Of a stretch of DNA of 64,000 nucleotides, positions 1-64,000 are shown one piece after another (positions within the stretch are counted from its first letter, which is position 1; every line of letters begins with the position of its first letter). The stretch is taken from IMG/VR virus record IMGVR_UViG_3300005529_000003, positions 1-64,000 of that record; one strand, 5' to 3'. This stretch comes from a virus. A model generated the notes under the pieces. It was not told the origin of the DNA. It saw nothing but the letters and a program-made list of their open reading frames with translations, and did not search any database. The position numbers were made by a program, and so were the translations under genes.

Positions 1-1
1 A

Positions 2-898
2 GAACTGGAATGGCAACATCCTACTGACTTAAAATTCTACCCAGACTACGAAGGTCCACTCGTAGAGTTTTCTTCCAAGTCTATGAGTGCTGTTTCAACT
101 CCCGATCATCGATGGTTGGTAACAGATAAGACTACAGGAAAAGACGTCTGCAAACTAACATCTGAGATTTCACCTGCCGGCCATCATACTATTCACCGGA
201 CTGGAAAATATTTCGGCTCTTACGTCGAATGCTTTTCAAATGATTTCGTTGAGCTTGCCGGATGGTTTCTTACCGACGGTAGTTGCTCTCTAATTCCTCG
301 AAAGAGAGTTCAACATCAACCTCGCGTGATTCTATGCCAGAGCGAAAGAGGTAATCCAGAGAAAGTCAAAAGGATTGAAGACTTGATTCTTCGCATGGAT
401 ATACTGTCCTCTAAGTATCGACAGTCGCAAGGAGGGGTCGTCTGGTATTTGAAATCCTCTATGGCAAAGAAACTGCATACTCTCTTTCCAAACAGGACCT
501 TAACTCCCGACTTTCTTCTATCTCTGAAGAAGGAGCAACTTCATCTCCTATTAAACACCATGATAGATGGGGACGGGTGTCGATCGGGTGGAGAAATCAC
601 CTTTGCCTGCAAAGAAAAGGAACGATCAGACATGTTCCAGTTCCTATGTACTCTTTGTGGGTACGCAAGCAAGGCGACTTGGAGAGACATGTCTATGTAT
701 ACTCCTCGCTCTCCTAAGATAAACAACATTCCTAACATGACTGGTTACTGGTATGTAAGGGTACTGAAGCGAGATAAGGCTCAGATTACCGTTTCTCAAC
801 GTCGTGAGTTTACTGATAAGCGTCCTATCTGGTGCCCTATGGTTCCGAATACCTATTTCGTTGCTCGTCGTAATGAAAAGGTTTACATCACTGGCAAC
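2..898 (+). mobile_element. Intein with LAGLIDADG homing endonuclease in PolA
   Basis: Block B STPDHRW; LAGLIDADG-like LAGWFLTDGS and LLNTMIDGDG; C-terminal IWCPMVPNTYFVARRNEKVYITGN followed by Thr at 899. Confidence 0.9.
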
Positions 899-1138
899 AC
901 GAGGTTCCAGGCCCTCGCTGCTGATGGTATCAAACTGGCGATGTGGCGGCTTCTTTCAGAAGGCTTCAATATCGTTGCCATGATCCACGACGAACTCGTT
1001 GTGGAGTTGGAATCCTCAAGAGCCGACATACTCGCAGAACGAGTACAGAAGCTCATGCAGGATTCCATGTCTGAAGTTCTTGGGCATACTGTGCCCATCT
1101 CTACAGAGTTTCACGTCGCTGACTGCTGGACTAAGTGA
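2..1138 (+). CDS. polA: DNA polymerase family A, C-terminal part, containing an intein (5' truncated by window edge)
   Basis: Frame is open from nt 2. After the intein: TRFQALAADGIKLAM and IHDELVVE (PolA motif C), ending in the typical W-containing C-terminus. Confidence 0.9.
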   Translation, partial: ELEWQHPTDLKFYPDYEGPLVEFSSKSMSAVSTPDHRWLVTDKTTGKDVCKLTSEISPAGHHTIHRTGKYFGSYVECFSNDFVELAGWFLTDGSCSLIPRKRVQHQPRVILCQSERGNPEKVKRIEDLILRMDILSSKYRQSQGGVVWYLKSSMAKKLHTLFPNRTLTPDFLLSLKKEQLHLLLNTMIDGDGCRSGGEITFACKEKERSDMFQFLCTLCGYASKATWRDMSMYTPRSPKINNIPNMTGYWYVRVLKRDKAQITVSQRREFTDKRPIWCPMVPNTYFVARRNEKVYITGNTRFQALAADGIKLAMWRLLSEGFNIVAMIHDELVVELESSRADILAERVQKLMQDSMSEVLGHTVPISTEFHVADCWTK

Positions 1139-1186
1139 AGTCCGCAAGCGACAATTTTACTTAACGAAAGAAAGGTCTTTCAAACA

Positions 1187-1480
1187 GTGTCTACTTCTAC
1201 TTCTACGACGACTCGTGCATCTCGCGCCTCGAAGGTCAACACCACCCAGGCCGCGGAGATGCTCGGCGTCCAGACTCGCACCTTCAAGCGGATCTGCGAG
1301 CGCGAGGGCATCACCCCCATCGCCTACGAGGGCGGTGCAATCTTCTACAAGCGGTCTGATGTCAACCGGCTGATCCGCCTGCGTGCGAAGGCTGCAAGAA
1401 CCGCCCGCCCCGCTCGCTCGACCGCGAATACGAACAACTCGACGCCGCATCCCTTCCATGCTACTCCGTCGATGTTCTGA
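1187..1480 (+). CDS. HTH DNA-binding protein (MerR/excisionase-like)
   Basis: NTTQAAEMLGVQTRTFKR...FYKRSDV pattern. Confidence 0.7.
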   Translation: MSTSTSTTTRASRASKVNTTQAAEMLGVQTRTFKRICEREGITPIAYEGGAIFYKRSDVNRLIRLRAKAARTARPARSTANTNNSTPHPFHATPSMF

Positions 1481-1497
1481 GATTGACGAAGTTCGTT

Positions 1498-1619
1498 CCC
1501 GAGAACAGGTTCGCACAGCGTAATTCGCGTACAAGTTTCCATCCGCGACTAAACGCAAGCTCTAAGAAGTCGTCGAAGGCCCGGAGCGCTTTCAGAGGTT
1601 GATTCACCTCTTCTCGGCA
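1498..1619 (+). ncRNA. Degenerate expanded tRNA-like element
   Basis: CCGAGA/TCTCGG acceptor-like stem, AGAGG-TTGATTCA-CCTCT T-like arm, GCGACT/AGTCGT and GAAGGC/GCTTTC stems. Confidence 0.4.
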
Positions 1620-1636
1620 CGATACACACGATTTTT

Positions 1637-1693
1637 AGAACGCCAACAGCAACTTCTTAAAACAATCTCCAATGTTGTGCCCACGGCGTTCTG
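1637..1693 (+). ncRNA. ACAGCA-motif small RNA (distal copy)
   Basis: AGAACGCC-AACAGCAAC...GGCGTTCT-G, the same architecture as the copies at 29.6-30.8 kb. Confidence 0.7.
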
Positions 1694-1872
1694 TTGTTCT
1701 TTTAGTCGTCAACAGCTTCACGGCGGTTGATAAGATGTCGCAAGAAACAGGAGATGAAAAGATTGTGACATTGAGGTGAGTCACCATTAACCACAACTGC
1801 TCCGTTCGTTCATTCGACGAGGCACTCCTGGACGACTAAACTCATCCCCTCCGTTGCTTTGGCGGCGGAGTA

Positions 1873-2077
1873 GACGTCTGCGGCGTGGACAGCGTAGCGA
1901 GAAGTTCTGACCTTCTCGAATGGTACACGCGGTAGTGTAGTTGGGCTAATTGATCGCAGGGTCATCAAGCAGTCCTGGGACTCTCATGTCGAGCTTGAAT
2001 CTGACTACTTGCCAAAACAACAACACAAGAACTATGTTCATGAACTTGTGAGTCGGTGCAATTCCGATCGGACGTCT
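1873..2077 (+). ncRNA. About 205-nt tRNA-like RNA with expanded D, anticodon and variable arms
   Basis: GACGTCT/GGACGTC 7-bp stem, GCGTG/CACGC D stem, GTCGG-TGCAATT-CCGAT T arm, CACAAG/CTTGTG arm. Confidence 0.65.
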
Positions 2078-2086
2078 TTTACTTAC

Positions 2087-2238
2087 GCGGGTATAGCTCA
2101 GTTGGTTAGAGCGCGTGACTGATAATCACGAGGTCGGGCGCTGATCCCATAACGGAATTGATCACCTGTTATGAATCTAGGCGGCTACTATGAGGCATAT
2201 GACTCACAAGTAGATTGGTTCGACTCCCCCTACCCGCT
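2087..2238 (+). tRNA. tRNA-Ile(GAT) with a 78-nt insertion in the T stem
   Basis: GCGGGTA/TACCCGC acceptor, canonical D arm, CGTGA-CTGATAA-TCACG, GGG[2139-2216]GG-TTCGACT-CCCCC. Confidence 0.85.
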
Positions 2239-2245
2239 TTAAGAG

Positions 2246-2432
2246 TTTGGTGTGCGAAACGGAAAACGTAAACGTACCGACTTTCATTTTCATTCGTGTT
2301 TCTCGTCGAGCCCAAAGGATCGTGACACGGCCGATCACGACGAGAAACGAATACGAACGAACATGTTAACCCCGGAGCGGCCTAGAAGTCGGGAAGTATC
2401 GCCGCTTGAAGGTTCAACTCCTTCCACCAAAC
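2246..2432 (+). tRNA. tRNA-Leu(TAG)-like gene with a 99-nt insertion in the anticodon loop
   Basis: TTTGGTG/CACCAAA acceptor, GAAGG-TTCAACT-CCTTC T arm, CCGAC-TT[2284-2382]TAG-AA-GTCGG, long variable arm. Confidence 0.65.
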
Positions 2433-2469
2433 TCTTTTCTTTCTCTTGTTCTCTATTGCGAAAGACCTA

Positions 2470-2649
2470 ATGAAAAGTCTCCTTTCCTTCCTTGGTGGCA
2501 AGAAGGCATATATCGGGGCTGTTGGCCTCGCCCTCGTTGCCCTCTTCCAGTACCTCAACGGCGATATGATGATCGCCTCGACGACGCTCTCCCAGGCAAT
2601 CAGTCTTGCTGGGCTGCGCCACGAGTTGCAGAAGACAACGTCAGCGTGA
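2470..2649 (+). CDS. Small membrane protein, holin-like
   Basis: GKKAYI followed by two hydrophobic segments and a GLRH tail; 59 aa. Confidence 0.5.
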   Translation: MKSLLSFLGGKKAYIGAVGLALVALFQYLNGDMMIASTTLSQAISLAGLRHELQKTTSA

Positions 2650-2772
2650 GTCTTTGATTCACTCACGCCGACGCGAGAGTCGCGTGGCTGCGGTCGAGTG
2701 GTCCACACCTCCTCCCACGACGCCGCATAGAAGCAGATCTGAGTGTGAATCTCAAGAGCGCGACTTCTCGAT

Positions 2773-3000
2773 TTACTTTCTGTAACCTTTTCCGTCCACA
2801 TCGAGGTTGCGCTTTGGCTGCTTGTTGGTAATCTGAATATGCAGGGTGACATCTCCGACTGCGTGTGTTAAGCCCCAGTCGTCTTTCAACAAAGCAAGCA
2901 ACTCCTTGCAGAAGTCCTCTGGTGTGAACTCTCCGAGAAGATCGTAAGCGGCGTCAGAACCGCCGACCTCGTCCTCGACCCACGCTTCCACTTCAATCAC
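2773..3000 (-). CDS. Hypothetical protein (probable GTG start near 3000)
   Basis: Fills the gap between genes, with an AGGAG upstream on the minus strand. Confidence 0.4.
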   Translation of the reverse strand: MIEVEAWVEDEVGGSDAAYDLLGEFTPEDFCKELLALLKDDWGLTHAVGDVTLHIQITNKQPKRNLDVDGKGYRK

Positions 3001-3015
3001 GACGGACTCCTCTTT

Positions 3016-3903
3016 ATGAGTGATGTTAGTAACTGCTACTTGCTGGACCGTCCTGCGCGCATCGCCTTCTCTGGCGGCAGGACGAGCGGGTACATGCTCT
3101 ACCACGTCCTCCAGGCTTTCGGAGGAGTTCTACCTGACGACGTTCTAGTTACCTTCGCCAACACAGGCAAGGAGAGGGAAGAAACTTTACAGTTCGTCCA
3201 CGAATGCCAGAAGAGGTGGAACGTCTCTGTTCGCTGGATCGAGTACTGCCGCACACAGGCTCCTGTAGTTACGAAGAGCGGCAAGATCGGCTGTCATGGC
3301 TTCAAGGAAGTAGACTTCCACACAGCTTCGCGAAACGGCGAGCCCTTCGAGCAGATCATCGACGTCAAGGCAGAGTATCGACGTCTTTACAAGGAAGAGC
3401 CGCCGATCCTACCGAACGTGCCACAGAGGTACTGCACGGCCGAACTCAAGCAGCGGTCGATGAAGCGGTTCATGAAAGCCCTCGGCTTCGATGAGTACAC
3501 CGTCGCCATTGGTATTCGCCATGACGAACACTCGAGGATCGCCAAGCTCAAGGCCCTTAACGATTCGACAGAAGAGTACGTCGCTCCTCTAAACTCCGCG
3601 AAGGTCACAGAAGAGGACGTGATGAACTTCTGGGCCTCACAGCCCTTCGACCTTCAGCTACAGTCCTACGAGGGCAACTGCGACTTCTGTTTCCTCAAGA
3701 GCAAGGCGAAGATCTTCCGTCTGGCTGAGGAGCGCCCTGAAGGACTCGAGTGGTGGAGTCGTATGGAGCAGAAGACGGGGCAAACGTTTCGTAGAGACAG
3801 GCCGACTTACACCGACCTCAAAAACAAGAAGGTCGAGCTTCCGCTCTTCGCTGCGGCTGTTGCTTGCAACGATGATCAGGACACTTGCTTCTGTACCGAT
3901 TGA
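3016..3903 (+). CDS. PAPS reductase family (PP-loop) phage protein
   Basis: FSGGRTSGYM, FANTGKE, RYCTAELK, GIRHDE, GNCDFCFLK, C-terminal CFCTD. Confidence 0.85.
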   Translation: MSDVSNCYLLDRPARIAFSGGRTSGYMLYHVLQAFGGVLPDDVLVTFANTGKEREETLQFVHECQKRWNVSVRWIEYCRTQAPVVTKSGKIGCHGFKEVDFHTASRNGEPFEQIIDVKAEYRRLYKEEPPILPNVPQRYCTAELKQRSMKRFMKALGFDEYTVAIGIRHDEHSRIAKLKALNDSTEEYVAPLNSAKVTEEDVMNFWASQPFDLQLQSYEGNCDFCFLKSKAKIFRLAEERPEGLEWWSRMEQKTGQTFRRDRPTYTDLKNKKVELPLFAAAVACNDDQDTCFCTD

Positions 3904-4042
3904 TGAATAAACGACTCTTCCCTTTGCTGGTCGCGGCCGTCTGGTGATGTGGAGAAGACGGAAACCGGAACTCCGTTGTCGTTACTTTCATAGAGTAAGC
4001 GGCGTAATTATCCGTTAGCTTGATGAAAGGAAACCGGGTTAA

Positions 4043-4112
4043 CGCGGGAGGGCGTAGTGCTCAATCGAGTCTCATAAACTCGAAATGCTTGGTGCGACTC
4101 CAAGGCCCGCGA
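4043..4112 (+). tRNA. tRNA with CAT anticodon (Met or Ile2) and a shortened D arm
   Basis: CGCGGG/CCCGCG acceptor, CGAGT-CTCATAA-ACTCG, CTTGG-TGCGACT-CCAAG. Confidence 0.7.
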
Positions 4113-4144
4113 TTTCTTTTAATCTCGTCTTCAACGAAAGAATC

Positions 4145-4489
4145 ATGTACACGCTCAAACACAAAACCGACAAGGCGAAAGCGACTCCCGCTGTCAGTGG
4201 GAAGTACGCGATCCCCACAGGGCCTCGCGTCAACACGAAGGACATGAAGGACGGGGACATCGGCCTTATCCTCTGGAGTAGTGCGACAAGCGATAAGGTT
4301 GATTACAACATCATCCTTCGCACACCGACCTTCTTCGTCTCCCTGGACAATCCACAGCGCACATGGAGCAACGCGAGCAACCTCCCTGGTAACGGACCTG
4401 ATCTCCTTGTCGCTCTCTACGTCCCTGGCGACGAGTTGACGCTCACACCACTCGATTTCGTTCTTCCTTCTTCAGAAAAGAAAGCGTAA
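4145..4489 (+). CDS. Hypothetical protein, paralog 1 of 3 (SH3/KOW-like)
   Basis: DMKDGDIGLIL...ILRT, shared with the next two ORFs. Confidence 0.6.
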   Translation: MYTLKHKTDKAKATPAVSGKYAIPTGPRVNTKDMKDGDIGLILWSSATSDKVDYNIILRTPTFFVSLDNPQRTWSNASNLPGNGPDLLVALYVPGDELTLTPLDFVLPSSEKKA

Positions 4490-4496
4490 TCCTCCT

Positions 4497-4883
4497 GTGT
4501 TCCTCACGACAAAGATTCATCCGCCCGCCCAACCGCCGCTCAAAGTCTCTGACCTGAAAATCGGCGATCTCGCCATACTCCACGAAGGGCCTCATGCGGG
4601 CGTCGTCGCCATTCGAGTTTACGATCGCCTGCTAATTCTTGATCCCTCGCTCAAGGCTTACCTCGTTTGCCCTGGAGACACGACAGCACAGAACTGGACG
4701 TGCCGGCGCTTCGACAAGGGGGAGAAGGTCTTGCTCACAATCAAGAGTGAGAAGGTTACTCCAGTTCCTCCCGTCACGAACAACACAACTACGGCTGCAA
4801 AAGTTTCTTCTTTAGAGATCGACTGGGACAAGCTCAAGTCGTTACTCAACAAGCCGCTTTTCCCTGATTCCCTTAGCTTCTAA
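4497..4883 (+). CDS. Hypothetical protein, paralog 2 of 3
   Basis: DLKIGDLAIL...RVYDRL...KGEKVLLT. Confidence 0.6.
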   Translation: MFLTTKIHPPAQPPLKVSDLKIGDLAILHEGPHAGVVAIRVYDRLLILDPSLKAYLVCPGDTTAQNWTCRRFDKGEKVLLTIKSEKVTPVPPVTNNTTTAAKVSSLEIDWDKLKSLLNKPLFPDSLSF

Positions 4884-4900
4884 CAAGAAAGAACAACACC

Positions 4901-5152
4901 ATGTACACGCTCGACGCCAAGACCAACACCCCTCCCAAGTCCATTCCCGCCTCTCAGATGAAGCGAGGCGACCTGGCCGTCCTCCTCGCAGGCAATGGTG
5001 AGTTCCTCGGTCACATCCTTCTCCGGACCTACGATCGGCTCATCAGCCTGACTTCACCGCAGACTGGCTCCTGGGTTAACCCCGAGAATATCCATACTCT
5101 CTCCGTTCGTCTGCTCGAGAAGGGCGAGGAAGTCGTTCTGACGTCTTGCTAA
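4901..5152 (+). CDS. Hypothetical protein, paralog 3 of 3
   Basis: QMKRGDLAVL...RTYDRL...KGEEVVLT. Confidence 0.6.
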   Translation: MYTLDAKTNTPPKSIPASQMKRGDLAVLLAGNGEFLGHILLRTYDRLISLTSPQTGSWVNPENIHTLSVRLLEKGEEVVLTSC

Positions 5153-5195
5153 ACCACTCTCCCTTCCGCCTTATTTCCGGAGTCCACCCCCACCC

Positions 5196-7274
5196 ATGAC
5201 CTCTGCCGCATCTTCTCCATCTACTTGCTCGTCGAGCGCGTCCTCTGCTTCTTCTAGTTCGACGACTTCTTCGCGTACTCAACCGTTCGCGGATTTTTCG
5301 GAGAGGGCGGCGGCGATCACGCTCCGGACGTACTGTCGTCAACTCGATGCCGACGACGAGTCAAAAGGCTTCGAGACGTGGAATCAGGTCATCCGTCGTT
5401 CGACGTTCGACCACCACCTCCGTCTCTGGGAAGAAGCAGGTGGTAAGCCCGTCAAGCGAGAACTTGAGGAGCTAACGCAACTCGGACTCCAGAGAAAGTC
5501 CCTCGTCGCCGGCCGTACGCTTTTCCTTGGCGGTACGCCTTATGCCTATGAACGCGCCTGTTGCAACTTCAACTGCTGTTACTCTCCTGTCGAGTCCATC
5601 TATGACGTTGTTGACGTCGCCTGGCTCCTCCTTAACGGCTGCGGTGTAGGCTTCCGCCCTCAAGTCGGTGTTCTCCACGGTTACGTCGGTGGCCCCCCTG
5701 AACTGATCCTTGTTCCCTCACTCAAGCAGGCCCAGGAGAAGGGCAATCCGCTTAACGTAGAGACAAAGCCAAATGACTCGAACGGATGGACGTGGACGCT
5801 GAAGGTCGGAGACTCCGCGGAATCGTGGGCGAAGCTCTTCGGTAAACTTCTCGCCGGCTATGCCTATAAAGCCCGTAAACTCGTTGTCGACTTCTCTGAG
5901 ATTCGAGGACCTGGAGGGCGTCTCCGCGGCTACGGCTGGATCTGCAACGGGTATACGCCCCTCGCCGACGCCATCACCAAGATCCACGCCCTCCTCGTTA
6001 AGAAGGCGGGGAATCTGCTCGACGAGATCGACATTCTCGACCTCGTGAACTTTCTTGGCGAGATTCTGTCATCCCGGAGGAGCGCTCAGATCGCTCTTCT
6101 CGACGCCTCGAATCCTCTGGCCGAAGAATTCTCCAGGGCGAAGCACGAGTACTGGCTCCACAATCCTCAACGCCGACAGTCCAACAACACGGAGATGTTC
6201 TGGTCCAAACCGTCGTTGAAGAAGATCCTGGAACTGGTATACGCGGCTGACGAGTGCGGAGGCGATCCTGGCATCATGAACGCGGAAGCCGCTCGACGAA
6301 AGGCTCCGTGGTTCACCGGAGCAAATCCGTGCCTTGAGATCCTTTTAGGGCGTTTTTGCAATCTGGTTACGAACTCACTTCCCCGATTCAAGCGGGACTT
6401 CTCTGCACTTGAGCGGGCTGTATACATCATCGCCAGGGCGAACTATCGCCAGGCGTGTGTCAACCTTCGCGATACAATCCTCCAACCCCACTGGCACCAG
6501 ACGAACGAAGCCCTGCGGCTTTGCGGCGTCTCCGTGACTGGTGTAGTTCAGGCCGACTGGATGACTGACTATCAGGTGCGGAAGCTGAAGAACTCGGCCG
6601 TTCTTGGGGCTTACTCAATGGCAGACGAACTGAGTCTGCCGCGACCAAAGGCTGTCACTTGTATCAAGCCTGAAGGCACCGGGTCGAAGTGCATGGGATC
6701 GTCGGACGTCGGTGAAATTGCTGAAGGCGTTCATCGTCCTTTAGGTCGATACATTCATAATTGGGTTAACTTCAGCGTTCATGATCCCATGATGCCGCTC
6801 TTCCGCTCCGCGGGGTATCGCGTTATGACCAACCCGCAAGATAGGAATAACGAACTCGTGTGCTTTCCTGTCAAGTATGACGGCATCAAGTTTGACTCAG
6901 CGAATGGTAAGGAAGTAAATCTCGAGCCTGCGGTTAAGCAGCTAGATCGGTACTTGCGGTGGAATAACCTATGGGCAGAACACACAGTAAGTGTCACTGT
7001 TTCTTACTCACCAGAAGAACTTCCCGAAATCGCTCATTGGATTGACGCGAATTGGGACAACGGCTTCATCGCTGTCTCTCTTCTCCGAAGGAACGACCCC
7101 ACCAAGACTGCCAAGGACCTAGGGCACAGCTATTTGCCGCAGGAAGTAGTAACTAGAGAAGAGTACGAGTCTTACAAGAACTCCTTGAAGCCTGTTGATT
7201 TCTCTAAACTCTCTGGAGCTGTCTTTGATCTATCTGTCGAAGATTGCCCGAAAGGTGTATGTGCTGTTCGATAA
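5196..7274 (+). CDS. nrdJ: Class II adenosylcobalamin-dependent ribonucleotide reductase (monomeric RTPR type)
   Basis: FNCCY, LLNGCGVGF, GANPCLEI, TCIKPEGT, C-terminal CPKGVC. Confidence 0.9.
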   Translation: MTSAASSPSTCSSSASSASSSSTTSSRTQPFADFSERAAAITLRTYCRQLDADDESKGFETWNQVIRRSTFDHHLRLWEEAGGKPVKRELEELTQLGLQRKSLVAGRTLFLGGTPYAYERACCNFNCCYSPVESIYDVVDVAWLLLNGCGVGFRPQVGVLHGYVGGPPELILVPSLKQAQEKGNPLNVETKPNDSNGWTWTLKVGDSAESWAKLFGKLLAGYAYKARKLVVDFSEIRGPGGRLRGYGWICNGYTPLADAITKIHALLVKKAGNLLDEIDILDLVNFLGEILSSRRSAQIALLDASNPLAEEFSRAKHEYWLHNPQRRQSNNTEMFWSKPSLKKILELVYAADECGGDPGIMNAEAARRKAPWFTGANPCLEILLGRFCNLVTNSLPRFKRDFSALERAVYIIARANYRQACVNLRDTILQPHWHQTNEALRLCGVSVTGVVQADWMTDYQVRKLKNSAVLGAYSMADELSLPRPKAVTCIKPEGTGSKCMGSSDVGEIAEGVHRPLGRYIHNWVNFSVHDPMMPLFRSAGYRVMTNPQDRNNELVCFPVKYDGIKFDSANGKEVNLEPAVKQLDRYLRWNNLWAEHTVSVTVSYSPEELPEIAHWIDANWDNGFIAVSLLRRNDPTKTAKDLGHSYLPQEVVTREEYESYKNSLKPVDFSKLSGAVFDLSVEDCPKGVCAVR

Positions 7275-7295
7275 TGCCTGGTAGAAAGTAAGTAA

Positions 7296-7592
7296 ATGCC
7301 TCCAAAGAAACGCGACCTCGACGGCACGGAGCGGAGGGAAGCACAGGACTTCCCCCGCTTCTGTGAAGTGCATCCAGGAGCAGACTACACGCCCGACGAG
7401 ACGGAGTTCATGCTCACGATGCACGAGTACAAGAAGAAGAACCAGCGGCCTTTCCCGACGTGGAGAGAAGTGCTGCACGTTCTCTACTGGCTCGGCTATC
7501 GCAAGGTCGCTCAGCCAGGACCTCCCCCGAAAATCAACGAGCAAGACCGCCCTCTTAACTTCTCTGCATCCTCTTCTCTAGACCTGGAGTAA
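7296..7592 (+). CDS. Conserved hypothetical protein resembling a planctomycete family
   Basis: DYTPDETEFM...EYKKKNQRPFPTWREVLHVLYWLGYRK. Confidence 0.6.
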   Translation: MPPKKRDLDGTERREAQDFPRFCEVHPGADYTPDETEFMLTMHEYKKKNQRPFPTWREVLHVLYWLGYRKVAQPGPPPKINEQDRPLNFSASSSLDLE

Positions 7593-7972
7593 TGACTGTG
7601 GACTTCGACGAATACCAGCAACACGCCGATCGCACCAGCGCCCGCAGAGGCTTCACGCTTTACAACACTGAACCTCCTCTCACCCCAGAAAAGAACTTCT
7701 CCTTCGTCACCCGCCTTGCAGCAGCCGGCCTGGGACTCGTTGGAGAGGGAGGCGAGGTATCGGAGCATTTGAAAAAGTGGCTAACGCACGGCCATTCTCT
7801 CAATGCTCAAGTGATTGAGAAAGAGCTTGGTGATGTTCTCTATTACATCGCTGAGATTGCTACGACGTTAAATCTTTCTCTGAATTCAATCGCAGAGAAT
7901 AACATCGATAAGCTCAGGAAACGGTACGGCGAGAAATTCTCGACCGAGAAGTCTATCAACCGCAAAGAGTAA
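7592..7972 (+). CDS. MazG-like NTP pyrophosphohydrolase
   Basis: GLVGEGGEVSE, ELGDVLYY, NIDKLRKRY. Confidence 0.9.
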   Translation: MTVDFDEYQQHADRTSARRGFTLYNTEPPLTPEKNFSFVTRLAAAGLGLVGEGGEVSEHLKKWLTHGHSLNAQVIEKELGDVLYYIAEIATTLNLSLNSIAENNIDKLRKRYGEKFSTEKSINRKE

Positions 7973-7979
7973 AACATCA

Positions 7980-8345
7980 ATGCCAATTTATACAGACGAC
8001 GACGGCATCCTCGTTATCGACCCCTACGACAACGACGTCCTTTTTGTACGCACTGATCGACACGACGAGGACTCTTCTGAACAGGGGATCGCCATCTGTC
8101 TTATTCCAGCAGAAAAGAAAGATGACGACTCTGTCTCGTGCAAACCGGGCGTCTCCTTGAAGGAGGCGGGGTGTAAGGCCCTCATCATCTTGCCCTCCGT
8201 GGAAGATGCCGTCATCCTCCTCGAGCAAGTCACGAACTGTCTTACGGATCTCTGCAAGCTCGGCTCTTATTCTTCAGAGTCAGAAGAAGACGAAGAAGAA
8301 GTAGAAGAACCTTCTTCAGCGACAACGAGCGATACTCCGACATGA
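7980..8345 (+). CDS. Hypothetical acidic protein
   Basis: Tightly packed in the operon, with phage-like codon use. Confidence 0.6.
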   Translation: MPIYTDDDGILVIDPYDNDVLFVRTDRHDEDSSEQGIAICLIPAEKKDDDSVSCKPGVSLKEAGCKALIILPSVEDAVILLEQVTNCLTDLCKLGSYSSESEEDEEEVEEPSSATTSDTPT

Positions 8346-8605
8346 TCGCTGTGAATGTCGTGACATGCCCTTGTTGCGGTCAGTCGATTTACTCTAGAGC
8401 ACGTCACGACTTCCGCTACTGCAACTGTGGCGAGGTGTGGGTCGATGGCGGTCTTGATTACTTCCGCTACCCTCTTCATACTGAGAAAGACAACCTCGAC
8501 GTGAAGACGTCTGTCGTTACCGTGGACGCAACGAGAGAGCAACTCTACCTCGACTACAAGAAATCTCGCAATCTCTTTGGCACTCTTCCCTCGACAGATC
8601 CATGA
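8342..8605 (+). CDS. Zn-ribbon phage protein
   Basis: CPCCGQSIYSRARHDFRYCNCGEVWVDGG. Confidence 0.7.
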   Translation: MIAVNVVTCPCCGQSIYSRARHDFRYCNCGEVWVDGGLDYFRYPLHTEKDNLDVKTSVVTVDATREQLYLDYKKSRNLFGTLPSTDP

Positions 8606-8886
8606 CCACTGAAGCGCAGACGTTCCTTGAGTATTTGAAAGCCTCTGGTCCTCCTCCAGATAAGCCCGACCCTCGCCCCTTCTACAATCAAGCCGGCAAT
8701 ATCATTCACTGGTATTGGGGAAGTGATCGGTCGTATGAGAAGTCGATCTTCCACGAAAGAGATGATGGGCTAAAAGTCTGGATAGGCTCTTTGGAAATCT
8801 CGATGGAAACAAATCAAGTTGTCGGTGTGAAGATACACGGCGAAGCAATTAAGGGCCTTGAGCTTTCTAGAAAGACGGCGGTTTAG
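8602..8886 (+). CDS. Hypothetical protein
   Basis: ATGA overlap with the upstream gene. Confidence 0.55.
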   Translation: MTTEAQTFLEYLKASGPPPDKPDPRPFYNQAGNIIHWYWGSDRSYEKSIFHERDDGLKVWIGSLEISMETNQVVGVKIHGEAIKGLELSRKTAV

Positions 8887-8891
8887 TCATA

Positions 8892-9416
8892 GTGATCTAC
8901 GTCGGTATTGACATTGGCCTCGATGGCGCTCTCGCGGCCCTCTCAGAACAAGGCGAAGTCCTCTGCGTGTCGAGGATGCCACTCCTCAAGAACTCGCATA
9001 AACGCAACGAGATCTCCTCGCCTGCTCTCGCCTCCTGGCTTCTCGAACTGCTTGATCAGACCGGCTTCGTTGCCGCTGAAACACGAGTAGTGATGGAGTA
9101 CGTCCACTCGTTCGGTTATGAATCGAGGAGTTCGATGTTCTCGTTCGGGCGGTCGGATGGAAAGACGAGGGCCGTCCTGGAGGTCCTGGCGATCCCCTTC
9201 ACCGACGTGGACCCGAAGACCTGGCAGAAGGCTCTCTTCCCTTCTCGTACGAAGAAGGAGAACACGAAACTCGCCGCCATAGAGTATTGTGAGCAGAAGT
9301 GGGGACGGTTCTTGACGCAGGAGCTGGGGATTCATCAACTCACGGACGGCATGGCCGACGCCCTCTGCATCGCTGAATACGGGCGGACTATCTATGATTG
9401 GAGTTCAATTACATGA
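8892..9416 (+). CDS. RuvC-like Holliday junction resolvase
   Basis: VGIDIGLDGA, VMEYV, SMFSFG, PKTWQK, DGMADALCIA. Confidence 0.85.
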   Translation: MIYVGIDIGLDGALAALSEQGEVLCVSRMPLLKNSHKRNEISSPALASWLLELLDQTGFVAAETRVVMEYVHSFGYESRSSMFSFGRSDGKTRAVLEVLAIPFTDVDPKTWQKALFPSRTKKENTKLAAIEYCEQKWGRFLTQELGIHQLTDGMADALCIAEYGRTIYDWSSIT

Positions 9417-9727
9417 AGAAGTTTTTCGCGGGCGTTTTTATTTCTTCGCTCGTCTGGTTCTCCTTGATGTGTTTCTATCATCTGCCGATGGGTTTCTACC
9501 CACCCCAACAGAAGTTGCACAAACAAGAAATGCGGATGTTCGTCGGTTTCGCGCCTGAGTTAGCACACCCTGCCGAGACGTTCTCGTCTGGGTTCGCAGA
9601 CCGTAAAGGGAACTTCTCTGTCTACTCTTTCAAACACAAACGCCACTACGAGGAATTCGTGAACGGTGTTCGTGAATACTCCAACTTGCTTTACCAGTCG
9701 ATGAACTTCTTCGACGGGAAAGACTAA
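9398..9727 (+). CDS. Hypothetical membrane-anchored protein
   Basis: N-terminal hydrophobic helix. Confidence 0.5.
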   Translation: MEFNYMKKFFAGVFISSLVWFSLMCFYHLPMGFYPPQQKLHKQEMRMFVGFAPELAHPAETFSSGFADRKGNFSVYSFKHKRHYEEFVNGVREYSNLLYQSMNFFDGKD

Positions 9728-10008
9728 TGGGAGTCGATTTCTTCCCTTGCGATCGCTGCAGAAACACGATCTGCGACTGCGGCGATTACATTCGCTGCAA
9801 GGGCAAACGTTGCGACCGCGTCTGGTGTTGCTTTGATTGCGCGAAAGAAGACGGATACCTCTTCGATTCCGACCACGATGATTACGGCACTTGCTCTTTC
9901 TGTCGTAAAGAACAGGCTACCGAATCCGAACTCCTTCATCATGCCCTTGATCTCTTGAAGATGACCAGGGCGAAACTCCTCAAGTCCTGGATTAACGAGA
10001 ACAAGTAA
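9727..10008 (+). CDS. Cys-rich hypothetical protein
   Basis: Multiple CxxC motifs; TAATG coupling with the upstream gene. Confidence 0.6.
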   Translation: MGVDFFPCDRCRNTICDCGDYIRCKGKRCDRVWCCFDCAKEDGYLFDSDHDDYGTCSFCRKEQATESELLHHALDLLKMTRAKLLKSWINENK

Positions 10009-10515
10009 GTGGAAATCCAAAAACACGACGACCTCTACCCGCACGATAAAGAACGCTTGACGGCTGTCTACCAGCAGTTCGTGACGAAGGACTCAGGAAA
10101 GCGGCAGGACTTCGACACAGGGGCCGTTCGAGATACGGACGAGAACAAGCCTCAGTACGAGCTGATCCCCTTCAGTCCTCACCGTAGAGTCGCTGAGCTG
10201 TACGCACGGGGCGGCAAGAAGTACCAGCCCCGCAACTGGGAGAAGGGGATGCCCTTCTCTCGCGTTCTCGGCTCGCTCCTTCGCCATGTCTACGCCTGGG
10301 CCGAAGGAGAGCGTTCAGAGGACCACCTGGCGGCTGTGATTTTTAACTCTTATGCTTTGATGTATTACGAGGAGCAAATCCTCAAGGGCCTCCTGCCGGC
10401 TGATCTGGACGACCTCGGCGTCTTGAAAGAACGTGAAGTCTATGTCTCGCCCTTACCAGTGATCGCAGAGATCAACCCCGTCATCCAGATCAAGGAAGGG
10501 CCTGCTCCGCCATGA
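10009..10515 (+). CDS. dATP/dGTP diphosphohydrolase domain protein (DUF5664)
   Basis: FDTGAVRD...KPQYELIP, GGKKYQPRNWEKG, SLLRH, EDHLAA. Confidence 0.85.
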   Translation: MEIQKHDDLYPHDKERLTAVYQQFVTKDSGKRQDFDTGAVRDTDENKPQYELIPFSPHRRVAELYARGGKKYQPRNWEKGMPFSRVLGSLLRHVYAWAEGERSEDHLAAVIFNSYALMYYEEQILKGLLPADLDDLGVLKEREVYVSPLPVIAEINPVIQIKEGPAPP

Positions 10516-10727
10516 ACAAAGAACAAGACGAAGCGGTGAGACGGATCGAAGCCGCGTTCAACCGCCTCGCTTTCGTCTTCGCGTGCGGTTTCGGGGCGGT
10601 CTGTTACATTCTCCACAAAGCGCAACAAGTCACGCCGATCGCCGACGCGACTCAACTACTTCACAAACTCGACAAGTTTGTTGACAAGCTCAACACGCTT
10701 CTCGACCGAGTACTCCCTCTTATCTAA
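10512..10727 (+). CDS. Small hypothetical membrane protein
   Basis: ATGA overlap and one hydrophobic segment. Confidence 0.5.
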   Translation: MNKEQDEAVRRIEAAFNRLAFVFACGFGAVCYILHKAQQVTPIADATQLLHKLDKFVDKLNTLLDRVLPLI

Positions 10728-10946
10728 CTTCGTAAACATCGATGGATAAGTTTCCGGACATTGAGCCGATGATTAAAAGCCTTGGGTGTGTCTTCTTCAT
10801 CCTCGGTTTCTCTACCGCCTGTGTGTTGGCGTCAATCGGACTTCTTCTTTGGAGTATCTATCAATGAACTTCTTTGAAGGCTTCTTTCTCTCCTTGCTCC
10901 TCTGCGTGCTTTTCCTCTTTCTTCTGGCGGCGTACTTCGCTTCTCG

Positions 10947-11528
10947 TTGGATGCAGTAATGACTCTACCTCTTCGTATCAATCTTCATGGTGGTAGCGGT
11001 GTTGGTAAATCTGCTTTGGCCGCTCGCCTCTTCGCAGACCTCAAGGCAGCAGGGATCGAGAAGCTCGAACTCGTCAAGGAGTGGATCAAGCAGTGGGCGT
11101 GGGAGGGAAAGACGTGTGACGAGTTCGACCAGTGCAAGGTATTCGGTGAGCAGCTTTACGCAGAGCATTCTCTCTTGAAGCTTGGCGTCTCTCTGATCAC
11201 CGACTCGCCGATTCAGATGCAGATCCCGTACGTCTTGCGGTCGAAAGAAAAGTCCACCGCCCTCCTCTTCGCTCGCGGGCTGACAGACATCGCCTCGTCG
11301 TTCGACAAGCGGTGGTCGCACATCGACTTCTTCGTCGATCGGTCGTTCGTCTTCAAGCAAGCGGACGGAAGGTACGAGGACCTGAACGGAGCTAAAGAGA
11401 TGGACCTGGCGATCGTGCGACACCTGGGGACAGTAAGTGACGGCAATTTCTTCGTCATCAAACCTGTGAAGGATTACGACTTCATCTTGAGAACTTGCAA
11501 GAAGGCGTTGTCAGAACAATGTACCTAG
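10947..11528 (+). CDS. P-loop kinase / AAA_28 (NadR-like)
   Basis: INLHGGSGVGKS, EWIKQWAWE, ITDSP. Confidence 0.75.
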   Translation: MDAVMTLPLRINLHGGSGVGKSALAARLFADLKAAGIEKLELVKEWIKQWAWEGKTCDEFDQCKVFGEQLYAEHSLLKLGVSLITDSPIQMQIPYVLRSKEKSTALLFARGLTDIASSFDKRWSHIDFFVDRSFVFKQADGRYEDLNGAKEMDLAIVRHLGTVSDGNFFVIKPVKDYDFILRTCKKALSEQCT

Positions 11529-11932
11529 TTTACACAGCCGGCCCTATTCGCTCCAAGAAGGGCCTCTACCATATCGAGCAGAACATCCGTCGCGCTGAAG
11601 GTGTTGCTCTTGAACTCTGGCGAATGGGATTTGCTGTTTTGTGCCCACACGCTAACACGAGACACTTTGACGGAGCCTTGATCGACGGTGACGAGACGGA
11701 CTTCTTCAAGGACGCCGACCTCTGGCTTAAAGGCGATTTCGAGATGCTCAAGCGTTGCGACCTCATCGTCATGCTGCCGGGCTGGATGGACTCCAAAGGC
11801 GCGACGGCTGAATACGAGTACGCCCTCGAACTCCGCCTCCCCGTCTTTCACTGGCCTGGAGCGAAAGAAGAACTCCAGATGATCGGCTCCGGTAAGATCG
11901 CCTTGAAGAAGAACAACACATGGAAATCTTGA
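11519..11932 (+). CDS. Nucleoside 2-deoxyribosyltransferase-like protein (DUF4406/DUF1937 type)
   Basis: VYTAGP, CPH, MLKRCDLIVMLPGWMDSKGATAEYEYA. Confidence 0.75.
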   Translation: MYLVYTAGPIRSKKGLYHIEQNIRRAEGVALELWRMGFAVLCPHANTRHFDGALIDGDETDFFKDADLWLKGDFEMLKRCDLIVMLPGWMDSKGATAEYEYALELRLPVFHWPGAKEELQMIGSGKIALKKNNTWKS

Positions 11933-12564
11933 CTACTCCTGGATCTTCTGGTCATTCGTTCTCGCCCTTGAGCATCGCGTTTTATCACCTCGTCGCCCTC
12001 CTGGCGACGTATACGCCGTGGTCGCCGCCCGACTTCCTGGTCGAGAACAACCGATTCCAGCAGGCTCTCTACGTCGTCGCCCACGACCACCAGATCGCTA
12101 ACGTGGACTTCACCGATCGCTGGGAGTACTCCCAGGAAGCAGGAGACTTTGTTCGCTTCCGCGATCCGCCACGTCACTTTCTCGACTGGATGAAATGCAC
12201 GGCGTGGGAGGTTCTTCATTACCCTCGCGTCGAAGAAGTCGATCGCTTTCCACTCTGCGTCTATGGCGAACACTCACGCCTCGTTCGCATCCACCAGGAT
12301 CATGTTGACCTCTTCAAACTCCGTGGCGAGGTACTTGGTGGCTACGAAGGAGATAAATGGTTCGAGCTGGCGAATCATCTTGACGAATTCTGGAAAGCGT
12401 GGGAACTTATGTACGCCGCTCATGGTGCTGGCGATTACTTCTATCGCCGCCAGCAACTCCACAAGCTTCGCGAAATGCTCGGTGAGGACAACTGGAGGAA
12501 GGCGATCATGCCTCCTGTCGTTCCTGCTCACCTCCTTGAGCCACACCTCCTTACGAAAGAATAA
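11920..12564 (+). CDS. Hypothetical protein resembling a planctomycete family
   Basis: C-terminal RRQQLHKLREMLGEDNW...MPPVVP. Confidence 0.55.
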   Translation: MEILTTPGSSGHSFSPLSIAFYHLVALLATYTPWSPPDFLVENNRFQQALYVVAHDHQIANVDFTDRWEYSQEAGDFVRFRDPPRHFLDWMKCTAWEVLHYPRVEEVDRFPLCVYGEHSRLVRIHQDHVDLFKLRGEVLGGYEGDKWFELANHLDEFWKAWELMYAAHGAGDYFYRRQQLHKLREMLGEDNWRKAIMPPVVPAHLLEPHLLTKE

Positions 12565-12581
12565 GATTTCACTCTTAAATC

Positions 12582-12854
12582 ATGAGCGAACACGAAGACT
12601 TGCTGGAGAAGATCTCTGACCTGGAAGACAAGCTCGACGACATCATCGACGCAATCGACAACGTTCAGACGATCGTCCTTCCTCTCCTGAAAGGTCGTGA
12701 AGTTTCTTTCAACAGCAATGTCAGCAGACCGCCTTACCATTATGCGAGTTCTGGGGTTGTCACTGAAATTACTCCTGACAATCGCGTTCTCGTCTTGCAA
12801 AAGAACGGTGAGACGATATCCGTTGACCCTTGTTATTTGAAGGCGATTACATGA
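12582..12854 (+). CDS. Hypothetical protein
   Basis: Coiled-coil N-terminus; coupled to thyA. Confidence 0.55.
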   Translation: MSEHEDLLEKISDLEDKLDDIIDAIDNVQTIVLPLLKGREVSFNSNVSRPPYHYASSGVVTEITPDNRVLVLQKNGETISVDPCYLKAIT

Positions 12855-13684
12855 ACACTGTCGATCTGACTTACGCCACCTTGATCAAGACGATCCTGGA
12901 GGAAGGTGATGAGATTCGCACAAGGAACTCGAACGTCCGCAGGATCATCGGAGAGAAGGTCGTTTTCAACCACGCTCCCTTGATCTCCGTTCGCAAGACG
13001 GCATGGAAGAACGCCCTTAGAGAATGGGAGTGGTTCATGAGCGGCCAAAGCGACATCCGATCTCTTCACCCTTCTGTTCACTCATGGTGGCTTCCTTGGG
13101 CTGATGAGAACCAAGTTGTTAAGAACAACTACTCCGAACAATTCCGTTGCTTTGTTGGGGGCATCCACAATCACGAAACGGATTCGATTGAGATGATCAC
13201 TCTTGATCAAATCGAAGCTCTTATAGACGGAATCAAGAACCACCCCTCCTCTCGCCGGAATGTCATTACGACCTGGAACACTGCTGAGATGTTTCACACA
13301 CAGACGCCTATCACGAACTGTCACGGTACTGTCATTCAAGCGTTCGTCGATCCCCAGAACCGTCTACACCTAACGACCTATCAACGGAGCGTGGACGTCA
13401 TCTGTGGGCTTCCTCACAACTGGATTCAGTACTGGGCCTTCCTCCTCTGGCTCGCGGAGAGAGGCGGACGAGAAGTCGGCTCGTTGATCTGGATCGGCGG
13501 CGATGTTCACGTCTACGAGGCTCACGAAATACTGGCGAAGAAGATCGTCATGGAGGCCGCGAATGTCATGAAGACGCCAAGTCTGATTTACGACCCGACT
13601 TCAGACGACTTCAAGGCAGAAGATTTCAAGCTCGATTGCGATTATTCGCCTATCATTACTGATAAGGCTGAGATGATTGTTTGA
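12851..13684 (+). CDS. thyA: Thymidylate synthase
   Basis: EWEWFMSG, SRRNVITTWN, catalytic NCH, YQRSVD...GLPHN, GDVHVY. Confidence 0.85.
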   Translation: MNTVDLTYATLIKTILEEGDEIRTRNSNVRRIIGEKVVFNHAPLISVRKTAWKNALREWEWFMSGQSDIRSLHPSVHSWWLPWADENQVVKNNYSEQFRCFVGGIHNHETDSIEMITLDQIEALIDGIKNHPSSRRNVITTWNTAEMFHTQTPITNCHGTVIQAFVDPQNRLHLTTYQRSVDVICGLPHNWIQYWAFLLWLAERGGREVGSLIWIGGDVHVYEAHEILAKKIVMEAANVMKTPSLIYDPTSDDFKAEDFKLDCDYSPIITDKAEMIV

Positions 13685-13711
13685 TTCACAAGTATGAAAG
13701 TTAGCTAGTCA

Positions 13712-14605
13712 ATGCCTGGTGGTCTTTTCTTCACACGCCCCTGTCCCCTCCTCTACTCTCCTGGGTCATCGGTTGGGTTGTTCTTCCAGAGCGACCCTCA
13801 CTTTGGCGCTTCGGACGTTGATTACGACCTCCTCGACCAGGAGCGTAAGAAAGTCCTGAAGCGGGGCGACCGCCTCTGTGTCAACGGTGACGTCTTCGAC
13901 GCAATCCTGACGCGGGACACGAAGCGGTACGAGCCAACGAAGTTGCACAAGTCGCTCCAGGGCAGGAACGACCTCCTCAACGGAGCGATCGACATGGCGT
14001 ACTCCTACTACGCCCCTCTCGCTTCCCGCATCGACATGATAGGAACAGGAAACCATGAGTCAGCACTAGAGAAGCACCACAACGTCGATCCCATCTCCTT
14101 GCTCGTCAAGCGATTGAATCAACTCCCCGACACCCAGATCGCTTACGGTGGGTACGCCGGCTTCGTTCAGTACTCCTTCCAGGACAAGCCCCAGAACTTC
14201 CAGCCGCAGAAGTTCACCGTCTTCTACTGGCACGGCTCTGGAGGCGGTAACTCGCTTGCATCCTCGGCCAGTGAGTTCGAGAAGAAGGGGTTCATCGAAG
14301 GTGCGGACGTTTTCTGGATCGCCCACAAGCATACGAGGATGGCGATCGAAGTCGAGCGACTCTCCTGCCCCCCGAGCGGCCACAAGCCCGTCCTCCGCAA
14401 GCAGTGGAACATCCGCACGGGGAGCTACTTCAAGACCTACGAAGGCCAAAGTCCGCAGGAGTTCAAGGAGTTCGGCAGGCTCTCTAACTTCGCCGCTGAC
14501 GCCCTTTTACCGCCTCAAGGGAGAGGGGGAATCCGCCTCGTGCTAACTTTCGACAGGAAGACGGGGAAGCGGAACGACACGAAAGTCGAGCTGTACTCGT
14601 CTTGA
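13712..14605 (+). CDS. Calcineurin-like metallophosphoesterase
   Basis: SDPH, GDVFD, GNHE, WHG, AHKH motifs. Confidence 0.85.
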   Translation: MPGGLFFTRPCPLLYSPGSSVGLFFQSDPHFGASDVDYDLLDQERKKVLKRGDRLCVNGDVFDAILTRDTKRYEPTKLHKSLQGRNDLLNGAIDMAYSYYAPLASRIDMIGTGNHESALEKHHNVDPISLLVKRLNQLPDTQIAYGGYAGFVQYSFQDKPQNFQPQKFTVFYWHGSGGGNSLASSASEFEKKGFIEGADVFWIAHKHTRMAIEVERLSCPPSGHKPVLRKQWNIRTGSYFKTYEGQSPQEFKEFGRLSNFAADALLPPQGRGGIRLVLTFDRKTGKRNDTKVELYSS

Positions 14606-14726
14606 ACTGATTTATGAACGGATTCTTGCACACGTTTGATTCTTTCTAAAGTCTTATTCTTCCTCCACTTGCGAAGAAATTGACCAAAGTTATGAACAGA
14701 AAACACAGAAAGTTGAACTGATTTTC

Positions 14727-15023
14727 GTGGACACTCACTCCCTCCTCCTTGTCGCTGCCGCCGTTGCCTCTGGGGCTCTTTGCTTCCTCACTGCCGCTGT
14801 TCATCATCTTGCAAAGGAAATGAAGAAGGCCAACAAACAAGTGCTGCGCATCAGGAAGACGCAGCAAACGCTCTGCGACGTCCTCGACCGCGTCGTGGAC
14901 CTCCACAACACCGCCGCGAACTGCTTCCACCAGGACCTCCAGGCGATCCAGCAGACGATCCACGCACTTGTCCAGTCGAACATCGAAAATACAAACGGCG
15001 GCAACAGCGGAGGTTCGCTGTAA
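14727..15023 (+). CDS. Hypothetical membrane/coiled-coil protein
   Basis: N-terminal TM segment followed by heptad repeats. Confidence 0.5.
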   Translation: MDTHSLLLVAAAVASGALCFLTAAVHHLAKEMKKANKQVLRIRKTQQTLCDVLDRVVDLHNTAANCFHQDLQAIQQTIHALVQSNIENTNGGNSGGSL

Positions 15024-15027
15024 CGCC

Positions 15028-15576
15028 ATGACAGAAATCATCACCCCCACTTCGACGAAATCTGTCATGCGTCACAAGTCGAACGCTTCTCCGTACCGAT
15101 TTTTTCTAGCCTCCGCCAACGACCTTCCGTTGCTTGCAGAGATGGAGAAACAAGATTCAAGCCGAGAAGACTACTTCACGCTCCGCTCGTTCCAGAGGCA
15201 CCACTCGAACTCCAATGCCCTCATCCTCATCGCGAGATGTTCCTCGACAGGAAAGACCCTCGGGTACATTGCTACAAGGACCAGGCTACACGATATACTC
15301 GTGTCCAACTGGGCTGTATTTTCTCGACTTACGTCGGAGGATATTGATGAAGCGGTTGGGCTTGCCCTCGTGCGTAAGCTCAACAACCTCCCAGACGATT
15401 ACTCTGCATATCGACGTAAGATCGTGACTGTCTTCGTCCGTGAACGCAACCTGAAAGAGCAGTTGTTTTGGAAGAAAGCGGGATTTCGTTGCGAGAAGAT
15501 CCTCGACTCGTTCTTCGATTTTCCTCCTGACGCCGCTTATTTATTCCGTCGCCGCAGCATCACAAAGAACTCTTGA
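15028..15576 (+). CDS. GNAT acetyltransferase, divergent RimI-like
   Basis: VRERNLKEQLFWKKAGF...DAAYLF; paralog of 24707-25291. Confidence 0.7.
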   Translation: MTEIITPTSTKSVMRHKSNASPYRFFLASANDLPLLAEMEKQDSSREDYFTLRSFQRHHSNSNALILIARCSSTGKTLGYIATRTRLHDILVSNWAVFSRLTSEDIDEAVGLALVRKLNNLPDDYSAYRRKIVTVFVRERNLKEQLFWKKAGFRCEKILDSFFDFPPDAAYLFRRRSITKNS

Positions 15577-15776
15577 TCCGCATGTCAGTTGTTAAAGAAG
15601 AAGCCACCGTCTATTTCAGTTCCGACGCTTCCATGAACGTCACGGCAACCCCACTAGATAATCTTGAATTCACCCTTCAGGACAACACTCGTATCATCAC
15701 GGTCGTTACTACTCGAGAAGTTCTTCAACGGGCCTTCAGAATGCTTGGATCATTCCTCGCCGCTGGCGCTGACTGA
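15573..15776 (+). CDS. Hypothetical protein
   Basis: Fills a gap in the operon. Confidence 0.45.
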   Translation: MIRMSVVKEEATVYFSSDASMNVTATPLDNLEFTLQDNTRIITVVTTREVLQRAFRMLGSFLAAGAD

Positions 15777-15785
15777 GAACTCACG

Positions 15786-16634
15786 TTGAAGTCTTTTCGC
15801 AAACAACATCGTGAACAAGAACGCCGACGAAGAATGAAACTCAAGAAATCCGTGACTGCCGACGCTCATTCTTCGTCACTAAAGACGGAGTGGTTCGGGT
15901 ACTTCAACTTCGAGCCTCGCAACGAGTCGCAGAAGAAGGCCGCGGAACTTTTCAAGAGCAAGCGCGTTCTCTTCCTCCTCGGTCAAGCAGGGAGTGGAAA
16001 GACCTTTGCCGCAGTCGCCCTTGCCCTACAACACACCCTGGCCCTTCTCACGAACAAAAAAGTAAGAGACGCCGACTCGATGTCAGCGTCTCTCAAGGTC
16101 GAGGACTCTTCTTCTACAAGGCTTTCGTGGATTCACGGTGTGCCGCAGATCGTCTTGACGAGGCCTGTCGTGGAAGCGGCCGACGAACACCTGGGGTTCA
16201 TTCCTGGCGACACGGATGACAAGATTGCCCCTTATCTCGAGCCAGCTTATGCCGTCGTGGACCGCCTGAAGACGAGCATGATACTCCCTGACGGCTTCGA
16301 CCCTCGTAAGCTCTTCAAAGCCGTCCCCCTCGCTTACTTGAGGGGGTGGACACTTCCGAGCATTGCCGTCCTTGAGGAGGCGCAGAACTGCAACCTCAAG
16401 CAGCTCGTCTGTTTCTTGACGAGGCTCGGCAAGGGAGCTAAAGCTATCATCACCGCCGACCCCTCTCAGAACGACGTGGCGTCCAGGAGCCGAAAACCTC
16501 CTATCGTCGAGGTGATCAAGAAACTCTCAACGCTCGATGAAGTCGGAGTCGTTCACACAACGGCGGCAGACAACCTTCGCGACCCCTTCGTCAACAAGGT
16601 CCTCAAAGCCTTCAACCTCAACGGCGTTGAATGA
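15786..16634 (+). CDS. phoH: PhoH family ATPase
   Basis: GQAGSGKT, LTRPVVEA, LGFIPG, PLAYLRG, EEAQN, LTRLG. Confidence 0.9.
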   Translation: MKSFRKQHREQERRRRMKLKKSVTADAHSSSLKTEWFGYFNFEPRNESQKKAAELFKSKRVLFLLGQAGSGKTFAAVALALQHTLALLTNKKVRDADSMSASLKVEDSSSTRLSWIHGVPQIVLTRPVVEAADEHLGFIPGDTDDKIAPYLEPAYAVVDRLKTSMILPDGFDPRKLFKAVPLAYLRGWTLPSIAVLEEAQNCNLKQLVCFLTRLGKGAKAIITADPSQNDVASRSRKPPIVEVIKKLSTLDEVGVVHTTAADNLRDPFVNKVLKAFNLNGVE

Positions 16635-17296
16635 CTCGCCTCACAAACCTCGATCCCTCTCCCGACGCCGACACGCCGCCCGTCCCACTCATCAACAACA
16701 GGCGACAAGACGTCGATAACCGCCCGAACGCCAGGACGATCGCCAAACGCGAGCGTGCCCTCCGCGCCCTCCAGATGCGTAAAGAGGGCTACTCCTTCCA
16801 GGAGATCGGTGAGGAGCTTGGGCTCAACCCGCACTACGTCTCTCAGATGGTGATTGCGGAGTTGAAGAAGATCAACAAGCTGTCGGCCGAGACACGCGAC
16901 GAACTCGTGCGGATGGAGGTCGAGCGCTGCGACTCACTCCTCAAGGCCCTCTACCCCGACCGCGGCCAGGCGAAGGTCACGGAAGTCATCCTCAAGGTAA
17001 TGGAGCGTAAGGCACGTCTGCTTGGCCTGGACGCTCCGCTAAAGCTCGAACAGGCGATCACCGTCGAGGATCTCACTCCCGAACAGCAGGCGGAGGAGGC
17101 ACGCAGGATTGGTCTTGTTCTTCTTGCTTCTGCTGAACCTCAAGCAATACCTCTCTTATCAGCGTCTGGTCAGGGCGGAATCGTGAGCGGCCTATTACCA
17201 GGCGAAACCATTGCCGTACCTGTATCTCCGTCAAACCACCCTGCTCAAGAAGTCCAAGACGCGGATTTCGAAATGAACGAGAAGAAAGACTCATGA
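16631..17296 (+). CDS. HTH protein, probable terminase small subunit
   Basis: ALQMRKEGYSFQEIGEELG...ERKARLLGLDAP; upstream of TerL. Confidence 0.65.
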   Translation: MTRLTNLDPSPDADTPPVPLINNRRQDVDNRPNARTIAKRERALRALQMRKEGYSFQEIGEELGLNPHYVSQMVIAELKKINKLSAETRDELVRMEVERCDSLLKALYPDRGQAKVTEVILKVMERKARLLGLDAPLKLEQAITVEDLTPEQQAEEARRIGLVLLASAEPQAIPLLSASGQGGIVSGLLPGETIAVPVSPSNHPAQEVQDADFEMNEKKDS

Positions 17297-17649
17297 CTTT
17301 AGAAACTCCTGACAATCCCAAAACAGACCCCCTTGTCTGGAAGGACATCACGCCTTACGAAGCCGGCCAGAAGGGCAAAGTACCGCCGACCTTCCTCGCT
17401 GGTGGCATTGGCGACGTTTCGATCACAATCAAGAAGGTTCACGGCAGAGAGAATTCTTACGAGCTTTCTTTCCTTGGTCATCGTGAGAAGCTTGAAGGTC
17501 AGGCTTTCAAGAACCTGGAGGACGTCAAGATCGCAGCCCTTTACAAGCTCCATGACTGGCTGACGTTCCACCTCAACCTCGCCGAGATCTCTTTGCAAAC
17601 GAACTGGAGCGCCCCTTTCGCGGAGGTCCATGAAGATGAAGCTAAGTAA
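17293..17649 (+). CDS. Hypothetical protein
   Basis: ATGA overlap. Confidence 0.55.
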   Translation: MTLETPDNPKTDPLVWKDITPYEAGQKGKVPPTFLAGGIGDVSITIKKVHGRENSYELSFLGHREKLEGQAFKNLEDVKIAALYKLHDWLTFHLNLAEISLQTNWSAPFAEVHEDEAK

Positions 17650-18094
17650 GAACGCCGGCCACATCCTTCGACTCGTCGCCAACATCCTTGAACACGCCGA
17701 GCAGACGAAAGGGAAGGTTGACCTCCAGATCCTTCCGATCGGCGTACGCATCCCAGGCTTCGACCGCCCTCTCACCACAGGCGGTTACGTCCTCAAGATG
17801 GCGTACCAGCCTGGTCACGAGCAAGACAGCGGCGGCTTGCACTCTCTTGAAGGTTGTCTCGGCGAGGCAGAACTCAACCCTGACGGACTGCTTCCTTACC
17901 CTGACGCCGAGGACGTACTGGAAGCGTTGAAGCTGGCGTGTTCTTACAACGCGGATTCGGAGAAACTCGTACGCGAGTTGTTCGAGAAGAAGAACGTGCC
18001 GGTCGAAGAAGTGACGGATGCGAAAGAAGAAGTTGTGGAAGGCGTCACAAAGACGCCGCCGAAAGGTTTCAAGCTTGTTGGCGTTGATGATTAG
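17630..18094 (+). CDS. Hypothetical protein
   Basis: Operon position and codon use. Confidence 0.55.
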   Translation: MKMKLSKNAGHILRLVANILEHAEQTKGKVDLQILPIGVRIPGFDRPLTTGGYVLKMAYQPGHEQDSGGLHSLEGCLGEAELNPDGLLPYPDAEDVLEALKLACSYNADSEKLVRELFEKKNVPVEEVTDAKEEVVEGVTKTPPKGFKLVGVDD

Positions 18095-18539
18095 GTTTGC
18101 AACGAGCGTCTTTCTTCATCGCTTTCTTACCGATCTTTGCAAGCTTCTTCCAAAAACTACGAATGACGTCTGGACGCTTTTTGAAGCTGATTGGAAACAT
18201 GGCGGGTTCTACTTTTCTGCCTCTTTCCTTTGACTCTTCCAACCACCTATAAGACCAAAGTCTAGCCAGATTTGAAACGTCGTCGGGTCTGGTAGTCCAG
18301 CAGACACAACTACTCAAAAATTGGTTGGAATTGTTGTACAGATACTCCAACCACAATTGTCCGCCTGTTTCCTTGATCCCCCTTGCGATTGCTCTCGCCC
18401 TCTTCTCTCTCTTTGATTCGCCTTCTTGGTCAAATAGCCAGTCGGCGTAGATTAGCCATTCATCTTCTTTTGCCCACCGTGGCTCTTTAACTTCCACCAC
18501 TTTCTCTTCTCCTTGCAATGACCAATGACCAACGACCAA
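18069..18539 (-). CDS. TIGR02996-like domain protein (paralog of 24015-24452)
   Basis: WLIYADWLFDQ...RARAIARGIKETGG...FWKKLAKIG; true start may lie downstream. Confidence 0.65.
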   Translation of the reverse strand: MVVGHWSLQGEEKVVEVKEPRWAKEDEWLIYADWLFDQEGESKREKRARAIARGIKETGGQLWLEYLYNNSNQFLSSCVCWTTRPDDVSNLARLWSYRWLEESKERGRKVEPAMFPISFKKRPDVIRSFWKKLAKIGKKAMKKDARCKPNHQRQQA

Positions 18540-19460
18540 CTCAAACAGCTTGTTGACGCTGTCTTAGTCTACGCTGAACGTATTAACCGCTCCACTCTCG
18601 AAGCGTCGATTGTCGAACACACTCGCCGTCTTGTTGCGAGTGCAGGGCCTTCGGCTCTCATGACTTACTTGAAGTCGCACGGGCTTGCGAACGTCGTCGA
18701 TCCGCCGTCTACAACGCCACCACCTTCTCCATCTCCTACACCGACGACTCAACCAAAGCGGTTCATTCAGGTCGTCAACCAGTCCACGAGCGTTCCGAAA
18801 GACGAGTTCCTGAAAGTCGTCGCCGCCGTCCAGAAGCAAATCTCTCAAGACTTTGTCATCTTCTGGGGGCTTGACTGCGTCCTCTCGCCCGTCATGGCGT
18901 CCTCGACGACGTTCGTCCAGCCGAAAGTCGAAACGCTGTACGTCCTTGATGACAGCGACCAGGCAGGAGCGCTTGGCTACCACACGCTCACCGACGCCGA
19001 CGTCCCTGTGGGGTTCGTATTCGCCAGGACGACGAAGAAGAGCGGCGGGCAGTGGTCGGAGACGCTCTCGCACGAGGTCCTGGAGCAGCTCGCTGATCCA
19101 TTCGTCACGACTGCGGCCGTTGTGAACTTCCTTGGTAAGCCCCGCGCCGTTGCTTACGAGACGGCTGACCCTGTAGAGGCCGACTCCTACGCCATCGATG
19201 GCGTCAGTGTGTCTAACTTCGTCACGCCTCAGTGGTTCCAGGACTTCCTGCCGCCGACCGACATCAAGCTCGACTTCCTCGGGCGACTTAAGAAGCCCTT
19301 GACGCTGACTCCAGGCGGCTACGTCGCTTACTCCACTGATCTGATGAACTGGGAAAACTACTTCGCGTCTCACGACCTCCTCACCAAGGCGGCGGTCGTT
19401 AGGTCGCACCGTGAGAAGATTGATGAGTGGTGTCGCAGGAGTCGTCGTAACTCCCACTAG
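18525..19460 (+). CDS. Putative zincin-like metallopeptidase with Pro/Thr linker
   Basis: GALGYH, SETLSHEVLEQLADP, YETADPVE, VSNFVTPQWF. Confidence 0.55.
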   Translation: MTNDQLKQLVDAVLVYAERINRSTLEASIVEHTRRLVASAGPSALMTYLKSHGLANVVDPPSTTPPPSPSPTPTTQPKRFIQVVNQSTSVPKDEFLKVVAAVQKQISQDFVIFWGLDCVLSPVMASSTTFVQPKVETLYVLDDSDQAGALGYHTLTDADVPVGFVFARTTKKSGGQWSETLSHEVLEQLADPFVTTAAVVNFLGKPRAVAYETADPVEADSYAIDGVSVSNFVTPQWFQDFLPPTDIKLDFLGRLKKPLTLTPGGYVAYSTDLMNWENYFASHDLLTKAAVVRSHREKIDEWCRRSRRNSH

Positions 19461-20114
19461 TCATTCTTTATCGAGAAGTAAGTCGAGAACCCAGCACCCT
19501 CGAAGGTGTTCGTTCCTTCCACGACAATGAGAGAGGATGTCAGCGTCCTCGCAGCCGGCGTCTTCGAGAGCGTCAGCGAGGATGGGCATTCCTGAGAAGT
19601 CCTGATTGGCGTAGCACTCCGTGGCGATCTGGATAACGCTAGGAGTGAGCCAGTTCTTTTCGACTGATGGCACAGCCGTCCACAAAGGATCACCGAAGAG
19701 TTCTTCTAGCAGCCCCAGGACATTGACAACTCTTCCTGATTCTGGTTTGTTGTCTTTCACTGCTCGATCGATGGTTTGGCTTGCTGCTGATACTCCAGAC
19801 TCGTCATACACTATCCAGCCTTTTGCGATGTCTACAAGATTCGCTTTATCGATCAAGCCGTCTGCGTATTTCTTTGCATTCCATGTCGCCTTAATCAGCT
19901 TTTTGAAATGCGAAATCGTATGGGTATAGAAGGTCGTCCGTTCCAGATCTTCTCGCCTCTTTTGTTTAGCCCAGTCAAGCCCTAGCTTTGCATACTCTTC
20001 CCAGTAGTAACAACTAAAGAGTCGGAACTTTCTTTCTGATGGACGCACTGCTTTCAAGTGCTGGAAGATCGCCCACAAATCATCCTTGTCAGTTTTCGAT
20101 TCTTTTGTATTCAT
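19461..20114 (-). CDS. Gemmata-type LADAL-DAGC family protein
   Basis: SERKFRLF...MPILADALEDAGC...SHCRG...HLRGCWVLDLLLDKE. Confidence 0.75.
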   Translation of the reverse strand: MNTKESKTDKDDLWAIFQHLKAVRPSERKFRLFSCYYWEEYAKLGLDWAKQKRREDLERTTFYTHTISHFKKLIKATWNAKKYADGLIDKANLVDIAKGWIVYDESGVSAASQTIDRAVKDNKPESGRVVNVLGLLEELFGDPLWTAVPSVEKNWLTPSVIQIATECYANQDFSGMPILADALEDAGCEDADILSHCRGRNEHLRGCWVLDLLLDKE

Positions 20115-20128
20115 CGATCGCCTCGTAA

Positions 20129-21643
20129 GTGTCTTCCCTTCGCGTAGTTACTCGTGAATCGCCCCTCGTGGACCGCATCAAGCGGGCCTACGAACTCGCT
20201 GACAGCGTCTCCTCGCAGTCCGCTTTGGCGTACCTCAACCACGTCGTCATCAACTCAGAGCCGACTCCAAGGCGTTTCGGTGACGTGGCGAAGGACTGGC
20301 AGAAGATCCTCAACCAGCGGATCTTGCCGGCCGTCGAGTACGTCACGGGTGTTCGCACGGAGTACAGCGGGCCTCGGTCGTTCTGGATCACCCTCGCCCG
20401 TGGTCACGACAAGACGGGGGCGATCGGAAGACTTTGTAACTGGGCTTTGGCTTATACCCGTCGTTACATCAACTGTATTGCGTGTGCGAAAGACCGCGAC
20501 CAGGCGAACTTCCTACTCGAGTCCATGCAGGTCGAGGCAAACCTCAACCCGTGGCTGAAGAGGCGGCTTGAGTTCGCCAACTACAAGGTGACGGGGAAGG
20601 CGTCAGGCAGCGTTCTCAAGGCTGGAGCATCAGACGCAGCCGGCAGCTTCGGTGCTCGTGGCGACCTTATCGTCCTGGACGAGTTGACGCACTGGGAGAC
20701 GCGGGGGCTTTGGGACACGATCATGAGCGGCGCTGAGAAGCGTCGTAATCGTGTCGTCGTCATTATCACGAACGCTGGGCTGAAGCATTCGTGGCAAGAA
20801 GAAGAACTCCAGAAGATCAAGAAGTTCGCCCGCCTCCCGCAGACGAAGTGGTGGGTCTACGAAGCACCTGGAAGACTCGATACCTGGATGAACGAGGAGG
20901 CGATCCAGCGCGAATCGATCCTGCTTCCGCCCGCCACAGCTCGTAGGGTGTTGTTCAACCAGTGGATCGACCCTGGAGAAGAGAGCGGGTTCGTCACTCG
21001 CCAGGAGGTCGATTGCTGTTCAGAACTTGGCAAGCGACTACAGCTCACCTATCGAGATTCCCCTCACAACAAGGACGTCGAGCACTTCGCGGCCATCGAC
21101 TACGGGCCTGTCAAGGACCGCACCGCCCTCTGTGTCCTCCACCAAAGACCGGAAGACAACATCCTCGTCATTGACCGCCTCGACATCATGCAGGGATCTC
21201 GCGGTTGTCCTGTGTCGATCGAGGCTGTTGAACGGTGGATAGATGAGGTTCGCTCGAAGTTCCGTCTCGCTGCTGTCGTCATCGACCCGTATCAGATGGA
21301 GTCCACGATCCAGCGTTACACAGGTGTTGTCCCGATTGAGCGATTCGAGGCTCGTGGGGGGAAGTCGAACTACGAACTCGCCGCTAACTTGCGTGCGTTG
21401 ATCGTTAACAAGCAGATCGCCTGGTATGCGGACTGTGGAGGAATACCTAAAGAAGGAAGGATGCACTCACTTGACGACGAGCTGATCGAGTTGATCGTCA
21501 AGCAGATGGGGTACGGCTTCAGGATCGACCACTTGCCGTCTCTGCATGACGACCGTTGTGTTTGCGTCGGGATGGCGGCGCTCCACTGCGTTCAACGAGG
21601 GCGTCGAGTACTTCTTCCAGACGATCTGACGCAATGGTTTTAA
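20129..21643 (+). CDS. terL: Terminase large subunit
   Basis: Walker A-like ARGHDKT, Walker B IVLDE, IITNAG, nuclease AIDYG...DRTA and HDD. Confidence 0.85.
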   Translation: MSSLRVVTRESPLVDRIKRAYELADSVSSQSALAYLNHVVINSEPTPRRFGDVAKDWQKILNQRILPAVEYVTGVRTEYSGPRSFWITLARGHDKTGAIGRLCNWALAYTRRYINCIACAKDRDQANFLLESMQVEANLNPWLKRRLEFANYKVTGKASGSVLKAGASDAAGSFGARGDLIVLDELTHWETRGLWDTIMSGAEKRRNRVVVIITNAGLKHSWQEEELQKIKKFARLPQTKWWVYEAPGRLDTWMNEEAIQRESILLPPATARRVLFNQWIDPGEESGFVTRQEVDCCSELGKRLQLTYRDSPHNKDVEHFAAIDYGPVKDRTALCVLHQRPEDNILVIDRLDIMQGSRGCPVSIEAVERWIDEVRSKFRLAAVVIDPYQMESTIQRYTGVVPIERFEARGGKSNYELAANLRALIVNKQIAWYADCGGIPKEGRMHSLDDELIELIVKQMGYGFRIDHLPSLHDDRCVCVGMAALHCVQRGRRVLLPDDLTQWF

Positions 21644-22004
21644 TCTTACCGGCAAGCATCAACGCCTTCGCAAGAGCGAACTCCGCCTTGATGATCGACG
21701 AAAAAAAATTGAACCACTTCGTTTTTGTAGTCGTATCACCGTCTTCCATTTGTTCAAAGACATCTCTGTTAATGCAGAAGTTGGGGTCTTTGGCATTTGG
21801 GTACTTCACTCCATCACCCCAAACGTTATCTCCGTCGGAGTGTTCGTAGCTGGCGTACTGATGTTCGATTAACCAGCGTTGAGTTTCAGCGAGAACGTCT
21901 GTGATATCCGTGAACTGATCCTCGAGCCAGTCAGCAAACACAGAGCGAAGCTCCCAGTTCTGCTTGTCCTCCTCGATTTGCTTGTACCAGTCATCGATCG
22001 TCAT
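21519..22004 (-). CDS. TIGR02996-like domain protein
   Basis: MTIDDWY...LRSVFADWLEDQ...AEFALAKA. Confidence 0.7.
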   Translation of the reverse strand: MTIDDWYKQIEEDKQNWELRSVFADWLEDQFTDITDVLAETQRWLIEHQYASYEHSDGDNVWGDGVKYPNAKDPNFCINRDVFEQMEDGDTTTKTKWFNFFSSIIKAEFALAKALMLAGKIKTIASDRLEEVLDALVERSGAPPSRRKHNGRHAETASGRS

Positions 22005-22420
22005 GCTTGCTCTTTCTCCTTGCTGGTTCTAATGACTTGTTCTCCGAAGAACCGCTCCAGCTTCAATAGGCTCCCGTTCGTAAACCACCACCTTGTATAC
22101 AACTCCTGATTTTCAAAACTGTATTTAGTCGGCGATGTCTCGAATACCTCCTTGACCTTCTTGGCCGGGAGCAAACATGAGGTCCATTTTGACTTCTTGT
22201 ACAAATCGTTGTCGTCTCTACCTAACTGGAAAAATGCGGGGAACGGAACCGTCGACTGTTCACGTTGAAATAAAGGGCTTATGCCTGTCGCCAGGAAGAT
22301 CTCCTGGGCCACTAAACACCACTCAACATCATTGTCGAATGCCCAATCACGCAACGCCGCCCTAGCCGCAAAGTCTCCAGGGTCCTTTTCGAGAATTGTG
22401 TACCAGTCGTCGATTGTCAT
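22001..22420 (-). CDS. TIGR02996-like domain protein
   Basis: MTIDDWY...DPGDFAARAALRDWAFDN. Confidence 0.65.
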   Translation of the reverse strand: MTIDDWYTILEKDPGDFAARAALRDWAFDNDVEWCLVAQEIFLATGISPLFQREQSTVPFPAFFQLGRDDNDLYKKSKWTSCLLPAKKVKEVFETSPTKYSFENQELYTRWWFTNGSLLKLERFFGEQVIRTSKEKEQA

Positions 22421-22445
22421 TAGTCTGCCTCCGAGCCTATCGTCA

Positions 22446-22619
22446 TTATCGAATCTCCTTTACGGTCGCGGTCATCTTCTCCAGATCGAACTCAACGATG
22501 ATTTGCTCGCCATACCTGATCCACTTTTTCAGCTTCTCGCGGATTTCGTCCTCGTTTTCTTTATCGGCGACGGCCCACTCAACGGCGTCAGGCGTCTTGA
22601 ATGTGATGGATACCTTCAT
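22446..22619 (-). CDS. Small conserved phage hypothetical protein
   Basis: MKVSITFKTPDAV...KWIRYGEQIIVEFD; AGGAG upstream. Confidence 0.65.
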   Translation of the reverse strand: MKVSITFKTPDAVEWAVADKENEDEIREKLKKWIRYGEQIIVEFDLEKMTATVKEIR

Positions 22620-22660
22620 AACTCGATCTCCTTTGAATGAGCAGAAAGAGAAAATTTCGC

Positions 22661-22689
22661 TTGACACGCACCATCGACTCTCTTAACCT
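22661..22689 (+). promoter_or_regulatory. Candidate sigma70 promoter
   Basis: TTGACA-N17-TAACCT upstream of 22757. Confidence 0.45.
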
Positions 22690-22756
22690 GAACGGCTGAG
22701 TGTTCGTTCATTCACCAGAGAGTTAAGAACGAAGAAGAAAGAAGGAGACGACTGCG

Positions 22757-23236
22757 ATGGCGCGAAAGAAGAAGCCTGTCTTCACCGACGACGAAGCCGC
22801 ATTGACTGACGAACCAGAAACTCCCGCGGCTTCTCCAACGTCCAGCAATGAAGAAGTCCCGACGTCCAGTTCGTCCTCGCCCTCTACTCCTGCGAGTCAA
22901 GAGCGTACCATGTCGAAAGCAGATGCGATCAGGACGATCCTCGACCGCGGCCTGACGTCCTCCCCCAGCGAGGTCGTGTCGATCGTCAAGGCGGAGTTCA
23001 ACATGGACGTCACGCCCGCTCAGGTGTCGGGGCTGAAAAACAAGAAGTCGCCAGACAGACCCTCCACAATCGCCAGGAGGACGCCTGCTGGTGTTTCGTC
23101 TGTCTCTCGAAGTGGAACTCTCAGTGGTGGCAAGGGCATCACACTGGACGACCTGGAACAACTCAAGGAGATGGCTGACAGACTCGGCGGCTGGGAGCAG
23201 TTGAAGGAGATCGTCGGCTTCATCGCCGCCTGGTAG
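22757..23236 (+). CDS. Planctomycete-type small putative DNA-binding protein
   Basis: SKADAIR...PSEVVSIVKAEFNMDVTPAQVS..K and LDDLEQLKEMADRLGG; strong AGGAG. Confidence 0.6.
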   Translation: MARKKKPVFTDDEAALTDEPETPAASPTSSNEEVPTSSSSSPSTPASQERTMSKADAIRTILDRGLTSSPSEVVSIVKAEFNMDVTPAQVSGLKNKKSPDRPSTIARRTPAGVSSVSRSGTLSGGKGITLDDLEQLKEMADRLGGWEQLKEIVGFIAAW

Positions 23237-23261
23237 TTCTCGGTCGATACTGACAGACAAA

Positions 23262-23293
23262 AGGCCCGCCTGACTAACAATCAAGCGGGCCTT
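23262..23293. terminator. Hairpin between convergent genes
   Basis: AAGGCCCGC...GCGGGCCTT. Confidence 0.6.
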
Positions 23294-23705
23294 CTTCGTT
23301 TGCGATTGTCGGTAGGGGTTCATTCCATTTGACCTTCGGTGCCCACTCCTCAAGCAGCCAGATCCAGGGGTCTACTTCTTTGTGGGCTTCTTTCTTGAAC
23401 GTTTTCCAGCTTGTCTTTTCTTCTACTCTTGCGTCCAGGTCTTCGTGAGTGTTCTCTCCTGGAATATCCAGGTAACGTTGAGTACATAAATACCAGTCCC
23501 AGGAACTACTTAACTCAACAGGGTACTTCTCGTTCTTGATTGCCCATCGTACTGCCGCCAATGCTTCCTGGCAGTCTGCCTCCTCTAGCAAGTCCTGAAG
23601 AGCCATCTTTGCTGCCTCGTTCTTGTTGACCATCGCGTCTTCAAGGCACTGGATCATCACCGAGGTCAATGTCTTCTTTTGTGTCTGTGTCGTCTGTGTC
23701 GCCAT
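23274..23705 (-). CDS. Divergent TIGR02996-like protein
   Basis: AKMALQDLLEE...AVRWAIKNEKYP. Confidence 0.55.
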   Translation of the reverse strand: MATQTTQTQKKTLTSVMIQCLEDAMVNKNEAAKMALQDLLEEADCQEALAAVRWAIKNEKYPVELSSSWDWYLCTQRYLDIPGENTHEDLDARVEEKTSWKTFKKEAHKEVDPWIWLLEEWAPKVKWNEPLPTIANEEGPLDC

Positions 23706-24018
23706 CTTCGTTGACCTCCACGTCGAGTTTCTTTAGCCGCTTGCCAGGAATGAAACGGTAGCGTGCGACCTCCTCTTTTGCCCCCACAAAGCCGCCTTGA
23801 TAATTGAGGGCACGACACAAGACGTCCTTCGTCAGCTTGTTCGTAGTGATCTTGAAGACGATGATTTCTCCTGCACACACTGGCGACGACTTCTCGCCAG
23901 TTACTTCCGTCTCTGCGGCGATCCCCTTCTTCACTGCTGACATCGAGGGGTAGTAGAAAGTGTCAAGCTCTTCGTCTTCGTTGACGTTGAACGGGAACTG
24001 GACTGCGTAAATGATCAT
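23641..24018 (-). CDS. Hypothetical protein
   Basis: Coupled ORF in the minus-strand arm. Confidence 0.55.
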   Translation of the reverse strand: MIIYAVQFPFNVNEDEELDTFYYPSMSAVKKGIAAETEVTGEKSSPVCAGEIIVFKITTNKLTKDVLCRALNYQGGFVGAKEEVARYRFIPGKRLKKLDVEVNEDGDTDDTDTKEDIDLGDDPVP

Positions 24019-24452
24019 TGAAGTTCTTTTGCTCCAATCTTTTCGAGGGTTTTCCAGAAATCTGTTACTAATTTTTGTGACAGAAAGAAAGCCTTTGGGT
24101 GAGTAAAAGGGCTTAGTGGCCCTGTGTGAATCCCAAGGGTTTTATCAGGGGGATCGTTTTTTGCTTTTCTTTCGTGCCACTTGTAACCATTTTCCTCTCC
24201 CTTTAAAAACTCTGCTTCTTTGTTTCTTTCTCGGTGTTCAGAGTAATGAATGAGTGCGTTTACTTCTAACTCACCCCCGAGTCCGCCCCACCATAAGAAC
24301 AGCGTGCCTCCAGTTTTTTTGATCCCGGCAGCGATCTTGCGTGCCTTCTCCGCTCCTTCGTAGTCGCCCTGGTCGAAACAGAAGTCCGAGTATACGAGCC
24401 AGTCCGTTTCTTCGACACTCTCTTTAGGCTCCTGGACGACGACGGTCTCCAT
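24015..24452 (-). CDS. TIGR02996-like domain protein
   Basis: WLVYSDFCFDQGD...KARKIAAGIKKTGG...FWKTLEKIG. Confidence 0.65.
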   Translation of the reverse strand: METVVVQEPKESVEETDWLVYSDFCFDQGDYEGAEKARKIAAGIKKTGGTLFLWWGGLGGELEVNALIHYSEHRERNKEAEFLKGEENGYKWHERKAKNDPPDKTLGIHTGPLSPFTHPKAFFLSQKLVTDFWKTLEKIGAKELQ

Positions 24453-24457
24453 TGCAG

Positions 24458-24700
24458 TTACTCCTTTGTATCTTGCTCAGGTCGAATCCTCGTCGCCGTG
24501 TAGCGACTCCAGTTCGTCATGGGCATATGGATTTCACCCGTGATCCTGTACTTGCCGCCGTCGATCGCCAGCAAGCTCATATGTTCTAAACCGCTCTGGT
24601 CGATGAAAGAGACTTCGTCAGCCGGTAGTGGCGATGGCGTCTTCACGATCTTCACTCTCTTTCTTTTTCGCTTTCGCTTTCGTTTTTTGGTCTTTTTCAC
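24458..24700 (-). CDS. Hypothetical protein with a KR-rich N-terminus
   Basis: KKRKRKRKRKR; fills a gap. Confidence 0.5.
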   Translation of the reverse strand: MKKTKKRKRKRKRKRVKIVKTPSPLPADEVSFIDQSGLEHMSLLAIDGGKYRITGEIHMPMTNWSRYTATRIRPEQDTKE

Positions 24701-24706
24701 AGTCGT

Positions 24707-25291
24707 TCATTGAAGTAAATGAGAGATGCGGTTGTTTGACACTACTTCTTGCAACTCCTCTTGATGTCCAGACAGCGTGTACTCCATCCGGTAAGCATCT
24801 TCGCCGTGCTCTTTATTGTCGAGGTCGTAGTAGTCCGGCAGCACCTTGACTCCCTTGAAGCCTTGAGCCTTGAAGAAGTTCTGGGCCTGGAGGTTCGTCT
24901 CCCGCACGCACAGGCCGATCTTCGTTCTCCTGTGGTCGGCGAGCTTGTCTTTTAACAGCGTCACCATGCTTGCCCCGACGCCTCCGTTGATTTCCTTCGA
25001 TCGTCCCGCACTCCTCATCACGACTTGATTCATTCGACGGCAGGAAGGAGCAACAGCGAGGTTCAGAATTTCGAGGCGATGTTTGTGAAGTTCGTACACG
25101 ACGAACCCGACGACCTTCTCGTCAATTTCTCCGACCATCCCAATCGCGTTTCGTTGACGGAGGACCCTCAAGAAGTCCTCGGGCGTCCATTGATGCTCGA
25201 AGCTCAACTGCTCGATCTCGTTCACCTCGTCCATATCTCGGCGGATCATCCAGCGAATCCAGACTTCCTTCAACCTGTTCTTGATCGTCAT
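24707..25291 (-). CDS. rimI: RimI-like N-acetyltransferase (planctomycete type)
   Basis: IRWMIRRDM, LRQRNAIGMV, YELHK, ILNLAV, VRETNLQAQNFF, EDAYRM. Confidence 0.85.
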   Translation of the reverse strand: MTIKNRLKEVWIRWMIRRDMDEVNEIEQLSFEHQWTPEDFLRVLRQRNAIGMVGEIDEKVVGFVVYELHKHRLEILNLAVAPSCRRMNQVVMRSAGRSKEINGGVGASMVTLLKDKLADHRRTKIGLCVRETNLQAQNFFKAQGFKGVKVLPDYYDLDNKEHGEDAYRMEYTLSGHQEELQEVVSNNRISHLLQ

Positions 25292-25326
25292 GTTGAGGTT
25301 TCCTTTCTTTCTTCTCGCGAACGCGG

Positions 25327-25737
25327 TTAGAGTTTGAAGCGGCCCGCGAGCATTTCTTCGAGCGTCTCGAGCCCTTTACCGAGAGCGAAGACGGCTTGAT
25401 GGAAAGATCCGTAGGTCTTGTACTTGAATGTGCTCCCACTACTCTCGGGAAGCGCCAGGAACAGCGAGGCAGGCAGACGCATGGTGCTCTCCTGGTTCAA
25501 GTCTTGCCGGAAGTCTGCTCTTCTTGCTCTCCAGTAGCCCCTCATCCAGATGTGACGACGAGCTTTTGGGCGGTCGTCTGCTTTCACTGGACGTTTCGCA
25601 GACTTTGCCATCCACCGCAACGCTTTCTCTTCTGTAGGCTTGCCGTTGTCGTTACACCAGTCAGCGCAGGCGAGCATATCAACGCCTGAAGATTTCAGTG
25701 GGTCGGAGAGGAGCTTCATCCAGTCTTGAATTAACAT
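25327..25737 (-). CDS. TIGR02996-like domain protein
   Basis: LACADWCNDNG...ALRWMAKSAKRP...LPASLF...AVFALGKG. Confidence 0.65.
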   Translation of the reverse strand: MLIQDWMKLLSDPLKSSGVDMLACADWCNDNGKPTEEKALRWMAKSAKRPVKADDRPKARRHIWMRGYWRARRADFRQDLNQESTMRLPASLFLALPESSGSTFKYKTYGSFHQAVFALGKGLETLEEMLAGRFKL

Positions 25738-26150
25738 TTGCTTTCCTCTGTTTGCTTTTTCTTCACTGAATTTCTTGCCTTGAAGAGAGCTTCATCCGCT
25801 TGTTGAAGCGTTCTATAGCTGCGAAAATTGTAATCTGTACTCATTCCGAGAAATTCAGGTAACTCTTCCCAAATGTCGTCTTCAATTGCGTTCAATATGT
25901 ACTCATCCTTGACTCTGTGTTCTCCTTTCCACCAGCACCAGTTTTCGATTCCGTATATAGCCTTCTCGCTTTCGTAGTACGATGCTAACTGGTTGTTCTT
26001 TTGGCACCATAAGATGAAGTCGGCATATTCCTCGTCGCCCTCTTCATCGACGAGCCACATTCTGAACCACTCTCGCGCTTCCTTTAGTGGACTAAGGTTG
26101 TTTCTATCGAACTTATCTTCCATGATCTTATACCAGTCTGCCTTCGTCAT
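25731..26150 (-). CDS. Divergent TIGR02996-like protein (paralog of 31605-32054)
   Basis: MTKADWYKIME...WLVDEEGDEEYADF...ADEALFKA. Confidence 0.6.
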   Translation of the reverse strand: MTKADWYKIMEDKFDRNNLSPLKEAREWFRMWLVDEEGDEEYADFILWCQKNNQLASYYESEKAIYGIENWCWWKGEHRVKDEYILNAIEDDIWEELPEFLGMSTDYNFRSYRTLQQADEALFKARNSVKKKQTEESKC

Positions 26151-26352
26151 TTCGATTCTCCTACTACCGCCTTCCTGATGGCACAAGGATGCGCAAACCT
26201 CTCCCGTTGATTTTTGAGGGAGAGTGTTTGCGTATCCCGCAACGATGTTCTTAGTCCTTACACATAATCTTGATCCACCAGCCGAATCCGAAGATCACCA
26301 CAACCACGGCTATCACTCGGACGATTTCAACAATGTTCTCTTCACTCACGAG

Positions 26353-26601
26353 TTACTCCTTCGCGTCGATCCTTTTGAAGATCTGTCCGTCGCCCACTTC
26401 ACCAAGCTTACGAATCTCATGACATGGAATGCCGATACAGAAACCTTGAACGTGTGTGATTCCTTTCCTTAATGCATTCTGGTCGCTTGCGTACTTACTG
26501 TTGTGGTCGATGGGCTTGATGCCAGTAATACTCTTGGCGAAGTCTTCCGACCAACCTTCAGCACACTCCCAGATCTCGCCATCAAGCTTCAAGACGATCA
26601 T
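26353..26601 (-). CDS. Hypothetical protein
   Basis: Coupled ORF with GAGGAG upstream. Confidence 0.55.
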   Translation of the reverse strand: MIVLKLDGEIWECAEGWSEDFAKSITGIKPIDHNSKYASDQNALRKGITHVQGFCIGIPCHEIRKLGEVGDGQIFKRIDAKE

Positions 26602-27299
26602 GGTGTTTCTCCTCGTTTAATCTTCTCCAACTCCGCTGTCCATAAAGGAGGGAGGGAGACTTTCTCTCGTTCAACATTCAACGCTACGATATTTAACGCC
26701 ATTCTCGCCTGCTCCTCGTTGTTGAAATAGACGAGTTCTGATTTGTCGCCCTCTGCCTTTCTTGCGTTGCGATCAATTTCTCGTAGCCGCTTGTAATAGA
26801 CCCGTGGAACATTACAGGGTTCTTCTTTCCTGTTGTTCAACTCTCTTTCATAATCGTCATAGTAGTAGCAACCTTTATGGATTACTGACTCTTCAGGCTC
26901 AACATCTTCGATACGAATCCACTTCACGGGCTGACATGGGAGGATCTTCGTCGCGTGTTCCATCCACAGTTTCAGCGGGCACTTGACAACCTCGACGAAG
27001 CCGTTGATGACCTTCGCTCTCGACGTCTTGTCGTCACTCCACTCAGGGCCCCACCTTCCTTCATCGTCCCTCGATTGTCCACACATCGCTAGACATGCCT
27101 CAAGCCCTGTGGATAGCACGCTTCCTTCGCCTCTCCTTGTCGCGAAGATGTCGTCCCTGATCCACGACGCCCACAAACTGTCCACGACTTCTCGTCCTGG
27201 TCGAGGGTGATCTTCGAGCCAGTCGGCGAACACGAGGCGGAGATCGAGGTCCTCGGGGTTCTCCACGATCGACCTGATCCACTGATCGAAGCGGTTCAC
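26598..27299 (-). CDS. TIGR02996 domain protein
   Basis: IRSIVENPEDLDLRLVFADWLED, GFVEVV, PCQPV. Confidence 0.8.
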   Translation of the reverse strand: MNRFDQWIRSIVENPEDLDLRLVFADWLEDHPRPGREVVDSLWASWIRDDIFATRRGEGSVLSTGLEACLAMCGQSRDDEGRWGPEWSDDKTSRAKVINGFVEVVKCPLKLWMEHATKILPCQPVKWIRIEDVEPEESVIHKGCYYYDDYERELNNRKEEPCNVPRVYYKRLREIDRNARKAEGDKSELVYFNNEEQARMALNIVALNVEREKVSLPPLWTAELEKIKRGETP

Positions 27300-27302
27300 G
27301 AT

Positions 27303-27497
27303 TTACTCCGCTGCTTTACGCAACCTACAAGCGATACATTTACCGCATTTATCCTCTGCAAATCTTCCGCTGGGCCGCTCACAAAAGACAGGAGTTTTAC
27401 GAACCAGTGAGCGAAGTTTTTTAAACTCTTTCAGTGCCTCTTTGACTGAATAACCTTCAAACGCCCGAATCAATTCGTCAAGCTCTCTGTTTGTCAT
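27303..27497 (-). CDS. Small hypothetical protein with C-terminal Cys cluster
   Basis: MTNRELDE...CGKCIAC; GGGGAG upstream. Confidence 0.5.
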   Translation of the reverse strand: MTNRELDELIRAFEGYSVKEALKEFKKLRSLVRKTPVFCERPSGRFAEDKCGKCIACRLRKAAE

Positions 27498-27595
27498 ACT
27501 TCTCCCCGCCTTTCTCCCGGTCGTTGAGCGTAAATAAAAAGTCCTCTCTTCTCCTTGATGAAGAAGAGAGGACTTTTTTTCGATACTCAGCACGC

Positions 27596-29257
27596 TTAAA
27601 ACGGGAATTCGACTTCCTGCTTCTTCGCCTTCTCTGTAAAGCGGAGCAGCTTGAAGATCGGCTGACTTAAGAAGTTCATCATGCCGTCGAGCGGCGTCTG
27701 ATCCTTCTTCTCCTGCTGAGTCTTCGTCTCCTCTCCTCGGAGTAGCCCCTTGAGGATCGAGGGATCGAAGCCGCTGACGAGGAAGCAGCCCTTGTCCGTC
27801 GCGAGGCACGGAAAGTCGGTCGTCTTCGCCCCGTTGACGTGCCACCAGATGATCCGCATCCCAGGCAGACCGCAAGCGGCGAGCTTTTGTCTCGCTTCTT
27901 CGTAGTTCGTCTGAGCGTTGTGATACGATCTTGCCGGCGTGCTGGCGGGGTTGAACTGCATGTCACTGACGACGAGTAGCGTTGACGGAAACGCCTCAAT
28001 AGGAGCCGAGGGGTTCTTGGCCCTTACACGGCACACGGCGTCGATCAGCGATTGGAAGTTCGTACTCCCCATTGCAGTCGGCAGTGACTTGATTTGCCTG
28101 AGCCGCTGCGTGAACGTCCCTGCGAGCTTCACGACCGTCGAGGTGTCGCTGAACATCGCTACGGCGTCCTTGCAGATCCCCGTGTTCAGCATCGAGAAGG
28201 CCACCCCGAGCGACAGGCAGACGTCGATCGGCCTGACCCCCTTGATCAGCTCACACCATCCCATCGATGCGGACGTGTCGAGGCCCACCAGGACGTCTCC
28301 GAGGCAGTGACCCTTGAGCGACTCCAGGCACGTCTCCCACTGCTTGTCGTAGAGCATGTTCTGAATCATGTTCTCCGAACGCTCTGCGGCCCTGCAAAGC
28401 TCGTACGGCTGACCTGTGAACTTCACTCTCCGCTGCTTCTCGAGCCACACACCGAAATCCTCGAACCTTCCGTGGCGCTCGATCCACGACTTCTTGTCTT
28501 GCTTCCCCTTCTGCGAGATCGCGTTCATCAACGCCTTGCCGGGGATCTTGGAGAAGTCGATAAGGTCCCATTTCTTCTGCTGCATCATTCGCTGCCAGAT
28601 GTGAGCCGGGCCAGCGGACTTCAGCTTGCGGTAGTCCTTCTCAGAGAAGCCACAGAAGGCGCAGAGGTCTTTCGCAAAGCCGATTCTCGCCTTGTCTCGC
28701 TCGCTCCTGGCCTTCTTGAACGACCGCATCGTGGGTAGATACTTCAGCAGCAGGGCTTCGTCCAGTGAAACGGCGACCAGGGAAGTCAGCAGCGTTCGGT
28801 TGACCGCAGTCAGGAGAGGCGGCTGGAGGAGGTCTTTCCACGACCCAAACACGGGAACGAGGTCGATGTTGTGTCGCAGCAGCTCGGCGTCGTTGGCGGC
28901 GAGCCATACGAGGCACTTGTAGAACTCGTCACGCCGGCCCATTCCCGTAGCGACTTCTTCGGGGCAGGTTGGGGGTTCGATTCCCTCCGGTCTGTTCGGC
29001 TTCCTCGTGATCAGTCGGAGCCCGAAGATCACCTTCAGGGCAGTCTCCCGATCGTCCTGGAAGATCGCTTCCATGTCCTTGTCTACGGCGGCTTGAGAGC
29101 GGCCGTTGTAAGTTCCACACTTTGAGAAGTATTCGAGACATCGAGCGTACTTCTCGTTGACGCCGCCGACTGCACTGTTTGAAACGGCACCGTTCCATGT
29201 CATCCCGTCCTTCCTTGTGGCGTTCTCATCTTTCAGATCGTTCATGAAGTAACTCAC
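27596..29257 (-). CDS. DUF2828-family Ro60/TROVE-like protein with vWA domain
   Basis: TWNGA, GMGRRDEF, FGSWKDL, IDFSKIPGKA; MIDAS residues LDTSASM, STNFQ, VSDMQF; IIWWHV; LVSGFDP. Confidence 0.8.
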   Translation of the reverse strand: MSYFMNDLKDENATRKDGMTWNGAVSNSAVGGVNEKYARCLEYFSKCGTYNGRSQAAVDKDMEAIFQDDRETALKVIFGLRLITRKPNRPEGIEPPTCPEEVATGMGRRDEFYKCLVWLAANDAELLRHNIDLVPVFGSWKDLLQPPLLTAVNRTLLTSLVAVSLDEALLLKYLPTMRSFKKARSERDKARIGFAKDLCAFCGFSEKDYRKLKSAGPAHIWQRMMQQKKWDLIDFSKIPGKALMNAISQKGKQDKKSWIERHGRFEDFGVWLEKQRRVKFTGQPYELCRAAERSENMIQNMLYDKQWETCLESLKGHCLGDVLVGLDTSASMGWCELIKGVRPIDVCLSLGVAFSMLNTGICKDAVAMFSDTSTVVKLAGTFTQRLRQIKSLPTAMGSTNFQSLIDAVCRVRAKNPSAPIEAFPSTLLVVSDMQFNPASTPARSYHNAQTNYEEARQKLAACGLPGMRIIWWHVNGAKTTDFPCLATDKGCFLVSGFDPSILKGLLRGEETKTQQEKKDQTPLDGMMNFLSQPIFKLLRFTEKAKKQEVEFPF

Positions 29258-29305
29258 GATCTTCTTCTCTTTCTTCTCTAGTGGTTGCTTTAACCGCTCT
29301 TCTTG

Positions 29306-29566
29306 TTACGCACACCGTCGCATCGGAGGCTTTTTGTTTTGCGGCGTAATGGTGAACTGCGGGAAGCACCTCTTGCATCCAACGTTCCCGCAGTTGCTTG
29401 AGCCTTCGTGGCCGCTCTTCTTTACGCCGCTACCGGCTCTCGGTTGTTTCTTTCGCCGACGTCCTGTGCCTGCATAAGAAGCGTAGAGAGCTTTCTTCGC
29501 CGCTTTCATCTGTTTCTTTGCCGCTTTACGCTTTTCCGCTCGGCGTTTCTTTGATGCTGCTCCCAT
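29306..29566 (-). CDS. Very basic small protein with a CGNVGCxxC motif
   Basis: K/R-rich; AAGGA upstream. Confidence 0.6.
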   Translation of the reverse strand: MGAASKKRRAEKRKAAKKQMKAAKKALYASYAGTGRRRKKQPRAGSGVKKSGHEGSSNCGNVGCKRCFPQFTITPQNKKPPMRRCA

Positions 29567-29600
29567 GAGATTCCTTTTCTTTCTTCTTGTGGAAATAAAA

Positions 29601-29648
29601 CAGAACGCTTAACCGATTGCATTGGTAAGAAGTTGCTGTGAGCGTTCT
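29601..29648 (-). ncRNA. ACAGCA-motif small RNA
   Basis: AGAACGCT-CACAGCAAC...AGCGTTCT-G. Confidence 0.75.
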
Positions 29649-29657
29649 TTGTCTTGT

Positions 29658-29867
29658 TCACCCTGCTGATTCTTTCACGACTTTGTAGACTCGTCTCTCG
29701 TCACTCAATAGTTTCTCGAGATCTGCGAGATTGTCATTTTTAACACTGAAGGCCCACCGATCGCTATTAACGAGTGGGTGGGCTTTTACCTCCTGGTTGT
29801 TCGTCCAGTGCCACCACATTGCGCTCAGTACTCCGTAGTATTCAACAATCACCAATGAATGTGTCAT
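29658..29867 (-). CDS. Hypothetical protein
   Basis: MTHSLVIVEYY; GAGG upstream. Confidence 0.5.
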   Translation of the reverse strand: MTHSLVIVEYYGVLSAMWWHWTNNQEVKAHPLVNSDRWAFSVKNDNLADLEKLLSDERRVYKVVKESAG

Positions 29868-29883
29868 TTGTTGAAACCTCTTT

Positions 29884-30081
29884 TCAACACTGGTCGTTGA
29901 CTGCTGGTACTGGCTTTTCGATTTTCGTGTCTCGGTCGAGGAGTTCGTCCCGAACGATGTTGACATCCGGAGGAGCCTCAATCCCGATGCGGATTCGATT
30001 TCCTCGGACTTCGAGAATCTTCACCTTTATGTCTCCATCAATGATCAACGATTCGCCGACCTTGCGAGAGAGTACGAGCAT
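29884..30081 (-). CDS. csrA: Carbon storage regulator CsrA/RsmA
   Basis: MLVLSRKVGESLII...IRIGIEAPPDVNIVRDEL. Confidence 0.92.
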   Translation of the reverse strand: MLVLSRKVGESLIIDGDIKVKILEVRGNRIRIGIEAPPDVNIVRDELLDRDTKIEKPVPAVNDQC

Positions 30082-30083
30082 AT

Positions 30084-30290
30084 TCACTTTCCCTTCCGAC
30101 TCTTGTAGATGTAACCATTCACTCCGATGATGATCTTCTCACCATTGAACTCGGCTTCTGTCGTCTTGTTGCCATGTGTGGACGCCACGACGAGCGTCTT
30201 GCCACTCGCTGACTCGCGGGCCTCCTTGTAAAGTGGTAGCCGGATCACTAGTTCGTCGCCTTCAATCTTCGCTGAAACTTCATTCGCCAT
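30084..30290 (-). CDS. Conserved small hypothetical protein
   Basis: SASGKTLVVASTHGN motif; AAGGAG upstream. Confidence 0.7.
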   Translation of the reverse strand: MANEVSAKIEGDELVIRLPLYKEARESASGKTLVVASTHGNKTTEAEFNGEKIIIGVNGYIYKSRKGK

Positions 30291-30316
30291 CCATCGTCTC
30301 CTTCTAGTGTTAAAAA

Positions 30317-30545
30317 CGAAACGCCGTAGGGTTCTTTTGCTTTACCGTTAAGCTACTCCCCCTGAGTACCGCTACGGTAAATACCGTATAACGCCCGCGG
30401 CCGGCGACTCGATTAAAACTTCGACTGTTAAACGATTCGCGACTCGTAACCGTCTGCGTAGACTATCGAGCGTGATCTAGAGGGGGAGGCGGGAGTCGAA
30501 CCCGCATCAAAAGATTAATGTAAGTAAGTTTGCTGTCGGCGTTTC
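30317..30545 (-). ncRNA. YrlA-like permuted tRNA-mimic RNA with a 117-nt acceptor-loop insert
   Basis: Stem+GACAGCAA, then T arm GCGGG-TTCGACT-CCCGC, CTCCCCCT...AGGGGGAG, D arm TAGCTTAACGGTAAAGC, closing stem. Confidence 0.8.
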
Positions 30546-30563
30546 TTGTTATGTGCAAGAAAA

Positions 30564-30675
30564 CGAAACACCGTCTTTTCATCTTTCGCGTCTACCAGTT
30601 CCGCCACTCAAAAGCTTTCGCTGTTGAGGTGGGACTCGAACCCACATGATAAAGAGTTAATGCTGTTGGTGTTTC
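30564..30675 (-). ncRNA. YrlA-like permuted tRNA-mimic RNA
   Basis: Stem+AACAGCA, T arm GTGGG-TTCGAGT-CCCAC, GAAA-capped acceptor, D arm TGGCGGAACTGGTAGACGC, closing stem. Confidence 0.85.
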
Positions 30676-30685
30676 TGAGAAGGTT

Positions 30686-30771
30686 AGACAGCAACTCCAG
30701 GCTCTTTACCTTTGGCGGGACTGGCTTCTCGCCAGTCCCGCCTACGCATTGCACGTACGGAGTTGCTGTCT
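30686..30771. ncRNA. Self-complementary ACAGCAA element
   Basis: 13-bp inverted repeat AGACAGCAACTCC/GGAGTTGCTGTCT around a 12-bp GC hairpin. Confidence 0.6.
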
Positions 30772-30781
30772 GTGTATTAAA

Positions 30782-30831
30782 CGGAACGCTTGACCTTTGG
30801 TGATGGTGGTTGAGGTTGCTGTGAGCGTTCC
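30782..30831 (-). ncRNA. ACAGCA-motif small RNA
   Basis: GGAACGCT-CACAGCAAC...AGCGTTCC-G. Confidence 0.75.
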
Positions 30832-30977
30832 TGGCTTCTGTACGGCCTTAAAGTTTTCTCTCCTTCACTGAGGACAAGAGAAGACTTTTCACGGAGGAGG
30901 ACGCGCCGTGAGTGACAACATCATGAGGGCGACGAGCAACAACGCGGCGATGTACGGAATCGCCTCAACGATACGTT

Positions 30978-31451
30978 TCATTTGAGTTCTCCTCGGGCTT
31001 TCCTGAGCGAGTTCTGGTACTCTCTCGGATGTTTGCTCTTCCACTTCACCCACGCTGGTAGAAGGATCTTATATGCCCCACAGCACGTCGGGCTTTCGGC
31101 ATATTGTAGTGTGTACTTGTGTTTATCCTCTATAATTACGAAAAGACGACTGGGTAAAGCTGCTGGCGATTGTTTTGAAGTCTCGTTTACGCACCCATCA
31201 AAATTTTGCCAGTCAAACGAAAGCGTGTCCCATCTACTCTTCGTTGTGCCCCACCTTCCTGATTCATAAGCTTCCTGACTAACCGTGTGGATAAAAGGTC
31301 TTAGCTCAAGCTCCCACACCCACCGCCAGAACTCAGCCTCCTCCAGGCGGTCGTTGTCCTCGAGCCAGTCGCAGTAGTACGGGAGGTCCTTGAGTTTCCC
31401 CTGCTCGATCCTGGCGAGAAAGCCCTCCTCTGTTCTTTCTGTGGTGGTCAT
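30978..31451 (-). CDS. TIGR02996-like domain protein
   Basis: EEGFLARI...YYCDWLEDNDRLEEAEFWRW...LPSRLF. Confidence 0.7.
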   Translation of the reverse strand: MTTTERTEEGFLARIEQGKLKDLPYYCDWLEDNDRLEEAEFWRWVWELELRPFIHTVSQEAYESGRWGTTKSRWDTLSFDWQNFDGCVNETSKQSPAALPSRLFVIIEDKHKYTLQYAESPTCCGAYKILLPAWVKWKSKHPREYQNSLRKARGELK

Positions 31452-31604
31452 CTCTAGTACCTCGTATCTTGTTCTGAGTGGATCAAATCCTCGCTGTCTC
31501 TGAACTCGACGTCGGCGTACGTCAACGACTCTTCGCCTGAGACTTTCTTACCTGCGTGAAATAACATCCAGGAGGCGAAGAGTAGAGGCAGGGCGATGAG
31601 TTGC

Positions 31605-32054
31605 CTAATAAACCAGAGCGCTTTCATTCTTTGCTCTTTCTTGTTTTTCTTCTCGCCATTCTTTCCAGGCGTTGAAGAGTGCCTCTTCTGCGTTCTGAAG
31701 AGATGAAAACCCTTTCCATCCTTCTTGTTTTCGTTCCCTCTTCACTTTGTCGAAGAGTTCCTTACAGAGGTAATCTCCTCTGTTCTCTTTAACTCCTATT
31801 GGTTCCCCAGGCCAGTAAGACCAATCTTCCTTGCCGTCACCTGTTGTCGTTCCTCCATATCCGTAGAGAGAAGGCAGCAGCTTCCTCTCAAGCAGCCACT
31901 CCTGAAATTGTGCGAAGTAGTCGTTGTCTTCCTCGTCGCGAATCCACCAGATGAACGCCTCCTTGCTTGAAGGTGCTCTTAGCCTTTCGCAGCGTTCATC
32001 CCAGTAGTCCTTAACCTCTTGTTCGAGGATCTTGTACCAGTCACTCCTCGTCAT
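31605..32054 (-). CDS. Divergent TIGR02996-like protein
   Basis: MTRSDWYKILE...WIRDEEDNDYFAQF...AEEALFNA. Confidence 0.6.
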   Translation of the reverse strand: MTRSDWYKILEQEVKDYWDERCERLRAPSSKEAFIWWIRDEEDNDYFAQFQEWLLERKLLPSLYGYGGTTTGDGKEDWSYWPGEPIGVKENRGDYLCKELFDKVKRERKQEGWKGFSSLQNAEEALFNAWKEWREEKQERAKNESALVY

Positions 32055-32526
32055 TGATCTTCTCCGGCGTCTTCTGTGTCTCTTGCTTTTCCCACGGGTA
32101 ACGAGCGGCGAGGCACGCATTCACGGACAACGGCTCGAGGTCCTCCCACATCTTCTGCACCTTCTCTTCGGGGACGCCGTGCGCGTTCGGGTAGCCGCCC
32201 TCGCAACGAATGAAGACGATTGTCGCGTTGTACTTCATGCCCAACTCGACGTAAGGGCGAGCTTCCCAAGCCTTGATGTTCGTGTTGTCCACGATCACGT
32301 TGTGCCCGTTCATCAGCAACGCCTCAACGCGGATCTGGTTGTAGCGGTGGAACTCCTGGAGCTTCTCGGGCTTGAAGACGTACGCTCCGGTCACATTGTC
32401 GATGAAGTACTCGTCCGTCGAGCAGATCTTGAAGCGAGGTTGTGCGTTCCTCCAGCCGTTGTTCAACTCGTTGGCGAATGTGGACTTCCCCGAGCCTGGC
32501 GGGCCTTGCATGATCACGAGGTACAT
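32041..32526 (-). CDS. N4BP2-like polynucleotide kinase (AAA_33)
   Basis: MQGPPGSGKST, CSTDEYF, VIVDNTN..AWE..PY, NAHGVP. Confidence 0.8.
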   Translation of the reverse strand: MYLVIMQGPPGSGKSTFANELNNGWRNAQPRFKICSTDEYFIDNVTGAYVFKPEKLQEFHRYNQIRVEALLMNGHNVIVDNTNIKAWEARPYVELGMKYNATIVFIRCEGGYPNAHGVPEEKVQKMWEDLEPLSVNACLAARYPWEKQETQKTPEKINDEE

Positions 32527-32561
32527 CGATGTCTCCTTGTTCGTTCTGGTCTTGAAGTCGG

Positions 32562-32924
32562 TTAGTTGCTCGACGGCTTGATGTCGGTCTTCGGCGGAGG
32601 AACTTCTTTGCCCGCTGCCTCATAAACTCGTTCGGTGATGAGTTGAACAAGCTCTTCCGGTGAAGTCGCCTCAAGGACCTCGACTTCGACCGGGACCGCC
32701 TCGTTCGCTGTCTTGTCGATGGCATCGAAGACCGCTGCCAGTTTCAGTAGTGACTGCTCAAAATCGTCGCGGACGGAAAGCGCCTCAAGTAGGCTTCTGA
32801 AGTGAGGGCGTTCCATGCAGTTCATGAACAACTCGAACGCCAACTGGTACTTGATGGCGAGTGGGAGTCGGTCCATATGACCGATCAATATCTTCACGAA
32901 TGGGTTTACCTGATCGTCGCTCAT
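32562..32924 (-). CDS. Hypothetical protein
   Basis: AGGAG upstream. Confidence 0.55.
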   Translation of the reverse strand: MSDDQVNPFVKILIGHMDRLPLAIKYQLAFELFMNCMERPHFRSLLEALSVRDDFEQSLLKLAAVFDAIDKTANEAVPVEVEVLEATSPEELVQLITERVYEAAGKEVPPPKTDIKPSSN

Positions 32925-32951
32925 TCTTGTCTCCTGAACTTGATGTGTAAG

Positions 32952-33031
32952 TAGGGCCGGCAGGAATCGAACCTGCCTTCGGCGTTGATTAGCTATATCG
33001 TCGCCTTAGTCTAGTTAGCACCAGCAACCCT
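32952..33031 (-). ncRNA. Non-canonical tRNA-like element
   Basis: AGGGTTG/CGGCCCT acceptor, GCAGG-TTCGATT-CCTGC T arm; atypical D and anticodon arms. Confidence 0.55.
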
Positions 33032-33037
33032 ATAAAA

Positions 33038-33072
33038 CCTCCCGACGCTTCTCTTGCGATGGCGTCGGGAGG
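33038..33072 (-). terminator. Intrinsic terminator-like hairpin
   Basis: CCTCCCGACGC...GCGTCGGGAGG with a T run on the minus strand. Confidence 0.6.
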
Positions 33073-33149
33073 CAGACCAGGAGAACCGCTGGTGTTCCGT
33101 CTAAGTGTGTTAACGATCGATCACAAAAAGACGGAACAGAGCAGATTTC

Positions 33150-33365
33150 CTAGTTCTTAATCGTGACGTACTTGCTTTGCTTCTGATCGAAACCGATTGC
33201 CGTGTTCGTCTTTGCGGCATGCCAGTACTCCACTCCGTCCTTGAAGTTGGAAACTCCGGTGAGGTCCATGCCGCGAGCTTGAGCCTCTGCCCTGATGAGT
33301 GCGGGGATCTTGATCATTGGACGGCTCTCCCTTTCTTTGTCGTTCGAGTATCCTTCGTTCATCAC
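33150..33365 (-). CDS. Hypothetical protein
   Basis: AAGGAG upstream. Confidence 0.55.
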   Translation of the reverse strand: MMNEGYSNDKERESRPMIKIPALIRAEAQARGMDLTGVSNFKDGVEYWHAAKTNTAIGFDQKQSKYVTIKN

Positions 33366-33371
33366 ATCTCC

Positions 33372-34028
33372 TTACTGAACGCTGAGCGAAGCCGCTTCGA
33401 CCTGCGGTTTCCCCTGGAAGAAGGACTGTGTCCCGCTCGCCGTGACTACTCGCCCCTTGAAGTAGTCGATGTTCTGCGCGTACTGCCCAAGAACCTGCGG
33501 ATTCTTGATGACGATCGTTCGCTGGGCGACCTTGTAGTCGGGGGTGTCGTTCAAGAACACCCACCCTCGACTGTTCTTGCCGACGCTCGCCACGACGAAC
33601 TGCGACTGAACCTGCTGGATCGGTGCGGGCGGAATCGTTCCGGCGTTCAGATAACCAGCGACCGGAGGACTCTGCGTCGGCAGCGGCACCGGCGTCGGAG
33701 CCGGAGCGGCGAACTGAGGCTGAGGCTGAGGATGGTAGTACATTGCGGGCGTCATCGGCGGAGCGACCGCAGCGGCGACGGCGGCGTGCGGCTTCTGAGC
33801 CTCCTCGACGTGTGCGTCCTTTTTCGTATCCTTCTGGTTCACATACCAGAGGATTGCCAGGGACGGCACGATGGCGGCGAGGGCCCAGACAGCCATCGGG
33901 TGCTGCTGGATGTACACGGCGGGACTGCGGCGGTTCTGCGGACTCATCTTGTTCTCCTCGTTCGTGACAGGCGACTCGTTGTTGGACAGTGACTCGTTCT
34001 TGACGCTCTCGACTGCTGACTCAGACAT
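33372..34028 (-). CDS. Membrane-anchored protein with Pro-rich linker and OB-fold-like C-terminus
   Basis: TM WALAAIVPSLAILW; VFLND, YFKGRVVTASG, GKPQV. Confidence 0.6.
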   Translation of the reverse strand: MSESAVESVKNESLSNNESPVTNEENKMSPQNRRSPAVYIQQHPMAVWALAAIVPSLAILWYVNQKDTKKDAHVEEAQKPHAAVAAAVAPPMTPAMYYHPQPQPQFAAPAPTPVPLPTQSPPVAGYLNAGTIPPAPIQQVQSQFVVASVGKNSRGWVFLNDTPDYKVAQRTIVIKNPQVLGQYAQNIDYFKGRVVTASGTQSFFQGKPQVEAASLSVQ

Positions 34029-34337
34029 CGTTCGTGACTCCTCGTTCGTTTAGTGGTTTTCGTTTTCGATCTTCTCGCCTCGTTTAGGAGTGAGAGAAAC
34101 TTTTCTTCATCATCCTTCGCCACCGAACTCTTCCTCGATCGGCCACTGGTGTTCTTCTGTTTCCGGATTCCTCGGACTTCTTTTTGGAAAATTCCTCAAG
34201 GCCCTTGACCTCCTTTGCCTTCACCCCATAGAATCTCTTGCTTCTCCTGCCGAAGAAAAGAAAAAGTCTTCTCTACTCCTTAGTGGAGGAGAGAAGACTT
34301 TCTCTTCTTTCCTGACTGACGATTCTGACCTGGAACG

Positions 34338-34829
34338 TCAGAAAGGGATCTCGCTGTCGTCGTTCTGGCTCTCGTCGCTATCGCCCTGGTCGTTGGGCAG
34401 CTCGACGGTCCTTGTCCCGACACTGACGGGCGACTTCTCGCTCTTCGCGCTGGCTGTCGCTGAACCCTCCTTGGGTTTCGCGTCGAGCGGCATGATCATG
34501 ATGGCCTCGACGACCCACTTCTCTCGATGTTCTCCCGTCTGACGGTCGGCCCACTCCTCCTTCTTGAGTCGGCCCTTGACGTACACGAGCCGCCCCTTTC
34601 CGTTCTGACCGAACAGCTTCTCCAGGTGGTCGGCGAGCTGCTGAGACTTGTTGTTGAAGCCCTTGACGTCCCAGTAGACCGGGAAGTCCTCCCACTCGTT
34701 CGTCTTCTTGTTGAGCTTTCTCTCGTTGATCGCCACGCTGATCTTCGTGACCTTGCCCCCGTTGTCGAACGTCTTCGTCTCTGCGTCTCGTGTCAGCCGC
34801 CCGATCAGTGTGAACTCCTGAAAATTCAT
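34338..34829 (-). CDS. ssb: Single-stranded DNA-binding protein
   Basis: LIGRLTRDAE, KGRLVYVKGRL, acidic tail DDSEIPF. Confidence 0.92.
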   Translation of the reverse strand: MNFQEFTLIGRLTRDAETKTFDNGGKVTKISVAINERKLNKKTNEWEDFPVYWDVKGFNNKSQQLADHLEKLFGQNGKGRLVYVKGRLKKEEWADRQTGEHREKWVVEAIMIMPLDAKPKEGSATASAKSEKSPVSVGTRTVELPNDQGDSDESQNDDSEIPF

Positions 34830-34914
34830 CGTAACCTCCGAAGTGTAGTGAAGTTAAGTTCTATCCGCCTCAATTAGGAGTGGAGAGAACTTTTCTTAAC
34901 ACTGAGCGAAAAAG

Positions 34915-34951
34915 AAAACGAGCCTCTCCACCGAGATGAAGAGGTTCGTTT
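34915..34951 (-). terminator. Intrinsic terminator-like hairpin
   Basis: AAACGAGCCTCT...AGAGGTTCGTTT after the 950-aa gene. Confidence 0.55.
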
Positions 34952-34963
34952 CGTCGGTTGTTG

Positions 34964-37816
34964 TCACGCGGAAATCAATTCTGCGACTTCTTTGACTTCC
35001 GCCTCCTGAGTAAGGCGGAACTGCTCGACGTGATCCCCTAGATCTTCCGGGCAGACCCAGTCTAGTTCGGGCTCGTGGTCCAGTGCCTTGCCGACTGTCT
35101 CGGTGCAGAGGGCTGAGGCGACGTACATCCTTTCCTTGATCGTTTCCAGCCGCTCCTTGCTTTCCATGAGGAAGTCTGCGAGTTCCAACGCGACTCCTTC
35201 GTTACGTCCGATGGCGTACTGGATGGCGAGCGGATCGATTTCCATGCCGTTCACCTTCGCGAGTACCTTTGCGTACGTCTGGCGAAGCAGTTCGAGCCCT
35301 GAGACTTTCGCCGTCTCTTCACGATCGACGTAGATGATCTTCTCGTGGTCGTTCTGGTTCTTCCTTGCTTTCTTCTTTCGTTGAGACGCTGGAATCATTC
35401 TTGCGTTCAGCGAGCGGTTCCGGCCGATCCATTCCTTGAACCACTGGCCTCCTTGCTCGATCTGGCGGGCTACGTCGTCGATTGTCTCGACCTGGAGTAG
35501 CCTCTTGCGAATGATCGTTGCTGCCTCTGTCAGGAGTTTCTCTCCCTGAGCTTCGAGTCTCTCGGCCGTTCGCTCCAGGGCGGCTCGCAGCCTCTTCTGT
35601 CGGTCGATGTCCTCCTTCTTCCTGGGGTTTGCAGCCAGCATGTCCACTGCGTCAGCCGCGGAGTAGAGCGACTTGAACTCTGCCTCCTTCGCGATCGTGC
35701 AGAGCCTCGATGAATCGATCGGTTTCGTGTCGAGCCTCTCCAGTTCGTTGATCATCCTGATCAGGGTCCGCCAGGCGTTCTCTTCCGCCCGTCGTTCTGC
35801 CTTGAACTTCCACTTGCCGCAGCGACGTAGCGTTCTTGCCATGACGCCCTCGATCGTGTTCCTGAGCTTTGCCTCCTCTTCGAAGATGTCCTGGAGAACG
35901 TCCTTGAGGTACTCCGCGTTAGACTTCATGTCCTCCTGGACGTCTCTCGGTTGCTGGCGGTAGGTCGCCCGCATTGATTCGAGTTCCTTCTCGATCGTCT
36001 GTCGCTCGTTGTTCTTCTTGAGCAGCGAAGCCTCGTGCCATTCCATCGATCGTCGCTCTGACTCGACGTAGAACGTCTCTGGATCGAAGCTGAGAGGCGA
36101 TGGAGGAATGTAGTCGAGTGGCTCCTCACTCGCCAGTTCGAATTCCTCCCTGTCGAATGGATCGTTCTCTAGCCAGTCCTGAGCGTTGTGCTGCTTCCTG
36201 CTCGACGCAAGCTCCTCCAGGCAGGCGTCGAGTTCTTCGTGAGTGCCGAAGATCCACTTTGACGGCGGATCGTCCTCGTCTGCTCGTTCTTGCTCTCGCG
36301 TCTTGACGACTTGTAGCCAGATCGGAATGCCACAGAGGCGTGAAGGCAGAAACTCCTGACCGGACTTCGATGTGACGAACTCGCAGACGTCGAGCTTGTG
36401 CTGGTGTCTCGACTTCATGTCCGTCCTGTTCTGACGCAGTTTCATCCACTGCGTCATCCACTCCCTGAATGCCCCGTACACCTTCATCTGGTGGACATAC
36501 GGCTTGCCCGCTTCCGCGAGTGCTTCTGCCTCTTTCGATGTGGTGACGATGGGCAGTCTTGTGCCGTCGTCACGAACGTCGAGCATGTATCTCGACTTCC
36601 TTGTGTTGCCGTCCTTCTCGCCTGCTCCTGGGAAGAAGAACCCTTCCCCGAGCATGTCGTCGATCTTGTCGAGTGGGATGAAGCAGAGCGGGCTGTAGAC
36701 CTTGACCTCTTGTTTCTCCTGCGTCTTCCTGTTTGCGACGTCGTACTGCGTCACGGCGAGTTCTACTTTTGTCGGGAACTCCACTAGGCCCTTGCCGTCG
36801 TTGAACACCAGCGGCGTGAGGCTCGGGCGAGCGTAGAGCGTCCGCTCGATGACCATCAGCTCCAGCTCCTCGATCGCCTTCCTTGTTGCTCGATTCACCT
36901 TGATTCCGTGGAGTGAAGCTCCGAAGTCCATCACGAACTTGGATCGCCCCGGTCCTCCTGTCTTCGGGCGGTTCTTGATGTCCTCCATGATCGTGCCGAC
37001 GCATATCTTCCTGGGCAGTCCCGGAGCGTATCCCCACTTGCCACTGATCTCGTCCTGCTTCAGGTTCAGGAACGACAGGCAGGGCAGGAGAGAGTCTCGC
37101 TCGAATCCGTCTGGGTCGAAGACGTGATGCGACTTCGCCGTGCTGATCGTCTTCTGGGCGAGGTCGTTGAAGGTGTATACTGGCCGCTTGAAGCTCCATG
37201 CCGTGAAGCCGAGGGCCTTGAACTCCTCTCGCTCCTGGCGGACGAAGTTTCCTTCACGCGGCATCTTGCCAACGAGTTTGTCGTACACCTTGTATCCCTT
37301 CGACGGGACGACGACTGAGAACTCGATGCCCTTGTCGCAGATCTTCCTGACTCGAGAGAGGAACTGGCCTTTTGTCTTCTCACTGGCTGCCGCTGAGAGG
37401 ACGATGATCGCGTACTCGTTACGCTCTGGAAGAGCGTTCCCCTTGATTGGCCGTCCGCTCTGTCTCGTTGACGAGGCAATCACACCGAGGATCTCCGCCT
37501 CGCTCCCTCCTTTCCAGAGCATGGCGTCCTCGATCTGCTCGATCTCGAAGCCGTAGGGGAGGATGCAGACCGCCGATCTCTCCTTCGTTCTTCTGGCGGG
37601 AAGTTCCTGCTCTCCTGAGATTTCTTGCTTCAGGGGAATGTCGTCGTGAGCGTTGCTGAAGGCTGCACTTTTCTTCTCTTCTTCGGGAAATACCTTGCGC
37701 CTGAGTTGTGCAGTCTTGTTCTCGTGTTCGCGTGTCCACGCTTGGAGGTACAGCGGCATCATCCTGGCGAGATGAGGGTCTTGACTGAGGATTTCCGAGC
37801 ATGTAAGATGCTTCAT
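34964..37816 (-). CDS. Large hypothetical protein (950 aa)
   Basis: Long ORF with a coiled-coil C-terminal half; no motif recognised. Confidence 0.75.
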   Translation of the reverse strand: MKHLTCSEILSQDPHLARMMPLYLQAWTREHENKTAQLRRKVFPEEEKKSAAFSNAHDDIPLKQEISGEQELPARRTKERSAVCILPYGFEIEQIEDAMLWKGGSEAEILGVIASSTRQSGRPIKGNALPERNEYAIIVLSAAASEKTKGQFLSRVRKICDKGIEFSVVVPSKGYKVYDKLVGKMPREGNFVRQEREEFKALGFTAWSFKRPVYTFNDLAQKTISTAKSHHVFDPDGFERDSLLPCLSFLNLKQDEISGKWGYAPGLPRKICVGTIMEDIKNRPKTGGPGRSKFVMDFGASLHGIKVNRATRKAIEELELMVIERTLYARPSLTPLVFNDGKGLVEFPTKVELAVTQYDVANRKTQEKQEVKVYSPLCFIPLDKIDDMLGEGFFFPGAGEKDGNTRKSRYMLDVRDDGTRLPIVTTSKEAEALAEAGKPYVHQMKVYGAFREWMTQWMKLRQNRTDMKSRHQHKLDVCEFVTSKSGQEFLPSRLCGIPIWLQVVKTREQERADEDDPPSKWIFGTHEELDACLEELASSRKQHNAQDWLENDPFDREEFELASEEPLDYIPPSPLSFDPETFYVESERRSMEWHEASLLKKNNERQTIEKELESMRATYRQQPRDVQEDMKSNAEYLKDVLQDIFEEEAKLRNTIEGVMARTLRRCGKWKFKAERRAEENAWRTLIRMINELERLDTKPIDSSRLCTIAKEAEFKSLYSAADAVDMLAANPRKKEDIDRQKRLRAALERTAERLEAQGEKLLTEAATIIRKRLLQVETIDDVARQIEQGGQWFKEWIGRNRSLNARMIPASQRKKKARKNQNDHEKIIYVDREETAKVSGLELLRQTYAKVLAKVNGMEIDPLAIQYAIGRNEGVALELADFLMESKERLETIKERMYVASALCTETVGKALDHEPELDWVCPEDLGDHVEQFRLTQEAEVKEVAELISA

Positions 37817-37957
37817 GTGAGAATCTCTCCTGGTCGTGATGGGCCGGGGAATCTTCTGGCTGGAGACGCGGTTCTCGCAAGGGAATCGTGGAGATCCCTC
37901 ACGCTGAGTGGCGGTGCTAGTAACACCGCCACTCTCTTTGTCTCTACAGCCATTTGC

Positions 37958-38548
37958 TCATGATCGAGCCGCTGACGTCGTTCGACGTTCGTAGCGACTG
38001 TACTCTGTCGTCGTTGTTGATTCGCGATTTTCGCCTCGGGCTCTCGCTTCGAGTTCTTCTCGTTCGCGTTCGAGGCGTTCGCGTCGGCGTCGTCCCATTT
38101 CCCTCCAGTACGCCCTCTGTTCTGGCGTGCCTGGACGTCGTGGCCTCCTCGTTGTTCTTGTCGTTGTCGTGGTTGTTGTCGTTGTCGTCCGCGGTTCGCT
38201 TGCTGGCGGCACTGAATCCAGTCGCGTCTGCTCCTCCACGCTGACTGTTCGTTCGACATACTCCGCGTTCGTGAGGACATAGAGCGTCGTTGGCGTGAAG
38301 AGGAGCTGAACGCTTCTTTCGTGTCCGTTCTGCCTCCTGACTTCGAAGCAGATCTCGTTCTGTTCCTCCCGGTGTTCGCATTCTGCGAAGATGAGCAGCT
38401 TCTTTCTGAGCCGCTCGATCTCGTCGCCTGTTGTGTAGCGAAGCGTTAGCAACGCCTCTTGCTTCGCTTCGGGCCTGACCCTGATTTTCTTGACCAGGCC
38501 GTCGTTCGTGAACTTCACACCCAGAATCGACTCGATACCAGTATTCAT
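37958..38548 (-). CDS. Hypothetical protein with a poly-Thr linker
   Basis: GGGAG upstream; ordered N-terminus. Confidence 0.55.
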   Translation of the reverse strand: MNTGIESILGVKFTNDGLVKKIRVRPEAKQEALLTLRYTTGDEIERLRKKLLIFAECEHREEQNEICFEVRRQNGHERSVQLLFTPTTLYVLTNAEYVERTVSVEEQTRLDSVPPASEPRTTTTTTTTTTRTTRRPRRPGTPEQRAYWREMGRRRRERLEREREELEARARGENRESTTTTEYSRYERRTTSAARS

Positions 38549-38901
38549 CTCCCAAATGTCCTTGCTTCCTTTTACATCGGCGAAGCTAATTCCGCTCCTG
38601 GCTGGAGTAAGAGAGATATCGAAGACACGATCCTCGACCCCCTTCCTACACTCAGGAGTACAGGGGAGACTTTTTTTCGAGGCGAGCGGCAGCGTATCGA
38701 GCGACTCCTTCTCGGATTGTTCATTCCGCTTGTGTTGTCTGTTTCCTAAAGTTTCCTTTCCCTCCTATCAAGAAGGAGAAGGAGACTTTTCTTACCGAAC
38801 CACAACGCTTGAAAGACAACCCTTCAGAGTGATTTTACCGATCTGGAGGATTGCCGATCAAGTGTGTGCAATGTCGTGAGACGGTCTGTGCTGGCTTAGC
38901 A

Positions 38902-39198
38902 CTAGAGGTAACAAACATAGACAGGCTTTTGCCCTGTGAGTTCGTTTGCGATTCTCACCGCGATCCGCCGCACTGCTAGCGCTCTGAGGGCACTTTCCCC
39001 TCCCATGTCGTCGATGTTGTCGTAGCTGTACCGCCCGTCACTCCGCACGAGGTAGACACGACGAATCCATTCGCCCTTCATTGCCTCGATCGTCACTAGC
39101 CAGAAGTGCTTTCCCACGACTTCGACGACGACATCGAAGTCGCCGTCTTGCCTGAAGTGCTCTTCTGTCTTGAGTTGCCAGCCCTGAGTTGAGATCAT
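38902..39198 (-). CDS. Hypothetical protein
   Basis: ORF in the minus-strand arm. Confidence 0.55.
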   Translation of the reverse strand: MISTQGWQLKTEEHFRQDGDFDVVVEVVGKHFWLVTIEAMKGEWIRRVYLVRSDGRYSYDNIDDMGGESALRALAVRRIAVRIANELTGQKPVYVCYL

Positions 39199-39556
39199 TC
39201 CATTCTCTTTCTGTAGTAGTTCGTTGTGTGTTGAGACAATAACGCCTCAGCAAGTCCCGCTCTTTCTGTTCTAGCGAGACCCGCCGAGGCATTCATTTAC
39301 CTGTCGGGCATGGGGGGCGAATCAGTCTGTTGTCAGGTCTTTTACCACTTCGTCGCGGAGAAGTCTTGCATCCAGTTTGCGGCTTTCTTGCAGCTTCTCT
39401 TCATCGTCCCAGAGATCCTGTTCGATCTCTGACGTTCTGTTGACGAGGTTTTTTTCGGTCCTTCATCCATTGGCTGTCGATCGCTCTGAGTTTTTCCATC
39501 ACTTGAGCGTATTCGTCCTTCAGGGCTTGTCGTTCGTCTGCTGTCATTTTTTCTCC

Positions 39557-39931
39557 TTACCAGTCGAGTTCTTCATTCAGCTTCTTCCTGATCCTCTTGA
39601 ACTGCTCTCCCAGTACTCCTTCTGTCTTATCTGCTGAGTCCAGCAAGAACAGGATGTGCCAGACTTCCTCGCTTGAAGGCGACCACGGTAGGCGTTTCTT
39701 GTCTGTTGCGTACGACATATAGTAGTCGTTTGCCGGCTTTCTATCCTCCTCCGAAGCTCGTGGCATTCGAGAGAGATAGATCGGTGGTCTTTTCTGGGCG
39801 GCTTCCATCTCCTGTCGTATCTGTTCTGTCAGGAGATCGTGCCAGCCTCGATCCTTTCCTGCCTGGAAAGAGATGAAGCTGACGAGAGCGACGACGATCG
39901 ATGCGAACACCCACTCGATGATCTGTTTCAT
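39557..39931 (-). CDS. Hypothetical membrane-anchored protein
   Basis: MKQIIEWVFASIVVALVSF; AAGGAG upstream. Confidence 0.55.
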   Translation of the reverse strand: MKQIIEWVFASIVVALVSFISFQAGKDRGWHDLLTEQIRQEMEAAQKRPPIYLSRMPRASEEDRKPANDYYMSYATDKKRLPWSPSSEEVWHILFLLDSADKTEGVLGEQFKRIRKKLNEELDW

Positions 39932-39977
39932 GACTGAATCTCCTTTCTGTGCAGATTGTCCTTTGGCCTGATGGGAT

Positions 39978-40328
39978 TTAGTCTTCCTTACGCTTGTGAC
40001 ATCCATCTGCGTAGCAGCCCTTGCACATCCTTGCCTCTTCTGCTGGTAGCATCTTCGTCGCTGTTGCCATTCGCTTCCAGTTGCACGGCTCGGTAGGGTC
40101 CTTCTCGTCCAGGACAATTACTGTCCACCCTTCCACGAGCCAGCCGACCACTCGTCCGTTGAAGGTGTCGTGAGCGTCCTCGTCGTTCATCGGGTGGCTG
40201 TGTTCGATGTGCCCGCGGCCGTCGTCCTCTCTGAAGCTGAACTTGTTCCCGAACCCGTTCGCTTTCTTTCTGTGGTACATCGTGAAAGTCATGGTGACGG
40301 CGACGAGAGCTGATGATGTTGTGTTCAT
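39978..40328 (-). CDS. Hypothetical protein
   Basis: AAGGA upstream. Confidence 0.55.
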   Translation of the reverse strand: MNTTSSALVAVTMTFTMYHRKKANGFGNKFSFREDDGRGHIEHSHPMNDEDAHDTFNGRVVGWLVEGWTVIVLDEKDPTEPCNWKRMATATKMLPAEEARMCKGCYADGCHKRKED

Positions 40329-40458
40329 TCGATCTTCCTTTCGTGGTTGATGCTTATCAGATTCTCGAATTCACGTTGTCCAGCCGTACTGTTCGCTGAA
40401 GCAGACAGGGTACTTCTTCTCTGACTCGACTTCCTCAGCGAGCCATTCGCTCTCCTTG

Positions 40459-40743
40459 TCAGAACGGCATTGTATCTTCGAGCACCTGAAGATGGTTCTG
40501 GATGTACCGAGGTAGCGACCTTCGCTCCTCCTGCTCTTTCATCCTCCTCGCCTCTCGAATCCTGTCGAGTTCGTCGAGGCTGATTCCTTCGTCCTCGCCG
40601 TCTTCCTCTGTGTACTTTTCTTCAGTGCCGAGGTTGCTGAGGTTTTCACAGAAGCAGCAGACGTATCCGCCGTGGAGATTGTTGTAGTCGAGCGTCGGCT
40701 GACCGCAGTAGACGCACTCGCAGTCATCAGGATGTTGAATCAT
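40459..40743 (-). CDS. Cys-rich hypothetical protein
   Basis: CECVYC, CCFC. Confidence 0.5.
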   Translation of the reverse strand: MIQHPDDCECVYCGQPTLDYNNLHGGYVCCFCENLSNLGTEEKYTEEDGEDEGISLDELDRIREARRMKEQEERRSLPRYIQNHLQVLEDTMPF

Positions 40744-40791
40744 GATCGATGTCCTTTCTGTGTCTCTGACGTATTACGTTGTTCGTACGAA

Positions 40792-40836
40792 AGACTCTCT
40801 CTAACTTCTTAATGTGTAAGAAGTTAGAGAGAGTCT
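40792..40836. repeat. Perfect inverted repeat of about 19 bp
   Basis: AGACTCTCTCTAACTTCTT...AAGAAGTTAGAGAGAGTCT. Confidence 0.8.
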
Positions 40837-40860
40837 ATGACTGCACACCTTGTCGTCGTA

Positions 40861-41025
40861 TCATGCTGCTCCATTTGCACTTACGACGACCTCCGAAACA
40901 CTCTCTCCATTTGCACACGAAGGGCAGTACTCGTCGCCGTAGAGAGTGCGAATGAGTAAGCAGCCGCAGTCGCTGCACCGCTCGTCCTCGTGGCACTCCG
41001 CCTCGATGTCGCGTTCTTCCGTCAT
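40861..41025 (-). CDS. Small Zn-ribbon protein
   Basis: CSDCGC...YCPSC; ATGA coupling. Confidence 0.5.
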   Translation of the reverse strand: MTEERDIEAECHEDERCSDCGCLLIRTLYGDEYCPSCANGESVSEVVVSANGAA

Positions 41026-41423
41026 GATGTTTCTCCAGTGTTTTCCTGGGTTTGCTGTGTCTGTTGAGACTTCATCCACTCGATGCACTTCATGATGACG
41101 TCGCAGTGGCAAGCTAGTGGCGAGCACCAGCAGCCGAGATCGAGTTCGGGATGCTCGATTAGAAACTGAAGAGCAGCGACGACTGGCTCGTATCCATCCT
41201 GGATGCACTGCCACAGGTCCTTCTTAAATGCTGGAATCGCCTCACCACGTTTGTGAATCACTGTCTTGCCCTCGGCGTCTCTGCACCAAGGACAGGCACG
41301 GTGGATCGGATGTTCGTTGGCGAGAGGCGAAAGAGGCCATCCGTTACAGGCCCGACCGCAGTAGTAGATTCGCTTGGCTCGTGGTGATCCAGGGCGAATC
41401 CCTTTCACGTTGACGACTTTCAT
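41022..41423 (-). CDS. DUF4326 family protein
   Basis: KVVNVK, YCGR, SPLAN, DLGCWCSPLACHCDVI. Confidence 0.8.
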   Translation of the reverse strand: MKVVNVKGIRPGSPRAKRIYYCGRACNGWPLSPLANEHPIHRACPWCRDAEGKTVIHKRGEAIPAFKKDLWQCIQDGYEPVVAALQFLIEHPELDLGCWCSPLACHCDVIMKCIEWMKSQQTQQTQENTGETS

Positions 41424-41629
41424 CTTGGCTCCCAGGTGTTGTTGTCGAGTTCTTCTTGGGCTGTTTCTCTGGTGCGGAAGTAGTCAGATTCTCTGGAGTA
41501 CGGGCCGCACTTGCAGATCGTGCCGATGTAGAAGCCCGCGGCCGATCGACAGACTTGCATCTGAAGTTTCGTTCCGCACTCAGAGCAGACGGGACTCGCA
41601 CCACTGAGGATCGTTTCACCAGGAAGCAT
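41420..41629 (-). CDS. Conserved small phage protein
   Basis: QVCRSAAGFYIGT...PYSRESDYF. Confidence 0.7.
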   Translation of the reverse strand: MLPGETILSGASPVCSECGTKLQMQVCRSAAGFYIGTICKCGPYSRESDYFRTRETAQEELDNNTWEPR

Positions 41630-42093
41630 CACTGATTCTCCTCTGCTTGTTTGAGTTCGTTGCGGACTTGCATGAGCAGCTTGCCGAGATAATTCTCGCC
41701 GACGCCGTTGCAAACTCCCCAGAAGACGTCACCCCAGGTGTTCGCTTCCACGAGTTCTTCCTCACCCGTCGCCAGGAGCTTCTCTTTCAGGGACGAGATG
41801 GCGAACTTCTGTCGCAGCAGTCTCAGCATTACCTCCAGCTTGATATCATCCCAGTCTGTTCGAACAGTCGATTGAAGTCCTCTTGCTGTTCGCTTTGCTG
41901 CTGCTGGCGTCTCACAGAGCAGGATCGCCTCACGAGCAGAGCGATCATCGCCTTGCCGAATGACTCCAGGGAAGAACTTTGCCCACTGATACGCCTGCTC
42001 GACAGAGTGAAACAGCGTGCCGTCTTTCGCCTTCACTTCACAAGCCCAGAAGTTCGAGAGCCAGCGGTATTCGCCAAAGAATCCAGCGATCAT
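41629..42093 (-). CDS. NADAR family protein
   Basis: WLSNFW, SVEQAYQWAK, DWDDIK, KLLATG, LVEAN.WGDVFWG, GENYLGKLLM. Confidence 0.9.
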   Translation of the reverse strand: MIAGFFGEYRWLSNFWACEVKAKDGTLFHSVEQAYQWAKFFPGVIRQGDDRSAREAILLCETPAAAKRTARGLQSTVRTDWDDIKLEVMLRLLRQKFAISSLKEKLLATGEEELVEANTWGDVFWGVCNGVGENYLGKLLMQVRNELKQAEENQ

Positions 42094-43104
42094 CTTCCGC
42101 TCCTTCACCAGACTTGTAAGCGAGCAAGAGCGAAACATTCACTCTATCAAACTCACTTACACTCCAAGAAAGCAACCACGACAAACCGTTCAAGCCGTCG
42201 AGACAGCGTCCATCTCTAACACCACGAATAACAACTTCTCTCCAACCGACGATGAAGAGAGTGGAGAGATTTTCTATTATTCACAGAGCGTGTGGTTAGT
42301 CTGGCTACCTAAACACACTGTCAGAAATGGTTCTTTCTGCTTCTGAGCAAAAACTTTTCACGCCCTTTTCTTGTCGTCATTAACGCACCTGGCGAAGTTT
42401 TTTCTGCTTATCGCTTAAGGACTTATGGAATCGAAGATGATTTCCTGTTCACTTTTCCTTGACAAGTTGTTTTAAAGTATGCTACACGCTCTTAGAGAGC
42501 GTTCCGCAGCGTCCTATCTGCTATTCCACGATCCTCCAAAGCGGTAAAACAGCAAGGATTGTTTCAGCGGTGGACAAGTTGGTTCCACCTGTCCACATCA
42601 TCTCATCGAGGTTTTCGATGTGGACAGGTCTCTGATGTGGAATCTTAAAAGCTTCCTCCGCTCCTCTGTAGGAGTTGAGAGACGAGAAAGTTGTCAGTCC
42701 AGAAGCAAGGCTCTGGGCACTTGGGGACCAAAGGAAGAAGCAGAAATAACGTTCTCGGGCCTTGGGCCTTGATGAGGGTGTGAAGTTCTTCTTCCTCTTC
42801 CCGCCTCGTGACGGTCCCCAACACCCACACATGGCTCTGAAGCTCGCTTGACGAACAACAACGAGCAGCGAGTGACTGACAGCAGCCTGGACGAGTGACG
42901 AACAACGAAGAGGGACAGCCAACTTCTCTTTCTTCGCTGGGGAGTAAGAAGAGACTTTTGAAGTTCTCTTCTTCCACTTGTCCATTTCGAGATGACGAAA
43001 AAACGATCATTCGAAAACTTTAGAGATTGAAACCGCGAGAGTGAAGCGACTCAAGAAGCTGAGTTTTCTTGAGACGGTTTGACGATAAGAAGAGAAAAAA
43101 GAAA

Positions 43105-43148
43105 AGACCGCGGCCTCTACTCCTTGCGAAGTAGAAGCTGCGGTCTTC
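43105..43148 (-). terminator. Intrinsic terminator
   Basis: AAGACCGCGGC...GCTGCGGTCTT followed by a long T run on the minus strand. Confidence 0.65.
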
Positions 43149-43160
43149 TCGTTCACACGA

Positions 43161-43520
43161 TTAGAAGTGGATGCGACACAGCGTCTTGCGATATTTGATG
43201 AATCGCTCTGTGTACATCCTGCGGATCTTGTAGTCGGGGTGCTGTTCCGACTGTCGCTTTATGTACTGCATCTCTTCGACACACTTCTCTCTAAAGAATA
43301 GGAGGTCGTCGCTGCTGAGGTCCACGATGCACTCGTAGAGACGCTGGAGCGTGGAGAGGGTGCAGAGGCCGCCACACGCGAGGAACGCCATCCAGGCGTC
43401 CGCGATGGAGTGAGAGGGCCTGGTGATTCGACGCGGTTCACACACGATGAGGATCGTGAGCACGAGGGCCGCGAAGAAGATCAGACAGAGGGTGAGACGC
43501 AGAATCGACAACTCGTTCAT
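43161..43520 (-). CDS. Hypothetical membrane protein
   Basis: N-terminal TM segment; AGGAG upstream. Confidence 0.55.
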   Translation of the reverse strand: MNELSILRLTLCLIFFAALVLTILIVCEPRRITRPSHSIADAWMAFLACGGLCTLSTLQRLYECIVDLSSDDLLFFREKCVEEMQYIKRQSEQHPDYKIRRMYTERFIKYRKTLCRIHF

Positions 43521-43615
43521 GTGATTCTCCTGGCTGGAGTGAGAGTTTACCAGAAACGAAGAGAGCCGCCTCGATCGTGAGACGGCTCGAAACTTTTCGG
43601 GACAGAGTGAGTCGC

Positions 43616-44155
43616 TTAGAAGCGATCCTCTTTAGTCGGCTGCTTCTTCGCGTTGAGAGCGGCGGTGCGGTCGGCGACGAACTTGCGGTGCTTCGTCGCC
43701 CGCTCGATTGTGACTTTCTTGCTGCCGTCACAGCACAGACAGACGCCAGGCTCCTTCCAGCCGGCGAACTGCACGAAGCCCTTGCCCTTGCACTTGGGGC
43801 ATTGGACGAGAGCGGGCTTCTTCGACGTGGATGCAGCGGGAGCAGCGGGAGCAGTCGGAGGAGTGAAGACCCAACTCCACTGCTCCGACTTCTTGTAGCC
43901 GAGATGCCTCAGCAGTTGGCGGAGAGCTTCACGCCCTTCCTCGGAGTACTCGGCGGGATCGACTTCGATCGCCTCACCCAGCACCTCGTTGCCGGTGTGG
44001 AAAGTGACGAGAGGAAGAAAGCCAGCAGGAGCAGAGACGTCGAGGCCCGACAGAATCGCTGTACCGCCTGAGTTGGGGACAGAGAACTCGATACGACCAT
44101 CGACGACTTTCCAGGAGAAGGACATCGCGGCCAGAACGGAAGAAGAAGCGGTCAT
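43616..44155 (-). CDS. Hypothetical protein with a DnaJ-like CxxCxGxG Zn finger
   Basis: CPKCKGKG, CLCCDGS; AAGGAG upstream. Confidence 0.6.
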   Translation of the reverse strand: MTASSSVLAAMSFSWKVVDGRIEFSVPNSGGTAILSGLDVSAPAGFLPLVTFHTGNEVLGEAIEVDPAEYSEEGREALRQLLRHLGYKKSEQWSWVFTPPTAPAAPAASTSKKPALVQCPKCKGKGFVQFAGWKEPGVCLCCDGSKKVTIERATKHRKFVADRTAALNAKKQPTKEDRF

Positions 44156-44296
44156 GACAGACTCCTTGCCATGAAGTGAAGGAGTTCAAGCAAGCTGCAA
44201 CACACAGCTTCACCAACTCAAATCACTTCAACTCAAGAAAGCGAAACGGCAAACTGTCCAGTAACGCTGAATGATGTGGTCGTATGCGGAAAAAGA

Positions 44297-44328
44297 AAAA
44301 CCCCTCAGCCTTGTAGACTGAGGGGTTC
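44297..44328 (-). terminator. Intrinsic terminator
   Basis: AACCCCTCAG...CTGAGGGGTT with a T run on the minus strand. Confidence 0.65.
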
Positions 44329-44346
44329 GTGTTTGTGTCGTGACGA

Positions 44347-44607
44347 CTACTGCCATGCCGACGCCTCGACGGCGGATAGCATTTCGATCTCCTCAGCGAG
44401 GGCGTCACTGAGTTGTAGCCACCGCTCCCGCTCCGCATAGCCGCTGAGCCACCAGCGAGCTTGTTCGAGAAACACGGGCTGCACCTTGCACAGATCTGCG
44501 AGTGAGGCATTCTCACAGATCAGATGCAGTGCGTGGGGGAGCGAGTGAACGCCAGAGACGAACTGTCGTCCTGTTACCACCATGCCGAGCAGACTCTTGA
44601 CTGCCAT
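44347..44607 (-). CDS. Hypothetical protein, first gene of the leftward arm
   Basis: AAGGAG upstream; terminator downstream. Confidence 0.55.
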   Translation of the reverse strand: MAVKSLLGMVVTGRQFVSGVHSLPHALHLICENASLADLCKVQPVFLEQARWWLSGYAERERWLQLSDALAEEIEMLSAVEASAWQ

Positions 44608-45095
44608 CGTCAGTCTCCTTTCGTGTGATCAGTTGTCGCGAATGCAACACGCATCCACCTAACAACTGATTCACATCCTGAATGCAAAGCGACAAACCGT
44701 TCAGTTTCTTGAGTCGTGCGTACGTCGTTGTGTCTTCTAGCTCTTGAAGCCCAAAACACAACGAGTAGACCCCCGTACCCCCTCCAGATCATCACAGCAA
44801 TCAATGAAACACTAACGGGGCTCCTTACAGAAACCCAAAGGATTTTCAAAGTTGGGATACTTTGCGAGTCTTTTATTCGATTTGAATCAACTCGAGACGT
44901 GTCAGAAAAACTGGTACGAATTTCTTACAAAAAAATCACAGGAGTTCATAACTTTTTCATGCAATGCGTTGCATGTTATCTTTCCTTTTAGTTATCGAGT
45001 TCTCGATAACTCGAGGTGACGCTTTGCATCAACAGCGATCACTTCTTCACAAATTCGTAACGAAACAAACAAGAACGGAAAGAAAGTAAAAGAAC

Positions 45096-45341
45096 ATGCA
45101 GGACTTCATCGCAAAGGCTCTGAAGAACTACAGGATGCAGCGGAACATGACGCAGGCGGACCTCAGCAGGGAGGCGGACGTCTCGCTCAGGATCATCAAC
45201 TACATCGAGAGCGGGGAGCAGTTGAACCCAAAACTCGTCACACTCACGAAACTTGCGAGGGCCCTCGGCGTTTCCGTGGAGGATCTGCTAAGGAATGCCA
45301 GGACGTCTTCTTCGAAGAAAACAAATGACGATGGGATTTAA
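45096..45341 (+). CDS. XRE/Cro-CI family HTH regulator
   Basis: MTQADLSREADVS..IINYIESG...LTKLARALGVSVEDLL. Confidence 0.9.
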   Translation: MQDFIAKALKNYRMQRNMTQADLSREADVSLRIINYIESGEQLNPKLVTLTKLARALGVSVEDLLRNARTSSSKKTNDDGI

Positions 45342-45452
45342 CGCACGCCATTTGCGTTAATGCTTACGGATACTTCGAGTTCAGGAAAACACGTCGAATT
45401 TTGAGAGTCACTGTACCGTTCTACTACACCCCACATCGAGGAGTGCCTTAAG

Positions 45453-46700
45453 ATGACACACCACAAGAAGAAAAAGAAGCGTCGTGGAAGGGGCGAAGGA
45501 TCGATCTACAAGAGGGGCGACGGCCGGTGGGTCGCGATACTCGCTTCAGGGGAGGTTGACATTACAACGGGGAGGAAGAAGCGGAAGTACATCTACGCTG
45601 AGTCGAAGACAGAGGTCCTTCATCTTCTGGAAGATCACAAGGCGAAGTTAAAGGCGAAGCGTGTCGAGTCTCATGATAAGCGACTCCTTTGTGATTACCT
45701 CGACTCCTGGTTGGAGACGAAGAAACTTTCTGTAGAGAAACGGACACAGGAGTCGTACGAGTCGCATGTCCGCGTCCACATCAAGCCGAATCTCGGATCG
45801 ATCAAGCTGCAAGATCTGACTTCGCAGAACGTTCAGGACTTCTACTCAAAGCTCGTCAAGGATGGTGTCTCCTCGACGCAGGCGCGCAAGGTCGGGACGA
45901 CACTTGGAGTCGCCCTGGCGGACGCGGTGAGGGCCCGACATCTGCTAGTCAATCCCTCTGTCGGCATTCGCAAGCCCAAGAAGGTCTTCAAGGAGAGTGA
46001 AGTATGGGACGAGGAGCAGTTGCGTTCTTTTCTCGCCGCCGCAAAACAAGACGAACGGCACTGGCCTTTCTACTTGACGATGCTCGACAGTGGACTACGC
46101 CCCGGTGAGCTTTGGGCATTGCGTTGGTCCGACGTGAACCTCGAGTTGGGAATACTGACGATCCGCAGGGCGATTGAAGGCGGATTAGGACCAGTCGGCG
46201 TCAAGGCTCCCAAGACGTCAAAAGGTCGGCGAAATGTCGTTCTATCTCCGCCGACAGTTGCAGTCCTTCGTGAACTGAGAGAGAAACGGCTGTTAGCAGG
46301 CGCGAAGGAAACGGACCTCATCTTCTGCAACATCCGCGGCGGCTTCATGAGGTTCTCGAACTTCTATCGCGATTCATACAACCCCCTTCTGGAACGAGCG
46401 AACCTTCCTCACAAGCCGCTCTACACCCTCCGACACACATCCGCCACGCTCTTGCTCCTCCTGGGAGAGCCAGCGAAAATTGTCTCAGAGCGCCTTGGGC
46501 ACTCGACAACGAGGCTCACACTTGATACTTATAGTCATGTCCTCCCGTCCATGCAAAAGACGACAGCGGACAGGCTTGGCGGCCTGCTCGAGGGACTCAT
46601 GGCGAAGAAAGATTTGAAACCTTCAGAGGCCGACGGGGTTAATACTCGGGTTGTAGATGGCGGTCCCGGAGGCTGCAACTCAGCAGATGGACAAACGTAA
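45453..46700 (+). CDS. int: Tyrosine integrase
   Basis: RGRGEGSIY arm domain, SGLRPGEL, PKT, TLRHTSAT, LGHS, DTYSHV. Confidence 0.95.
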   Translation: MTHHKKKKKRRGRGEGSIYKRGDGRWVAILASGEVDITTGRKKRKYIYAESKTEVLHLLEDHKAKLKAKRVESHDKRLLCDYLDSWLETKKLSVEKRTQESYESHVRVHIKPNLGSIKLQDLTSQNVQDFYSKLVKDGVSSTQARKVGTTLGVALADAVRARHLLVNPSVGIRKPKKVFKESEVWDEEQLRSFLAAAKQDERHWPFYLTMLDSGLRPGELWALRWSDVNLELGILTIRRAIEGGLGPVGVKAPKTSKGRRNVVLSPPTVAVLRELREKRLLAGAKETDLIFCNIRGGFMRFSNFYRDSYNPLLERANLPHKPLYTLRHTSATLLLLLGEPAKIVSERLGHSTTRLTLDTYSHVLPSMQKTTADRLGGLLEGLMAKKDLKPSEADGVNTRVVDGGPGGCNSADGQT

Positions 46701-46727
46701 AGGACGACCAAGTCATGATGGCGCAAG

Positions 46728-46914
46728 GACTTACAGGCGCAGAAGGCGTAGCTCAGCTGGTAGAGCAACGGACTTTTAATCCCACCAACAACTCCCGCAC
46801 TGACGACCTCCGATCGTCGCAAACCCTTCCGTTTTCCCTCATTTACAGCGATTTTGCTGGCATTTTCGATAGCGGCGGCTGCCACGATAAACGCCCCCTG
46901 TCCGACTTACAGGC
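46728..46914 (+). repeat. GACTTACAGGC direct repeats flanking the att core (candidate arm sites)
   Basis: Exact copies at 46728-46738 and 46904-46914. Confidence 0.55.
46742..46782 (+). other. attP core candidate: 5' half of tRNA-Lys(TTT)
   Basis: GAAGGCG-TA-GCTCAGCTGGTAGAGC-A-ACGGA-CTTTTAA-TCC, then no T arm; located between int and xis. Confidence 0.8.
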
Positions 46915-47189
46915 TGTCAGTAAGCGGTCAACGCCAGAGACGCGGTATCGCGTCTCTTTTGGTGTCCATTCGTCATTTTGGTTGATTCTTTGGATCACCC
47001 CACGGATCGCCTCTTGACAACGGCGGCGTGAGGGCGGATCATCAAGGAGTACAAGTGAGAAGTGTACTTGCGATCAGTAGACGGAAATGGATGGGATCTC
47101 CATCAGGCTCGTGTTCTCGCCGCAGAGCGTATTCCTCGACGTAGAGGAAACCTCGTCTTGCGGTTTTTTCTCCAGCCAGGAGAAGTACG

Positions 47190-47477
47190 ATGACGGTCGG
47201 AACGGTCGCAGTGATGGCGACGAGCGGTTCTCGCAACGCAGGGATGGTGACGACATCTCAACCGACACCCCCCTCACAAGGAGAGCGAGGAGACAAGCTC
47301 TACCTGCTCAAGGAGGTATGCCGTATTTTGCGGGTATCGCGGGCGACTCTCTACCGCCTCATGAACTCTGGGGCTCTCCACTACTCGAAGGTCGGTGGGC
47401 AGCGGCGAATCTCGCGACGGCAGCTCGACGAGTGCATCGACAGGCACGACACGTCGAGGCACGATACCGCGGCATGA
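47190..47477 (+). CDS. Excisionase (HTH_17)
   Basis: LLKEVCRILRVSRATLYRLMNSGAL..SKVGGQRRI. Confidence 0.85.
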   Translation: MTVGTVAVMATSGSRNAGMVTTSQPTPPSQGERGDKLYLLKEVCRILRVSRATLYRLMNSGALHYSKVGGQRRISRRQLDECIDRHDTSRHDTAA

Positions 47478-47498
47478 TGCCGGTTCTGTAAACGATAG

Positions 47499-47534
47499 GA
47501 GCGGGTCTGACAGGGAGTTCAGGCCCGCTCTTTC
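47499..47534 (+). terminator. Terminator hairpin between convergent genes
   Basis: GAGCGGGTCTGA...TCAGGCCCGCTC followed by a T-rich tract. Confidence 0.6.
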
Positions 47535-47539
47535 TATTT

Positions 47540-48136
47540 TCAGTCGAGATTCCACTTCGCTTTTCGGAGGTGGAGGGTGAATATATGCCCTGTTGTCTTG
47601 TAGTCGTATTCTATTCGGTGCAAGACGGCCTGGAAAGACAGCTCGTGTCCTGGTTTTAATTTCTTTGCCTTTTCGCGGTCTTCTTTTGTCTTGAGCGGAA
47701 TGATCGCCGGACTCAGGGGGCGGACGTCGGCATCTTCCTGACTGATCAAGAAGATGAATTTATACAACTCGCGAGGGTGTCGGCGGTTGTCAGGTCTTGC
47801 GTCTCTGACGTCGTGCTGCCGGGCGTGGAACACGATGCAAGGTCCGAGAGGGGGTGCGTCCTGGATGTCGATCGCCGGTAGTTTCCAGGAGATTTCCTTT
47901 ACGTTTTGCGAACTCAATACCTTCTTCAACATTAGGATTTGATCGTTCAGGGCTATCTCGTTCCTCTTATTGTCGAATCGCTGAACGATGTCGGTCTTTT
48001 CAATCACCCACTGTTTCGTATTTTGTAGCGACTTGGCATCAAATTCAGCCTCCTTCGCTTTCGGCGGGGCTTTCTGAAGAAAGAAGACCAGAGCCAGGCA
48101 CACGAAGAGGGGTAGTCGGGGTTCGCTGATGAGCAT
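47540..48136 (-). CDS. Putative exported protein
   Basis: Signal-peptide-like N-terminus; GGAG upstream. Confidence 0.55.
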   Translation of the reverse strand: MLISEPRLPLFVCLALVFFLQKAPPKAKEAEFDAKSLQNTKQWVIEKTDIVQRFDNKRNEIALNDQILMLKKVLSSQNVKEISWKLPAIDIQDAPPLGPCIVFHARQHDVRDARPDNRRHPRELYKFIFLISQEDADVRPLSPAIIPLKTKEDREKAKKLKPGHELSFQAVLHRIEYDYKTTGHIFTLHLRKAKWNLD

Positions 48137-48199
48137 GTCGGATCTCCGTTGAGGGCGACCCAACGACTCTATCAGCGCGCTGTTTTGTCTGTCAAGCGT

Positions 48200-50800
48200 T
48201 TACCCGCCGATGTCCGACCCCTTCGGCGGTTTCGGCAGCGACTTCAGGTCGGGGAGTTCCTCCGGGAACCAGGGGTGGGTTTCGCCGACTTCCTCACGCA
48301 GGAACTGGGACGTCGATTGGCCCTGCTCGGTAAATCCAGGTTCGAGACGGGCTTCGCGGGACTCCTTCGCCGCCTCGCCGGCCCAGATCCTCGCCCGCTC
48401 CTCGATGGGTAGGTCTGAGTCCAGATAAGTTCCTTGCGAGGATTCTCTTTCGACCTCGAAGGCGATGTCCGCTGCCTCCTGTGCCGACATCCTCCGATCT
48501 CTCCTGCCAATTCTTTCTCCCCTAGCCTCTTCTCCTTCCTCGAACGACTCGAGGGCAGAACCCTCGTCCGCTGCGTTTTCTCCTTTACTCCGCCCTTTCG
48601 AGATCGTGTTTGTTTTTTCGAATTCGAAGCTGTCGAGCTTCGCATCGAGTTCCTCGATCAATTGGTTGCCGAGTTGCTGAGAGAGGGGAAGCTCATAATC
48701 CTGGATGTCGAACTCCTCTATCTCGTCGTCGAGGTAACGAATGAGGAGGCGGTGGATGTCTTCCCGCAGGAGGTCAGCTTCGTCCTTGATCGTCTCCAGA
48801 TCGTGTGCTGCGACTCGGTCGGCCGTGATCTTCTCCAAACGGCGGCTGAGGTCTTCGTAAGCCCTCCACGGTCCCTGCCTCATCTCGTCCTGTTCCTTGA
48901 AGTGGGCTCGCCACCAGCCAGGAGATCCTGGTGTTTGACCTTCCTTAGCGGACCACTCCTTTTGCCCCATCGACCACCAGTCCTCGTTCCCCATCGACGG
49001 ACGCCATTCAGGGTCGGTCCTAGCGTTCAACGAATGCAGGCGGGCGAGTCGTTTCTGGAAGAGGGCCTTGGAGACTTTCTGGTCTGCGTGGTCTTTCCCC
49101 TGGTTCGACAGAATGTCTTGCTGCTTCTCAAGGAAGTTTTCGTCACGGTTGTCGTCAATGAATTCGATGAACTGGACGGACTCGAGGAGTTTCTGCTGAC
49201 CTTCTGGCGACATCGACATGATTTGCTGGACGGTCCACCGCTTCTTCATCGCCTCATGGTGTCGTGATTCTTCCTCTTCTTCCTTGATTTCCCTTTTATC
49301 GCGGTATTGCTCCGCGAAAGCCGCTGGCGATTCCCGTTCCTTCTCCACGACTTGCTCGGCGAACTCGGGCGTACCCACCTTGACGATCTCACCCTTCGAG
49401 CCGAGGGCGACAGGCCCTTCTCCTCGTCTGCGATAGTCGTCTTCCGTCAACCTCTGCACCGTTGATGGGTGAGAGAGACTTTGGTATTCGCGATCGAATT
49501 CCGCTTCTCGTCGCCTTCCTGTCCCCGTCTTCAAGTATTCGTTGGCGTACTTGACCATGAACGAGTCGGGCTCGAAGGAGTCGTACTCGAACTCTGAGGG
49601 GGCTTTCGGCGTCGTCGCAGCCGCCTTGTTGATCGTGTGGATCTGGTCGCGGTAAACCTTGCGGATCTTTCCCTCGTCGGTGTAGACGAAGAACTCGTAA
49701 GGCTTCGTGTCCTTCGCCTTCTTGTACACAACGAACCCGTGCATGACGACGTTCTTGCCTGTCTGTTCGTCCTTATCCTTGAGGACGATCTGGGCCTCGA
49801 GGGTGTTTTCCTCCTTCCGCTCCATGTGCCCGCGTTTAGCTAGCCAGATGATGTAGCCGGTCGGACACTCCTCGATCCGCTTGCCGAAGAACTTCCCCTT
49901 CGTCATGACGTAAACATCGCCAGGTGGTTTCCGGTAGGAGACGACCAGGGCGTACTCGAGTTGGGCCGAGAGCGTAAGGGCTTCGCCAGCGAGAGGGGCC
50001 TGGACTCGCTCTCTCCGCCCGATAGCCGCTTTCAGCTCCTGTGCCGCTTTTCCCAGGCGATCGAGGTTGTTGGCGTACCAGTTCAGGTCGCGTTCCTGTT
50101 CTCCCGCCTTGATGTCTCCCTTGTGAATTCCTTTCTTGAGTCTCGTGTAGGCGTCGATGACGTCCTGGTGGATCTCCGCCTGTGACTTCAGGGCTTCCGA
50201 AAGACCCTTCTCCTCGGCTTCCTTGATGATTTCCTTGAGTCTGCCCGCGATGCCTGCACTCTCGGCATTCGTCCGGAAGCTAAAGCCAGTGGCGTATCCG
50301 CTGTCTTCCAGTGTGTCCACGAGTTTGAGCCGCTTCTCAACTTCCCTTACATCCTCCTTCGAGTCCACAAAGAGAACGGCATTCCCAGGAAGTCGTTTGA
50401 CCGTCGTCAGGAGGAACCAGTAACGGTCCACAACTTTTGCCAACTCCTTTTCTGCCGTCTGTTTCGCATTGATCTTGGCCTTCTCTGCCTGAAAACGAAG
50501 CTTCTCGACTGCGGCGATGTACTCATCTCTGGCCCGCTGCACCTTCATTTCCTTCGACTTATCGTTCGGGCTATTTCTGCTGATCTGAGCGAATTTCTCA
50601 TAAGCTTTCCGTTCCCTGACCTTCAACTCGCCTTCAATGAATTCGACTTCCTTCTTCAGCTCCTTCTCCACTTTCCTGTTAAGGATTTCTGGAGCCAACT
50701 CGGACGGCGTCTTCTTGTTTAGTAACGGGTGAACGCTCGTAACGAGGACGTGGTTCCTGTTCTTTGCGTCGTATTTATCACGACCAACTTCAATTTTCAT
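48200..50800 (-). CDS. Large hypothetical protein (866 aa) with an internal DUF3820-like motif
   Basis: MTKGKFFGKRIEECPTGYIIWL; highly charged. Confidence 0.7.
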   Translation of the reverse strand: MKIEVGRDKYDAKNRNHVLVTSVHPLLNKKTPSELAPEILNRKVEKELKKEVEFIEGELKVRERKAYEKFAQISRNSPNDKSKEMKVQRARDEYIAAVEKLRFQAEKAKINAKQTAEKELAKVVDRYWFLLTTVKRLPGNAVLFVDSKEDVREVEKRLKLVDTLEDSGYATGFSFRTNAESAGIAGRLKEIIKEAEEKGLSEALKSQAEIHQDVIDAYTRLKKGIHKGDIKAGEQERDLNWYANNLDRLGKAAQELKAAIGRRERVQAPLAGEALTLSAQLEYALVVSYRKPPGDVYVMTKGKFFGKRIEECPTGYIIWLAKRGHMERKEENTLEAQIVLKDKDEQTGKNVVMHGFVVYKKAKDTKPYEFFVYTDEGKIRKVYRDQIHTINKAAATTPKAPSEFEYDSFEPDSFMVKYANEYLKTGTGRRREAEFDREYQSLSHPSTVQRLTEDDYRRRGEGPVALGSKGEIVKVGTPEFAEQVVEKERESPAAFAEQYRDKREIKEEEEESRHHEAMKKRWTVQQIMSMSPEGQQKLLESVQFIEFIDDNRDENFLEKQQDILSNQGKDHADQKVSKALFQKRLARLHSLNARTDPEWRPSMGNEDWWSMGQKEWSAKEGQTPGSPGWWRAHFKEQDEMRQGPWRAYEDLSRRLEKITADRVAAHDLETIKDEADLLREDIHRLLIRYLDDEIEEFDIQDYELPLSQQLGNQLIEELDAKLDSFEFEKTNTISKGRSKGENAADEGSALESFEEGEEARGERIGRRDRRMSAQEAADIAFEVERESSQGTYLDSDLPIEERARIWAGEAAKESREARLEPGFTEQGQSTSQFLREEVGETHPWFPEELPDLKSLPKPPKGSDIGG

Positions 50801-50917
50801 CGGGCTGCTGAGCAGAAGAAAGAAAGAGAGTTATCCTTCCTGGTGCGGAAGAAGTCCGCAACAAGAATCTTCTGTCAGCATCATCGCTCTAATTCACTCA
50901 CTTCTTGATTTCACTTA

Positions 50918-51001
50918 ATGTTCGACACCCTCCTAGGTAAAATCAAGACGTTCTGGAAGTCCCTCTGGGCTGGTAGTTCGTCTCATCGCGAGGTGGCGTC
51001 C
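50918..51001 (+). pseudogene. Orphaned duplicate of the portal gene 5' end
   Basis: FWKSLWAGSSSHREVAS versus portal FWKSLWAGSSSHREMAS. Confidence 0.75.
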
Positions 51002-51010
51002 CGTCTACGC

Positions 51011-51541
51011 CTAAGTAGGGAAGTTAAGCTTGGCGAATTCTCCGTATCTTTCAATAGCGGCAGAGTCGTACATTCTGGCTGCCTCTTCTTCGCTGTCCGA
51101 ACTCCCTAGATATACAGTCTCGCTTTGGTCGTTTTTTATTTGAGCCCGCCACTTTGCGTACTGCTTATGCCAGCTAACCCCCTTGAACCGGCTGGTTTTA
51201 CCAGGCTTGTTTTGGGGTGTCGAGTTCCTCCTGTTTTGTCTGTGAGTAGCTAGACGAAGATTTGAGCGAACGTTGTTCAGGCCGTTTTGGTCGATGTGGT
51301 CAACTTCCATCCCTCTAGGCGCATTCATGATGAGTCGGTGCAGATAAACAGTTCTCCAGATCCCCTCGACTTTCACTTTTGCTGCGGCATATACGCCGTT
51401 TCTCTTTCTGTTCAAAAACCAGTGATAGTTCCTTACCAACTCGATATCTTCCGGACTAATCCAAGTTACGATTCCCTCACGCAGTTCAATTGAGTAACGA
51501 GCAGTTGTCGATTGCAGGGTATTTTCAGCTAGTTCAGACAT
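51011..51541 (-). CDS. HNH-AP2 homing endonuclease
   Basis: YLHRLIM, VDHIDQNGLNNVRSNLR, SRFKGVSW...WRAQI...YLG...EAARMYD. Confidence 0.92.
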   Translation of the reverse strand: MSELAENTLQSTTARYSIELREGIVTWISPEDIELVRNYHWFLNRKRNGVYAAAKVKVEGIWRTVYLHRLIMNAPRGMEVDHIDQNGLNNVRSNLRLATHRQNRRNSTPQNKPGKTSRFKGVSWHKQYAKWRAQIKNDQSETVYLGSSDSEEEAARMYDSAAIERYGEFAKLNFPT

Positions 51542-51554
51542 TTTAAGATTGTAG

Positions 51555-53018
51555 TTGGTCGTGGGTCTAATCAACAAAGTTGTTCAATTTTGGAAGTCTT
51601 TATGGGCAGGCAGTTCTTCCCATAGAGAAATGGCCTCGCTATTACAATATGGGGCTGGCCTCGGGACTTTCTCAGGAGCGTGGACGGACTCGCGCATCGA
51701 GCTGGTGCGGCACTTCCGCCACTGGGTCTACATCGCCGTCGATCGCATCGCGACAAAAGTAGCCACGCAGGTTCCGAACGTCACGTTCGTTCGTGCGGAC
51801 CTGGATTACATGGACGCGGCGAAGAAGCGTAGAAACGGCAAGGCGACTCTTTCTCCCTATCACCGCAGCAAGGCTCTCACTCCTCTCCGCAGTCATGAAG
51901 AACTCGAGCCGGCAAGAGAAGATCACCCGCTTGTCAGACTCCTCCACGACCCGAACGAACCCGACACCGCCTATGACCTGTGGTACGAGACGGTCCTGTT
52001 CTTGAAGCTCACCGGCTCTTCCTACTGGTGGATTCCGAAGAACAAGACGACGGGGTTGCCCGAGGCGATCTGGGTCATCCCCTCTCACTGGATCTGGCCT
52101 GTCGTCGGCAAGGATCGCACGATCGACGGCTACGAGGTCCGCCCGGTTGAGGGCAACTACCTCCGCAAGTTCCTCCCTTACGAGGACGTCCTCCACTTCA
52201 AGTTCAAATCACCGACTTCAAAGATCGACGGTTACTCCCCGCTCACCGCAGTCAACAACTGGGTGGACACGCAGGAGAGCGTTGATCGCTCCCGCTTCTT
52301 CTTTTTCCGCAACGGCACGTTCCCAACCGTCGCCATTGAATTCGCGGGCGACCTTCAGGATCTGACGAAGGAGAAACTCGATCAGATCGAGGCGAAGTTG
52401 ATGAACCGCTCTCAAGGCGAAACAAAAAGCGGGAAACCACTTTTTGTTCCTCCGGGGATGAAGCTCAAGCCGCTGTGGATTACCGCTCCGGAAATGGGCT
52501 TCATCGAGAGCGCCGAGCAACTCCGCGACAACATCCTGGCAGCGTTCGGCGTGCCGGCGTGTATCGCTCAGATCAACTCCGATATGACGTACGGGAGCGT
52601 GACGGCGGCTCAGGCCGGCTTCTTCACGATGACCGTCAATCCTCTTCTTCGTTTTCTCGGCCAGGTGATTACTGAGAAGATGGCGTGGCTCTACGATCGC
52701 AAGCTCCGCGTGTGGTGGGAGGACATGACGCCCGACGATCCTGAGATGGTGGAAAAGCGTATCCAGACGGATCTTCTCGCCGCTGCCAGGACGCCCAACG
52801 AGATTCGCGGGCTTCGCGGATACGCCGCTTACACGCACGGCGGTGACGATCCCATCGTCGCCCGTAACCTCGCCGTCCTGCCGATCGGTACGGGGCGAAA
52901 GCCTGAGTGGCAAATCGCTGATCCAGGGCTCGACAACGAACGCAACGCCCTTAAAGACCCCTCTTCTCCCACCGAAAAGCCGCTCGTCGAAAACGACGAC
53001 ACTGACGATAAAGAATAA
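51555..53018 (+). CDS. Portal protein (HK97-like)
   Basis: VYIAVDRIA, HPLVRLLHDPN, GYSPL, FFRNG, ILAAFGVP, TPNEIR. Confidence 0.9.
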   Translation: MVVGLINKVVQFWKSLWAGSSSHREMASLLQYGAGLGTFSGAWTDSRIELVRHFRHWVYIAVDRIATKVATQVPNVTFVRADLDYMDAAKKRRNGKATLSPYHRSKALTPLRSHEELEPAREDHPLVRLLHDPNEPDTAYDLWYETVLFLKLTGSSYWWIPKNKTTGLPEAIWVIPSHWIWPVVGKDRTIDGYEVRPVEGNYLRKFLPYEDVLHFKFKSPTSKIDGYSPLTAVNNWVDTQESVDRSRFFFFRNGTFPTVAIEFAGDLQDLTKEKLDQIEAKLMNRSQGETKSGKPLFVPPGMKLKPLWITAPEMGFIESAEQLRDNILAAFGVPACIAQINSDMTYGSVTAAQAGFFTMTVNPLLRFLGQVITEKMAWLYDRKLRVWWEDMTPDDPEMVEKRIQTDLLAAARTPNEIRGLRGYAAYTHGGDDPIVARNLAVLPIGTGRKPEWQIADPGLDNERNALKDPSSPTEKPLVENDDTDDKE

Positions 53019-54625
53019 TGAGTACTCTCGAAATCAAATCCGTCTTCCTCTCCGTCGCCGAGAGGGAGAAGAAACTTTCTGAACTCGCGAATCACAAGGA
53101 CTCGCAGAGTCTTTGTTTCAAAGACGCCTCTCAGTTCTCCTACACGCTGTCGGAGTCGAAGGGAGGTATTGTCGGTCACGACCACACCGATCCGTCCGTC
53201 CTTGAGATCAACGAGAAGGAGATGTGGGCGGAGTTCAAGCTAACACAACTCCGCAGAGATCACCACGGCGACATCGTCGAGCCGAAGGGCTGTCTGCCCT
53301 TCCTCTCGGAGTACGAGAAGAACGCGCAGGTGTTCTTCAGCCACCGCTCCAGTGATGTACCGATCGCCAAGTCCACCGATGCCAACGGCAAACTTCGCCT
53401 GCGAGTCACCGACGAGGACATGGTCGCAAGGGCGTACTTCCACAACGTCACGCAGGAGAGCGTCGAGGTCTTTAAGCTCATCACGCTCGGGTACTTGAAG
53501 GGGGCATCGATCGGCTTCGTGCCCGTCCTCGGAGAGTGGATCGAAAGGCCCGAACGCAAGAAAGACAAGGACGAAAACAAGAACGAGATCGACTTCGACT
53601 TCGGCGGCATCCGTTTCAAGAAGTGGAAACTTCTGGAGTGGAGCGTCGTCCCGATCCCCGCCAACGCTGACGCCATTCGCGGCTTCCTGTCACGCGAGAA
53701 GTCCCTCTCCCCCATCACCCGCAACTTCCTCTCTCCTTACGCCGCCGAGAGGAAGGCGTTCCTCTTCCTTCCCGGTCAACTCACCAAAGAGATTCAACAT
53801 ATGTCTGTCGATACGAACACTGAAGAAAATAAAATCACAACCGCAGCGGAGGAGCTTACCAAGGCGGTTGAAAACATGGACAAAGTCATTGAGACGATGA
53901 AGGACGTCACAAAAAATATCGATTCGATGGTTGTTGAAGCTACCGTCACTGATAACCCTGAAACGAAGAACGTCGAAGTTGTTGAGAAGGCCGTAGAGAA
54001 GAGCGTGGAAGCTACTTCCGCCGCGGAGATGAACTCCTCCGACAAGACTCCCAGCGACGACATGCCGTACGGATGCAGCGTCCTCTGCAAGGCTCACGAG
54101 CTGCACAAGGCGGCTCATGATCACTTCATGACGAGTTACAAGAAGATCGACAACGAGAAGACGATCAAGTTCGTCACCCGTCATGTGAACAAGTTTGCCA
54201 AGGCGATGAACGCTCTGTCGAAGTTCGCGGCAGAGAATTACCCGAAGCACGTCAAGGAGCCGGTCGAAGTCGCGGGCATCGACAACAGCGACGATGACGA
54301 ACCGGAACACAAGTCGCTCTTTATTGATGATTCTCTTGTCGAGGTTGTCGAATTCCTGAAGGAACTCGCGGAGGATAACAAGCTCACGAAGGCCCAGAAA
54401 GCCGCGTGCAAGTTGTATTCTCAGTCGCTCAAATCCGTTAATTTTACCAGTTCACCGGCAAAACCGCAGGAAGTGAAAACGGTTTTCGAGGAAAAAACAT
54501 CGGCGACCGAAACTCAGACCCCTAACAAGGAAGAGGCGCATATTGTCAAAGTTCTGGAGAACTGCGAGAAGGTCGATGAGAAGATCAAGAGTTTGTTTTA
54601 CAAGTTGTTCGGCACAGAGATGTAA
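53018..54625 (+). CDS. Prohead protease with C-terminal scaffold-like extension
   Basis: RDHHGDIVEP, VFFSH, GASIGF, LLEWSVVPIPANADA. Confidence 0.85.
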   Translation: MSTLEIKSVFLSVAEREKKLSELANHKDSQSLCFKDASQFSYTLSESKGGIVGHDHTDPSVLEINEKEMWAEFKLTQLRRDHHGDIVEPKGCLPFLSEYEKNAQVFFSHRSSDVPIAKSTDANGKLRLRVTDEDMVARAYFHNVTQESVEVFKLITLGYLKGASIGFVPVLGEWIERPERKKDKDENKNEIDFDFGGIRFKKWKLLEWSVVPIPANADAIRGFLSREKSLSPITRNFLSPYAAERKAFLFLPGQLTKEIQHMSVDTNTEENKITTAAEELTKAVENMDKVIETMKDVTKNIDSMVVEATVTDNPETKNVEVVEKAVEKSVEATSAAEMNSSDKTPSDDMPYGCSVLCKAHELHKAAHDHFMTSYKKIDNEKTIKFVTRHVNKFAKAMNALSKFAAENYPKHVKEPVEVAGIDNSDDDEPEHKSLFIDDSLVEVVEFLKELAEDNKLTKAQKAACKLYSQSLKSVNFTSSPAKPQEVKTVFEEKTSATETQTPNKEEAHIVKVLENCEKVDEKIKSLFYKLFGTEM

Positions 54626-54711
54626 TCGTGATGTATAGAAATTACATGCGTCGTTTTCGTGTTATCATGAAAACTGATTCGTTGTCTTTCTTCCTTTATG
54701 TATAGAACTGA

Positions 54712-55032
54712 ATGCCGCCGCCGTCATCGTCTTCTTCTCGACGTAGTGAGACTTCCGCTAGCAAGACGCAGCAAACTCCTATCTCTTTGTCAGTTAGCCA
54801 GAAAGCAACGTCTTCGGCGACTCGAGAAGGCGAAGCAAGTAAAGAATGCAAGGAATGTAAACACTGGCTGAAGAAGGGCGTCAGTGAGCAGACGCAAGCA
54901 GAACTCGGCGACTGCCGTCTCGAGCCCCCTTTCCTGATCGTCCCTGGAATCCCTCTCACTCAGTTCGGCCCTCTCTCCTTCCACCCCGTCACATCTGGCA
55001 GCGACTGCTGCTCTCACTTCACGCAGAAATAA
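54712..55032 (+). CDS. Small hypothetical protein with a Cys motif
   Basis: CKECKHW...GDCRLEPP...DCCSHF. Confidence 0.5.
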   Translation: MPPPSSSSSRRSETSASKTQQTPISLSVSQKATSSATREGEASKECKECKHWLKKGVSEQTQAELGDCRLEPPFLIVPGIPLTQFGPLSFHPVTSGSDCCSHFTQK

Positions 55033-55080
55033 CCAGCGGCACTCATCTCTCGCCGCTCACTTCGGAGAAATCCAACTCTA

Positions 55081-56505
55081 ATGTCCGCAGATAACAAGAC
55101 TCCTTCCGTTACTGACTCGCTTGCTCAGAAGGTCGAGTCGCTGGCCGATTCGCAGAAGAAGACCGTTGAGGTCCTCGAGAAACTCGTCGAGAAGACATCC
55201 TCGAATGCCGAGCAGAACCGCAAGTCGCTCTTCGGTGGCGGCGCTCCTAACGTCCGCACTGGCGAGAGCGCTCTAACGAGTCGCGGCTTCAGCTACATGA
55301 AGCTGCTCCAGGCGATGTCGAAGATCGTTCCTTATGAGGACGCGAAGGTCGAGATCGACCTCCACAATCGCCTCCAGAAGCTGTACGTCGATAAGTTCGG
55401 CTACCAGAAGGCCGAGACGAACTCGATCCTCGTCCCCATGTCCTCGTCCTTCCTGGCGATCAGTTGCCCGGAAGAGCGGCAGTTCAGCGAGGAAGTCGGC
55501 CAGGTCGTCAAGGCCGGTCTGCACGGGCTCGACTGGCATGAGTACGTCGCTCTTCGCAAGACGCTGTCGTGGACGGACGAGTCTGCTCTCGGTTCGTTCG
55601 TCGCCCCGCCGATCCAGGGCGAACTGATCGAGCTGTTCCGCAACCGTGAAGTCTTCATGCGGGCGGGGGCTCGTGCGATGCCGATGCCGCCCAACGGCCG
55701 CATTGTCTTCCCCCGTCACACCGGGCCGTCGAGTGCCTACTTCATCGGCGAGAACACGTCGATCACCACGAGCGAGCAGACCTCCGGCGATCTGACCCTC
55801 CAGGCGAAGAAACTCGCCGCCCGCGTCACCGTCCCCAACGAGCTGTTCCGCTTTAGCTCCGTCAGCATGGAGATGTTCCTCCGCGACGATATCGCGAAGG
55901 TCTGCTCCCTGAAGCTCGATAGCGCCCTGCTCCAGGGCGTCGGCAGCACGGTCGCTCCCAAGGGCCTCATCAACTACTCCGGCATCAATACCCACACCGC
56001 TCTTACTGTTGGCGCGAACGGCAACACCTTCCAGCCGGAAGACGTCGCCACGATGATCTCGAAGGTCGAGGAGCAGAACGCCGTCTTCAAGGGCTTCGTG
56101 ATGCGCCCGCAGCTTTGGGGTGGGATCGTCAACCGCCGATCGGACGCTGTCAACGCGGGCGATTCGAAGGGGCCATTCGTTTTCAACTACCTGCGTGGCT
56201 ACGAGCAGAGTCAGAAGCTCGAGAATGGCACCGACGCCAACCTCTACGGCTACCCGGTGTGGAAGAGTACGAACATCTCCAACACCCGCTCGAAGGGGAG
56301 TGCCTCGAACCTGACCTACATCCTCGGCGGCGACTTCAACGACTACGTCCTCGCGATGAGTGCCGTCATGGAGTTCGCCATCAACACGCAGGGTGACACG
56401 GTCTTCGCCAACGACCAGACGCAGATCCGCGCCATCATGATGTGTGACGGCGGGCCTCGCCACGAGGCTTCGTTCATCCTCTGCGATAACCTGCTGAACG
56501 CCTAA
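55081..56505 (+). CDS. Major capsid protein (HK97 fold)
   Basis: GSFVAPP, IELFR, LQAKKLAARVTVPNELF, LQGVG..PKGL, LYGYPV. Confidence 0.9.
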   Translation: MSADNKTPSVTDSLAQKVESLADSQKKTVEVLEKLVEKTSSNAEQNRKSLFGGGAPNVRTGESALTSRGFSYMKLLQAMSKIVPYEDAKVEIDLHNRLQKLYVDKFGYQKAETNSILVPMSSSFLAISCPEERQFSEEVGQVVKAGLHGLDWHEYVALRKTLSWTDESALGSFVAPPIQGELIELFRNREVFMRAGARAMPMPPNGRIVFPRHTGPSSAYFIGENTSITTSEQTSGDLTLQAKKLAARVTVPNELFRFSSVSMEMFLRDDIAKVCSLKLDSALLQGVGSTVAPKGLINYSGINTHTALTVGANGNTFQPEDVATMISKVEEQNAVFKGFVMRPQLWGGIVNRRSDAVNAGDSKGPFVFNYLRGYEQSQKLENGTDANLYGYPVWKSTNISNTRSKGSASNLTYILGGDFNDYVLAMSAVMEFAINTQGDTVFANDQTQIRAIMMCDGGPRHEASFILCDNLLNA

Positions 56506-56553
56506 GCAGTCAGCTTTTTCTAACAAACTCACTTATCTCGGAGAAAGCTGATA

Positions 56554-57219
56554 ATGGCAGATCTCTCTAAACTTCAGACGGACGGTGGGCAGAAGACCGC
56601 CGCCGTTGCCGCGGGCTCTGGTGCTGCCGACGTCGTCGTCAGCGCCAAGCCTGGCCGCATCAATCGTATCGTCATCACCACCGCAGGGACGGCCTCTCTC
56701 GAACTCTACGACCACGCTTCCGCCACGGCGGGTGCGAAGCTCGTATGGAAGAGTGGGGCTACGCCGGCTGTTGATACCGACAACAAGACGCTGGACATCC
56801 CTGTCGCCAACGGCATCGTCGCCCTTCAAGCAAGCGGAACGGCCGCTGTCACGATCTACTTCACGGAGGACGAGGTCGCTGGCACTGGCGAGTCGGCCGA
56901 CAAATCTCACCCCGTCGCTCTTGGCGGACACTACACGTCCTACCACGCCGCCGGGAGTTCCGGAGCGGGTGCTGCTCTTGCCGAGCAGGGTCGTCTCTGC
57001 CGACTTGTCGTCCTCTCGTCTGGCTCCGCCGCGACGGTGATCTACGACAACGACGACGCTGCTTCAGGGACGAAGGTCTTCACGCTGAAGGCCAACCCGA
57101 CCGTCGGTGCGGTCTACGACATCCAGGCCCCCTGTGCGGCCGGCATCTACGTCGCCGGCGCGACGAACACTTCTGCCCTCCTCATCACTTACTCGAAGAA
57201 CGCAGCCAACGGTCGGTAA
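56554..57219 (+). CDS. Putative head decoration protein with two internal repeats
   Basis: GRINRIVI...LYD versus GRLCRLVV...IYD. Confidence 0.55.
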   Translation: MADLSKLQTDGGQKTAAVAAGSGAADVVVSAKPGRINRIVITTAGTASLELYDHASATAGAKLVWKSGATPAVDTDNKTLDIPVANGIVALQASGTAAVTIYFTEDEVAGTGESADKSHPVALGGHYTSYHAAGSSGAGAALAEQGRLCRLVVLSSGSAATVIYDNDDAASGTKVFTLKANPTVGAVYDIQAPCAAGIYVAGATNTSALLITYSKNAANGR

Positions 57220-57265
57220 ACCGCTAACTTTTCTCGAAGATACTAAACACAAGAAAGATACATAA

Positions 57266-57706
57266 ATGAGCGCGACGTTTTTAGTTGACCTCGCCCACAC
57301 GCTCGAGGGCGACGTCTCCATTGCTCCGCAGAACTACTCCACGGCGGGCACGAAGACTGGCAGCTTTGTTGATCTCCTCGGCTCCGACGGCCCGGTTCAT
57401 GCTTTCGTCATGACGGGGGATTGCGGCGATGCCGACACGAGCTTCTATGTGAAGCTTCAGGAGTCCGTTGATGGAACGAACGACATCACAGATGTCGCCG
57501 ACTCTACCTCCTCGACTTACTCGGGAGCGAGCGGCATGGACAACCTTCTCTTTGCCGTCTCCACGAACAAGCGTACCAAGCGTTACGTTCGGGCTGCTGT
57601 CGTGATCGCGACGTCCGGTACGGCTGATGTGGATATTGCCGTTGGCGTCTTCGGTCGGAAGAAGATTGCTGGCAGCGGTGCCGGAACTTACACGACTGTT
57701 TCGTAA
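57266..57706 (+). CDS. Putative head decoration/structural protein
   Basis: VKLQESVDG...DV, KRYVRA; follows the capsid gene. Confidence 0.55.
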   Translation: MSATFLVDLAHTLEGDVSIAPQNYSTAGTKTGSFVDLLGSDGPVHAFVMTGDCGDADTSFYVKLQESVDGTNDITDVADSTSSTYSGASGMDNLLFAVSTNKRTKRYVRAAVVIATSGTADVDIAVGVFGRKKIAGSGAGTYTTVS

Positions 57707-57863
57707 CGAAGTCACTTCCACGCGAGTATTCTAGAACTCGCAAGTCACTTCCCCTTCGAAACCCTCGCGACCGACTTCATTTCTTACTCGTAAACTTCTC
57801 ACCAATCCTCTCTCCTTCAAGTTTTACGAGTAGACAAGTCGGTCGCGGGGGTTCATCTCTTTC

Positions 57864-58526
57864 ATGGCTCTGACAACGCTCCTGAAGATGAAGTCCTTCC
57901 TGGGTATCACGTCCACGACGCAGGATACTCAGCTCGATGCTCTTCGTGCGGCTGCGGAGCAAGCCATCAAGACGGAACTCGATCGCGACCTTGAAGCAAA
58001 CCCCCTGACGGAGTACTATTCGGGCACAGGCACTCGCGTTCTCTGCCTTCGGGAAACTCCCGTCGCCTCCATATCCTCGATTCATATCGACTTCTCAGGT
58101 TACTACGGACAGAACACCGACAGCAATTTCCCCTCTTCAACTCTCCTCACTGCTGGCAAGGACTACGCACTCAGGATCGATCGTGGCGGCATGAGTTACT
58201 CGGGCATCGTCGAGCGAATTGGCACGGTGTGGTCGGAACTCAACCGCTCGTACACGCAGGCCCACGTCACGCAGGAAGTTGCTCCAGCTATCGGCAACAT
58301 CAAGGTCAGTTACACGGCAGGCTTCACGACGATTCCCGAAGACATTCAGTACTGTGTCGCCCTCGTCGTTCGCAGGATGCAGCAGAACGCTCAGTACGGT
58401 TACTTCCTTGCGTCCGAGAAGCTCCGCGACTACACCTATCACCTCCTTCCACTTGCCAAGAAGGCGATTAGCGAGGTTGGCTCTGTGGAGCGAACGCTTC
58501 GTGTGTACAAGAAGGTGCCGTGGTAA
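57864..58526 (+). CDS. Head-tail adaptor
   Basis: LTTLLKMKSFLGI, PVASISSI, IKVSYTAGF..IPEDI, SEKLRDYTY. Confidence 0.8.
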   Translation: MALTTLLKMKSFLGITSTTQDTQLDALRAAAEQAIKTELDRDLEANPLTEYYSGTGTRVLCLRETPVASISSIHIDFSGYYGQNTDSNFPSSTLLTAGKDYALRIDRGGMSYSGIVERIGTVWSELNRSYTQAHVTQEVAPAIGNIKVSYTAGFTTIPEDIQYCVALVVRRMQQNAQYGYFLASEKLRDYTYHLLPLAKKAISEVGSVERTLRVYKKVPW

Positions 58527-59347
58527 TGTCTTCACAAAGACTCTTTCTTGAAGCCGTCAGTGTTTGCATCGGTTACGGCGACTTCCTGTCGGTCACACTA
58601 CCGAAGAATCAGCCGATTTTTGATCACCTTGTCATCGTGACCTCGCCAGAAGACGAGGAGACACGCGAGGTTTGTCGCAAGCACAGCGTTCGCTGTTTAT
58701 TGACAAACGACCACAAGAAGAACGACGACGTCTTCAATAAAGGCCGGTGTATTCAGCGAGGGCTTGATCAGCTCTCTTACGGAGGCTGGGTCGTTCACAT
58801 GGATGCCGACATTGTTCTTCCAGAGAGAACCAGGAAGGTACTTGAGTGGGCGGATCTCGAGGAGGACTGCATTTATGGATGTGATCGCGGCATGGTGAAG
58901 TCCTGGGATCACTGGCAGCGCGTCCTGGCGAGCGGTTGGCTGACGCATGACTACCACTGCCGTGTGAACCCTCCCCCCGACACGGCCATTGGTACGAGGT
59001 GGGCTTCCCCCGAACACGGCTACGTCCCGATCGGCTTCTTTCAGCTCTGGCACGGGCCTTCTTCCCTCTATCGCGGTACTCACGCCCGCCCTTACCCACA
59101 GCACCACCAGGACGCCGCCCGCGGTGACGTTCAGCACGCCCTTCAGTGGGATCGTTGCAAGCGAGTTCTACTCCCCGAGCTGATCGTCCTCCACCTGGAG
59201 AGCGAGCCTGCAAAGCTTGGAGCGAACTGGAAGGGAAGAACAACTGCGCGTTTCGTTCCAGGCGGGCCTGTAAGACGTCCAACTCCTTCTCCTTCTTCTC
59301 CTCCTTCTCCTCCTCCTCTTCCTCCTGTTGACGTACGAGTGTCCTAA
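58520..59347 (+). CDS. GT-A fold glycosyltransferase-like protein
   Basis: IVTSPED, FNKGR, WVVHMDADIVLP (DxD), GFFQLW, VLHL. Confidence 0.7.
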   Translation: MVMSSQRLFLEAVSVCIGYGDFLSVTLPKNQPIFDHLVIVTSPEDEETREVCRKHSVRCLLTNDHKKNDDVFNKGRCIQRGLDQLSYGGWVVHMDADIVLPERTRKVLEWADLEEDCIYGCDRGMVKSWDHWQRVLASGWLTHDYHCRVNPPPDTAIGTRWASPEHGYVPIGFFQLWHGPSSLYRGTHARPYPQHHQDAARGDVQHALQWDRCKRVLLPELIVLHLESEPAKLGANWKGRTTARFVPGGPVRRPTPSPSSPPSPPPLPPVDVRVS

Positions 59348-59349
59348 CG

Positions 59350-59730
59350 ATGGCTTCCACACCCGCTTCACACGGCTCCAACAGGACAATCGAGCAAACG
59401 GCCGTCCGCCTTACCGCTGCGGATCTGCCGAATGATTACGAACTTGAACTGAAGGCCGCTGCTGGCAACGGCGGAATCATCTACGTCGGCCTCGGTAACA
59501 CAGTCACGGCTGGGAGCGATGCTGGCTTTGACGGCTTCCCTCTTTCTGCCAATCAGTCCTTGAGTATTCCGAAGGCGCTGGTGGCTCTCACCTCTGACGT
59601 GTGGCTTATCGGCTCTGCCGGCACTCAGGTCGTTTACTGGATGCTCCATAACCAAGTCACTCCCGAACGCCTTGCCTGGGCACTCGACTTCTCTTCGCCT
59701 GGCACTTCGGGCTATCTTCCTCTCCTTTAA
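59350..59730 (+). CDS. Putative virion protein
   Basis: KAAAGNGGIIYVG...GFPL; beta-rich. Confidence 0.5.
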   Translation: MASTPASHGSNRTIEQTAVRLTAADLPNDYELELKAAAGNGGIIYVGLGNTVTAGSDAGFDGFPLSANQSLSIPKALVALTSDVWLIGSAGTQVVYWMLHNQVTPERLAWALDFSSPGTSGYLPLL

Positions 59731-59753
59731 GAATTAAGAATACGAGAACATAA

Positions 59754-60770
59754 ATGGCGAACATTCCTGTCAAGGATGCCCTTGGCGCAACGGATTATCT
59801 GAAGTCTTCTGGTGCAGGCTCGGATGGCGATCCCTTCATCCCGCAGAACACAACCACGCTTCTTGCTGGTTCTGCGGCGGTCGGTACTGTCGGCGTCACC
59901 AGCGTTGTAACTGGCGTTGCTGCGACCTCTCTTGGTAAGGCTGAAGACGCTGCTCACAGTTCGGGCGATGTTGGTGTCATGATGCTCGCCGTGCGCGAGG
60001 CATCTGCTACCGATCTTTCCGCAGGGAACACGGACGGAGATTATGAACCCCTTCAGGTCGATGCGAGCGGCCGTCTGTGGGTTAACGCGGGTGCCGTCAC
60101 CCCAGGTACTTCTGCTGCTAATCTTGGCAAGGCAGAGGACGCTGCGCATTCGAGCGGTGATACGGGCGTCATGATGCTTGCCGTTCGGGAAGCCACGGCT
60201 ACAGATCTCTCTGCCGGTAATAGTGACGGTGATTATGAGCCACTCCAGGTGGACGCCAGCGGGCGACTCTGGACGCACGCTGGCGTTATCGACGCAGGCG
60301 AGACGCATGTCAGCGACCCCCGCGACGTTATTTCCGTCACACCGACCGTCAGTGCTTCTTCTGCCTACACTGCTGGTGATGCTGTCGGTGGCAAGCAAAC
60401 CCTCACTTCCGCGGCTCGCGTCAGCGGCGGCAAGCCAATGCTTGAATCGTTGACGATTATCGACAAGGGCAATCAGAAGGCTGCCCTGACGATCCTCTTC
60501 TTCGACGCCGACCCTTCCGCCGCGACGATCACGGACAACTCCGCCTTCGCCTGGAGTACCGACATCGCGAAGTTCGTCGGCAAGATTGATGTCGTCACGG
60601 GCGACTACCAGACGATCGACTCAAAAGCTGTCGCGACGATTGAGAACCTTGGACTCATCCTGAAGGCGAACGGCTCCGCCAACCTCTACGCTGCGGTTCT
60701 GACGACTGGCACGCCGACTTACGCTTCTACGAGCGACTTGATCTTCCGCTACGCCTTCCTCCAGAACTAA
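59754..60770 (+). CDS. Putative virion fibre/decoration protein with a 64-aa tandem repeat
   Basis: LGKAEDAAHSSGD.GVMMLAVREA.ATDLSAGN.DGDYEPLQVDASGRLW occurs twice. Confidence 0.65.
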   Translation: MANIPVKDALGATDYLKSSGAGSDGDPFIPQNTTTLLAGSAAVGTVGVTSVVTGVAATSLGKAEDAAHSSGDVGVMMLAVREASATDLSAGNTDGDYEPLQVDASGRLWVNAGAVTPGTSAANLGKAEDAAHSSGDTGVMMLAVREATATDLSAGNSDGDYEPLQVDASGRLWTHAGVIDAGETHVSDPRDVISVTPTVSASSAYTAGDAVGGKQTLTSAARVSGGKPMLESLTIIDKGNQKAALTILFFDADPSAATITDNSAFAWSTDIAKFVGKIDVVTGDYQTIDSKAVATIENLGLILKANGSANLYAAVLTTGTPTYASTSDLIFRYAFLQN

Positions 60771-60787
60771 TTTTCTTTGTCGTTGTC

Positions 60788-61144
60788 GTGGCGATGACCA
60801 ACCTCCGAAACTTCACTCTCCAGACTGTCCTCGTGCAACGTCCGCGTTACACGAAGGACGATTCGGGGGCAGGCCGGCAGCAGTTTTTCCAGGTTAGTGC
60901 GAGTGAGATTCCCTGTTCGATTCAGCCGGCGGGCGGCGGTACGAGTTACTTCTTCGGGGAAAGGCAGACGACGAACGAGTTCTTCGTCTACTTCGACACC
61001 GATCCAGGAATTCAACGCGGCGACCGCTTGCAAGACCAGGACGGGATTTACTACTCAGTGACAAACTGGGAGAACATTGCCGGCCGCTCTCAAATCTGGG
61101 TCGCGCGCGCGACTCAACTCAACGCCTCCTCTCCTCTTACTTGA
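60788..61144 (+). CDS. Head closure (stopper) protein
   Basis: IPCSIQP, IQRGDRL, YYSV; position in the module. Confidence 0.65.
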   Translation: MAMTNLRNFTLQTVLVQRPRYTKDDSGAGRQQFFQVSASEIPCSIQPAGGGTSYFFGERQTTNEFFVYFDTDPGIQRGDRLQDQDGIYYSVTNWENIAGRSQIWVARATQLNASSPLT

Positions 61145-61152
61145 TTCAGTAA

Positions 61153-61851
61153 ATGCCTTCTTACCTCACACAACCCGGACTTAGCCTCGCGAGGACGTCG
61201 AACACGTCCTTTTCGGCTTCCATCTCCGGTGATGGGGGGAATACGCACCGGCTCTTTTACCGCAAGATTGGCGACTTGCTCGACACGACAGGGCCTACTC
61301 TTGTCGGGAGCGGGTCTGTCAACGTCCTCGGGCTAACGAGTCAGGGGCAATATCTCGCCTATGTCGTCGCGGATGACGGCATCTCCTCTTACTCCAGGCC
61401 GACATTCAAGGCCGTCTCACTCGCTGCGACAGACTCGCTTACCGGAGCGATGATCGCGAGATTCGACGCCAACCCGATCACTGTCGAGATGATCACGGGG
61501 GGCATGTGGGCAGGCGAAGTTCCTGAGCATGTCGAGCCTCCCTACTGTCACATCGAGCAGTCTGTCGCCACCACGCTCCCGAACTTCGTCGATGAGATAG
61601 AGTTCTCTCGGGTGCTGGTGCAGGTCTTTGCTCTGGGTTACGACAACTGTTACAAGGCAGTCCGGCAACTCAAGTCCACTTACGACTATCAGTCCCTCAC
61701 CTTCTCTTCCTTCGCCGGCACTGTCGGCATCTGGCCTCTTAGCTGGCGAGTCTATAACGAACGCCGCCGCTGGCGAGACAACGAGGTCATTCACCGCGGC
61801 GTCCTCACATGGCGCGTCGGGGCTGAAAAGCCGCGAGCTTCTAACGCTTAA
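61153..61851 (+). CDS. Tail terminator-like protein with an N-terminal Ig/FN3-like extension
   Basis: VPEHVEPPY, VQVFA; position in the module. Confidence 0.55.
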   Translation: MPSYLTQPGLSLARTSNTSFSASISGDGGNTHRLFYRKIGDLLDTTGPTLVGSGSVNVLGLTSQGQYLAYVVADDGISSYSRPTFKAVSLAATDSLTGAMIARFDANPITVEMITGGMWAGEVPEHVEPPYCHIEQSVATTLPNFVDEIEFSRVLVQVFALGYDNCYKAVRQLKSTYDYQSLTFSSFAGTVGIWPLSWRVYNERRRWRDNEVIHRGVLTWRVGAEKPRASNA

Positions 61852-61927
61852 CACGCTTAAATCACTTCTTTCTTTCGATCCCTTCTTCGATCACTTCTTC
61901 GTTTAACGAAAGACAAATACACTTCTC

Positions 61928-62449
61928 ATGGCAACCACGCTCACCGTCCCCCAGATCAGTGCGGGCATCCGCTGGACCTTCTCGCAGACTCAGACGTGGG
62001 GTGACGCCACCTCGCAGTCCTCGGCCTTTAACTTCAACGACACCCTCGCCGACGGTACGGGTGCCGACCAGGCGAACCGCCTCTACGTCCTCCAGTCCAC
62101 GATCGCTGGCGGGGCGACTCTCACCCTTGACCTCGCCGCCTCACTCACGGACGTCTTCGGGTCGAGCATCACGTTCGCCCGCGTCAAGACGTTCTACTTC
62201 GAGCTGACGTCCGACACCTCCTCTTCGAGCGTGACGCTTGGTAACTCCGGTACTGCTCCCGCTCCGCTGTGGTTCGGTGCTGACGACCAGACGATCACCA
62301 TCAAGAACGGTGGGTGTTTCCTCATTCACGCTCCGGGCGCGACGGCCTACCCCGTGACCGCGACGACGGCGGACAAACTCCTGCTCACGAACGACGACGG
62401 CTCGAACGTCGCGACGATCAAGATCGTCATCATCGGCGTGTCGGTGTAA
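61928..62449 (+). CDS. Putative structural protein
   Basis: LDLAASLTDVFG..ITFARVK; Thr-rich. Confidence 0.55.
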   Translation: MATTLTVPQISAGIRWTFSQTQTWGDATSQSSAFNFNDTLADGTGADQANRLYVLQSTIAGGATLTLDLAASLTDVFGSSITFARVKTFYFELTSDTSSSSVTLGNSGTAPAPLWFGADDQTITIKNGGCFLIHAPGATAYPVTATTADKLLLTNDDGSNVATIKIVIIGVSV

Positions 62450-62503
62450 TCCCTTCTCTCCGCTTCGCTCCACTTCAAATCGCACTTCTTTCGAGTCTCA
62501 TAA

Positions 62504-62974
62504 ATGCCTGCATTTGCTGCTTATAATTGTCGAGTGACGTTCGGCGGTGTCGCGCTCCACGCTAATTCCGTGACCATCAACGTCAAGAGCGACATCCAGG
62601 ACGTCACGAGTTTCTCCCAGAACATCGGGACGCCCGTTGCGATCCCCACATTCCCTACGGCTGTTGCGGTTGGCGCTGCGGCCGGCTCCAACGGCTACGG
62701 CAACTACGTCCAGGGCGTCATCGACGCTGACGTGACTCTCGACGCCTTCTGGTTCTCGGATGACAACCCCTACCTCGCCGTGGGTTTCAACATCAACCCC
62801 GGCGTGGTCGTGGGGCCTGTCGTTATCCTCCTCGACTCCGTCAACGTCAACAAGTCGTGGTCCTTCTCGAAGATGATCGTCGAGAGCCTTGACCACATGG
62901 AAGCCGTCCGCGAGACGATCCGCTTCACCGCCCGCCTCAAGAACTGCGGCACGCTCCTCGTGGCACCCGTGTAA
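62504..62974 (+). CDS. Tail tube-like protein 1
   Basis: SVTINVKSDIQDVTSF...YVQG. Confidence 0.55.
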   Translation: MPAFAAYNCRVTFGGVALHANSVTINVKSDIQDVTSFSQNIGTPVAIPTFPTAVAVGAAAGSNGYGNYVQGVIDADVTLDAFWFSDDNPYLAVGFNINPGVVVGPVVILLDSVNVNKSWSFSKMIVESLDHMEAVRETIRFTARLKNCGTLLVAPV

Positions 62975-63003
62975 TCGGTCCTGTCTTTTCTTCCTTCTGA
63001 CTT

Positions 63004-63423
63004 TTGATGGCCTCCTTCAGCGGCTTTAACGGCGCGGTCACACTGAAAGGCGGGGCGATCTTCCTTCACGCGAAGGAATGGTCGCTCCGCCTTTTGGCTG
63101 ACGAGTTCGACGTCACGCACGCCCTCCCGCGTGGGGACGTGGACGCCGGCTTCATGAAGACGCTCACCACGCTTCAGGGGGCCGAGGGGGGCGTACGCGC
63201 CGTCTGGAACGACGACGACAACCCCTTCTTCACCGCAGAGGACGTGCGGCCTTCTTCCCGCGTGGAACTCGAGCTGTGGCTCTCCAGGAACCTCGCTCAG
63301 GGGTTCTTCCATTTCTACGCCTATATTACAGGTGCCGAGTCCTCCAACTCCGTCAGGGGAGTACCCGAGTTTTCCTTCACTTTCAAGTCTGACGGTTTCA
63401 TCTCTTACGCCCGCTCCAAGTAA
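63004..63423 (+). CDS. Tail tube-like protein 2
   Basis: SGFNGAV, EWSLRLLADEFDVT, FSFTFKSDG. Confidence 0.6.
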   Translation: MMASFSGFNGAVTLKGGAIFLHAKEWSLRLLADEFDVTHALPRGDVDAGFMKTLTTLQGAEGGVRAVWNDDDNPFFTAEDVRPSSRVELELWLSRNLAQGFFHFYAYITGAESSNSVRGVPEFSFTFKSDGFISYARSK

Positions 63424-63456
63424 CTACTTCTTTCATTTCCAGAGATACCGAAACAC

Positions 63457-63894
63457 ATGGGAGCAGTCTCCGCAGCGCTTGCAGAAGGCGCTGATTTCGT
63501 CTACGAGGACAAGACCTACAAGGTCCACCCTTGCACTTATGAAGTGCAAGCCGCGTTCGAGCGTTACCTCGAGGGTTACGCCATCGACACCTACTACAAA
63601 CTCTCACGGAAGATGAGTGTCGAGGACAGCGACAAGATGCTCGCACAACTCCACCGCGACATCTCGATGGGCTTTTACAGCTTCGGCAGCAAGGCGGTTC
63701 GCGAAGCTCTGGACAGCAAGGTCCACCTCCGCCACATGGTCTTTTTGATGCTCAAGAAGAACCACCCCGAAGTCACCGTGGAACTCGTGCGCGAGATGTT
63801 CGACGCGCAGGGAGATCGGTTGATGCTCAGCGTAAATCTGGCGAACGCCGACCCAAACCGCCAGAGCCCGGAAACGAAACAGCCGAACGGCTGA
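63457..63894 (+). CDS. Tail assembly chaperone
   Basis: Position after the tube genes; slippery site near the 3' end. Confidence 0.65.
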   Translation: MGAVSAALAEGADFVYEDKTYKVHPCTYEVQAAFERYLEGYAIDTYYKLSRKMSVEDSDKMLAQLHRDISMGFYSFGSKAVREALDSKVHLRHMVFLMLKKNHPEVTVELVREMFDAQGDRLMLSVNLANADPNRQSPETKQPNG

Positions 63895-64000
63895 GACGCT
63901 TAACCGGGCACCAGTTGCTCAACTTCAACTACGTCTGCGGCATCCTCGTCCGCGAGCCCTACTTCCTCTCCCTCGAACAGATCCGCAAACTGACTCCGTA
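63852..64000 (+). other. -1 frameshift site C CCA AAC and extended chaperone frame (runs off window)
   Basis: In-frame X XXY YYZ heptamer at 63852-63858; the -1 frame is open to the window end (...EPYFLSLEQIRKLTP). Confidence 0.75.

Follow-up and report, generated by a model that had tools for sequence, protein, structure and literature searches.

A phage tRNA-Ile(GAU) gene carrying a structured 78-nt insert in its T stem, within an array of tRNA-like units: a possible tRNA-scaffolded non-coding RNA

The locus and the phage that carries it

The DNA analysed in this work (hereafter the window, 64,000 nt) is the first 64 kb of IMGVR_UViG_3300005529_000003, a complete virus record of 94,830 bp whose ends repeat over 110 bp. 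The window contains a stretch without any credible ORF (1480-2440, ~960 nt), which is flanked on one side by a small HTH gene (1187-1480, a weak HTH_17 match) and on the other by a 59-codon ORF (2472-2651) without a Pfam match, whose product looks hydrophobic. This stretch houses an interrupted tRNA-Ile(GAU) gene on the plus strand (2087-2238), called unit B in the present work, together with other tRNA-like units (A, C and Z) that are described below.

A family A DNA polymerase of ~1120 aa spans the record ends (92466-94830, continuing into positions 1-1138 of the window), its relatives being proteins of ~770 aa devoid of intein. The phage polymerase carries an intein of ~330 aa with a LAGLIDADG domain near the intein C terminus. 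Other genes present in the window or in the rest of the genome code for a class II ribonucleotide reductase, MazG, thymidylate synthase, PhoH, SSB, terminase, portal, and capsid proteins. The nucleotide-metabolism set is composed of MazG, a dATP/dGTP diphosphohydrolase N-terminal domain, thymidylate synthase, a PAPS-reductase-like protein, and the class II ribonucleotide reductase, a combination that hints at modified DNA bases.

A tyrosine integrase gene (45453-46700) is immediately followed by a tRNA-Lys(UUU) fragment that runs from the 5' end to the anticodon loop (46742-46782; Rfam tRNA, 25.8 bits). This partial tRNA gene is probably the attP site. An exact 38-mer of it is present in 24 genomes, 21 of which belong to the Planctomycetota, mostly to the Planctomycetaceae and Gemmataceae. 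Because the matches of this attP-like 38-mer fall mostly in that phylum, the host is likely to be a Planctomycetota bacterium. The virus is a temperate soil phage of ~95 kb, and it lacks RNA-repair genes.

Anatomy of the tRNA-Ile(GAU) body

The Rfam model RF00005 matches positions 2087-2238 of the plus strand over model positions 1-71 with 45.1 bits (gathering cut-off, 29 bits), and the sole gap of the alignment falls inside the T arm. ARAGORN calls no tRNA in the intact window; when positions 2139-2216 are deleted, it calls a tRNA-Ile(gat) of 74 nt. As encoded, 2087-2238 is not a contiguous cloverleaf of ~73-90 nt with an unbroken T arm.

According to the Rfam alignment and to ARAGORN after the deletion, the gene consists of two parts. 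The 5' part (2087..2138, tRNA positions 1-51) comprises the acceptor 5' strand, the D arm, the anticodon arm (anticodon GAT at 2121-2123), the variable loop, and the first three G of the T stem. The 3' part (2217..2238, tRNA positions 52-73) provides the last two T-stem G, the loop TTCGACT, the strand CCCCC, the acceptor strand TACCCGC, and the discriminator T. In the insert-free molecule the acceptor, D and anticodon stems have 7, 4 and 5 bp, respectively, the anticodon loop is CTGATAA, the variable loop AGGTC, the T stem GGGGG/CCCCC, and the T loop TTCGACT. The bases involved in tertiary contacts (U8, A14, G15-C48, G18 G19, G26, G46, and U54-A58) are complete by direct reading.

An earlier note on this DNA had described a perfect tRNA-Ile(GAU) split in the T stem by 78 nt, whose removal restores a cloverleaf with a GGGGG/CCCCC T stem. 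The split gene, its exact coordinates and the restored cloverleaf are borne out by the Rfam span and by ARAGORN. The word perfect holds for the body of the molecule, that is, for all stems and tertiary bases; it does not hold for the discriminator, which is U73 in the phage gene and A73 in three planctomycete tRNA-Ile(GAU) genes. Moreover, CCA is not encoded at the 3' end. As read from these genes, the presence of U73 instead of A73 argues against ordinary charging.

Comparison with the same three planctomycete genes also indicates how old the phage gene could be. The second acceptor pair, four of the five anticodon-stem pairs and all five T-stem pairs differ, and all the differing pairs stay complementary in the phage tRNA, those of the T stem across the insert included. 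Since so many pairs differ from those of the host and are nevertheless complementary, the phage tRNA-Ile gene is old and diverged, a long-standing phage tRNA and not a recent capture.

Position, fold and verification of the insert

The insert (2139..2216, 78 nt, plus strand) lies between tRNA positions 51 and 52 and splits the 5' strand of the T stem. Its boundaries, as defined by the ARAGORN deletion, are fixed and cannot slide, because the flanking bases differ.

When the cloverleaf is constrained, two domains are predicted. Domain 1 (2139..2183; pair probabilities 0.55-1.0) consists of a closing helix, CGCU(GAU)/(AUC)..GGCG, around an 8-bp hairpin (2148-2155/2166-2173) with the 10-nt loop AAUUGAUCAC. 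Domain 2 (2185..2213; pair probabilities 0.9-1.0) is a hairpin, CUACU.UGAG / CUCA..AGUAG, with the 8-nt loop GCAUAUGA. The insert finishes with a single-stranded AUU (2214-2216). Both hairpins, which are predicted with pair probabilities of 0.9-1.0, are those named previously from the sequence, to which the present folding adds the short helix that closes the first one. The 5' end of the insert pairs internally (2139-2142 with 2180-2183), so that the two insert ends do not pair together. The insert contains neither a T loop nor a CCA-like 3' end and is not tRNA-shaped.

By itself the insert folds with -21.4 kcal/mol (z = -2.6), a value reached by only 2% of dinucleotide shuffles. The whole unit is less striking: the z value of the 152 nt is -1.5, and the cloverleaf with the folded insert reaches -44.8 kcal/mol, 4.3 kcal/mol above the unconstrained minimum of -49.1 kcal/mol, in which the first four insert bases pair with the 3' side of the D stem.

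The motif YUGAUC occurs twice in the insert (2141-2146 and 2158-2163), as an echo of the anticodon loop CUGAUAA (2119-2125), and there are five Ile codon triplets (three AUC and two AUU); these patterns were noticed post hoc and are not significant by themselves. A 23-codon ORF overlapping the insert (2171-2242) was dismissed as a chance occurrence, since it is not preceded by a ribosome-binding site.

The locus comes from a single metagenome-derived record, a fact that would be compatible with an assembly or chimera artefact. Such an origin is extremely improbable: when the source run was assembled independently by Logan, the site fell in a 54-kb contig of depth ~17 without a single difference over 1400-3000, and the record covers a complete genome of 94.8 kb with its 110-bp terminal repeat. 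The insert-free joined form is absent from the Logan assembly.

The neighbouring units form a tandem array

Unit B has neighbours of related design 9 nt upstream and 7 nt downstream, a spacing like that within tRNA operons. Unit A (1873..2077, plus strand), located upstream, was recognised by the T-arm/acceptor scan, by the deletion scan and by ARAGORN; it has a closing helix of 7-8 bp and the T arm GTCGG-TGCAATT-CCGAT. It also contains a hairpin of 6-7 bp with an anticodon-like loop, TTCTGAC, from which ~130 nt extend to the T arm, and shows no convincing D arm. In the ARAGORN deletion scan, removal of ~130 nt beside the T arm leaves a poor "tRNA-Gln(CUG)" with an 8-bp acceptor, a hairpin that makes a good anticodon-like arm, and no real D arm. 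Unit C (2246..2432, plus strand; T-arm/acceptor scan), located downstream, is closed by the helix TTTGGTG/CACCAAA, which can be extended to 12 bp, and has the T arm GAAGG-TTCAACT-CCTTC. Its interior of ~150 nt is structured without being a cloverleaf, and no single deletion yields one. A weak fourth unit, Z (1499..1617, plus strand), was found by direct reading and consists of the closing helix CCGAGAA/TTCTCGG next to the hairpin AGAGG..CCTCT.

On both strands of the 94.8 kb, the scan looked for intact T arms that are directly continued by 7 nt able to pair without mismatch with a sequence up to 450 nt upstream. It gives exactly two matches, 1874-2075 and 2246-2431, which are the two flanking neighbours of the tRNA-Ile, against ~0.15 in shuffled genomes. 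The fold z values are -3.4 for unit C, which is far more stable than its shuffles, -1.6 for unit A, where the advantage is mild, and -0.9 for unit Z, which is no better than shuffles. When the interiors or inserts of units A, B, C and Z were compared among themselves and with the Y-like RNA region described below, no significant similarity emerged, and a shared 8-mer (AATTGATC) is within chance.

The locus is, therefore, a tandem array in which tRNA ends are kept around unrelated structured interiors and in which the tRNA-Ile unit alone retains a whole tRNA body. Because no single deletion converts the neighbours into proper tRNAs, the combination of an acceptor/T minihelix and a large interior is used here without splicing.

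The ORF-free stretch also contains a hairpin RNA (1637-1693, plus strand) with an 8-bp terminal stem, AGAACGCC/GGCGTTCT, followed by ACAGCA. This stem-plus-ACAGCA design recurs beside the Ro60-like gene, for instance at 29601-29648 and 30782-30831 on the minus strand.

A Ro60-like gene, a CsrA gene and permuted tRNA mimics

A second region of the window, on the minus strand, contains a gene for a Ro60-like protein (DUF2828/DUF7788 by Pfam; 27596-29257) and a CsrA homologue (29902-30081; Pfam CsrA, 79.7 bits). Adjoining both genes, direct reading reveals two permuted tRNA mimics (~30330-30680, minus strand) of YrlA-like topology, each with a T arm, a D arm and an acceptor helix that is closed. 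One of them shares its T loop, TTCGACT, with the tRNA-Ile unit and encloses a large insert in its acceptor helix. The ACAGCA motif of the RNAs located beside the Ro60-like gene is missing from the 78-nt insert. Structured RNAs encoded so close to a CsrA gene could be partners or sponges of this protein.

Tests for splicing, self-cleavage and mobile DNA

Several types of intervening sequence were considered and rejected. A group I intron would need U at the end of the 5' part, for the U.G pair, and G at the end of the intron, while the phage gene has G2138 and U2216, and 78 nt compare with ~200 or more. A group II intron would start with GUGYG, end with AY and have six domains in more than 400 nt, while the insert starts with CGCUG and ends with AUU. 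An archaeal intron would need a bulge-helix-bulge (BHB), and no 4-bp central helix can be formed at 2138/2216; a script that tested every pair of cut sites for the 3-4-3 arrangement gave alternatives elsewhere at chance level, none of which restores a tRNA. Neither the phage nor the four planctomycete genomes examined contain the tRNA-splicing endonuclease EndA (PF01974), the control being positive in four archaea. An intervening sequence of the RNase III type was rejected as the insert ends form no long duplex.

No ribozyme or intron family, hammerhead, twister, pistol, hatchet and HDV-like included, is matched by Rfam at E <= 10 in 1500-3000, and Pfam scans of ~120 phage ORFs detect neither an RNA ligase nor RtcB nor a recognised polynucleotide kinase. 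RtcB was found in two or three of the four planctomycete genomes tested.

The insert is equally unlike mobile DNA. As an IS or MITE it was rejected because it has no terminal inverted repeats, produces no target-site duplication by direct reading and is present in one copy in the genome. It is not the remnant of an integrated element either, as the tRNA lacks a second copy of its 3' part and is broken within a stem, not within a loop.

The contrast with known self-splicing introns that had been proposed previously is upheld by the size, the junction bases and Rfam; the reading as an intron that it implied is not, since splice signature, ribozyme match, splicing endonuclease (in the phage and in the four host-type genomes) and phage RNA ligase are all missing. 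The earlier note had also argued that simple decay is unlikely, and this opinion gains from the lack of target-site duplication and terminal inverted repeats, from the diverged T-stem pairs that remain complementary, and from the neighbours, which share the same design.

A route of removal outside these classes has to be weighed. Host nucleases, or phage nucleases not recognised as such, might excise the insert, and the two parts could then be re-ligated, the host RtcB being able to seal them, or could stay together as a nicked two-piece tRNA through the pairs of the acceptor and the T stem; either form of tRNA-Ile would decode AUC/AUU. The perfect cloverleaf obtained upon removal and its unique boundaries are what such excision would leave, the five T-stem pairs, all unlike those of the host, are complementary across the insert, and an intron-like element would show neither target-site duplication nor terminal inverted repeats. 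RtcB exists in two or three of four planctomycete genomes, and enigmatic introns other than group I are known in Lak megaphage tRNAs (PMC6784885). However, the junctions allow no BHB and have the wrong bases for group I, 78 nt are far below the sizes of groups I and II, no Rfam ribozyme is found at the mentioned threshold, and the insert ends are unpaired, without T loop or CCA. The lack of EndA in phage and host-type genomes and of ligase, RtcB and recognised polynucleotide kinase in the phage, as well as U73, point in the same direction, and excision would not rescue neighbours A and C, which would be left unexplained. Taken together, excision appears unlikely. The specific proposal that a working phage tRNA arises from this T-stem-interrupted gene, its 78 nt being cut out by enzymes that are not known as bacterial tRNA splicers and its halves being re-sealed or used as two pieces, is decidedly doubtful. 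[quoted passage not shown]

Relatives of the insert and of the phage

Within its own genome the insert matches only itself. Exact and gapped patterns of the insert and its junctions gave no match in IMG/VR; a pattern with the tRNA-Ile 3' part gave five, all of them unrelated intact tRNAs that have the T arm and acceptor in common with it. An anticodon-arm pattern retrieved 15 matches from the JGI metagenomes, all of them intact, unrelated archaeal or bacterial tRNA-Ile genes. BLAST with the insert against 401 planctomycete genomes produced short matches at chance level only. In 13 Gemmataceae genomes the best-scoring Rfam tRNA matches listed were normal tRNAs, a listing of a kind that cannot reveal interrupted ones. 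According to the earlier note, an insert that is unique, in an RNA that is neither spliced nor stable, would contradict its interpretation; in all collections searched the insert is indeed unique. No published report of a T-stem insert in a phage tRNA, or of the 78-nt sequence, was found.

The phage itself is also rather isolated. Relatives of its PAPS reductase in IMG/VR are at most 50% identical, and ARAGORN found a single tRNA, a tRNA-Gln (in L033), at 60 of the 80 PAPS-reductase loci (L004-L063). The highest full-length identity among polymerase relatives in IMG/VR is 38%, two partial matches reaching 41-44% on the best segment; no tRNA was detected at their loci, either by ARAGORN (all 19) or by Rfam (the best 10). 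One planctomycete genome contains a polymerase relative of ~40% identity, probably within a prophage, and the T-arm/acceptor pattern scan, which was the one search run at that locus, returned nothing there. The GenBank phages yielded no close relative. The nearest proteins on ENA and Logan contigs are polymerases with 55% (P0122) and 51% (P0123) identity and a PAPS reductase with 67% (P0002). The sequence occurs in one DNA sequencing run, its probable source, and there is no RNA run among the listed holders.

An unrelated phage contig from IMG/VR (L009) contains two elements, 2236-2345 (plus strand) and 9534-9703 (minus strand), with canonical T arms and 7-bp closing helices. They span 110 and 170 nt, and ARAGORN calls neither of them a tRNA. 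One of them ends in GCCA and resembles the 3' end of a tRNA-Ser or of a tmRNA-like molecule. Over-long tRNA-like RNAs may be commoner in phages.

The isolation of the insert raises the question of whether the gene is simply dead, a recently inactivated phage tRNA-Ile that was killed by a one-off illegitimate insertion of 78 bp, is functionless and has flanks that are not yet decayed. The insert is unique everywhere it was searched for, there is no visible mechanism for its removal, and U73 departs from the host A73. Furthermore, the lack of a tRNA beside the polymerase in those phage relatives that are within reach implies that this tRNA is dispensable in the lineage. However, a random insert would not be expected to fold so well, as only 2% of shuffles do, and there is no duplication, repeat or mobile-element signature. 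The neighbours hold perfect closing helices of 7-12 bp over 150-200 nt around interiors that are not tRNA-like, which indicates selection on the array and not a graveyard, and ~960 nt of junk would be unusual in a compact genome of 95 kb. Inactivation is, on balance, rather improbable.

A possible tRNA-scaffolded non-coding RNA

The reading that we tentatively prefer, which seems quite possible without reaching even chances, is that the 152-nt unit is an unspliced non-coding RNA scaffolded by a tRNA and belongs to a phage operon of such RNAs. The ORF-free stretch 1480-2440 would be transcribed as one precursor, and the units would be cut free at their acceptor-like helices by host RNase P together with either 3' trimming or CCA addition. 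Unit B would persist as an RNA of ~152 nt, with a full tRNA-Ile body and a two-hairpin module displayed from the T-stem side.

The insert site, between positions 51 and 52, would lie on the T-stem face that is contacted by EF-Tu. Because the insert would occupy this face and the discriminator is atypical, unit B is presumably not a decoding tRNA. It would be seen as tRNA-Ile by tRNA-binding enzymes or by tRNA-targeting nucleases, yet would be kept from translation. Its role might then be that of a decoy or sponge for a factor that recognises tRNA-Ile, or that of a Y-RNA-like adaptor bridging a tRNA-binding factor and the partner of the hairpin module.

Different observations are in favour of a scaffold. 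The neighbours of unit B are the two T-arm/closing-helix matches of the genome and have tRNA-operon-like spacing; permuted mimics exist elsewhere in the phage, one of them with a large insert in its acceptor helix; the insert is independently structured (z = -2.6); and splice signature, ribozyme, endonuclease and phage ligase are all absent. Other observations are against it. A canonical anticodon arm, a canonical D arm and a full set of tertiary bases are superfluous for a mere scaffold and fit a tRNA that decodes now or did so recently. The T arm is interrupted in unit B and intact in units A and C. The thermodynamics are modest (z of -1.5 for unit B and -1.6 for unit A, a unit Z that is not significant, and a cloverleaf with insert that lies 4.3 kcal/mol above the minimum). 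Neither homologue nor covariation backs unit B, and a tie to the Ro60-like or CsrA protein would be conjectural.

Considered together, the array, the Ro60-like gene, the CsrA gene and the permuted mimics suggest that the tRNA fold serves planctomycete phages as a general chassis on which non-coding RNAs are built. If unit B were instead spliced or functional in two pieces, it would reveal a tRNA processing route that is undescribed in bacteria.

Comparison with known systems

To our knowledge, interruptions are exceptional in bacterial tRNA genes, and those on record are group I introns that splice themselves out of the anticodon loop. None of these cases matches a complete tRNA body whose T stem has received a structured module. 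Bacterial group I introns are located in the anticodon loops of tRNA-Leu UAA, tRNA-fMet, and the Azoarcus tRNA-Ile CAU (~205 nt). The phage gene shares with them an insert that can be precisely removed from a tRNA gene of the bacterial and phage world, but this insert is too short, lies in the wrong place, has the wrong junction bases and matches no Rfam intron.

Archaeal non-canonical tRNA introns are small, are spliced by proteins at a bulge-helix-bulge and can be found outside the anticodon loop, the T arm included. In contrast, the phage junctions allow no BHB, the host is bacterial, and EndA is present neither in the phage nor in host-type genomes.

The tRNA genes of Lak megaphages contain short "enigmatic" introns that Rfam cannot classify and for which no splicing route is known (Devoto et al. 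2019, PMC6784885). These introns were predicted with eukaryote-type settings, belong to Prevotella phages of 540 kb and are conserved across cohorts, and one of them may encode a tRNA (PMC6784885). The likeness is clear, as in both cases a phage tRNA is interrupted by a short insert with no Rfam class and no known splicing route. However, the insert of unit B is in the T stem, unique and not tRNA-shaped, and the phage that carries it is a 95-kb temperate one without RNA-repair genes.

Phage T4 produces RNAs C and D, small stable RNAs of unassigned role that come from its tRNA gene cluster (PMC3014915). They have in common with unit B the type of origin, a phage tRNA region, although the T4 pair is not described as insert-bearing tRNAs and the likeness is one of description.

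YrlA-type Y RNAs are tRNA mimics bound by Ro60/Rsr and recognised by RNase P, CCA addition, TruB and DusA (Chen et al. 2014, PMC4201824), and YrlA-related sequences have been described in 22 bacteriophages (PMC4201824). YrlA is permuted, lacks an anticodon arm, has the motif GNCGAA(N)G in the stem formed by its ends and is encoded within 4 kb of the Ro60 gene (PMC4201824). Unit B resembles it as a candidate non-coding RNA with a tRNA-like module, in a phage that has a Ro60-like gene and permuted mimics elsewhere. It differs from YrlA in its normal tRNA topology, its full anticodon arm and its location, ~25 kb from the Ro60-like gene and on the opposite strand; its score with the Rfam YrlA model (RF02553) is 15 bits against a cut-off of 69 bits. 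If unit B is stable and unspliced, it would represent a naturally occurring equivalent of the engineered "tRNA scaffold" and might act as a decoy or adaptor in the conflict between phage and host over tRNAs.

Follow-up and report, generated by a model that had tools for sequence, protein, structure and literature searches.

We find that a soil phage carries eleven far-diverged copies of what the sequences indicate is one small helical protein family, related to the TIGR02996 domain. The window (the whole 64,000-nucleotide stretch that was analysed, positions 1 to 64,000 of IMG/VR record IMGVR_UViG_3300005529_000003) belongs to a complete 94.8-kb phage genome, the ends of which are terminal repeats. 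Family copies account for about 8% of the phage genes. One of them, 26598, is full-length and the other ten are minis of 136-161 aa, all without the core; eight of the minis fall inside the window, and the remaining two are located further on, at genome positions 76.3-77.2 kb. Our reading of the whole, to which we give a probability of about 0.5, is that this is a lineage-specific family of phage accessory genes whose products would serve as diversified protein binders. The features discussed are listed below, with ORFs named by their first coordinate.

26598..27299, minus strand: full-length member, 233 aa; head at about 3-55, core at about 94-150, tail helices at 166-228
30978..31451, minus strand: mini with head and tail around a predicted disordered middle, 157 aa
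25327..25737, minus strand: mini with head and weak tail, basic (pI 9.7), 136 aa
25731..26150, minus strand: mini with diverged head and clear tail, paralog of 31605, 139 aa, ATG at 26150
31605..32054, minus strand: mini with diverged head and a tail, paralog of 25731, 149 aa, ATG at 32054
21519..22004, minus strand: mini with clear head and weak tail, 161 aa
22001..22420, minus strand: probable mini, joined to the family only via its neighbour 21519, with which it overlaps by 4 nt, 139 aa
18069..18500, minus strand: head with a C-terminal half of its own, paralog of 24015, 143 aa, GTG at 18500
24015..24452, minus strand: head with a C-terminal half of its own, paralog of 18069, 145 aa
76258-76731 and 76728-77183 of the genome (G000): members outside the window, in the top ten of the foreign HMM
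23274..23705, minus strand: listed ORF with unsupported membership, 143 aa, Trp-rich, acidic
19461..20114, minus strand: second family, possibly related, with a 'LADALEEAGC ... RGCWxLDLLL' C-terminal module

The first-pass annotation had proposed that ten minus-strand ORFs form an expanded TIGR02996-like family. All ten ORFs are present at the positions given for them and, far from most failing to align, nine align at profile level; the tenth, 23274, does not (leave-one-out E 3.5, rank 17). By the curated TIGR02996 cut-off of 29.05 bits the picture is narrower. Only 26598 passes it in a HMMER search (35.9 bits, or 38.7 bits in a six-frame scan), 18069, 21519, 24015 and 30978 match below it at 10-14.5 bits (per-genome E 7e-4 to 1.4e-2), and the other listed ORFs have no reported pass. 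TIGR02996 is the sole match for three of these four and for 30978 the better of two weak matches. The ten copies besides 26598 score about 10-21 bits or are unreported, and are therefore non-members by the curated rule, yet relatives at profile level. Across Pfam, NCBIfam and PHROGs the minis match only TIGR02996, apart from one weak, unrelated PHROG match of 21519.

The expansion within this phage is borne out, at eleven copies genome-wide, by foreign profiles and by leave-one-out tests. An HMM built from 140 foreign proteins only was searched against 628 ORFs, and its top ten are 26598, 30978, 25327, 21519, 25731, 18069, 24015, 31605, 76258-76731 and 76728-77183, with E values of 6e-43 to 0.095; the next of the 618 other ORFs has E 0.52. 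A second profile made without sequences of this genome returned the identical ten ORFs, the leave-one-out tests recovered the eleven members at E 1e-13 to 2e-3, and a foreign head-only profile found seven copies beyond 26598 at E <=0.1. These foreign profiles replaced an in-genome iterative HMM seeded from three members, which was unstable. In all eleven copies the head match begins no further than ~45 residues into the protein, and minis give two collinear matches to the foreign profile, one to the head and one to the tail; MAFFT aligns the minis in register. The members are rich in tryptophan (2.5-6.7%, versus 1.66% genome-wide), and their pI ranges from 4.6 to 9.7. Shine-Dalgarno-like sites upstream of the starts, and overlaps of 4-7 nt between neighbouring genes, mark these ORFs as real genes.

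The copy 26598 belongs by sequence, as a complete member, to a stand-alone family of ~230-aa proteins that has no name and is built as head, core and tail. It matches this family along its whole length: phmmer with 26598 found 316 foreign representatives at E<1e-3, mostly of 180-260 aa and matched full length. Its proteins combine a TIGR02996 head of three helices, a small beta/alpha core that bears the motif 'RGFV..V.CPL..W..HG..I....PV..V.L', and a helical tail composed of W.W, an LP..LF helix, a short strand and an A..ALS.A...WAR helix. It comprises 316 representative clusters of about 180-260 aa (e.g. P0009, P0011, P0018 and P0025), annotated as 'TIGR02996 family' at most. The family and minis of the same build (e.g. 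L086:8667-9134 and L093:10675-11055) occur in 33 other IMG/VR contigs at 1-6 copies per 20 kb, where they adjoin genes for terminase, portal, MuF and capsid. Viral sequences make up 50-69% of the nearest Atlas clusters, and most of the stand-alone family is thus carried by phages. PHROG 18306, of unknown function, has a head in common with 26598 and with stand-alone members of other contigs, at positions ~3-44 (E 1e-4 to 6e-3); its other ~200 positions are unmatched, therefore its body differs.

In contrast to the stand-alone family, ten of the eleven copies in this phage are without the 'RGFV' core. A core-only HMM matches 26598 at E 1e-17, and no other six-frame piece of the genome falls below E 0.19 with this HMM. 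The idea of a split gene with a separately encoded core was accordingly dropped, there being no such piece in any of the six frames. What the minis match is the head of the stand-alone family and, in about five of them, the tail.

The retention of these parts varies between minis. In 30978 the foreign HMM (E 8e-6) covers profile positions 31-58 and 153-214, and TIGR02996 scores 14.2 bits. The mini 25327 (foreign HMM E 2e-5, head-only HMM E 9e-4) matches 30978 by blastp at E 3e-3. The mini 21519 is found at E 2e-10 by a profile without sequences of this genome and at E 5e-5 by the head-only HMM; a 27-aa stretch shares 52% identity with the 26598 head, and the gene and that of the terminase overlap at their 3' ends by 125 nt. 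The ORF of 25731 extends to 26186, with AGGAG upstream of the ATG at 26150; its N-terminus, MTxxDWYK, is common to three paralogs, and the foreign HMM finds it at E 6e-4. The ORF of 31605 likewise extends to 32120, with GGAG upstream of the ATG at 32054, and it is found by the foreign HMM at E 0.095 (tail domain i-E 5e-3) and by leave-one-out at E 3e-5.

The genome holds three full-length paralog pairs, the partners of which are mutual best matches at 26-32% identity. Three pairs had also been named in the first-pass annotation: 18069/24015 (28% over 145 aa, E 4e-11) and 25731/31605 (26% over 145 aa) hold over the full length, but 21519/22001 does so at the N-terminus only. In 18069/24015 and in 76258/76728 the tail is replaced by C-terminal halves of their own. 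The ORF of 18069 extends to 18539, with AAGGAG upstream of the GTG at 18500; its sole match is TIGR02996 at 14.5 bits (16.6 bits and a per-genome E of 7e-4 in six frames), and the head-only HMM gives E 1e-4. Its partner 24015 also matches TIGR02996 only (13.2 bits), with a foreign HMM E of 0.017 and 41 invariant columns in alignment A1.

A 'W..P ... A..AL..A' tail had been described as a common feature. Such a tail exists, as found with a tail-only foreign profile, but it is less general than was claimed. This profile is significant for 25731 (E 2.6e-4) and 26598 (E 3.3e-4), borderline for 31605 (0.058) and 25327 (0.19), gives E 3.7 for 21519 and does not place 30978 in its top 16; as a domain in the full profile the tail has an i-Evalue of 0.037 in 30978 and 0.64 in 21519. 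Tail homology is thus significant by itself in only two to four minis, which counts against our preferred reading.

The ORF 22001 is probably a mini member. It shares 45% identity with 21519 over residues 1-29 and is recovered by leave-one-out at E 2e-3; both foreign-only profiles miss it, hhalign sets it against the foreign alignment in the right register at a probability of only 2%, and its support comes from paralogs alone. For 23274 membership in the TIGR02996 family is not supported, with hhalign out of register in addition to the leave-one-out result; MAFFT sets it in register, but such an alignment is no test of membership. It has no match in NCBIfam or PHROGs and a single Pfam match, Mog1, at E 0.22 and far under the cut-off. 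Nor could 23274 be placed in the second, 'LADALE' family. That family is represented by 19461, which is found at E 1e-19 with an HMM made from five proteins that other phage contigs encode, in loci that also contain TIGR02996-family genes. Homology between the LADALE module and the TIGR02996 head is not established, as hhalign aligns the two in register at a probability of 4%.

AlphaFold2 predicts 26598 with a pLDDT of 87 and a pTM of 0.85, the linker between head and core being of low confidence. For the mini 30978, the model of which leans on an alignment built assuming homology, the head (8-47) and tail (101-152) are confident (pTM 0.68), and pLDDT is below 50 in the middle, at 54-58 and 68-96. 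The proposed arrangement of conserved ends around a variable middle is upheld by the profiles, by MAFFT and by this model, in which the middle is poorly ordered. Foldseek found nothing at E<1 in PDB and BFVD. For residues 1-62 of 26598, VIA-align against solved folds gave TPR-like matches of Z 5-6.6, and for the mini of Z <=4.1; such values are too low to tell kinship from a widespread arrangement of helices. TPR_15 is matched by one of 41 family members (E 2e-3). In these models the TPR-like similarity (Z under 8) appears too weak to bear on function, and beyond it no solved structure resembles the stand-alone family.

This temperate 95-kb soil phage encodes an integrase, a portal, a protease and an HK97-type capsid. 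Among sequencing runs, a single DNA run of a soil metagenome is listed, which is probably the source, and no RNA run. Most copies lie in a 30-kb leftward accessory block, alongside CsrA, GNAT and kinase genes. Isolated on the minus strand are 18069, which sits between the genes of the two terminase subunits, and 19461, immediately before the terminase large subunit. The subunit genes abut in the nearest phage related by terminase (G001, 50% identical), but in the present phage they are 2.8 kb apart, with 18069 and 19461 in the gap. Neither G001 nor G002 (45% identical) contains a member by the TIGR02996 model, tblastn or our own profiles; the copies are accessory genes, the nearest related phage being without any. 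Word-indexed homolog searches with 26598 and with the 18069/24015 pair returned only themselves and one weak head match, and neither these searches nor the two related phages yielded close orthologs.

The host is probably a Gemmata-like planctomycete, though not necessarily Gemmata itself. The closest prophage terminases come from five Planctomycetota genomes, at 35-38% identity; because TIGR02996 is absent from all five, the terminase leaves the host order unfixed. Few paralog families of Gemmata-like planctomycetes and of some myxobacteria are as large as that of the TIGR02996 proteins. The model ('rpt_mate_G_obs'), the description of which we take to be that of a 'repeat-companion' with a head followed by repeats (LRR, WD40 and the like), covers proteins from Gemmata and its relatives, from other Planctomycetota and from some Myxococcota, in which LRR_6-type repeats typically follow the head. 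Two Gemmata genomes hold 65-79 copies, and by our own arithmetic copy density is ~116 per Mb in the phage versus ~8 per Mb in Gemmata genomes. Common to host proteins and phage copies is the ~45-residue N-terminal head, 'RLVyADWLEE.G..RAEFIR'. The host proteins carry LRR repeats, but no LRR or other repeat family was found in any phage copy (Pfam, E up to 10), the bodies of which are core plus tail, tail alone, or private C-terminal halves. Against the TIGR02996 model the phage heads score 8-39 bits and the listed Gemmata heads 55-94 bits; the phage heads are therefore far from close copies.

Virus-borne expansions of host-type families are known from the ankyrin/PRANC genes of poxviruses and the SUKH immunity genes of phages. 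By analogy, these too are many diverged small binding modules, shared with the host and found in accessory virus regions. There is no sequence or fold relation to the family described here, and the host partner is known there but not here.

How might these copies have come about and what might they do? One explanation, that small ORFs with no common origin have come by chance to share an acidic amphipathic 'ADWLE' helix, would be in keeping with the shortness of the motif, with ten of eleven copies falling below the curated cut-off and with single-sequence hhalign probabilities of 2-4%. We nevertheless find it hardly credible, as ten ORFs reach calibrated E <=0.1 where ~0.1 would be expected by chance, with two independent foreign profiles, and as the matches are collinear in two separate modules, three paralog pairs are full length and the head is N-terminal in every copy. 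A role as packaging or morphogenesis helpers would follow from the genes that copies have as neighbours in many phages, namely those for terminase, portal or capsid: here the terminase large subunit is flanked by 18069, 21519 and 22001, as well as by 19461 from the second family, and other contigs have a member no more than a few kb from TerL (L087), portal (L100, L114) or capsid (L090). This is very unlikely, since the nearest related phage assembles without any copy, eleven diverged copies exceed the needs of an assembly factor, most copies sit in the accessory block, and bacterial genomes hold dozens. In the preferred reading, the copies arose through old duplications in this phage lineage and sit at module borders as inserts, on the opposite strand or translationally coupled. 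The ten further copies are minis that lost the core: in about five, head and tail enclose a middle that is short, variable, rich in Trp and by prediction disordered, and two pairs keep the head but have C-terminal halves of their own. Head and tail may form a small TPR-like helical scaffold for protein binding, and the dozen diverged copies may be a set of binders or inhibitors against different host or rival-phage proteins, acting during infection or lysogeny. Besides the tail result, this reading has against it the weak TPR-like similarity, the homology assumed for the model of the mini, the absence of close orthologs, and the finding that the copies in host genomes share no recurrent neighbours from which a pathway might be guessed.

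What such binders would engage is where the remaining explanations differ. The first-pass annotation suggested that the phage copies may mimic or titrate a host network. Their heads would dock on the same hub as the host's dozens of TIGR02996-LRR proteins; because they are without core or repeats, these decoys would titrate or rewire a putative adaptor or immune network. The head is indeed common to proteins present in such numbers in two Gemmata genomes, a constant head with a variable body is, by analogy, typical of hub-docking receptor families, and core-less minis have the expected look of a dominant-negative form. Yet neither a hub nor a function of the host family is known, and we found no paper mentioning TIGR02996 in the literature. 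Simple host mimicry is complicated because the closest relatives are the largely phage-borne stand-alone proteins and not host LRR proteins, and because the heads are so far diverged, unlike a mimic that needs its docking surface. On balance we consider decoys rather unlikely. Unlikely too is a further reading, in which the TIGR02996 head would be the docking module of a hub system in Gemmata-like bacteria, with a logic comparable to that of F-box/LRR receptors or an innate-immune sensor family, and the core-less phage minis would be a battery of adaptors, acting as dominant-negatives or by retargeting, that an arms race with that system has diversified. SUKH-type immunity families have been borrowed by phages, and each copy could similarly disarm its own toxin or defence effector, whether from the host or from a competing phage. 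A many-copy set of small, fast-diverging proteins in an integrase-bearing temperate phage would suit such an immunity or exclusion role, as would charge that varies widely between copies. We hold this to be improbable, however, given that no toxin genes adjoin the copies in this phage, no recurrent neighbour of the host-genome copies was found in 80 host loci, and no immunity family of Pfam or NCBIfam resembles the copies.

In summary, phages carry their own branch of the TIGR02996 family, and this would provide a first experimental handle on an orphan family. The share of ~8% of the genes, the reduction of most copies to head plus tail with a variable middle, and the absence of copies from the nearest related phage add to that handle. 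The small phage copies should be easy to express, and their partners would point to the role of the host family. The finding also adds to the sparse knowledge of Planctomycetota phages.

The first-pass annotation had claimed an expanded family of about ten TIGR02996-like proteins on the minus strand of the window. All ten ORFs that it named exist, and the family claim holds for nine of them. With the 45-position NCBIfam model of TIGR02996, 26598-27299 scores above the curated cut-off (35.9 versus 29.05 bits), and 18069, 24015, 30978 and 21519 match below it at 10-14.5 bits; TIGR02996 is the sole NCBIfam match for three of these four, and the better of two weak ones for 30978. The other five listed ORFs have no TIGR02996 match in NCBIfam. 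None of the ten has a significant match in Pfam, and only 26598 has one below 0.01 in PHROGs (phrog_18306, E = 0.006). This match covers only the head of the protein, the TIGR02996 domain, which is the sole part that PHROG 18306 has in common with the family. In a six-frame TIGR02996 scan of the whole genome, seven places have a per-genome E no higher than 0.015; two are new and fall beyond the window (76258-76731 and 76728-77183).

With 26598 as query, phmmer identified 316 proteins at E < 1e-3 among 1.84 billion representatives, mostly of 180-260 aa and aligned over their whole length. A profile made from 140 of these foreign hits, and free of phage sequence, was run against every ORF of 50 aa or more in the genome (628 in total). 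The ten best are 26598 (6e-43), 30978, 25327, 21519, 25731, 76728, 18069, 24015, 76258 and 31605 (0.095); the 11th-ranked of the 628 has an E-value of 0.52. A second profile, which additionally includes two short members from other phage contigs and nothing of this genome, returns the identical ten ORFs. When members of the joint alignment are left out one at a time, each is the first non-training sequence (E 1e-13 to 2e-3), with the exception of 23274 (E 3.5, rank 17). None of the tests supports 23274, and we do not count it as a family member. ORF 22001 is undetected by the foreign profiles and its membership rests on its neighbour 21519, to which it is 45% identical over residues 1-29. Nine of the listed ORFs and the two beyond the window are homologous, the family is therefore expanded to eleven members in this genome.

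Each member is the longest ORF of its locus, SD-like purine tracts are found 10-16 nt upstream of the starts, and neighbouring members overlap by 4-7 nt (21519/22001, 25327/25731 and 76258/76728). Four members have a common MTxxDWYK start motif, by which 25731 probably starts at 26150 and 31605 at 32054. Translation of 18069 probably begins at 18500.

In the alignment of the foreign family, the head is followed by a beta/alpha core and a tail. The core carries a strongly conserved 'RGFV..V.CPL..W..HG..I....PV..V.L' stretch, and the tail a conserved W.W and two helices, 'LP..LF' and 'A..ALS.A...WAR'. ORF 26598 hosts all three parts, and its AlphaFold2 model, based on the foreign-family alignment, has a pLDDT of 87 and a pTM of 0.85. 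The minis, copies of 136-161 aa, give two collinear matches to the foreign profile, head and tail, with the core skipped, and MAFFT finds the same register. A core-only profile matches 26598 at 1e-17 and finds no second core in the six frames of the genome, therefore the missing core of the minis is not encoded separately. A split gene, with the core as a gene of its own, is rejected on the same result. Judged by the tail alone, 25731 and 26598 are significant, 31605 and 25327 borderline, and 30978 and 21519 weak. The head is all that remains of the three parts in the pairs 18069/24015 and 76258/76728, and the two proteins of a pair share a private C-terminal half. The AlphaFold2 model of mini 30978, whose underlying alignment assumes homology, is confident over 8-47 (the head) and 101-152 (the tail), with a pTM of 0.68 and a pLDDT below 50 in the middle; to that extent it is consistent with the conserved ends and variable middle first described for the family. 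The members contain 2.5-6.7% tryptophan, versus 1.66% genome-wide, and their pI ranges from 4.6 to 9.7.

Foldseek comparisons with the PDB and BFVD gave no match. VIA-align found TPR-like helical hairpins alone, at a Z of 5-6.6 for the head of 26598, which any helical protein commonly gives, and of at most 4.1 for a mini, again a value common for any helical protein.

The genome is 94,830 bp long with direct terminal repeats and is rated complete by CheckV; the window is its first 64 kb. It encodes a tyrosine integrase together with terminase large subunit, portal, prohead protease and HK97-type capsid genes, and is therefore that of a temperate tailed phage. Just one public sequencing run contains the window; it is from a soil metagenome and probably is where the window came from. 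The genes of the window referred to below are as follows.

16631-17296, terminase small subunit-like gene (HTH)
19461-20114, minus strand, LADALE-family gene (217 aa, C-terminal module)
20129-21643, plus strand, terminase large subunit gene
24707-25291, minus strand, RimI-like GNAT acetyltransferase (TIGR01575 75 bits, below cut-off; Acetyltransf_1 E 3e-12)
29884-30087, minus strand, CsrA homolog (Pfam CsrA E 2e-22), with the DUF2828/DUF7788 gene on one side
45453-46700, integrase gene
51555-53018, portal gene

The two terminase genes are separated by 2.8 kb, in which genes on the two strands alternate and the minus-strand ones, 18069 and the LADALE-family gene, each stand alone. This is unlike the closest phage that we found, G001 (94.7 kb; terminase, portal and capsid 50-55% identical), where the small subunit gene (42181-42723) directly adjoins that of the large subunit (42626-44167). 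It is unusual for packaging and head genes to be split as they are here, with a further 30 kb between the large subunit and the portal gene, in which lie the integrase and a leftward accessory block. The remaining window members are found in this block, with the RimI-like GNAT, the DUF2828/DUF7788 protein, the CsrA homolog and an AAA_33 kinase as companions. The GNAT gene is flanked by family members, and a 27%-identical counterpart adjoins the terminase genes of G001. Mini 21519-22004 and the terminase large subunit gene are convergent and overlap at their 3' ends by 125 nt (21519-21643).

The LADALE gene marks a second family, characterized by the C-terminal module 'LPILADALEDAGCEDADIL.HCR ... 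H.RGCWVLDLLL'. Four further phage contigs (L093, L094, L109 and L112) encode homologs, some with an inserted CxxC...CxxC zinc ribbon, next to genes of the TIGR02996 family. The module and the TIGR02996 head align in register, with an hhalign probability of just 4%.

The best 80 bacterial loci of the family are nearly all from Planctomycetota, mainly Gemmatales (Gemmata, Limnoglobus, Fimbriiglobus, Frigoriglobus and Urbifossiella), with a minority from Pirellulaceae, Isosphaera, Myxococcaceae and Acidobacteriota; no recurrent neighbours were found at these 80 loci. Heads number 65 and 79 in two Gemmata genomes, 44 in a Pirellulaceae MAG and 34 in a Myxococcaceae MAG. The range is narrow, with a strong match in just 4 of 401 evenly sampled Planctomycetota. 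Three giant foreign proteins of 1,600-3,200 aa (P0004, P0005 and P0095) carry 5-12 heads along their length, so the head is also an internal repeat, beyond an N-terminal cap. The literature that we searched does not mention TIGR02996.

The family is common in phages too, with 35 loci on 33 other IMG/VR contigs and 1-6 members per 20 kb, including head-plus-tail minis (L086:8667-9134 and L093:10675-11055) and tail-only ORFs. Terminase, portal, MuF, capsid, helicase and methylase genes occur within 10 kb. In the Atlas, the viral share is 50-69% in the three feature-nearest clusters and 92% in one of the clusters nearest by structure. One contig with family members, IMGVR_UViG_3300013121_000037, also encodes a 982-aa Mu-type portal with a C-terminal ADP-ribosyltransferase toxin domain (L114:11955-14903, plus strand; Portal_Mu E 1e-38, ADPrib_exo_Tox E 9e-15).

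Of 401 sampled Planctomycetota genomes, 17 contain terminase relatives (31-38% identity), compared with none of 401 sampled from the phylum to which the Myxococcaceae MAG belongs; this supports Planctomycetota as the host phylum. The five best of these Planctomycetota genomes contain no TIGR02996. Solely from the shared family we infer that the host may be TIGR02996-rich, for example a member of the Gemmatales.

G001, the nearest related phage, has no family member by any profile, which makes a role in packaging unlikely; the family is accessory. An immunity-type role finds no support from the neighbouring genes. The first-pass annotation suggested that the phage copies mimic or titrate a host adaptor or immune network. 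This reading is less probable and is weakened, as the phage heads score 8-39 bits versus 55-94 for the listed Gemmata heads, far from the host consensus, and the closest relatives are phage-borne stand-alone proteins, not host LRR proteins. The pairs within the genome are mutual best matches at just 26-32% identity, hence the duplications are old. We propose that head and tail together may form a small TPR-like, putatively protein-binding scaffold, and that the diverged copies would serve different putative targets.

What the first reader, a model, noticed from the sequence alone, without database searches (positions are those of the whole stretch)
30317..30545. Second permuted tRNA mimic carrying a 117-nt structured domain on the acceptor helix
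The topology matches the compact copy, but the 8-bp acceptor helix (CTCCCCCT/AGGGGGAG) encloses 30364-30480, which has its own helices (CTCGAT/ATCGAG, TACGGT/ACCGTA). Inference: the insert is an extra effector domain, or a spacer that RNase P and 3' processing remove to give a two-piece tRNA-like RNA, as in permuted tmRNA genes.
Basis: partly seen in the sequence, partly recalled or inferred. Interest (0 to 1): 0.72.

Follow-up and report, generated by a model that had tools for sequence, protein, structure and literature searches.

The report
Phage Y-like tRNA mimic, oversized loop
This is a real small-RNA gene of a soil phage: an inside-out tRNA look-alike on a conserved docking handle, most likely a partner of the phage's Ro60-shaped protein. 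Its only unusual feature is a 117-base filler in the loop that seals the acceptor helix, and that filler shows no sign of being a folded domain.

Summary
On the minus strand, 30545-30318 reads: 9-bp closing stem, ACAGCAA box, 5-bp anticodon-like stem, perfect T arm, 7-bp acceptor helix (8 with A30363:U30481), U8/A9 and D arm. The acceptor helix encloses 30480-30364 (117 nt).

It is one of five stem-plus-ACAGCAA "handle" RNAs in this complete 94.8-kb phage. Four lie upstream of, and co-oriented with, a 553-aa DUF2828/DUF7788 protein. That protein's predicted fold matches Ro60 (Z 18.6 over 418 residues).

The same handle RNAs occur beside homologous genes in many phage loci. All 61 hits of my covariance model lie on the gene strand, and 18 of 20 core pairs covary. 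This scan has already noted the family on several other genomes.

The "structured domain" reading is not supported. The insert alone folds no better than shuffles (z +0.55). It has no ORF, no Rfam match, no second copy in the genome and no relative anywhere I searched.

Acceptor-loop length varies widely in the family: mostly 3-19 nt, about 41 and 60 nt in locus L100. This copy is the extreme.

Removal of the spacer by RNase P is plausible by analogy with Mycobacterium smegmatis YrlA, but it is untested. No RNA data exist.

It is a new variant of a known kind and of moderate interest.

The parts
30537..30545 (-). Closing ('handle') stem, 5' strand GAAACGCCG
   Evidence: Pairs 9/9 with 30318-30326. 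The same position holds a covarying 8-bp stem in family members.
30530..30536 (-). Conserved ACAGCAA box directly 3' of the stem's 5' strand
   Evidence: CAGCA is invariant in alignment A3 of 20 members. It is present in all five modules of this phage.
30514..30529 (-). 16-nt 5' linker, largely shared with the compact copy (CAUUAA...)
30506..30513 (-). Anticodon-stem-like strand CUUUU plus 3-nt variable region GAU
   Evidence: Pairs 5/5 with AAAAG at 30334-30338. The equivalent stem covaries in the family.
30489..30505 (-). T arm GCGGG-UUCGACU-CCCGC
   Evidence: It differs from the compact copy's GUGGG/CCCAC by a compensatory pair change.
30481..30488 (-). Acceptor 3' strand CUCCCCC plus U at the discriminator position (30481); CUA follows, not CCA
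30364..30480 (-). 117-nt insert closing the acceptor helix: an expanded acceptor loop or spacer
   Evidence: z +0.55 alone. No ORF. Unique in the genome. No match elsewhere. Present in an independent Logan assembly of the same sample.
30356..30363 (-). A(-1) plus acceptor 5' strand GGGGGAG. The predicted RNase P site lies between 30363 and 30362.
   Evidence: 7/7 Watson-Crick with 30482-30488. The cleavage site is inference only.
30339..30355 (-). U8, A9 and D arm GCUU-AACGGUA-AAGC
30327..30338 (-). AAAAG (partner of CUUUU) and 7-nt 3' linker AACCCUA
30312..30326 (-). Closing stem 3' strand CGGCGUUUC, then G and a U run (the family's usual stem-G/UG-U tail)
30565..30675 (-). Paralogue: compact tRNA-mimic copy on the same kind of handle
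   Evidence: Own model R1 61.2 bits, though this copy was one of R1's 20 training sequences. Rfam YrlA 25.4 bits, E 0.013.
30783..30831 (-). Mini handle module (stem plus CACAGCAAC, no tRNA part)
29602..29648 (-). Mini handle module between the CsrA-like gene and the Ro60-like gene
   Evidence: R1 24.5 bits
27596..29257 (-). Ro60-shaped protein gene (DUF2828 + DUF7788, phrog_850), the presumed protein partner
   Evidence: Pfam and PHROGs. AF2 model pLDDT 82.5. Foldseek's top 13 hits are all Ro60. VIA Z 18.6, rmsd 4.0, 418 aligned residues to 1yvr.

Best explanation
The element is a phage non-coding RNA gene of the Y-RNA type, laid out like YrlA. It is a circularly permuted tRNA body (T arm, closed acceptor helix, D arm, short anticodon-like stem) mounted on a conserved handle (closing stem plus ACAGCAA box). 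The handle most likely docks it to the Ro60-shaped DUF2828 protein encoded 1.1 kb downstream.

It is one of four such RNAs in the leader of that operon, probably made from a common transcript.

The 117-nt segment is an expansion of the acceptor loop, the most length-variable site in this RNA family. It is a spacer rather than a folded effector domain.

This copy keeps a canonical 7-bp acceptor stacked on a 5-bp T stem with an intact elbow. The most likely fate of the spacer is therefore cleavage by host RNase P 5' of G30362, followed by 3' trimming back to U30481 (possibly with CCA addition). That would give a two-piece RNA held together by the acceptor, anticodon-like and handle helices.

Shown: anatomy, family membership, gene association, the Ro60 fold, and the lack of excess structure or conservation in the insert. 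Inferred: protein binding, co-transcription and the processing step. On its own I put the processing step at about 0.35-0.4.
For: Anatomy read directly.

The handle plus tRNA core matches a family found beside homologues of the protein. RNAalifold on 20 members shows 18 of 20 pairs with compensatory changes. Closing stems are 7-8/8 paired with different sequences in 21 of 25 members. Model R1 hits: 32 of 32 (E<0.01) and 29 of 29 (E<1) lie on the gene strand.

The protein is Ro60-shaped.

The compact and long copies differ by compensatory pair changes: GUGGG/CCCAC versus GCGGG/CCCGC in the T stem, and GAAACACC/GGUGUUUC versus GAAACGCC/GGCGUUUC in the closing stem. Both therefore stayed under structural selection.

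Re-permuted in silico, 18 of 23 members, including both window copies, are called tRNAs by ARAGORN.

Acceptor-loop lengths in the family are mostly 3-19 nt, with about 41 and 60 nt in L100 and 117 here.

The insert has z +0.55, no ORF and no homologue.

Precedents: M. smegmatis YrlA with a 7-bp acceptor is cut by RNase P, nibbled and CCA-tailed, and both halves stay on Rsr (PMC4201824; bioRxiv 10.1101/312249). Thermus phage phiLo has two Y-like RNAs upstream of its Ro60 gene (PMC12135203).
Against: There is no transcript or end-mapping data of any kind, so expression, co-transcription and cleavage are all unproven.

Rfam YrlA scores only 15.4 bits on this copy (gathering score 69). The published Ro60-binding motif GNCGAA(N)G is replaced by ACAGCAA, so binding to the protein rests on co-occurrence alone.

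A30363 can pair with U30481, giving an 8-bp helix, and no CCA is encoded (the sequence is UCUA). From general knowledge of RNase P, both features can weaken or shift cleavage.

Lack of excess folding energy does not exclude a protein-bound or tertiary-structured insert. The L100 inserts do contain good hairpins.
Confidence: 0.6

Rival explanations
1. The 117-nt segment stays in the mature RNA as a functional extra domain, for example a binding platform for another protein or RNA, displayed at the end of the acceptor arm of the tRNA mimic.
For: Two helices (CUCGAU/AUCGAG and UACGGU/ACCGUA) appear in the MFE and centroid folds of the full RNA. Relatives in L100 carry inserts of about 41 and 60 nt at the same site, with clear hairpins. 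The effector module of Y RNAs is known to be variable.
Against: The insert alone is no more stable than shuffles (z +0.55; the centroid keeps one 6-bp hairpin). There is no Rfam match, no second copy or relative and no sequence likeness to the L100 inserts. By my reading there are no GGA motifs that would fit the neighbouring CsrA-like protein.
Confidence: 0.2
2. The copy is a paralogue disrupted by a recent insertion of junk DNA into its acceptor loop and is on its way to decay. It has no function of its own.
For: The insert is unique, unstructured and unconserved. The phage has four other handle RNAs that could cover the function.
Against: Every helix of the core is perfect: 9/9, 5/5, 5/5, 7/7 and 4/4. 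The copy differs from its sister by compensatory, not disruptive, changes. An insertion in a terminal loop need not disturb the fold.
Confidence: 0.12
3. It is a true permuted gene for a translation RNA. This would be either a two-piece tmRNA or a circularly permuted tRNA (ARAGORN reads Gly, CCC, after re-permutation) that is re-joined and matured into a decoding tRNA.
For: The topology matches permuted tmRNA and permuted tRNA genes. There is a weak tmRNA_permuted hit (16.1 bits, E 1.4). The re-permuted core is called tRNA-Gly(ccc), with U at the discriminator position. A P-loop polynucleotide-kinase-like gene lies nearby.
Against: ARAGORN finds no tmRNA. The third acceptor pair is G3:C70, not G3:U70. 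Only about 45 nt follow the acceptor 5' strand, so there is no room for a tag frame or pseudoknots. The would-be anticodon loop has A33 and U37 instead of U33 and a purine at 37. The anticodon call is arbitrary: the same trick on relatives gives assignments such as AAA, AGU, AUA and a stop. Mini modules carry the same handle with no tRNA part.
Confidence: 0.03

Closest known systems
YrlA (Y RNA-like A; Rfam RF02553), especially Mycobacterium smegmatis YrlA (Chen et al. 2014, PMC4201824; structure in Wang et al. 2018, bioRxiv 10.1101/312249)
   Same: T arm, then closed acceptor helix, then D arm, on a stem formed by the RNA's two ends. The tRNA elbow nucleotides are present. It is encoded next to, and upstream of, a Ro60-type protein gene, in tandem with a second Y-like RNA. 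It has a 7-bp acceptor like the M. smegmatis RNA, which RNase P cleaves. Variable acceptor-stem length is already noted for YrlA.
   Different: It fails the Rfam model (15.4 bits for this copy, 25.4 for the compact copy, against a gathering score of 69). The protein-binding end carries ACAGCAA instead of GNCGAA(N)G. The partner is DUF2828/DUF7788, not a Pfam TROVE protein. The acceptor loop is 117 nt; I found no published YrlA with such a loop in the papers I could read.
Stem-plus-ACAGCAA 'handle' RNAs beside DUF2828 Ro60-shaped proteins in phages
   Same: Same handle, same gene association and orientation, same tRNA-mimic cargo, and arrays of several copies.
   Different: Acceptor loops elsewhere are mostly 3-19 nt, with about 41 and 60 nt in L100. 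This copy's 117 nt is the largest seen in 160 loci.
Thermus phage phiLo Ro60 with Yrl1/Yrl2 (PMC12135203; PDB 9KOP, 9L5Y)
   Same: A phage-encoded Ro60-fold protein with two Y-like RNA genes just upstream. The phiLo protein is among the best structural matches (Z 16.9 and 15.5).
   Different: The phiLo RNAs were found through the CGAA motif. No tRNA-like domain or long insert is described for them in that paper.
Circularly permuted two-piece tmRNA genes (Rfam RF01849, RF04321)
   Same: The T arm and acceptor 3' strand lie upstream of the acceptor 5' strand, with an intervening segment that is cut out, and the ends pair.
   Different: No G3:U70, no tag reading frame, no pseudoknots, no encoded CCA. 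16 bits against a gathering score of 47. ARAGORN is negative.
Circularly permuted tRNA genes of Cyanidioschyzon merolae (Soma et al. 2007, as cited in bioRxiv 10.1101/312249)
   Same: The acceptor is initially closed by a loop, the ends pair next to the anticodon stem, and RNase P/Z open the acceptor.
   Different: Those need a bulge-helix-bulge motif and a splicing endonuclease and yield a decoding tRNA. Here the would-be anticodon loop is non-canonical and the ends carry a conserved protein-type handle.

Membership tests
YrlA (Rfam RF02553) | Score at or above the family's gathering threshold (69 bits) | tested here: not met
   15.4 bits, E 9.5, misaligned across the insert. The compact sister copy scores 25.4 bits, E 0.013. 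The model also gives sub-threshold matches in 6 of 14 control genomes.
YrlA (Rfam RF02553) | Permuted tRNA layout: T arm, closed acceptor-like helix, D arm, and the anticodon-stem position formed towards the RNA's ends | tested here: met
   Direct reading. ARAGORN calls a cloverleaf after in-silico re-permutation.
YrlA (Rfam RF02553) | Ro60-binding motif GNCGAA(N0-1)G on the 5' strand of the terminal stem (Chen et al. 2014) | tested here: not met
   The position holds GCCG-ACAGCAA. The family-wide conserved box is (A)CAGCAA.
YrlA (Rfam RF02553) | Encoded next to a Ro60/Rsr (TROVE) gene | tested here: inconclusive
   The neighbour has no Pfam TROVE hit (it hits DUF2828 and DUF7788). It does have a full-length Ro60 fold (Z 18.6, top 10 all Ro60).
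ACAGCAA-handle Y-like RNAs of DUF2828 loci | 8-9-bp terminal stem, (A)CAGCAA directly after its 5' strand, G/UG plus U-rich tail after its 3' strand | tested here: met
ACAGCAA-handle Y-like RNAs of DUF2828 loci | Lies near, and on the same strand as, a DUF2828/DUF7788 gene | tested here: met
   It lies 1.06 kb upstream on the same strand. In other loci 61 of 61 model hits are on the gene strand.
ACAGCAA-handle Y-like RNAs of DUF2828 loci | Full-length match to a covariance model of the tRNA-type members (R1) | tested here: inconclusive
   27.7 bits, E 0.014, but the 3' half is misaligned because the model cannot span 117 nt. The handle, T arm and D arm match piecewise.
ACAGCAA-handle Y-like RNAs of DUF2828 loci | Physical binding to the Ro60-shaped protein | not testable with these tools
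   Needs co-purification or EMSA.
Two-piece (permuted) tmRNA | Rfam gathering score, G3:U70 alanine identity pair, tag reading frame and pseudoknots in the coding piece, encoded CCA | tested here: not met
   16.1 bits against 47. No ARAGORN tmRNA call. G3:C70. About 45 nt after the acceptor 5' strand. UCUA after the acceptor.
RNase P substrate (pre-tRNA-like) | 7-bp acceptor coaxial with a 5-bp T stem, plus an intact T-loop/D-loop elbow | tested here: met
   7/7 and 5/5 pairs. UUCGACU T loop. GG in the D loop. U8 and A14 present.
RNase P substrate (pre-tRNA-like) | Actual cleavage at -1/+1, with 3' trimming and CCA addition | not testable with these tools
   No RNA run holds this DNA. No CCA is encoded, and A(-1) can pair with U73.

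The most novel reading that the evidence does not exclude
The 117 nt is a true intervening spacer. Host RNase P and a 3' processing enzyme excise it. The result is a natural two-piece tRNA look-alike with a free, CCA-tailed acceptor end, clamped on a phage Ro60-like ring. This would be a second, phage-borne case of the M. smegmatis YrlA pathway.

Because it pairs two tRNA halves with matching acceptor strands across an inter-tRNA-sized spacer, it would also be a living intermediate of the proposed origin of YrlA from tandem tRNA genes.
Probability: 0.3. Interest if true: 0.65.

Novelty: new variant of a known kind. Interest (0 to 1): 0.45.

Why it matters
Y RNAs and Ro60 are conserved from bacteria to humans, yet what the tRNA-like module of bacterial and phage Y RNAs does is still unknown.

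The DUF2828-linked handle RNAs look like a large sister branch of that system in phages, and I found no paper describing them.

This copy combines a canonical acceptor helix with a long, apparently disposable spacer. That makes it a convenient natural test of whether such RNAs are opened by RNase P into two-piece, CCA-bearing tRNA mimics. It also bears on the idea that these RNAs arose from tandem tRNA genes.

If the spacer is simply an oversized loop, the finding is a minor structural variant of a family this scan has already met several times.

Tried and rejected
1. Conservation or covariation of the insert could not be tested because there are no close relatives.
- blastn of 27500-31500 against 50,697 phage records: no match.
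- Single-protein scan of IMG/VR: none. The nearest protein homologues are about 50-55% identical.
- A lineage-specific pattern for the 5' half in IMG/VR: 0 hits.
- The handle 16-mer gave 119 hits, none with the closing stem, so all are chance.
- The insert occurs only once in the phage genome.

2. Expression: no RNA holder is listed. The only run holding this DNA is the likely source soil metagenome. Laying its contigs showed only that an independent assembly contains the same sequence.

Contigs of the closest Logan/ENA homologues (P0002-P0036) could therefore not be fetched.

4. Long-insert candidates from my handle scan (L007, L041, L066, L068, L074, L076 and others) turned out to be tandem modules joined by chance stems, or lacked a D arm.

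5. Piecewise searches of the two halves with model R1 gave only weak hits: handle 13.4 bits, T arm 8.7, D arm 6.4.

6. The 'tRNA-Gly(CCC)' identity from the re-permutation is not meaningful. The same procedure gives arbitrary anticodons in relatives.

7. A tag-like frame I read by eye in the insert (nine codons starting GCA and ending UAA) lies in the segment that permuted tmRNAs discard. I rejected it as chance.

8. No promoter-like site on either strand, and no terminator-like site on the minus strand, was found in 29200-31100.

9. A paper search for DUF2828 returned only incidental mentions. The Sim et al. 2020 review (PMC10870794) is not held.

Full report
**What is there.** Read on the minus strand, 30545-30318 has the following parts, in order:
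- a 9-bp closing stem (GAAACGCCG, paired with CGGCGUUUC)
- an ACAGCAA box directly after the stem's 5' strand
- a 16-nt linker
- CUUUU, then GAU
- a perfect T arm (GCGGG-UUCGACU-CCCGC)
- the acceptor 3' strand CUCCCCC, then U
- 117 nt (30480-30364)
- A, then the acceptor 5' strand GGGGGAG
- U8 and A9
- a D arm (GCUU-AACGGUA-AAGC)
- AAAAG, which pairs with CUUUU
- a 7-nt linker, then the 3' strand of the closing stem, followed by G and a U run

ARAGORN and Rfam at gathering thresholds see nothing here, as expected for a permuted layout. At relaxed thresholds the compact neighbour (30675-30562) hits Rfam YrlA at 25.4 bits (E 0.013). The long copy gets only 15.4 bits for YrlA and 16.1 bits for tmRNA_permuted.

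**Context.** The window is part of a complete 94.8-kb phage record with terminal repeats, from a soil metagenome.

Downstream on the same strand lie a 68-aa ORF, a CsrA-like gene and a 553-aa ORF (27596-29257). The 553-aa ORF matches DUF2828, DUF7788 and phrog_850 'RNA-binding protein'.

Its AlphaFold model (pLDDT 82.5, pTM 0.85) matches Ro60 over its whole length. Foldseek's top 13 hits are all Ro60/TROVE structures, including Thermus phage phiLo Ro60. VIA-align gives Z 18.6, rmsd 4.0 and 418 aligned residues to 1yvr, and the ten best entries are all Ro60.

The phage has five stem-plus-ACAGCAA modules:
- 30831-30783, mini
- 30675-30565, tRNA mimic
- 30544-30319, this one
- 29648-29602, mini
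- 1637-1692, on the plus strand

The phage has no ordinary tRNA by ARAGORN.

**The family.** I fetched 160 loci around homologues of the protein. Beside those genes I found the same RNAs: an 8-bp terminal stem with different sequences but 7-8/8 pairs in 21 of 25 members, CAGCA(A) directly after it, and a tRNA-like core.

RNAalifold on 20 members finds the T, acceptor, D and anticodon-like stems, and 18 of 20 pairs show compensatory changes.

A covariance model (R1) gave 32 hits at E<0.01 in the viral loci and 29 at E<1 in the metagenome loci. All 61 lie on the strand of the protein gene.

Re-permuted in silico, 18 of 23 members, including both window copies, are called tRNAs by ARAGORN. The anticodon assignments are arbitrary.

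This scan has met the same handle family on several other genomes. I found no paper linking DUF2828 to RNA. The closest published systems are YrlA with Rsr (PMC4201824) and phage phiLo Ro60 with two upstream Y-like RNAs (PMC12135203).

**The insert.**
- Alone it folds to -31.1 kcal/mol against a shuffle mean of -33.1 (z +0.55; 140 of 200 shuffles do as well). The centroid keeps only the 6-bp UACGGU/ACCGUA hairpin.
- It has no ORF, no GGA motifs by my reading, no Rfam match and no second copy in the genome.
- It has no relative in any collection I could search.
- It is not an assembly artefact of one assembler. A 54-kb Logan contig from the same sample carries it identically.
- Across model-confirmed family members the acceptor loop is mostly 3-19 nt. 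Locus L100 has two members with about 41 and 60 nt that contain hairpins. This copy, at 117 nt, is the longest.

The site is therefore a known soft spot for length change. Published YrlA work also notes variable acceptor-stem length.

**Is the copy alive?** It shares its 5' half and its tail with the compact copy. Where the two differ in helices, the changes are compensatory: GUGGG/CCCAC versus GCGGG/CCCGC in the T stem, and GAAACACC/GGUGUUUC versus GAAACGCC/GGCGUUUC in the closing stem. Every helix of the core is perfect. This argues against a decaying pseudogene.

**Mechanism.**
- Shown: the anatomy, the family, the gene association, the Ro60 fold, and the absence of excess structure or conservation in the insert.
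- Inferred: the handle docks the RNA on the Ro60-like ring, the array is made from the operon leader, and the spacer is removed.

The processing idea rests on a precedent. M. smegmatis YrlA is the one YrlA with a 7-bp acceptor. It is cut by RNase P in vitro and in vivo, nibbled and CCA-tailed, and both halves stay bound to Rsr.

This copy has the same determinants: a 7-bp acceptor, a 5-bp T stem and an intact elbow. Against a clean canonical cut, A30363 can pair with U30481, and the acceptor is followed by CUA rather than CCA. I put excision at about 0.35-0.4, and the overall identification as a handle-type Y-like tRNA mimic at about 0.85.

**Rejected readings.**
- A tmRNA is excluded. There is no G3:U70, no room for a tag frame or pseudoknots, and it scores below threshold.
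- A decoding permuted tRNA is very unlikely. The would-be anticodon loop has A33 and U37, the same handle occurs on modules with no tRNA part, and no bacterial splicing endonuclease is known.

**Verdict.** The element is real and correctly described. It is a new variant (extreme acceptor-loop expansion) of a Y-RNA-like tRNA mimic family. The 'structured domain' claim is not supported, and the 'processed spacer' idea is reasonable but untested.

Noticed in passing
window 2012-2238 (+): Rfam tRNA hit of 45 bits at 2087-2238. It spans 152 nt because about 80 nt are inserted before the T-arm 3' side. ARAGORN misses it, or reads it only with a 1.9-kb 'intron'. A T-arm-like hairpin (about 2052-2068) lies just before it, and a mini ACAGCAA handle module is at 1637-1692 on the same strand.
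   Followed up: partly
window 29884-30087 (-): A CsrA-like gene (Pfam CsrA, E 2e-22) sits between the Y-like RNA array and the Ro60-like gene. I saw no GGA-rich decoy RNA nearby.
   Followed up: partly
window 30686-30771: A perfect 13-nt inverted repeat containing ACAGCAAC and its antisense brackets a GC hairpin. Its only Rfam matches are far below threshold (mir-5856, 16.5 bits against a gathering score of 90; MIR856, 14.3 against 297). It could mask or pair with the handle box of sibling RNAs.
   Followed up: no
window 32041-32526 (-) and 32952-33072 (-): A P-loop kinase of the AAA_33/KTI12 type (polynucleotide-kinase-like) lies downstream of another tRNA-like element. That element has an acceptor and a perfect T arm but an odd D/anticodon region.
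   Followed up: partly
L100:5661-6394 (+): Three tandem handle RNAs with a CUCAGCA box lie just after the Ro60-like gene. Two carry acceptor-loop inserts of about 41 and 60 nt with good hairpins. These are the nearest analogues of the 117-nt insert.
   Followed up: partly
window 30477-30481; L053:9311-9444; L054:4633-4765; L040:3643-3762: In several members the acceptor 3' strand is followed by N-CUAG (UCUAG here, ACUAG in L053 and L054, CCUAG in L040). L002 has ACCA and L046 has UCCA at that place. This may be a 3' processing cue or a degenerate CCA.
   Followed up: no
L092:1-160 and L118:8805-8975: A T arm followed by a C-rich acceptor-like strand, and then directly by a mini handle module. 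These may be nested modules or tRNA genes interleaved with handle RNAs. I did not resolve which.
   Followed up: no
L074:5586-5950; L011:5599-5875; L012:3660-3959; L013:5628-5869: Arrays of three or more handle modules lie head to tail, immediately before or after the Ro60-like gene. This suggests that multi-RNA precursors are the rule.
   Followed up: no

Follow-up and report, generated by a model that had tools for sequence, protein, structure and literature searches.

A circularly permuted tRNA mimic in a soil phage: a putative YrlA-like Y RNA with a CAGCA handle linked to DUF2828 genes

The phage locus and the anatomy of the element

The window analysed here is a stretch of 64,000 nucleotides from the start of a virus record that is 94,830 bp long, complete and bearing direct terminal repeats, and the phage sequence comes from a soil metagenome. 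On the minus strand there is no open reading frame of at least 60 aa between positions 30291 and 30977, the block in which the 111-nt RNA element of this study lies. In downstream order, the minus-strand block contains a hairpin, a three-way junction, the element and a sibling tRNA mimic. It continues with a 68-aa ORF and a CsrA homologue, a second hairpin, a lysine-rich 86-aa ORF, a 553-aa gene and a terminator-like hairpin. The features with assigned coordinates are as follows.

30784-30830, minus strand: short handle hairpin GAACGCU-CACAGCAAC...AGCGUUC (fold z = -4.16)
30686-30771, minus strand: three-way junction, 86 nt (-58.5 kcal/mol, z = -9.8)
30565-30675, minus strand: tRNA-mimic RNA, whole element, 111 nt
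30318-30545, minus strand: sibling tRNA mimic, handle GAAACGCCG / CGGCGUUUC plus ACAGCA
29884-30087, minus strand: phage-encoded homologue of CsrA (Pfam CsrA, 79 bits), in the interval from the RNA array to the DUF2828 gene
29603-29647, minus strand: short handle hairpin with the stem of 30784-30830, 346 nt upstream of the DUF2828 start codon
27596-29257, minus strand: DUF2828/DUF7788 gene (Pfam), 553 aa, 1.3 kb downstream of the element on the same strand
27534-27582, minus strand: 19-bp hairpin plus U run right after the DUF2828 stop (-29.2 kcal/mol, z = -7.5), likely the terminator of the unit

Together with other handle-bearing RNAs, the element forms an array tied to the DUF2828 gene, a setting that the preliminary description did not include. 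The sibling mimic has the same AAAGA/UCUUU stem as the element and carries a 119-nt insert in its acceptor loop. No promoter-like (sigma-70) site and no terminator of its own are predicted beside the element.

Read 5' to 3', the element consists of a handle stem, an ACAGCA box, an equivalent of the anticodon stem, a variable loop, a T arm, a capped acceptor, a D arm and the return strands of the outer helices. Its parts, all on the minus strand, are listed below.

30668-30675: handle 5' strand GAAACACC, forming 8 Watson-Crick pairs with GGUGUUUC (30565-30572), also in the minimum free energy (MFE) fold
30661-30666: ACAGCA box, single-stranded, 1 nt past the handle stem and continuing as ACAGCAU
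30582-30586: AAAGA, paired with UCUUU (30651-30655) as a perfect 5-bp anticodon-stem equivalent
30629-30645: T arm GUGGG-UUCGAGU-CCCAC, with G53, T54, T55, C56, R57, A58 and C61 in tRNA numbering
30607-30628: acceptor helix CUCAACAGC / GCUUUUGAG, 9 bp, made up of 7 tRNA-like and 2 extra pairs
30587-30606: U8, G9, D arm GCG-GAACUGGUAGA-CGC and G26 (full stretch UGGCGGAACUGGUAGACGCG)

By direct reading, the 5' part of the element is GAAACACCAACAGCAUUAAC. Its minus-strand sequence starts with GAAACACC, A, ACAGCA, UUAAC, UCUUU, AUCAU and GUGGG-UUCGAGU-CCCAC, continues with CUCAACA-GC-GAAA-GC-UUUUGAG, UG, GCG-GAACUGGUAGA-CGC and G, and ends with AAAGA, UGAAAAGAC and GGUGUUUC. The acceptor helix has a single C.U mismatch, at 2-71, and is capped by a GAAA tetraloop (30616-30619). 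In the D-arm region U8, A14 and G18G19 are present, and A15 pairs with U48 (30646). The D arm and its flanks (UGGCGGAACUGGUAGACGCG) resemble the D arm of E. coli tRNA-Leu. The variable region is of the short class I type, which indicates that the body was not copied from one tRNA despite its Leu-like D arm. A variable loop of 5 nt adjoins the anticodon-stem equivalent, and a 12/9-nt internal loop that holds ACAGCA replaces the anticodon loop and leads to the 8-bp terminal stem. Direct reading of the element reveals neither an anticodon loop nor a free CCA end. The tRNA body is circularly permuted but complete, and it is sealed at the acceptor end.

The stem, ACAGCA, T arm, GAAA-closed acceptor, D arm and closing stem reported in the preliminary description are all found where it placed them. 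Its closing stem is present, but in fact consists of two helices, the anticodon-stem equivalent and the terminal handle; the 5-bp pairing of UCUUU (30655-30651) with AAAGA (30586-30582) had not been noted.

Several other features were observed in this phage. The 13-bp closing stem of the three-way junction at 30686-30771 is formed by a ACAGCAAC box paired with its own exact antisense, and this structure could be a masked handle or an anti-handle. A gene for an AAA_33/KTI12-type P-loop kinase (PNK-like) lies at 32041-32526 (minus strand), 1.4 kb upstream of the RNA array, and a perfect T arm is found at approximately 32976, within 32952-33072 (minus strand). The pattern AAAAGTYTCTC, a recurrent hairpin, was not enriched. 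A fifth handle hairpin, GAACGCC-AACAGCAAC...GGCGUUC (z = -4.1), is located at 1638-1691 on the plus strand, opposite to the DUF2828 gene and 28 kb from it, approximately 400 nt before a split tRNA-Ile. The latter is a tRNA-Ile(GAU)-like gene at 2087-2238 (plus strand) that scores 45.1 bits with the Rfam tRNA model and was not found by ARAGORN. The 5' strand of its T stem is split by an insert of approximately 84-89 nt (GGG / insert / GG-UUCGACU-CCCCC) at a position that is unusual for an intron, and it is the sole anticodon-bearing tRNA-like gene in the phage. As the phage has no ordinary tRNA gene, the handle/DUF2828 system does not depend on a phage tRNA array.

A covariation-backed fold and a shared handle motif

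Standard searches are silent on the element, in keeping with the earlier expectation that tRNA scanners would miss it: ARAGORN reports no tRNA at the element, in the window or anywhere in the phage genome, and an Rfam scan of the window at gathering thresholds gives nothing at the element. A search with the YrlA model had been proposed as a check. At a permissive threshold, Rfam YrlA (RF02553) aligns from its first to its last model position with 30562-30675 (minus strand), scoring 25.4 bits where the threshold is 69 (E = 0.01 for 1.6 kb searched). In the phage collection, blastn found nothing that matched the RNA region.

The proposed fold has an energy of -28.8 kcal/mol compared with -31.2 for the MFE fold, a gap of 2.4. 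The MFE fold keeps the handle, the acceptor hairpin and the anticodon-stem equivalent, and is without the T and D arms; the shuffle z-score of the element is -1.85. Thermodynamics by itself is weak support, and energy alone would not carry the case. Comparison with other phages was made using DUF2828 as an anchor, through which 71 viral and 80 metagenome loci were collected; a search for related loci in viral contigs with the single protein gave none, and the alignment query gave the loci. MAFFT alignments of the RNAs (A2 and A3) put the 3' handle strands out of register, and for this reason a covariance model was seeded from three members of near-identical length with a hand-written structure, and then iterated. 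Model R1, built from three loci of other phages only and with the present sequence left out, finds exactly 30565-30675 (minus strand) at 27.4 bits (E = 0.0033 in 937 kb, both strands). The observation of a compact permuted tRNA mimic at 30565-30675 (minus strand) is confirmed.

A structural scan recovered the same architecture (handle stem, CAGCA, anticodon stem, T arm, capped 7-bp acceptor and D arm) in loci L002, L004, L012, L055/L059 and L070, always on the DUF2828 strand. On the model-fitted alignment A6 of 10 members from different phages, which was fitted to the structure so that the counts depend on it, standard pairs occupy 93.1% of cells compared with 57.1 +/- 2.2% in shuffles (0 of 500 shuffles reach this value), and 25 of the 29 pairs show changes on both sides, including all nine pairs of the handle helix and all seven of the acceptor. 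The covariation score on this alignment is 0.925, versus 0.24 in shuffles and 0.06-0.20 when the partners are slid by 1-3 columns. Independently of the fitted alignment, the Levitt pair 15:48 is A:U in eight and G:C in eight cleanly parsed modules, and it switches between the orthologous elements of L055 and L065. In the same modules U8 and A14 do not vary. The fold is supported by covariation.

The handle is a motif in its own right. Across 119 handles the consensus reads A-R-R-N3-C-N-U-A-CAGCA-A, followed on the 3' side by a U-rich flank, and CAGCA is invariant in alignments A2 and A3. The family signature is a stem of 7-9 bp followed after 0-3 nt by CAGCA(A/U), and the element has an 8-bp stem, 1 nt and CAGCA. 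Most handle members are hairpins of 40-60 nt, and tRNA-like cargo is found in a subset of them; several members have an acceptor loop of only 4-8 nt. In the closest DUF2828 relatives (49-53% identity), short handle hairpins directly flank the gene and one stem, AAACACC/GGUGUUU, is shared. The examined flanks of these relatives hold no tRNA-like cargo, which leaves the present copy without a close orthologue for testing.

A second class of permuted mimic was seen in L052-L071, for example at 2032-2157 (plus strand) of L055. It has a Leu-like D arm and an acceptor loop of 19-21 nt, a long extended stem replaces the handle and there is no CAGCA box. This class is conserved between L055 and L065, where its pairs show compensatory changes.

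Strand-specific linkage of handles to DUF2828 genes

Handle-bearing RNAs are linked to DUF2828 genes in a strand-specific manner. The refined model R2 matches the viral loci 55 times at E <= 0.1 and the metagenome loci a further eight times at E <= 0.001, in every case on the strand of DUF2828; in the present phage, R2 matches the sibling mimic in part (30415-30545). In five whole phage records (642 kb), every full-length match is co-oriented with DUF2828; the distance to the gene is 0.1-2.5 kb in four of the records and 5.6-11 kb in the remaining one. A simple signature, defined as a 7-bp perfect stem followed by CAGCA after 0-3 nt, occurs 163 times in sense and 69 times in antisense orientation in the viral loci, where nine control 5-mers give 18-64. 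Across 89 loci, sense handles reach a density of 14.7 per 10 kb up to 250 nt from the gene and antisense handles one of 0.46, an enrichment of approximately 30-fold. Sense density is 5.2 per 10 kb at 250-500 nt and approximately 0.8-1.1 further out, and antisense density ranges from 0.1 to 0.95 per 10 kb. A handle lies within 500 nt of the DUF2828 gene in 47 of the 89 loci.

Cultured phages are among the carriers, and none of the handles in the five phages listed here is annotated.

Escherichia phage SUSP2: four handles flank DUF2828, one of them tRNA-like (46.6 bits)
Mycobacterium phage Whirlwind: three handles in the 380-nt gap after the gene, one of them tRNA-like (78.7 bits)
Listeria phage LMSP-25: three handles just upstream of DUF2828
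Bacillus phage Skywalker: three handles inside the tRNA array
Campylobacter phage PC14: two handles just upstream of DUF2828

The DUF2828 gene adjoins tRNA arrays in these cultured phages, and in LMSP-25 also genes for RtcB, an RNA ligase and a phosphohydrolase. No handles were seen in Vibrio phage nt-1. The tRNA-like handle RNA of Whirlwind (8544-8671 of locus L077, plus strand) is located directly after a gene annotated as 'Ro-like', and it has a CCA in its capping loop straight after the 3' strand of the 7-bp acceptor, an arrangement reminiscent of M. smegmatis YrlA, which is processed by RNase P and CCA addition.

The pairing of handle RNAs with DUF2828 occurs in many phages and was found in no RNA catalogue or paper. 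DUF2828-linked CAGCA-handle RNAs are absent from Rfam 15, and full-text literature searches on DUF2828, Ro-like phage proteins and phage Y RNAs returned no paper on them.

A Ro60-like predicted protein fold and the possible role of the RNA

The 553-aa product matches Pfam DUF7788 at 76.9 bits, with DUF2828 just under the cut-off, and its relatives in GenBank phage records are labelled 'DUF2828' or 'Ro-like RNA binding protein'. An AlphaFold model made with 40 homologues (pLDDT 87.8, pTM 0.89) predicts a ring of helical repeats with a C-terminal vWA domain. The best 12 Foldseek matches in the PDB are all Ro60/Rsr/TROVE proteins, including 1YVR, 2NVO and 9KOP, and these Ro60-type matches extend over 520-600 columns with E values of 8e-7 to 1e-4, TM scores of 0.33-0.55 and approximately 13% identity. 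The Ro60 of Thermus phage phiLo is among the Foldseek matches. The predicted fold of this protein is thus Ro60-like. No match to TROVE (PF05731) was found in the complete phage genome, nor any link of the DUF2828 protein to TROVE at the sequence level, and when the DUF2828 alignment was used as a profile against PDB sequences, nothing above noise came up (a chitosanase at E = 0.045). With this predicted fold and the linkage described above, the DUF2828 protein is most likely the partner of the RNA.

Chen et al. (2014, PMC4201824) described YrlA RNAs from 22 phages and 254 bacteria. These RNAs are encoded on the same strand as a TROVE Ro60 gene and no more than 4 kb from it, are bound by Ro60/Rsr, and carry close to their 5' end the motif GNCGAAN0-1G, through which Rsr presumably makes contact (PMC4201824). 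Their tRNA-like domain comprises a T arm, an acceptor-like stem and a D arm, with covariation at 15:48 (PMC4201824). YrlA is modified by TruB and DusA in addition to being bound by Rsr (Chen et al. 2014, PMC4201824), and in M. smegmatis YrlA, which has a 7-bp acceptor, RNase P cuts the RNA and CCA is added (PMC4201824). The present RNA resembles YrlA in several respects. A presumed protein-binding stem at the joined ends, a T arm, a capped acceptor-like stem and a D arm are combined in one RNA; the nucleotides of the tertiary pairs are kept, including covariation at 15:48; and the RNAs, several per locus, are near and co-oriented with the gene for a ring-plus-vWA protein. The earlier assignment of the T-before-D order, lacking an anticodon loop or free CCA, to the YrlA layout therefore agrees both with the published structure (PMC4201824) and with the alignment of Rfam YrlA to the whole element. 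It had also been proposed that the protein-binding end differs from that of YrlA, and this is borne out. GNCGAAN0-1G does not occur in the 5' part, where (U)ACAGCA(A) is found instead, the score of 25.4 bits falls under the Rfam threshold of 69, and the neighbour is a DUF2828 gene 1.3 kb away and not a TROVE Ro60 gene. In further contrast to YrlA, the acceptor has the full 7 bp and is extended to 9 bp with a GAAA cap. By motif, Rfam threshold and TROVE neighbour the element thus falls outside YrlA, while layout and logic are shared. Among DUF2828-linked members in 13 loci none reaches the YrlA threshold, and the best YrlA match among these RNAs, in Whirlwind, covers the tRNA-like core only (model positions 24-84, 38.3 bits).

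A further comparison is with phage phiLo, whose Ro60 binds two upstream Y-like RNAs with a CGAA motif as well as host PNPase (PMC12135203). The phiLo system of Ro60 with Yrl1 and Yrl2 (PDB 9KOP and 9L5Y) is similar to the present locus in that small RNAs lie just upstream of the gene for a phage ring protein. It differs in that the RNAs are chosen by the CGAA motif and are not described as tRNA-like, and in that the protein is a recognisable Ro60 homologue (PMC12135203). From these comparisons, the element appears to be a Y RNA of the YrlA-like type that differs in its handle and in its putative Ro-like partner.

The explanation that we favour, with a probability of roughly 0.6, is that the element is the gene of a stable non-coding RNA of approximately 111 nt, of which the handle would be bound by the DUF2828 protein and the tRNA module would present an elbow. 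Transcription as a discrete RNA is presumed in this explanation. One module, the 8-bp terminal stem with ACAGCA single-stranded at its inner end, would be a docking handle. The other is a tRNA body that is open where the anticodon loop would be and closed off at its acceptor end; the coaxial stack of acceptor and T arm is kept, as are the D arm, the anticodon stem and the elbow-forming nucleotides. The Ro60-shaped phage protein would most likely bind the handle as Ro60/Rsr binds Y RNAs, a proposal based on linkage and analogy, and the tRNA-shaped module, the working end in this view, could offer its elbow to a factor that recognises tRNA shape. Candidates for this factor are enzymes of processing, modification or repair, an exoribonuclease, and a defence protein of the host that is directed at tRNA. 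The elbow and the acceptor/T stack have been kept while the anticodon and the free 3' end, on which translation and most tRNA toxins rely, are gone, and an adaptor role is therefore favoured. Such an adaptor might dock a factor that recognises tRNA shape to the particle, or it might hide the RNA of the particle among tRNAs; the tRNA module may serve in recruiting or in blocking.

Two other explanations leave the DUF2828 protein without a part in the function of the RNA. The mimic could act on its own as a decoy, titrating a host defence or toxin directed at tRNA, with DUF2828 a mere neighbour among genes for tRNAs and RNA repair. The genes around it are of the expected kind, as the DUF2828 genes of cultured phages sit in tRNA arrays beside RtcB, RNA ligase and phosphoesterase genes and a PNK-like kinase gene lies 1.4 kb upstream in this phage; a phage without ordinary tRNA genes also has no tRNA supply to which the mimic could belong. 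However, the mimic is without the anticodon loop and the free 3' end, which are the usual targets of tRNA-directed toxins, and a decoy leaves unexplained both the invariant CAGCA on a covarying stem and the 30-fold sense enrichment within 250 nt of DUF2828. We consider this explanation unlikely. Slightly less likely again is a role in cis, with the element serving the processing or stability of a polycistronic transcript; it would be cut by enzymes of the RNase P or RNase Z type so that adjacent mRNAs are separated or stabilised, and would have no role as a free RNA with DUF2828. RNase P does cut M. smegmatis YrlA with its 7-bp acceptor (PMC4201824), the element sits in a block of same-strand genes with no promoter-like or terminator-like site of its own, and the only strong terminator comes after the DUF2828 gene. 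Against this, it is the handle and not the tRNA part that tracks DUF2828, upstream or downstream of the gene and including hairpins with no likeness to tRNA. An acceptor extended into a GAAA cap is also a poor RNase P substrate, and the acceptor helix here, running 2 bp beyond the tRNA end into such a cap, would probably be cut inefficiently.

The permuted order of the element itself allows for two further origins. In permuted tRNA genes, such as those of the red alga Cyanidioschyzon merolae, the 3' half comes before the 5' half, and the present RNA is similar to these genes and to two-piece permuted tmRNA in having the 3' half first and the T arm ahead of the acceptor 5' strand; it differs from both in having no anticodon loop, CCA end or tag reading frame. 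A permuted tmRNA was rejected, as the Rfam tmRNA_permuted model gives a chance-level match on the sibling only (16.1 bits, E = 1.1) and ARAGORN reports no tmRNA. That the element is a permuted tRNA gene, cut, rejoined and matured to a working tRNA, would fit the order of the halves and the complete tRNA body, but is very improbable: no 7-nt anticodon loop can be formed, the would-be position 33 is G and not U, the conserved box occupies the place of the anticodon, there is no CCA, the acceptor is capped by a loop that has only 4-8 nt in several members, and the phage encodes no RtcB ligase. Equally improbable is a chance resemblance, or a remnant of decayed tandem tRNA genes in which the T arm of one lies beside the D arm of the next. 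Chen et al. warned that dimeric tRNAs can score as YrlA (PMC4201824), and the Rfam score of the element is low. Nevertheless, no tRNA lies on either side, all five helices are intact, and the same architecture with covarying helices recurs in unrelated phages.

Returning to the favoured explanation of an RNA bound through its handle by the DUF2828 protein, a broader proposal, to which we give slightly better than even odds, is that DUF2828 and the CAGCA-handle RNAs make up a second, undescribed particle of the Ro/Y-RNA type that is common in phages and whose cargo aims at tRNA-recognising factors. The handle would dock to a Ro60-shaped ring and carry interchangeable cargo, here a whole tRNA body with no anticodon, and this cargo could target host or phage factors that recognise tRNA in a contest over tRNAs during infection. 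As a part of this proposal, and at the same odds, the phages concerned would include Felix O1-like, P100-like, Tsamsa-like and cluster L phages.

Ro60 and Y RNAs form a conserved RNA-surveillance particle whose function in bacteria is poorly understood, and the role of the tRNA-like module in bacterial Y RNAs is a standing question. The DUF2828-linked RNAs would add a class of RNA gene that is missed by present phage annotation, ARAGORN and Rfam being silent on its members. The carriers are spread over easily grown phages of E. coli, Salmonella, Listeria, Bacillus, Campylobacter and Mycobacterium, in which the RNA and the protein can be deleted and pull-down is possible. If the proposal is true, a second family with another handle and a very divergent ring protein would provide new experimental systems with which to address the question of the tRNA-like module.
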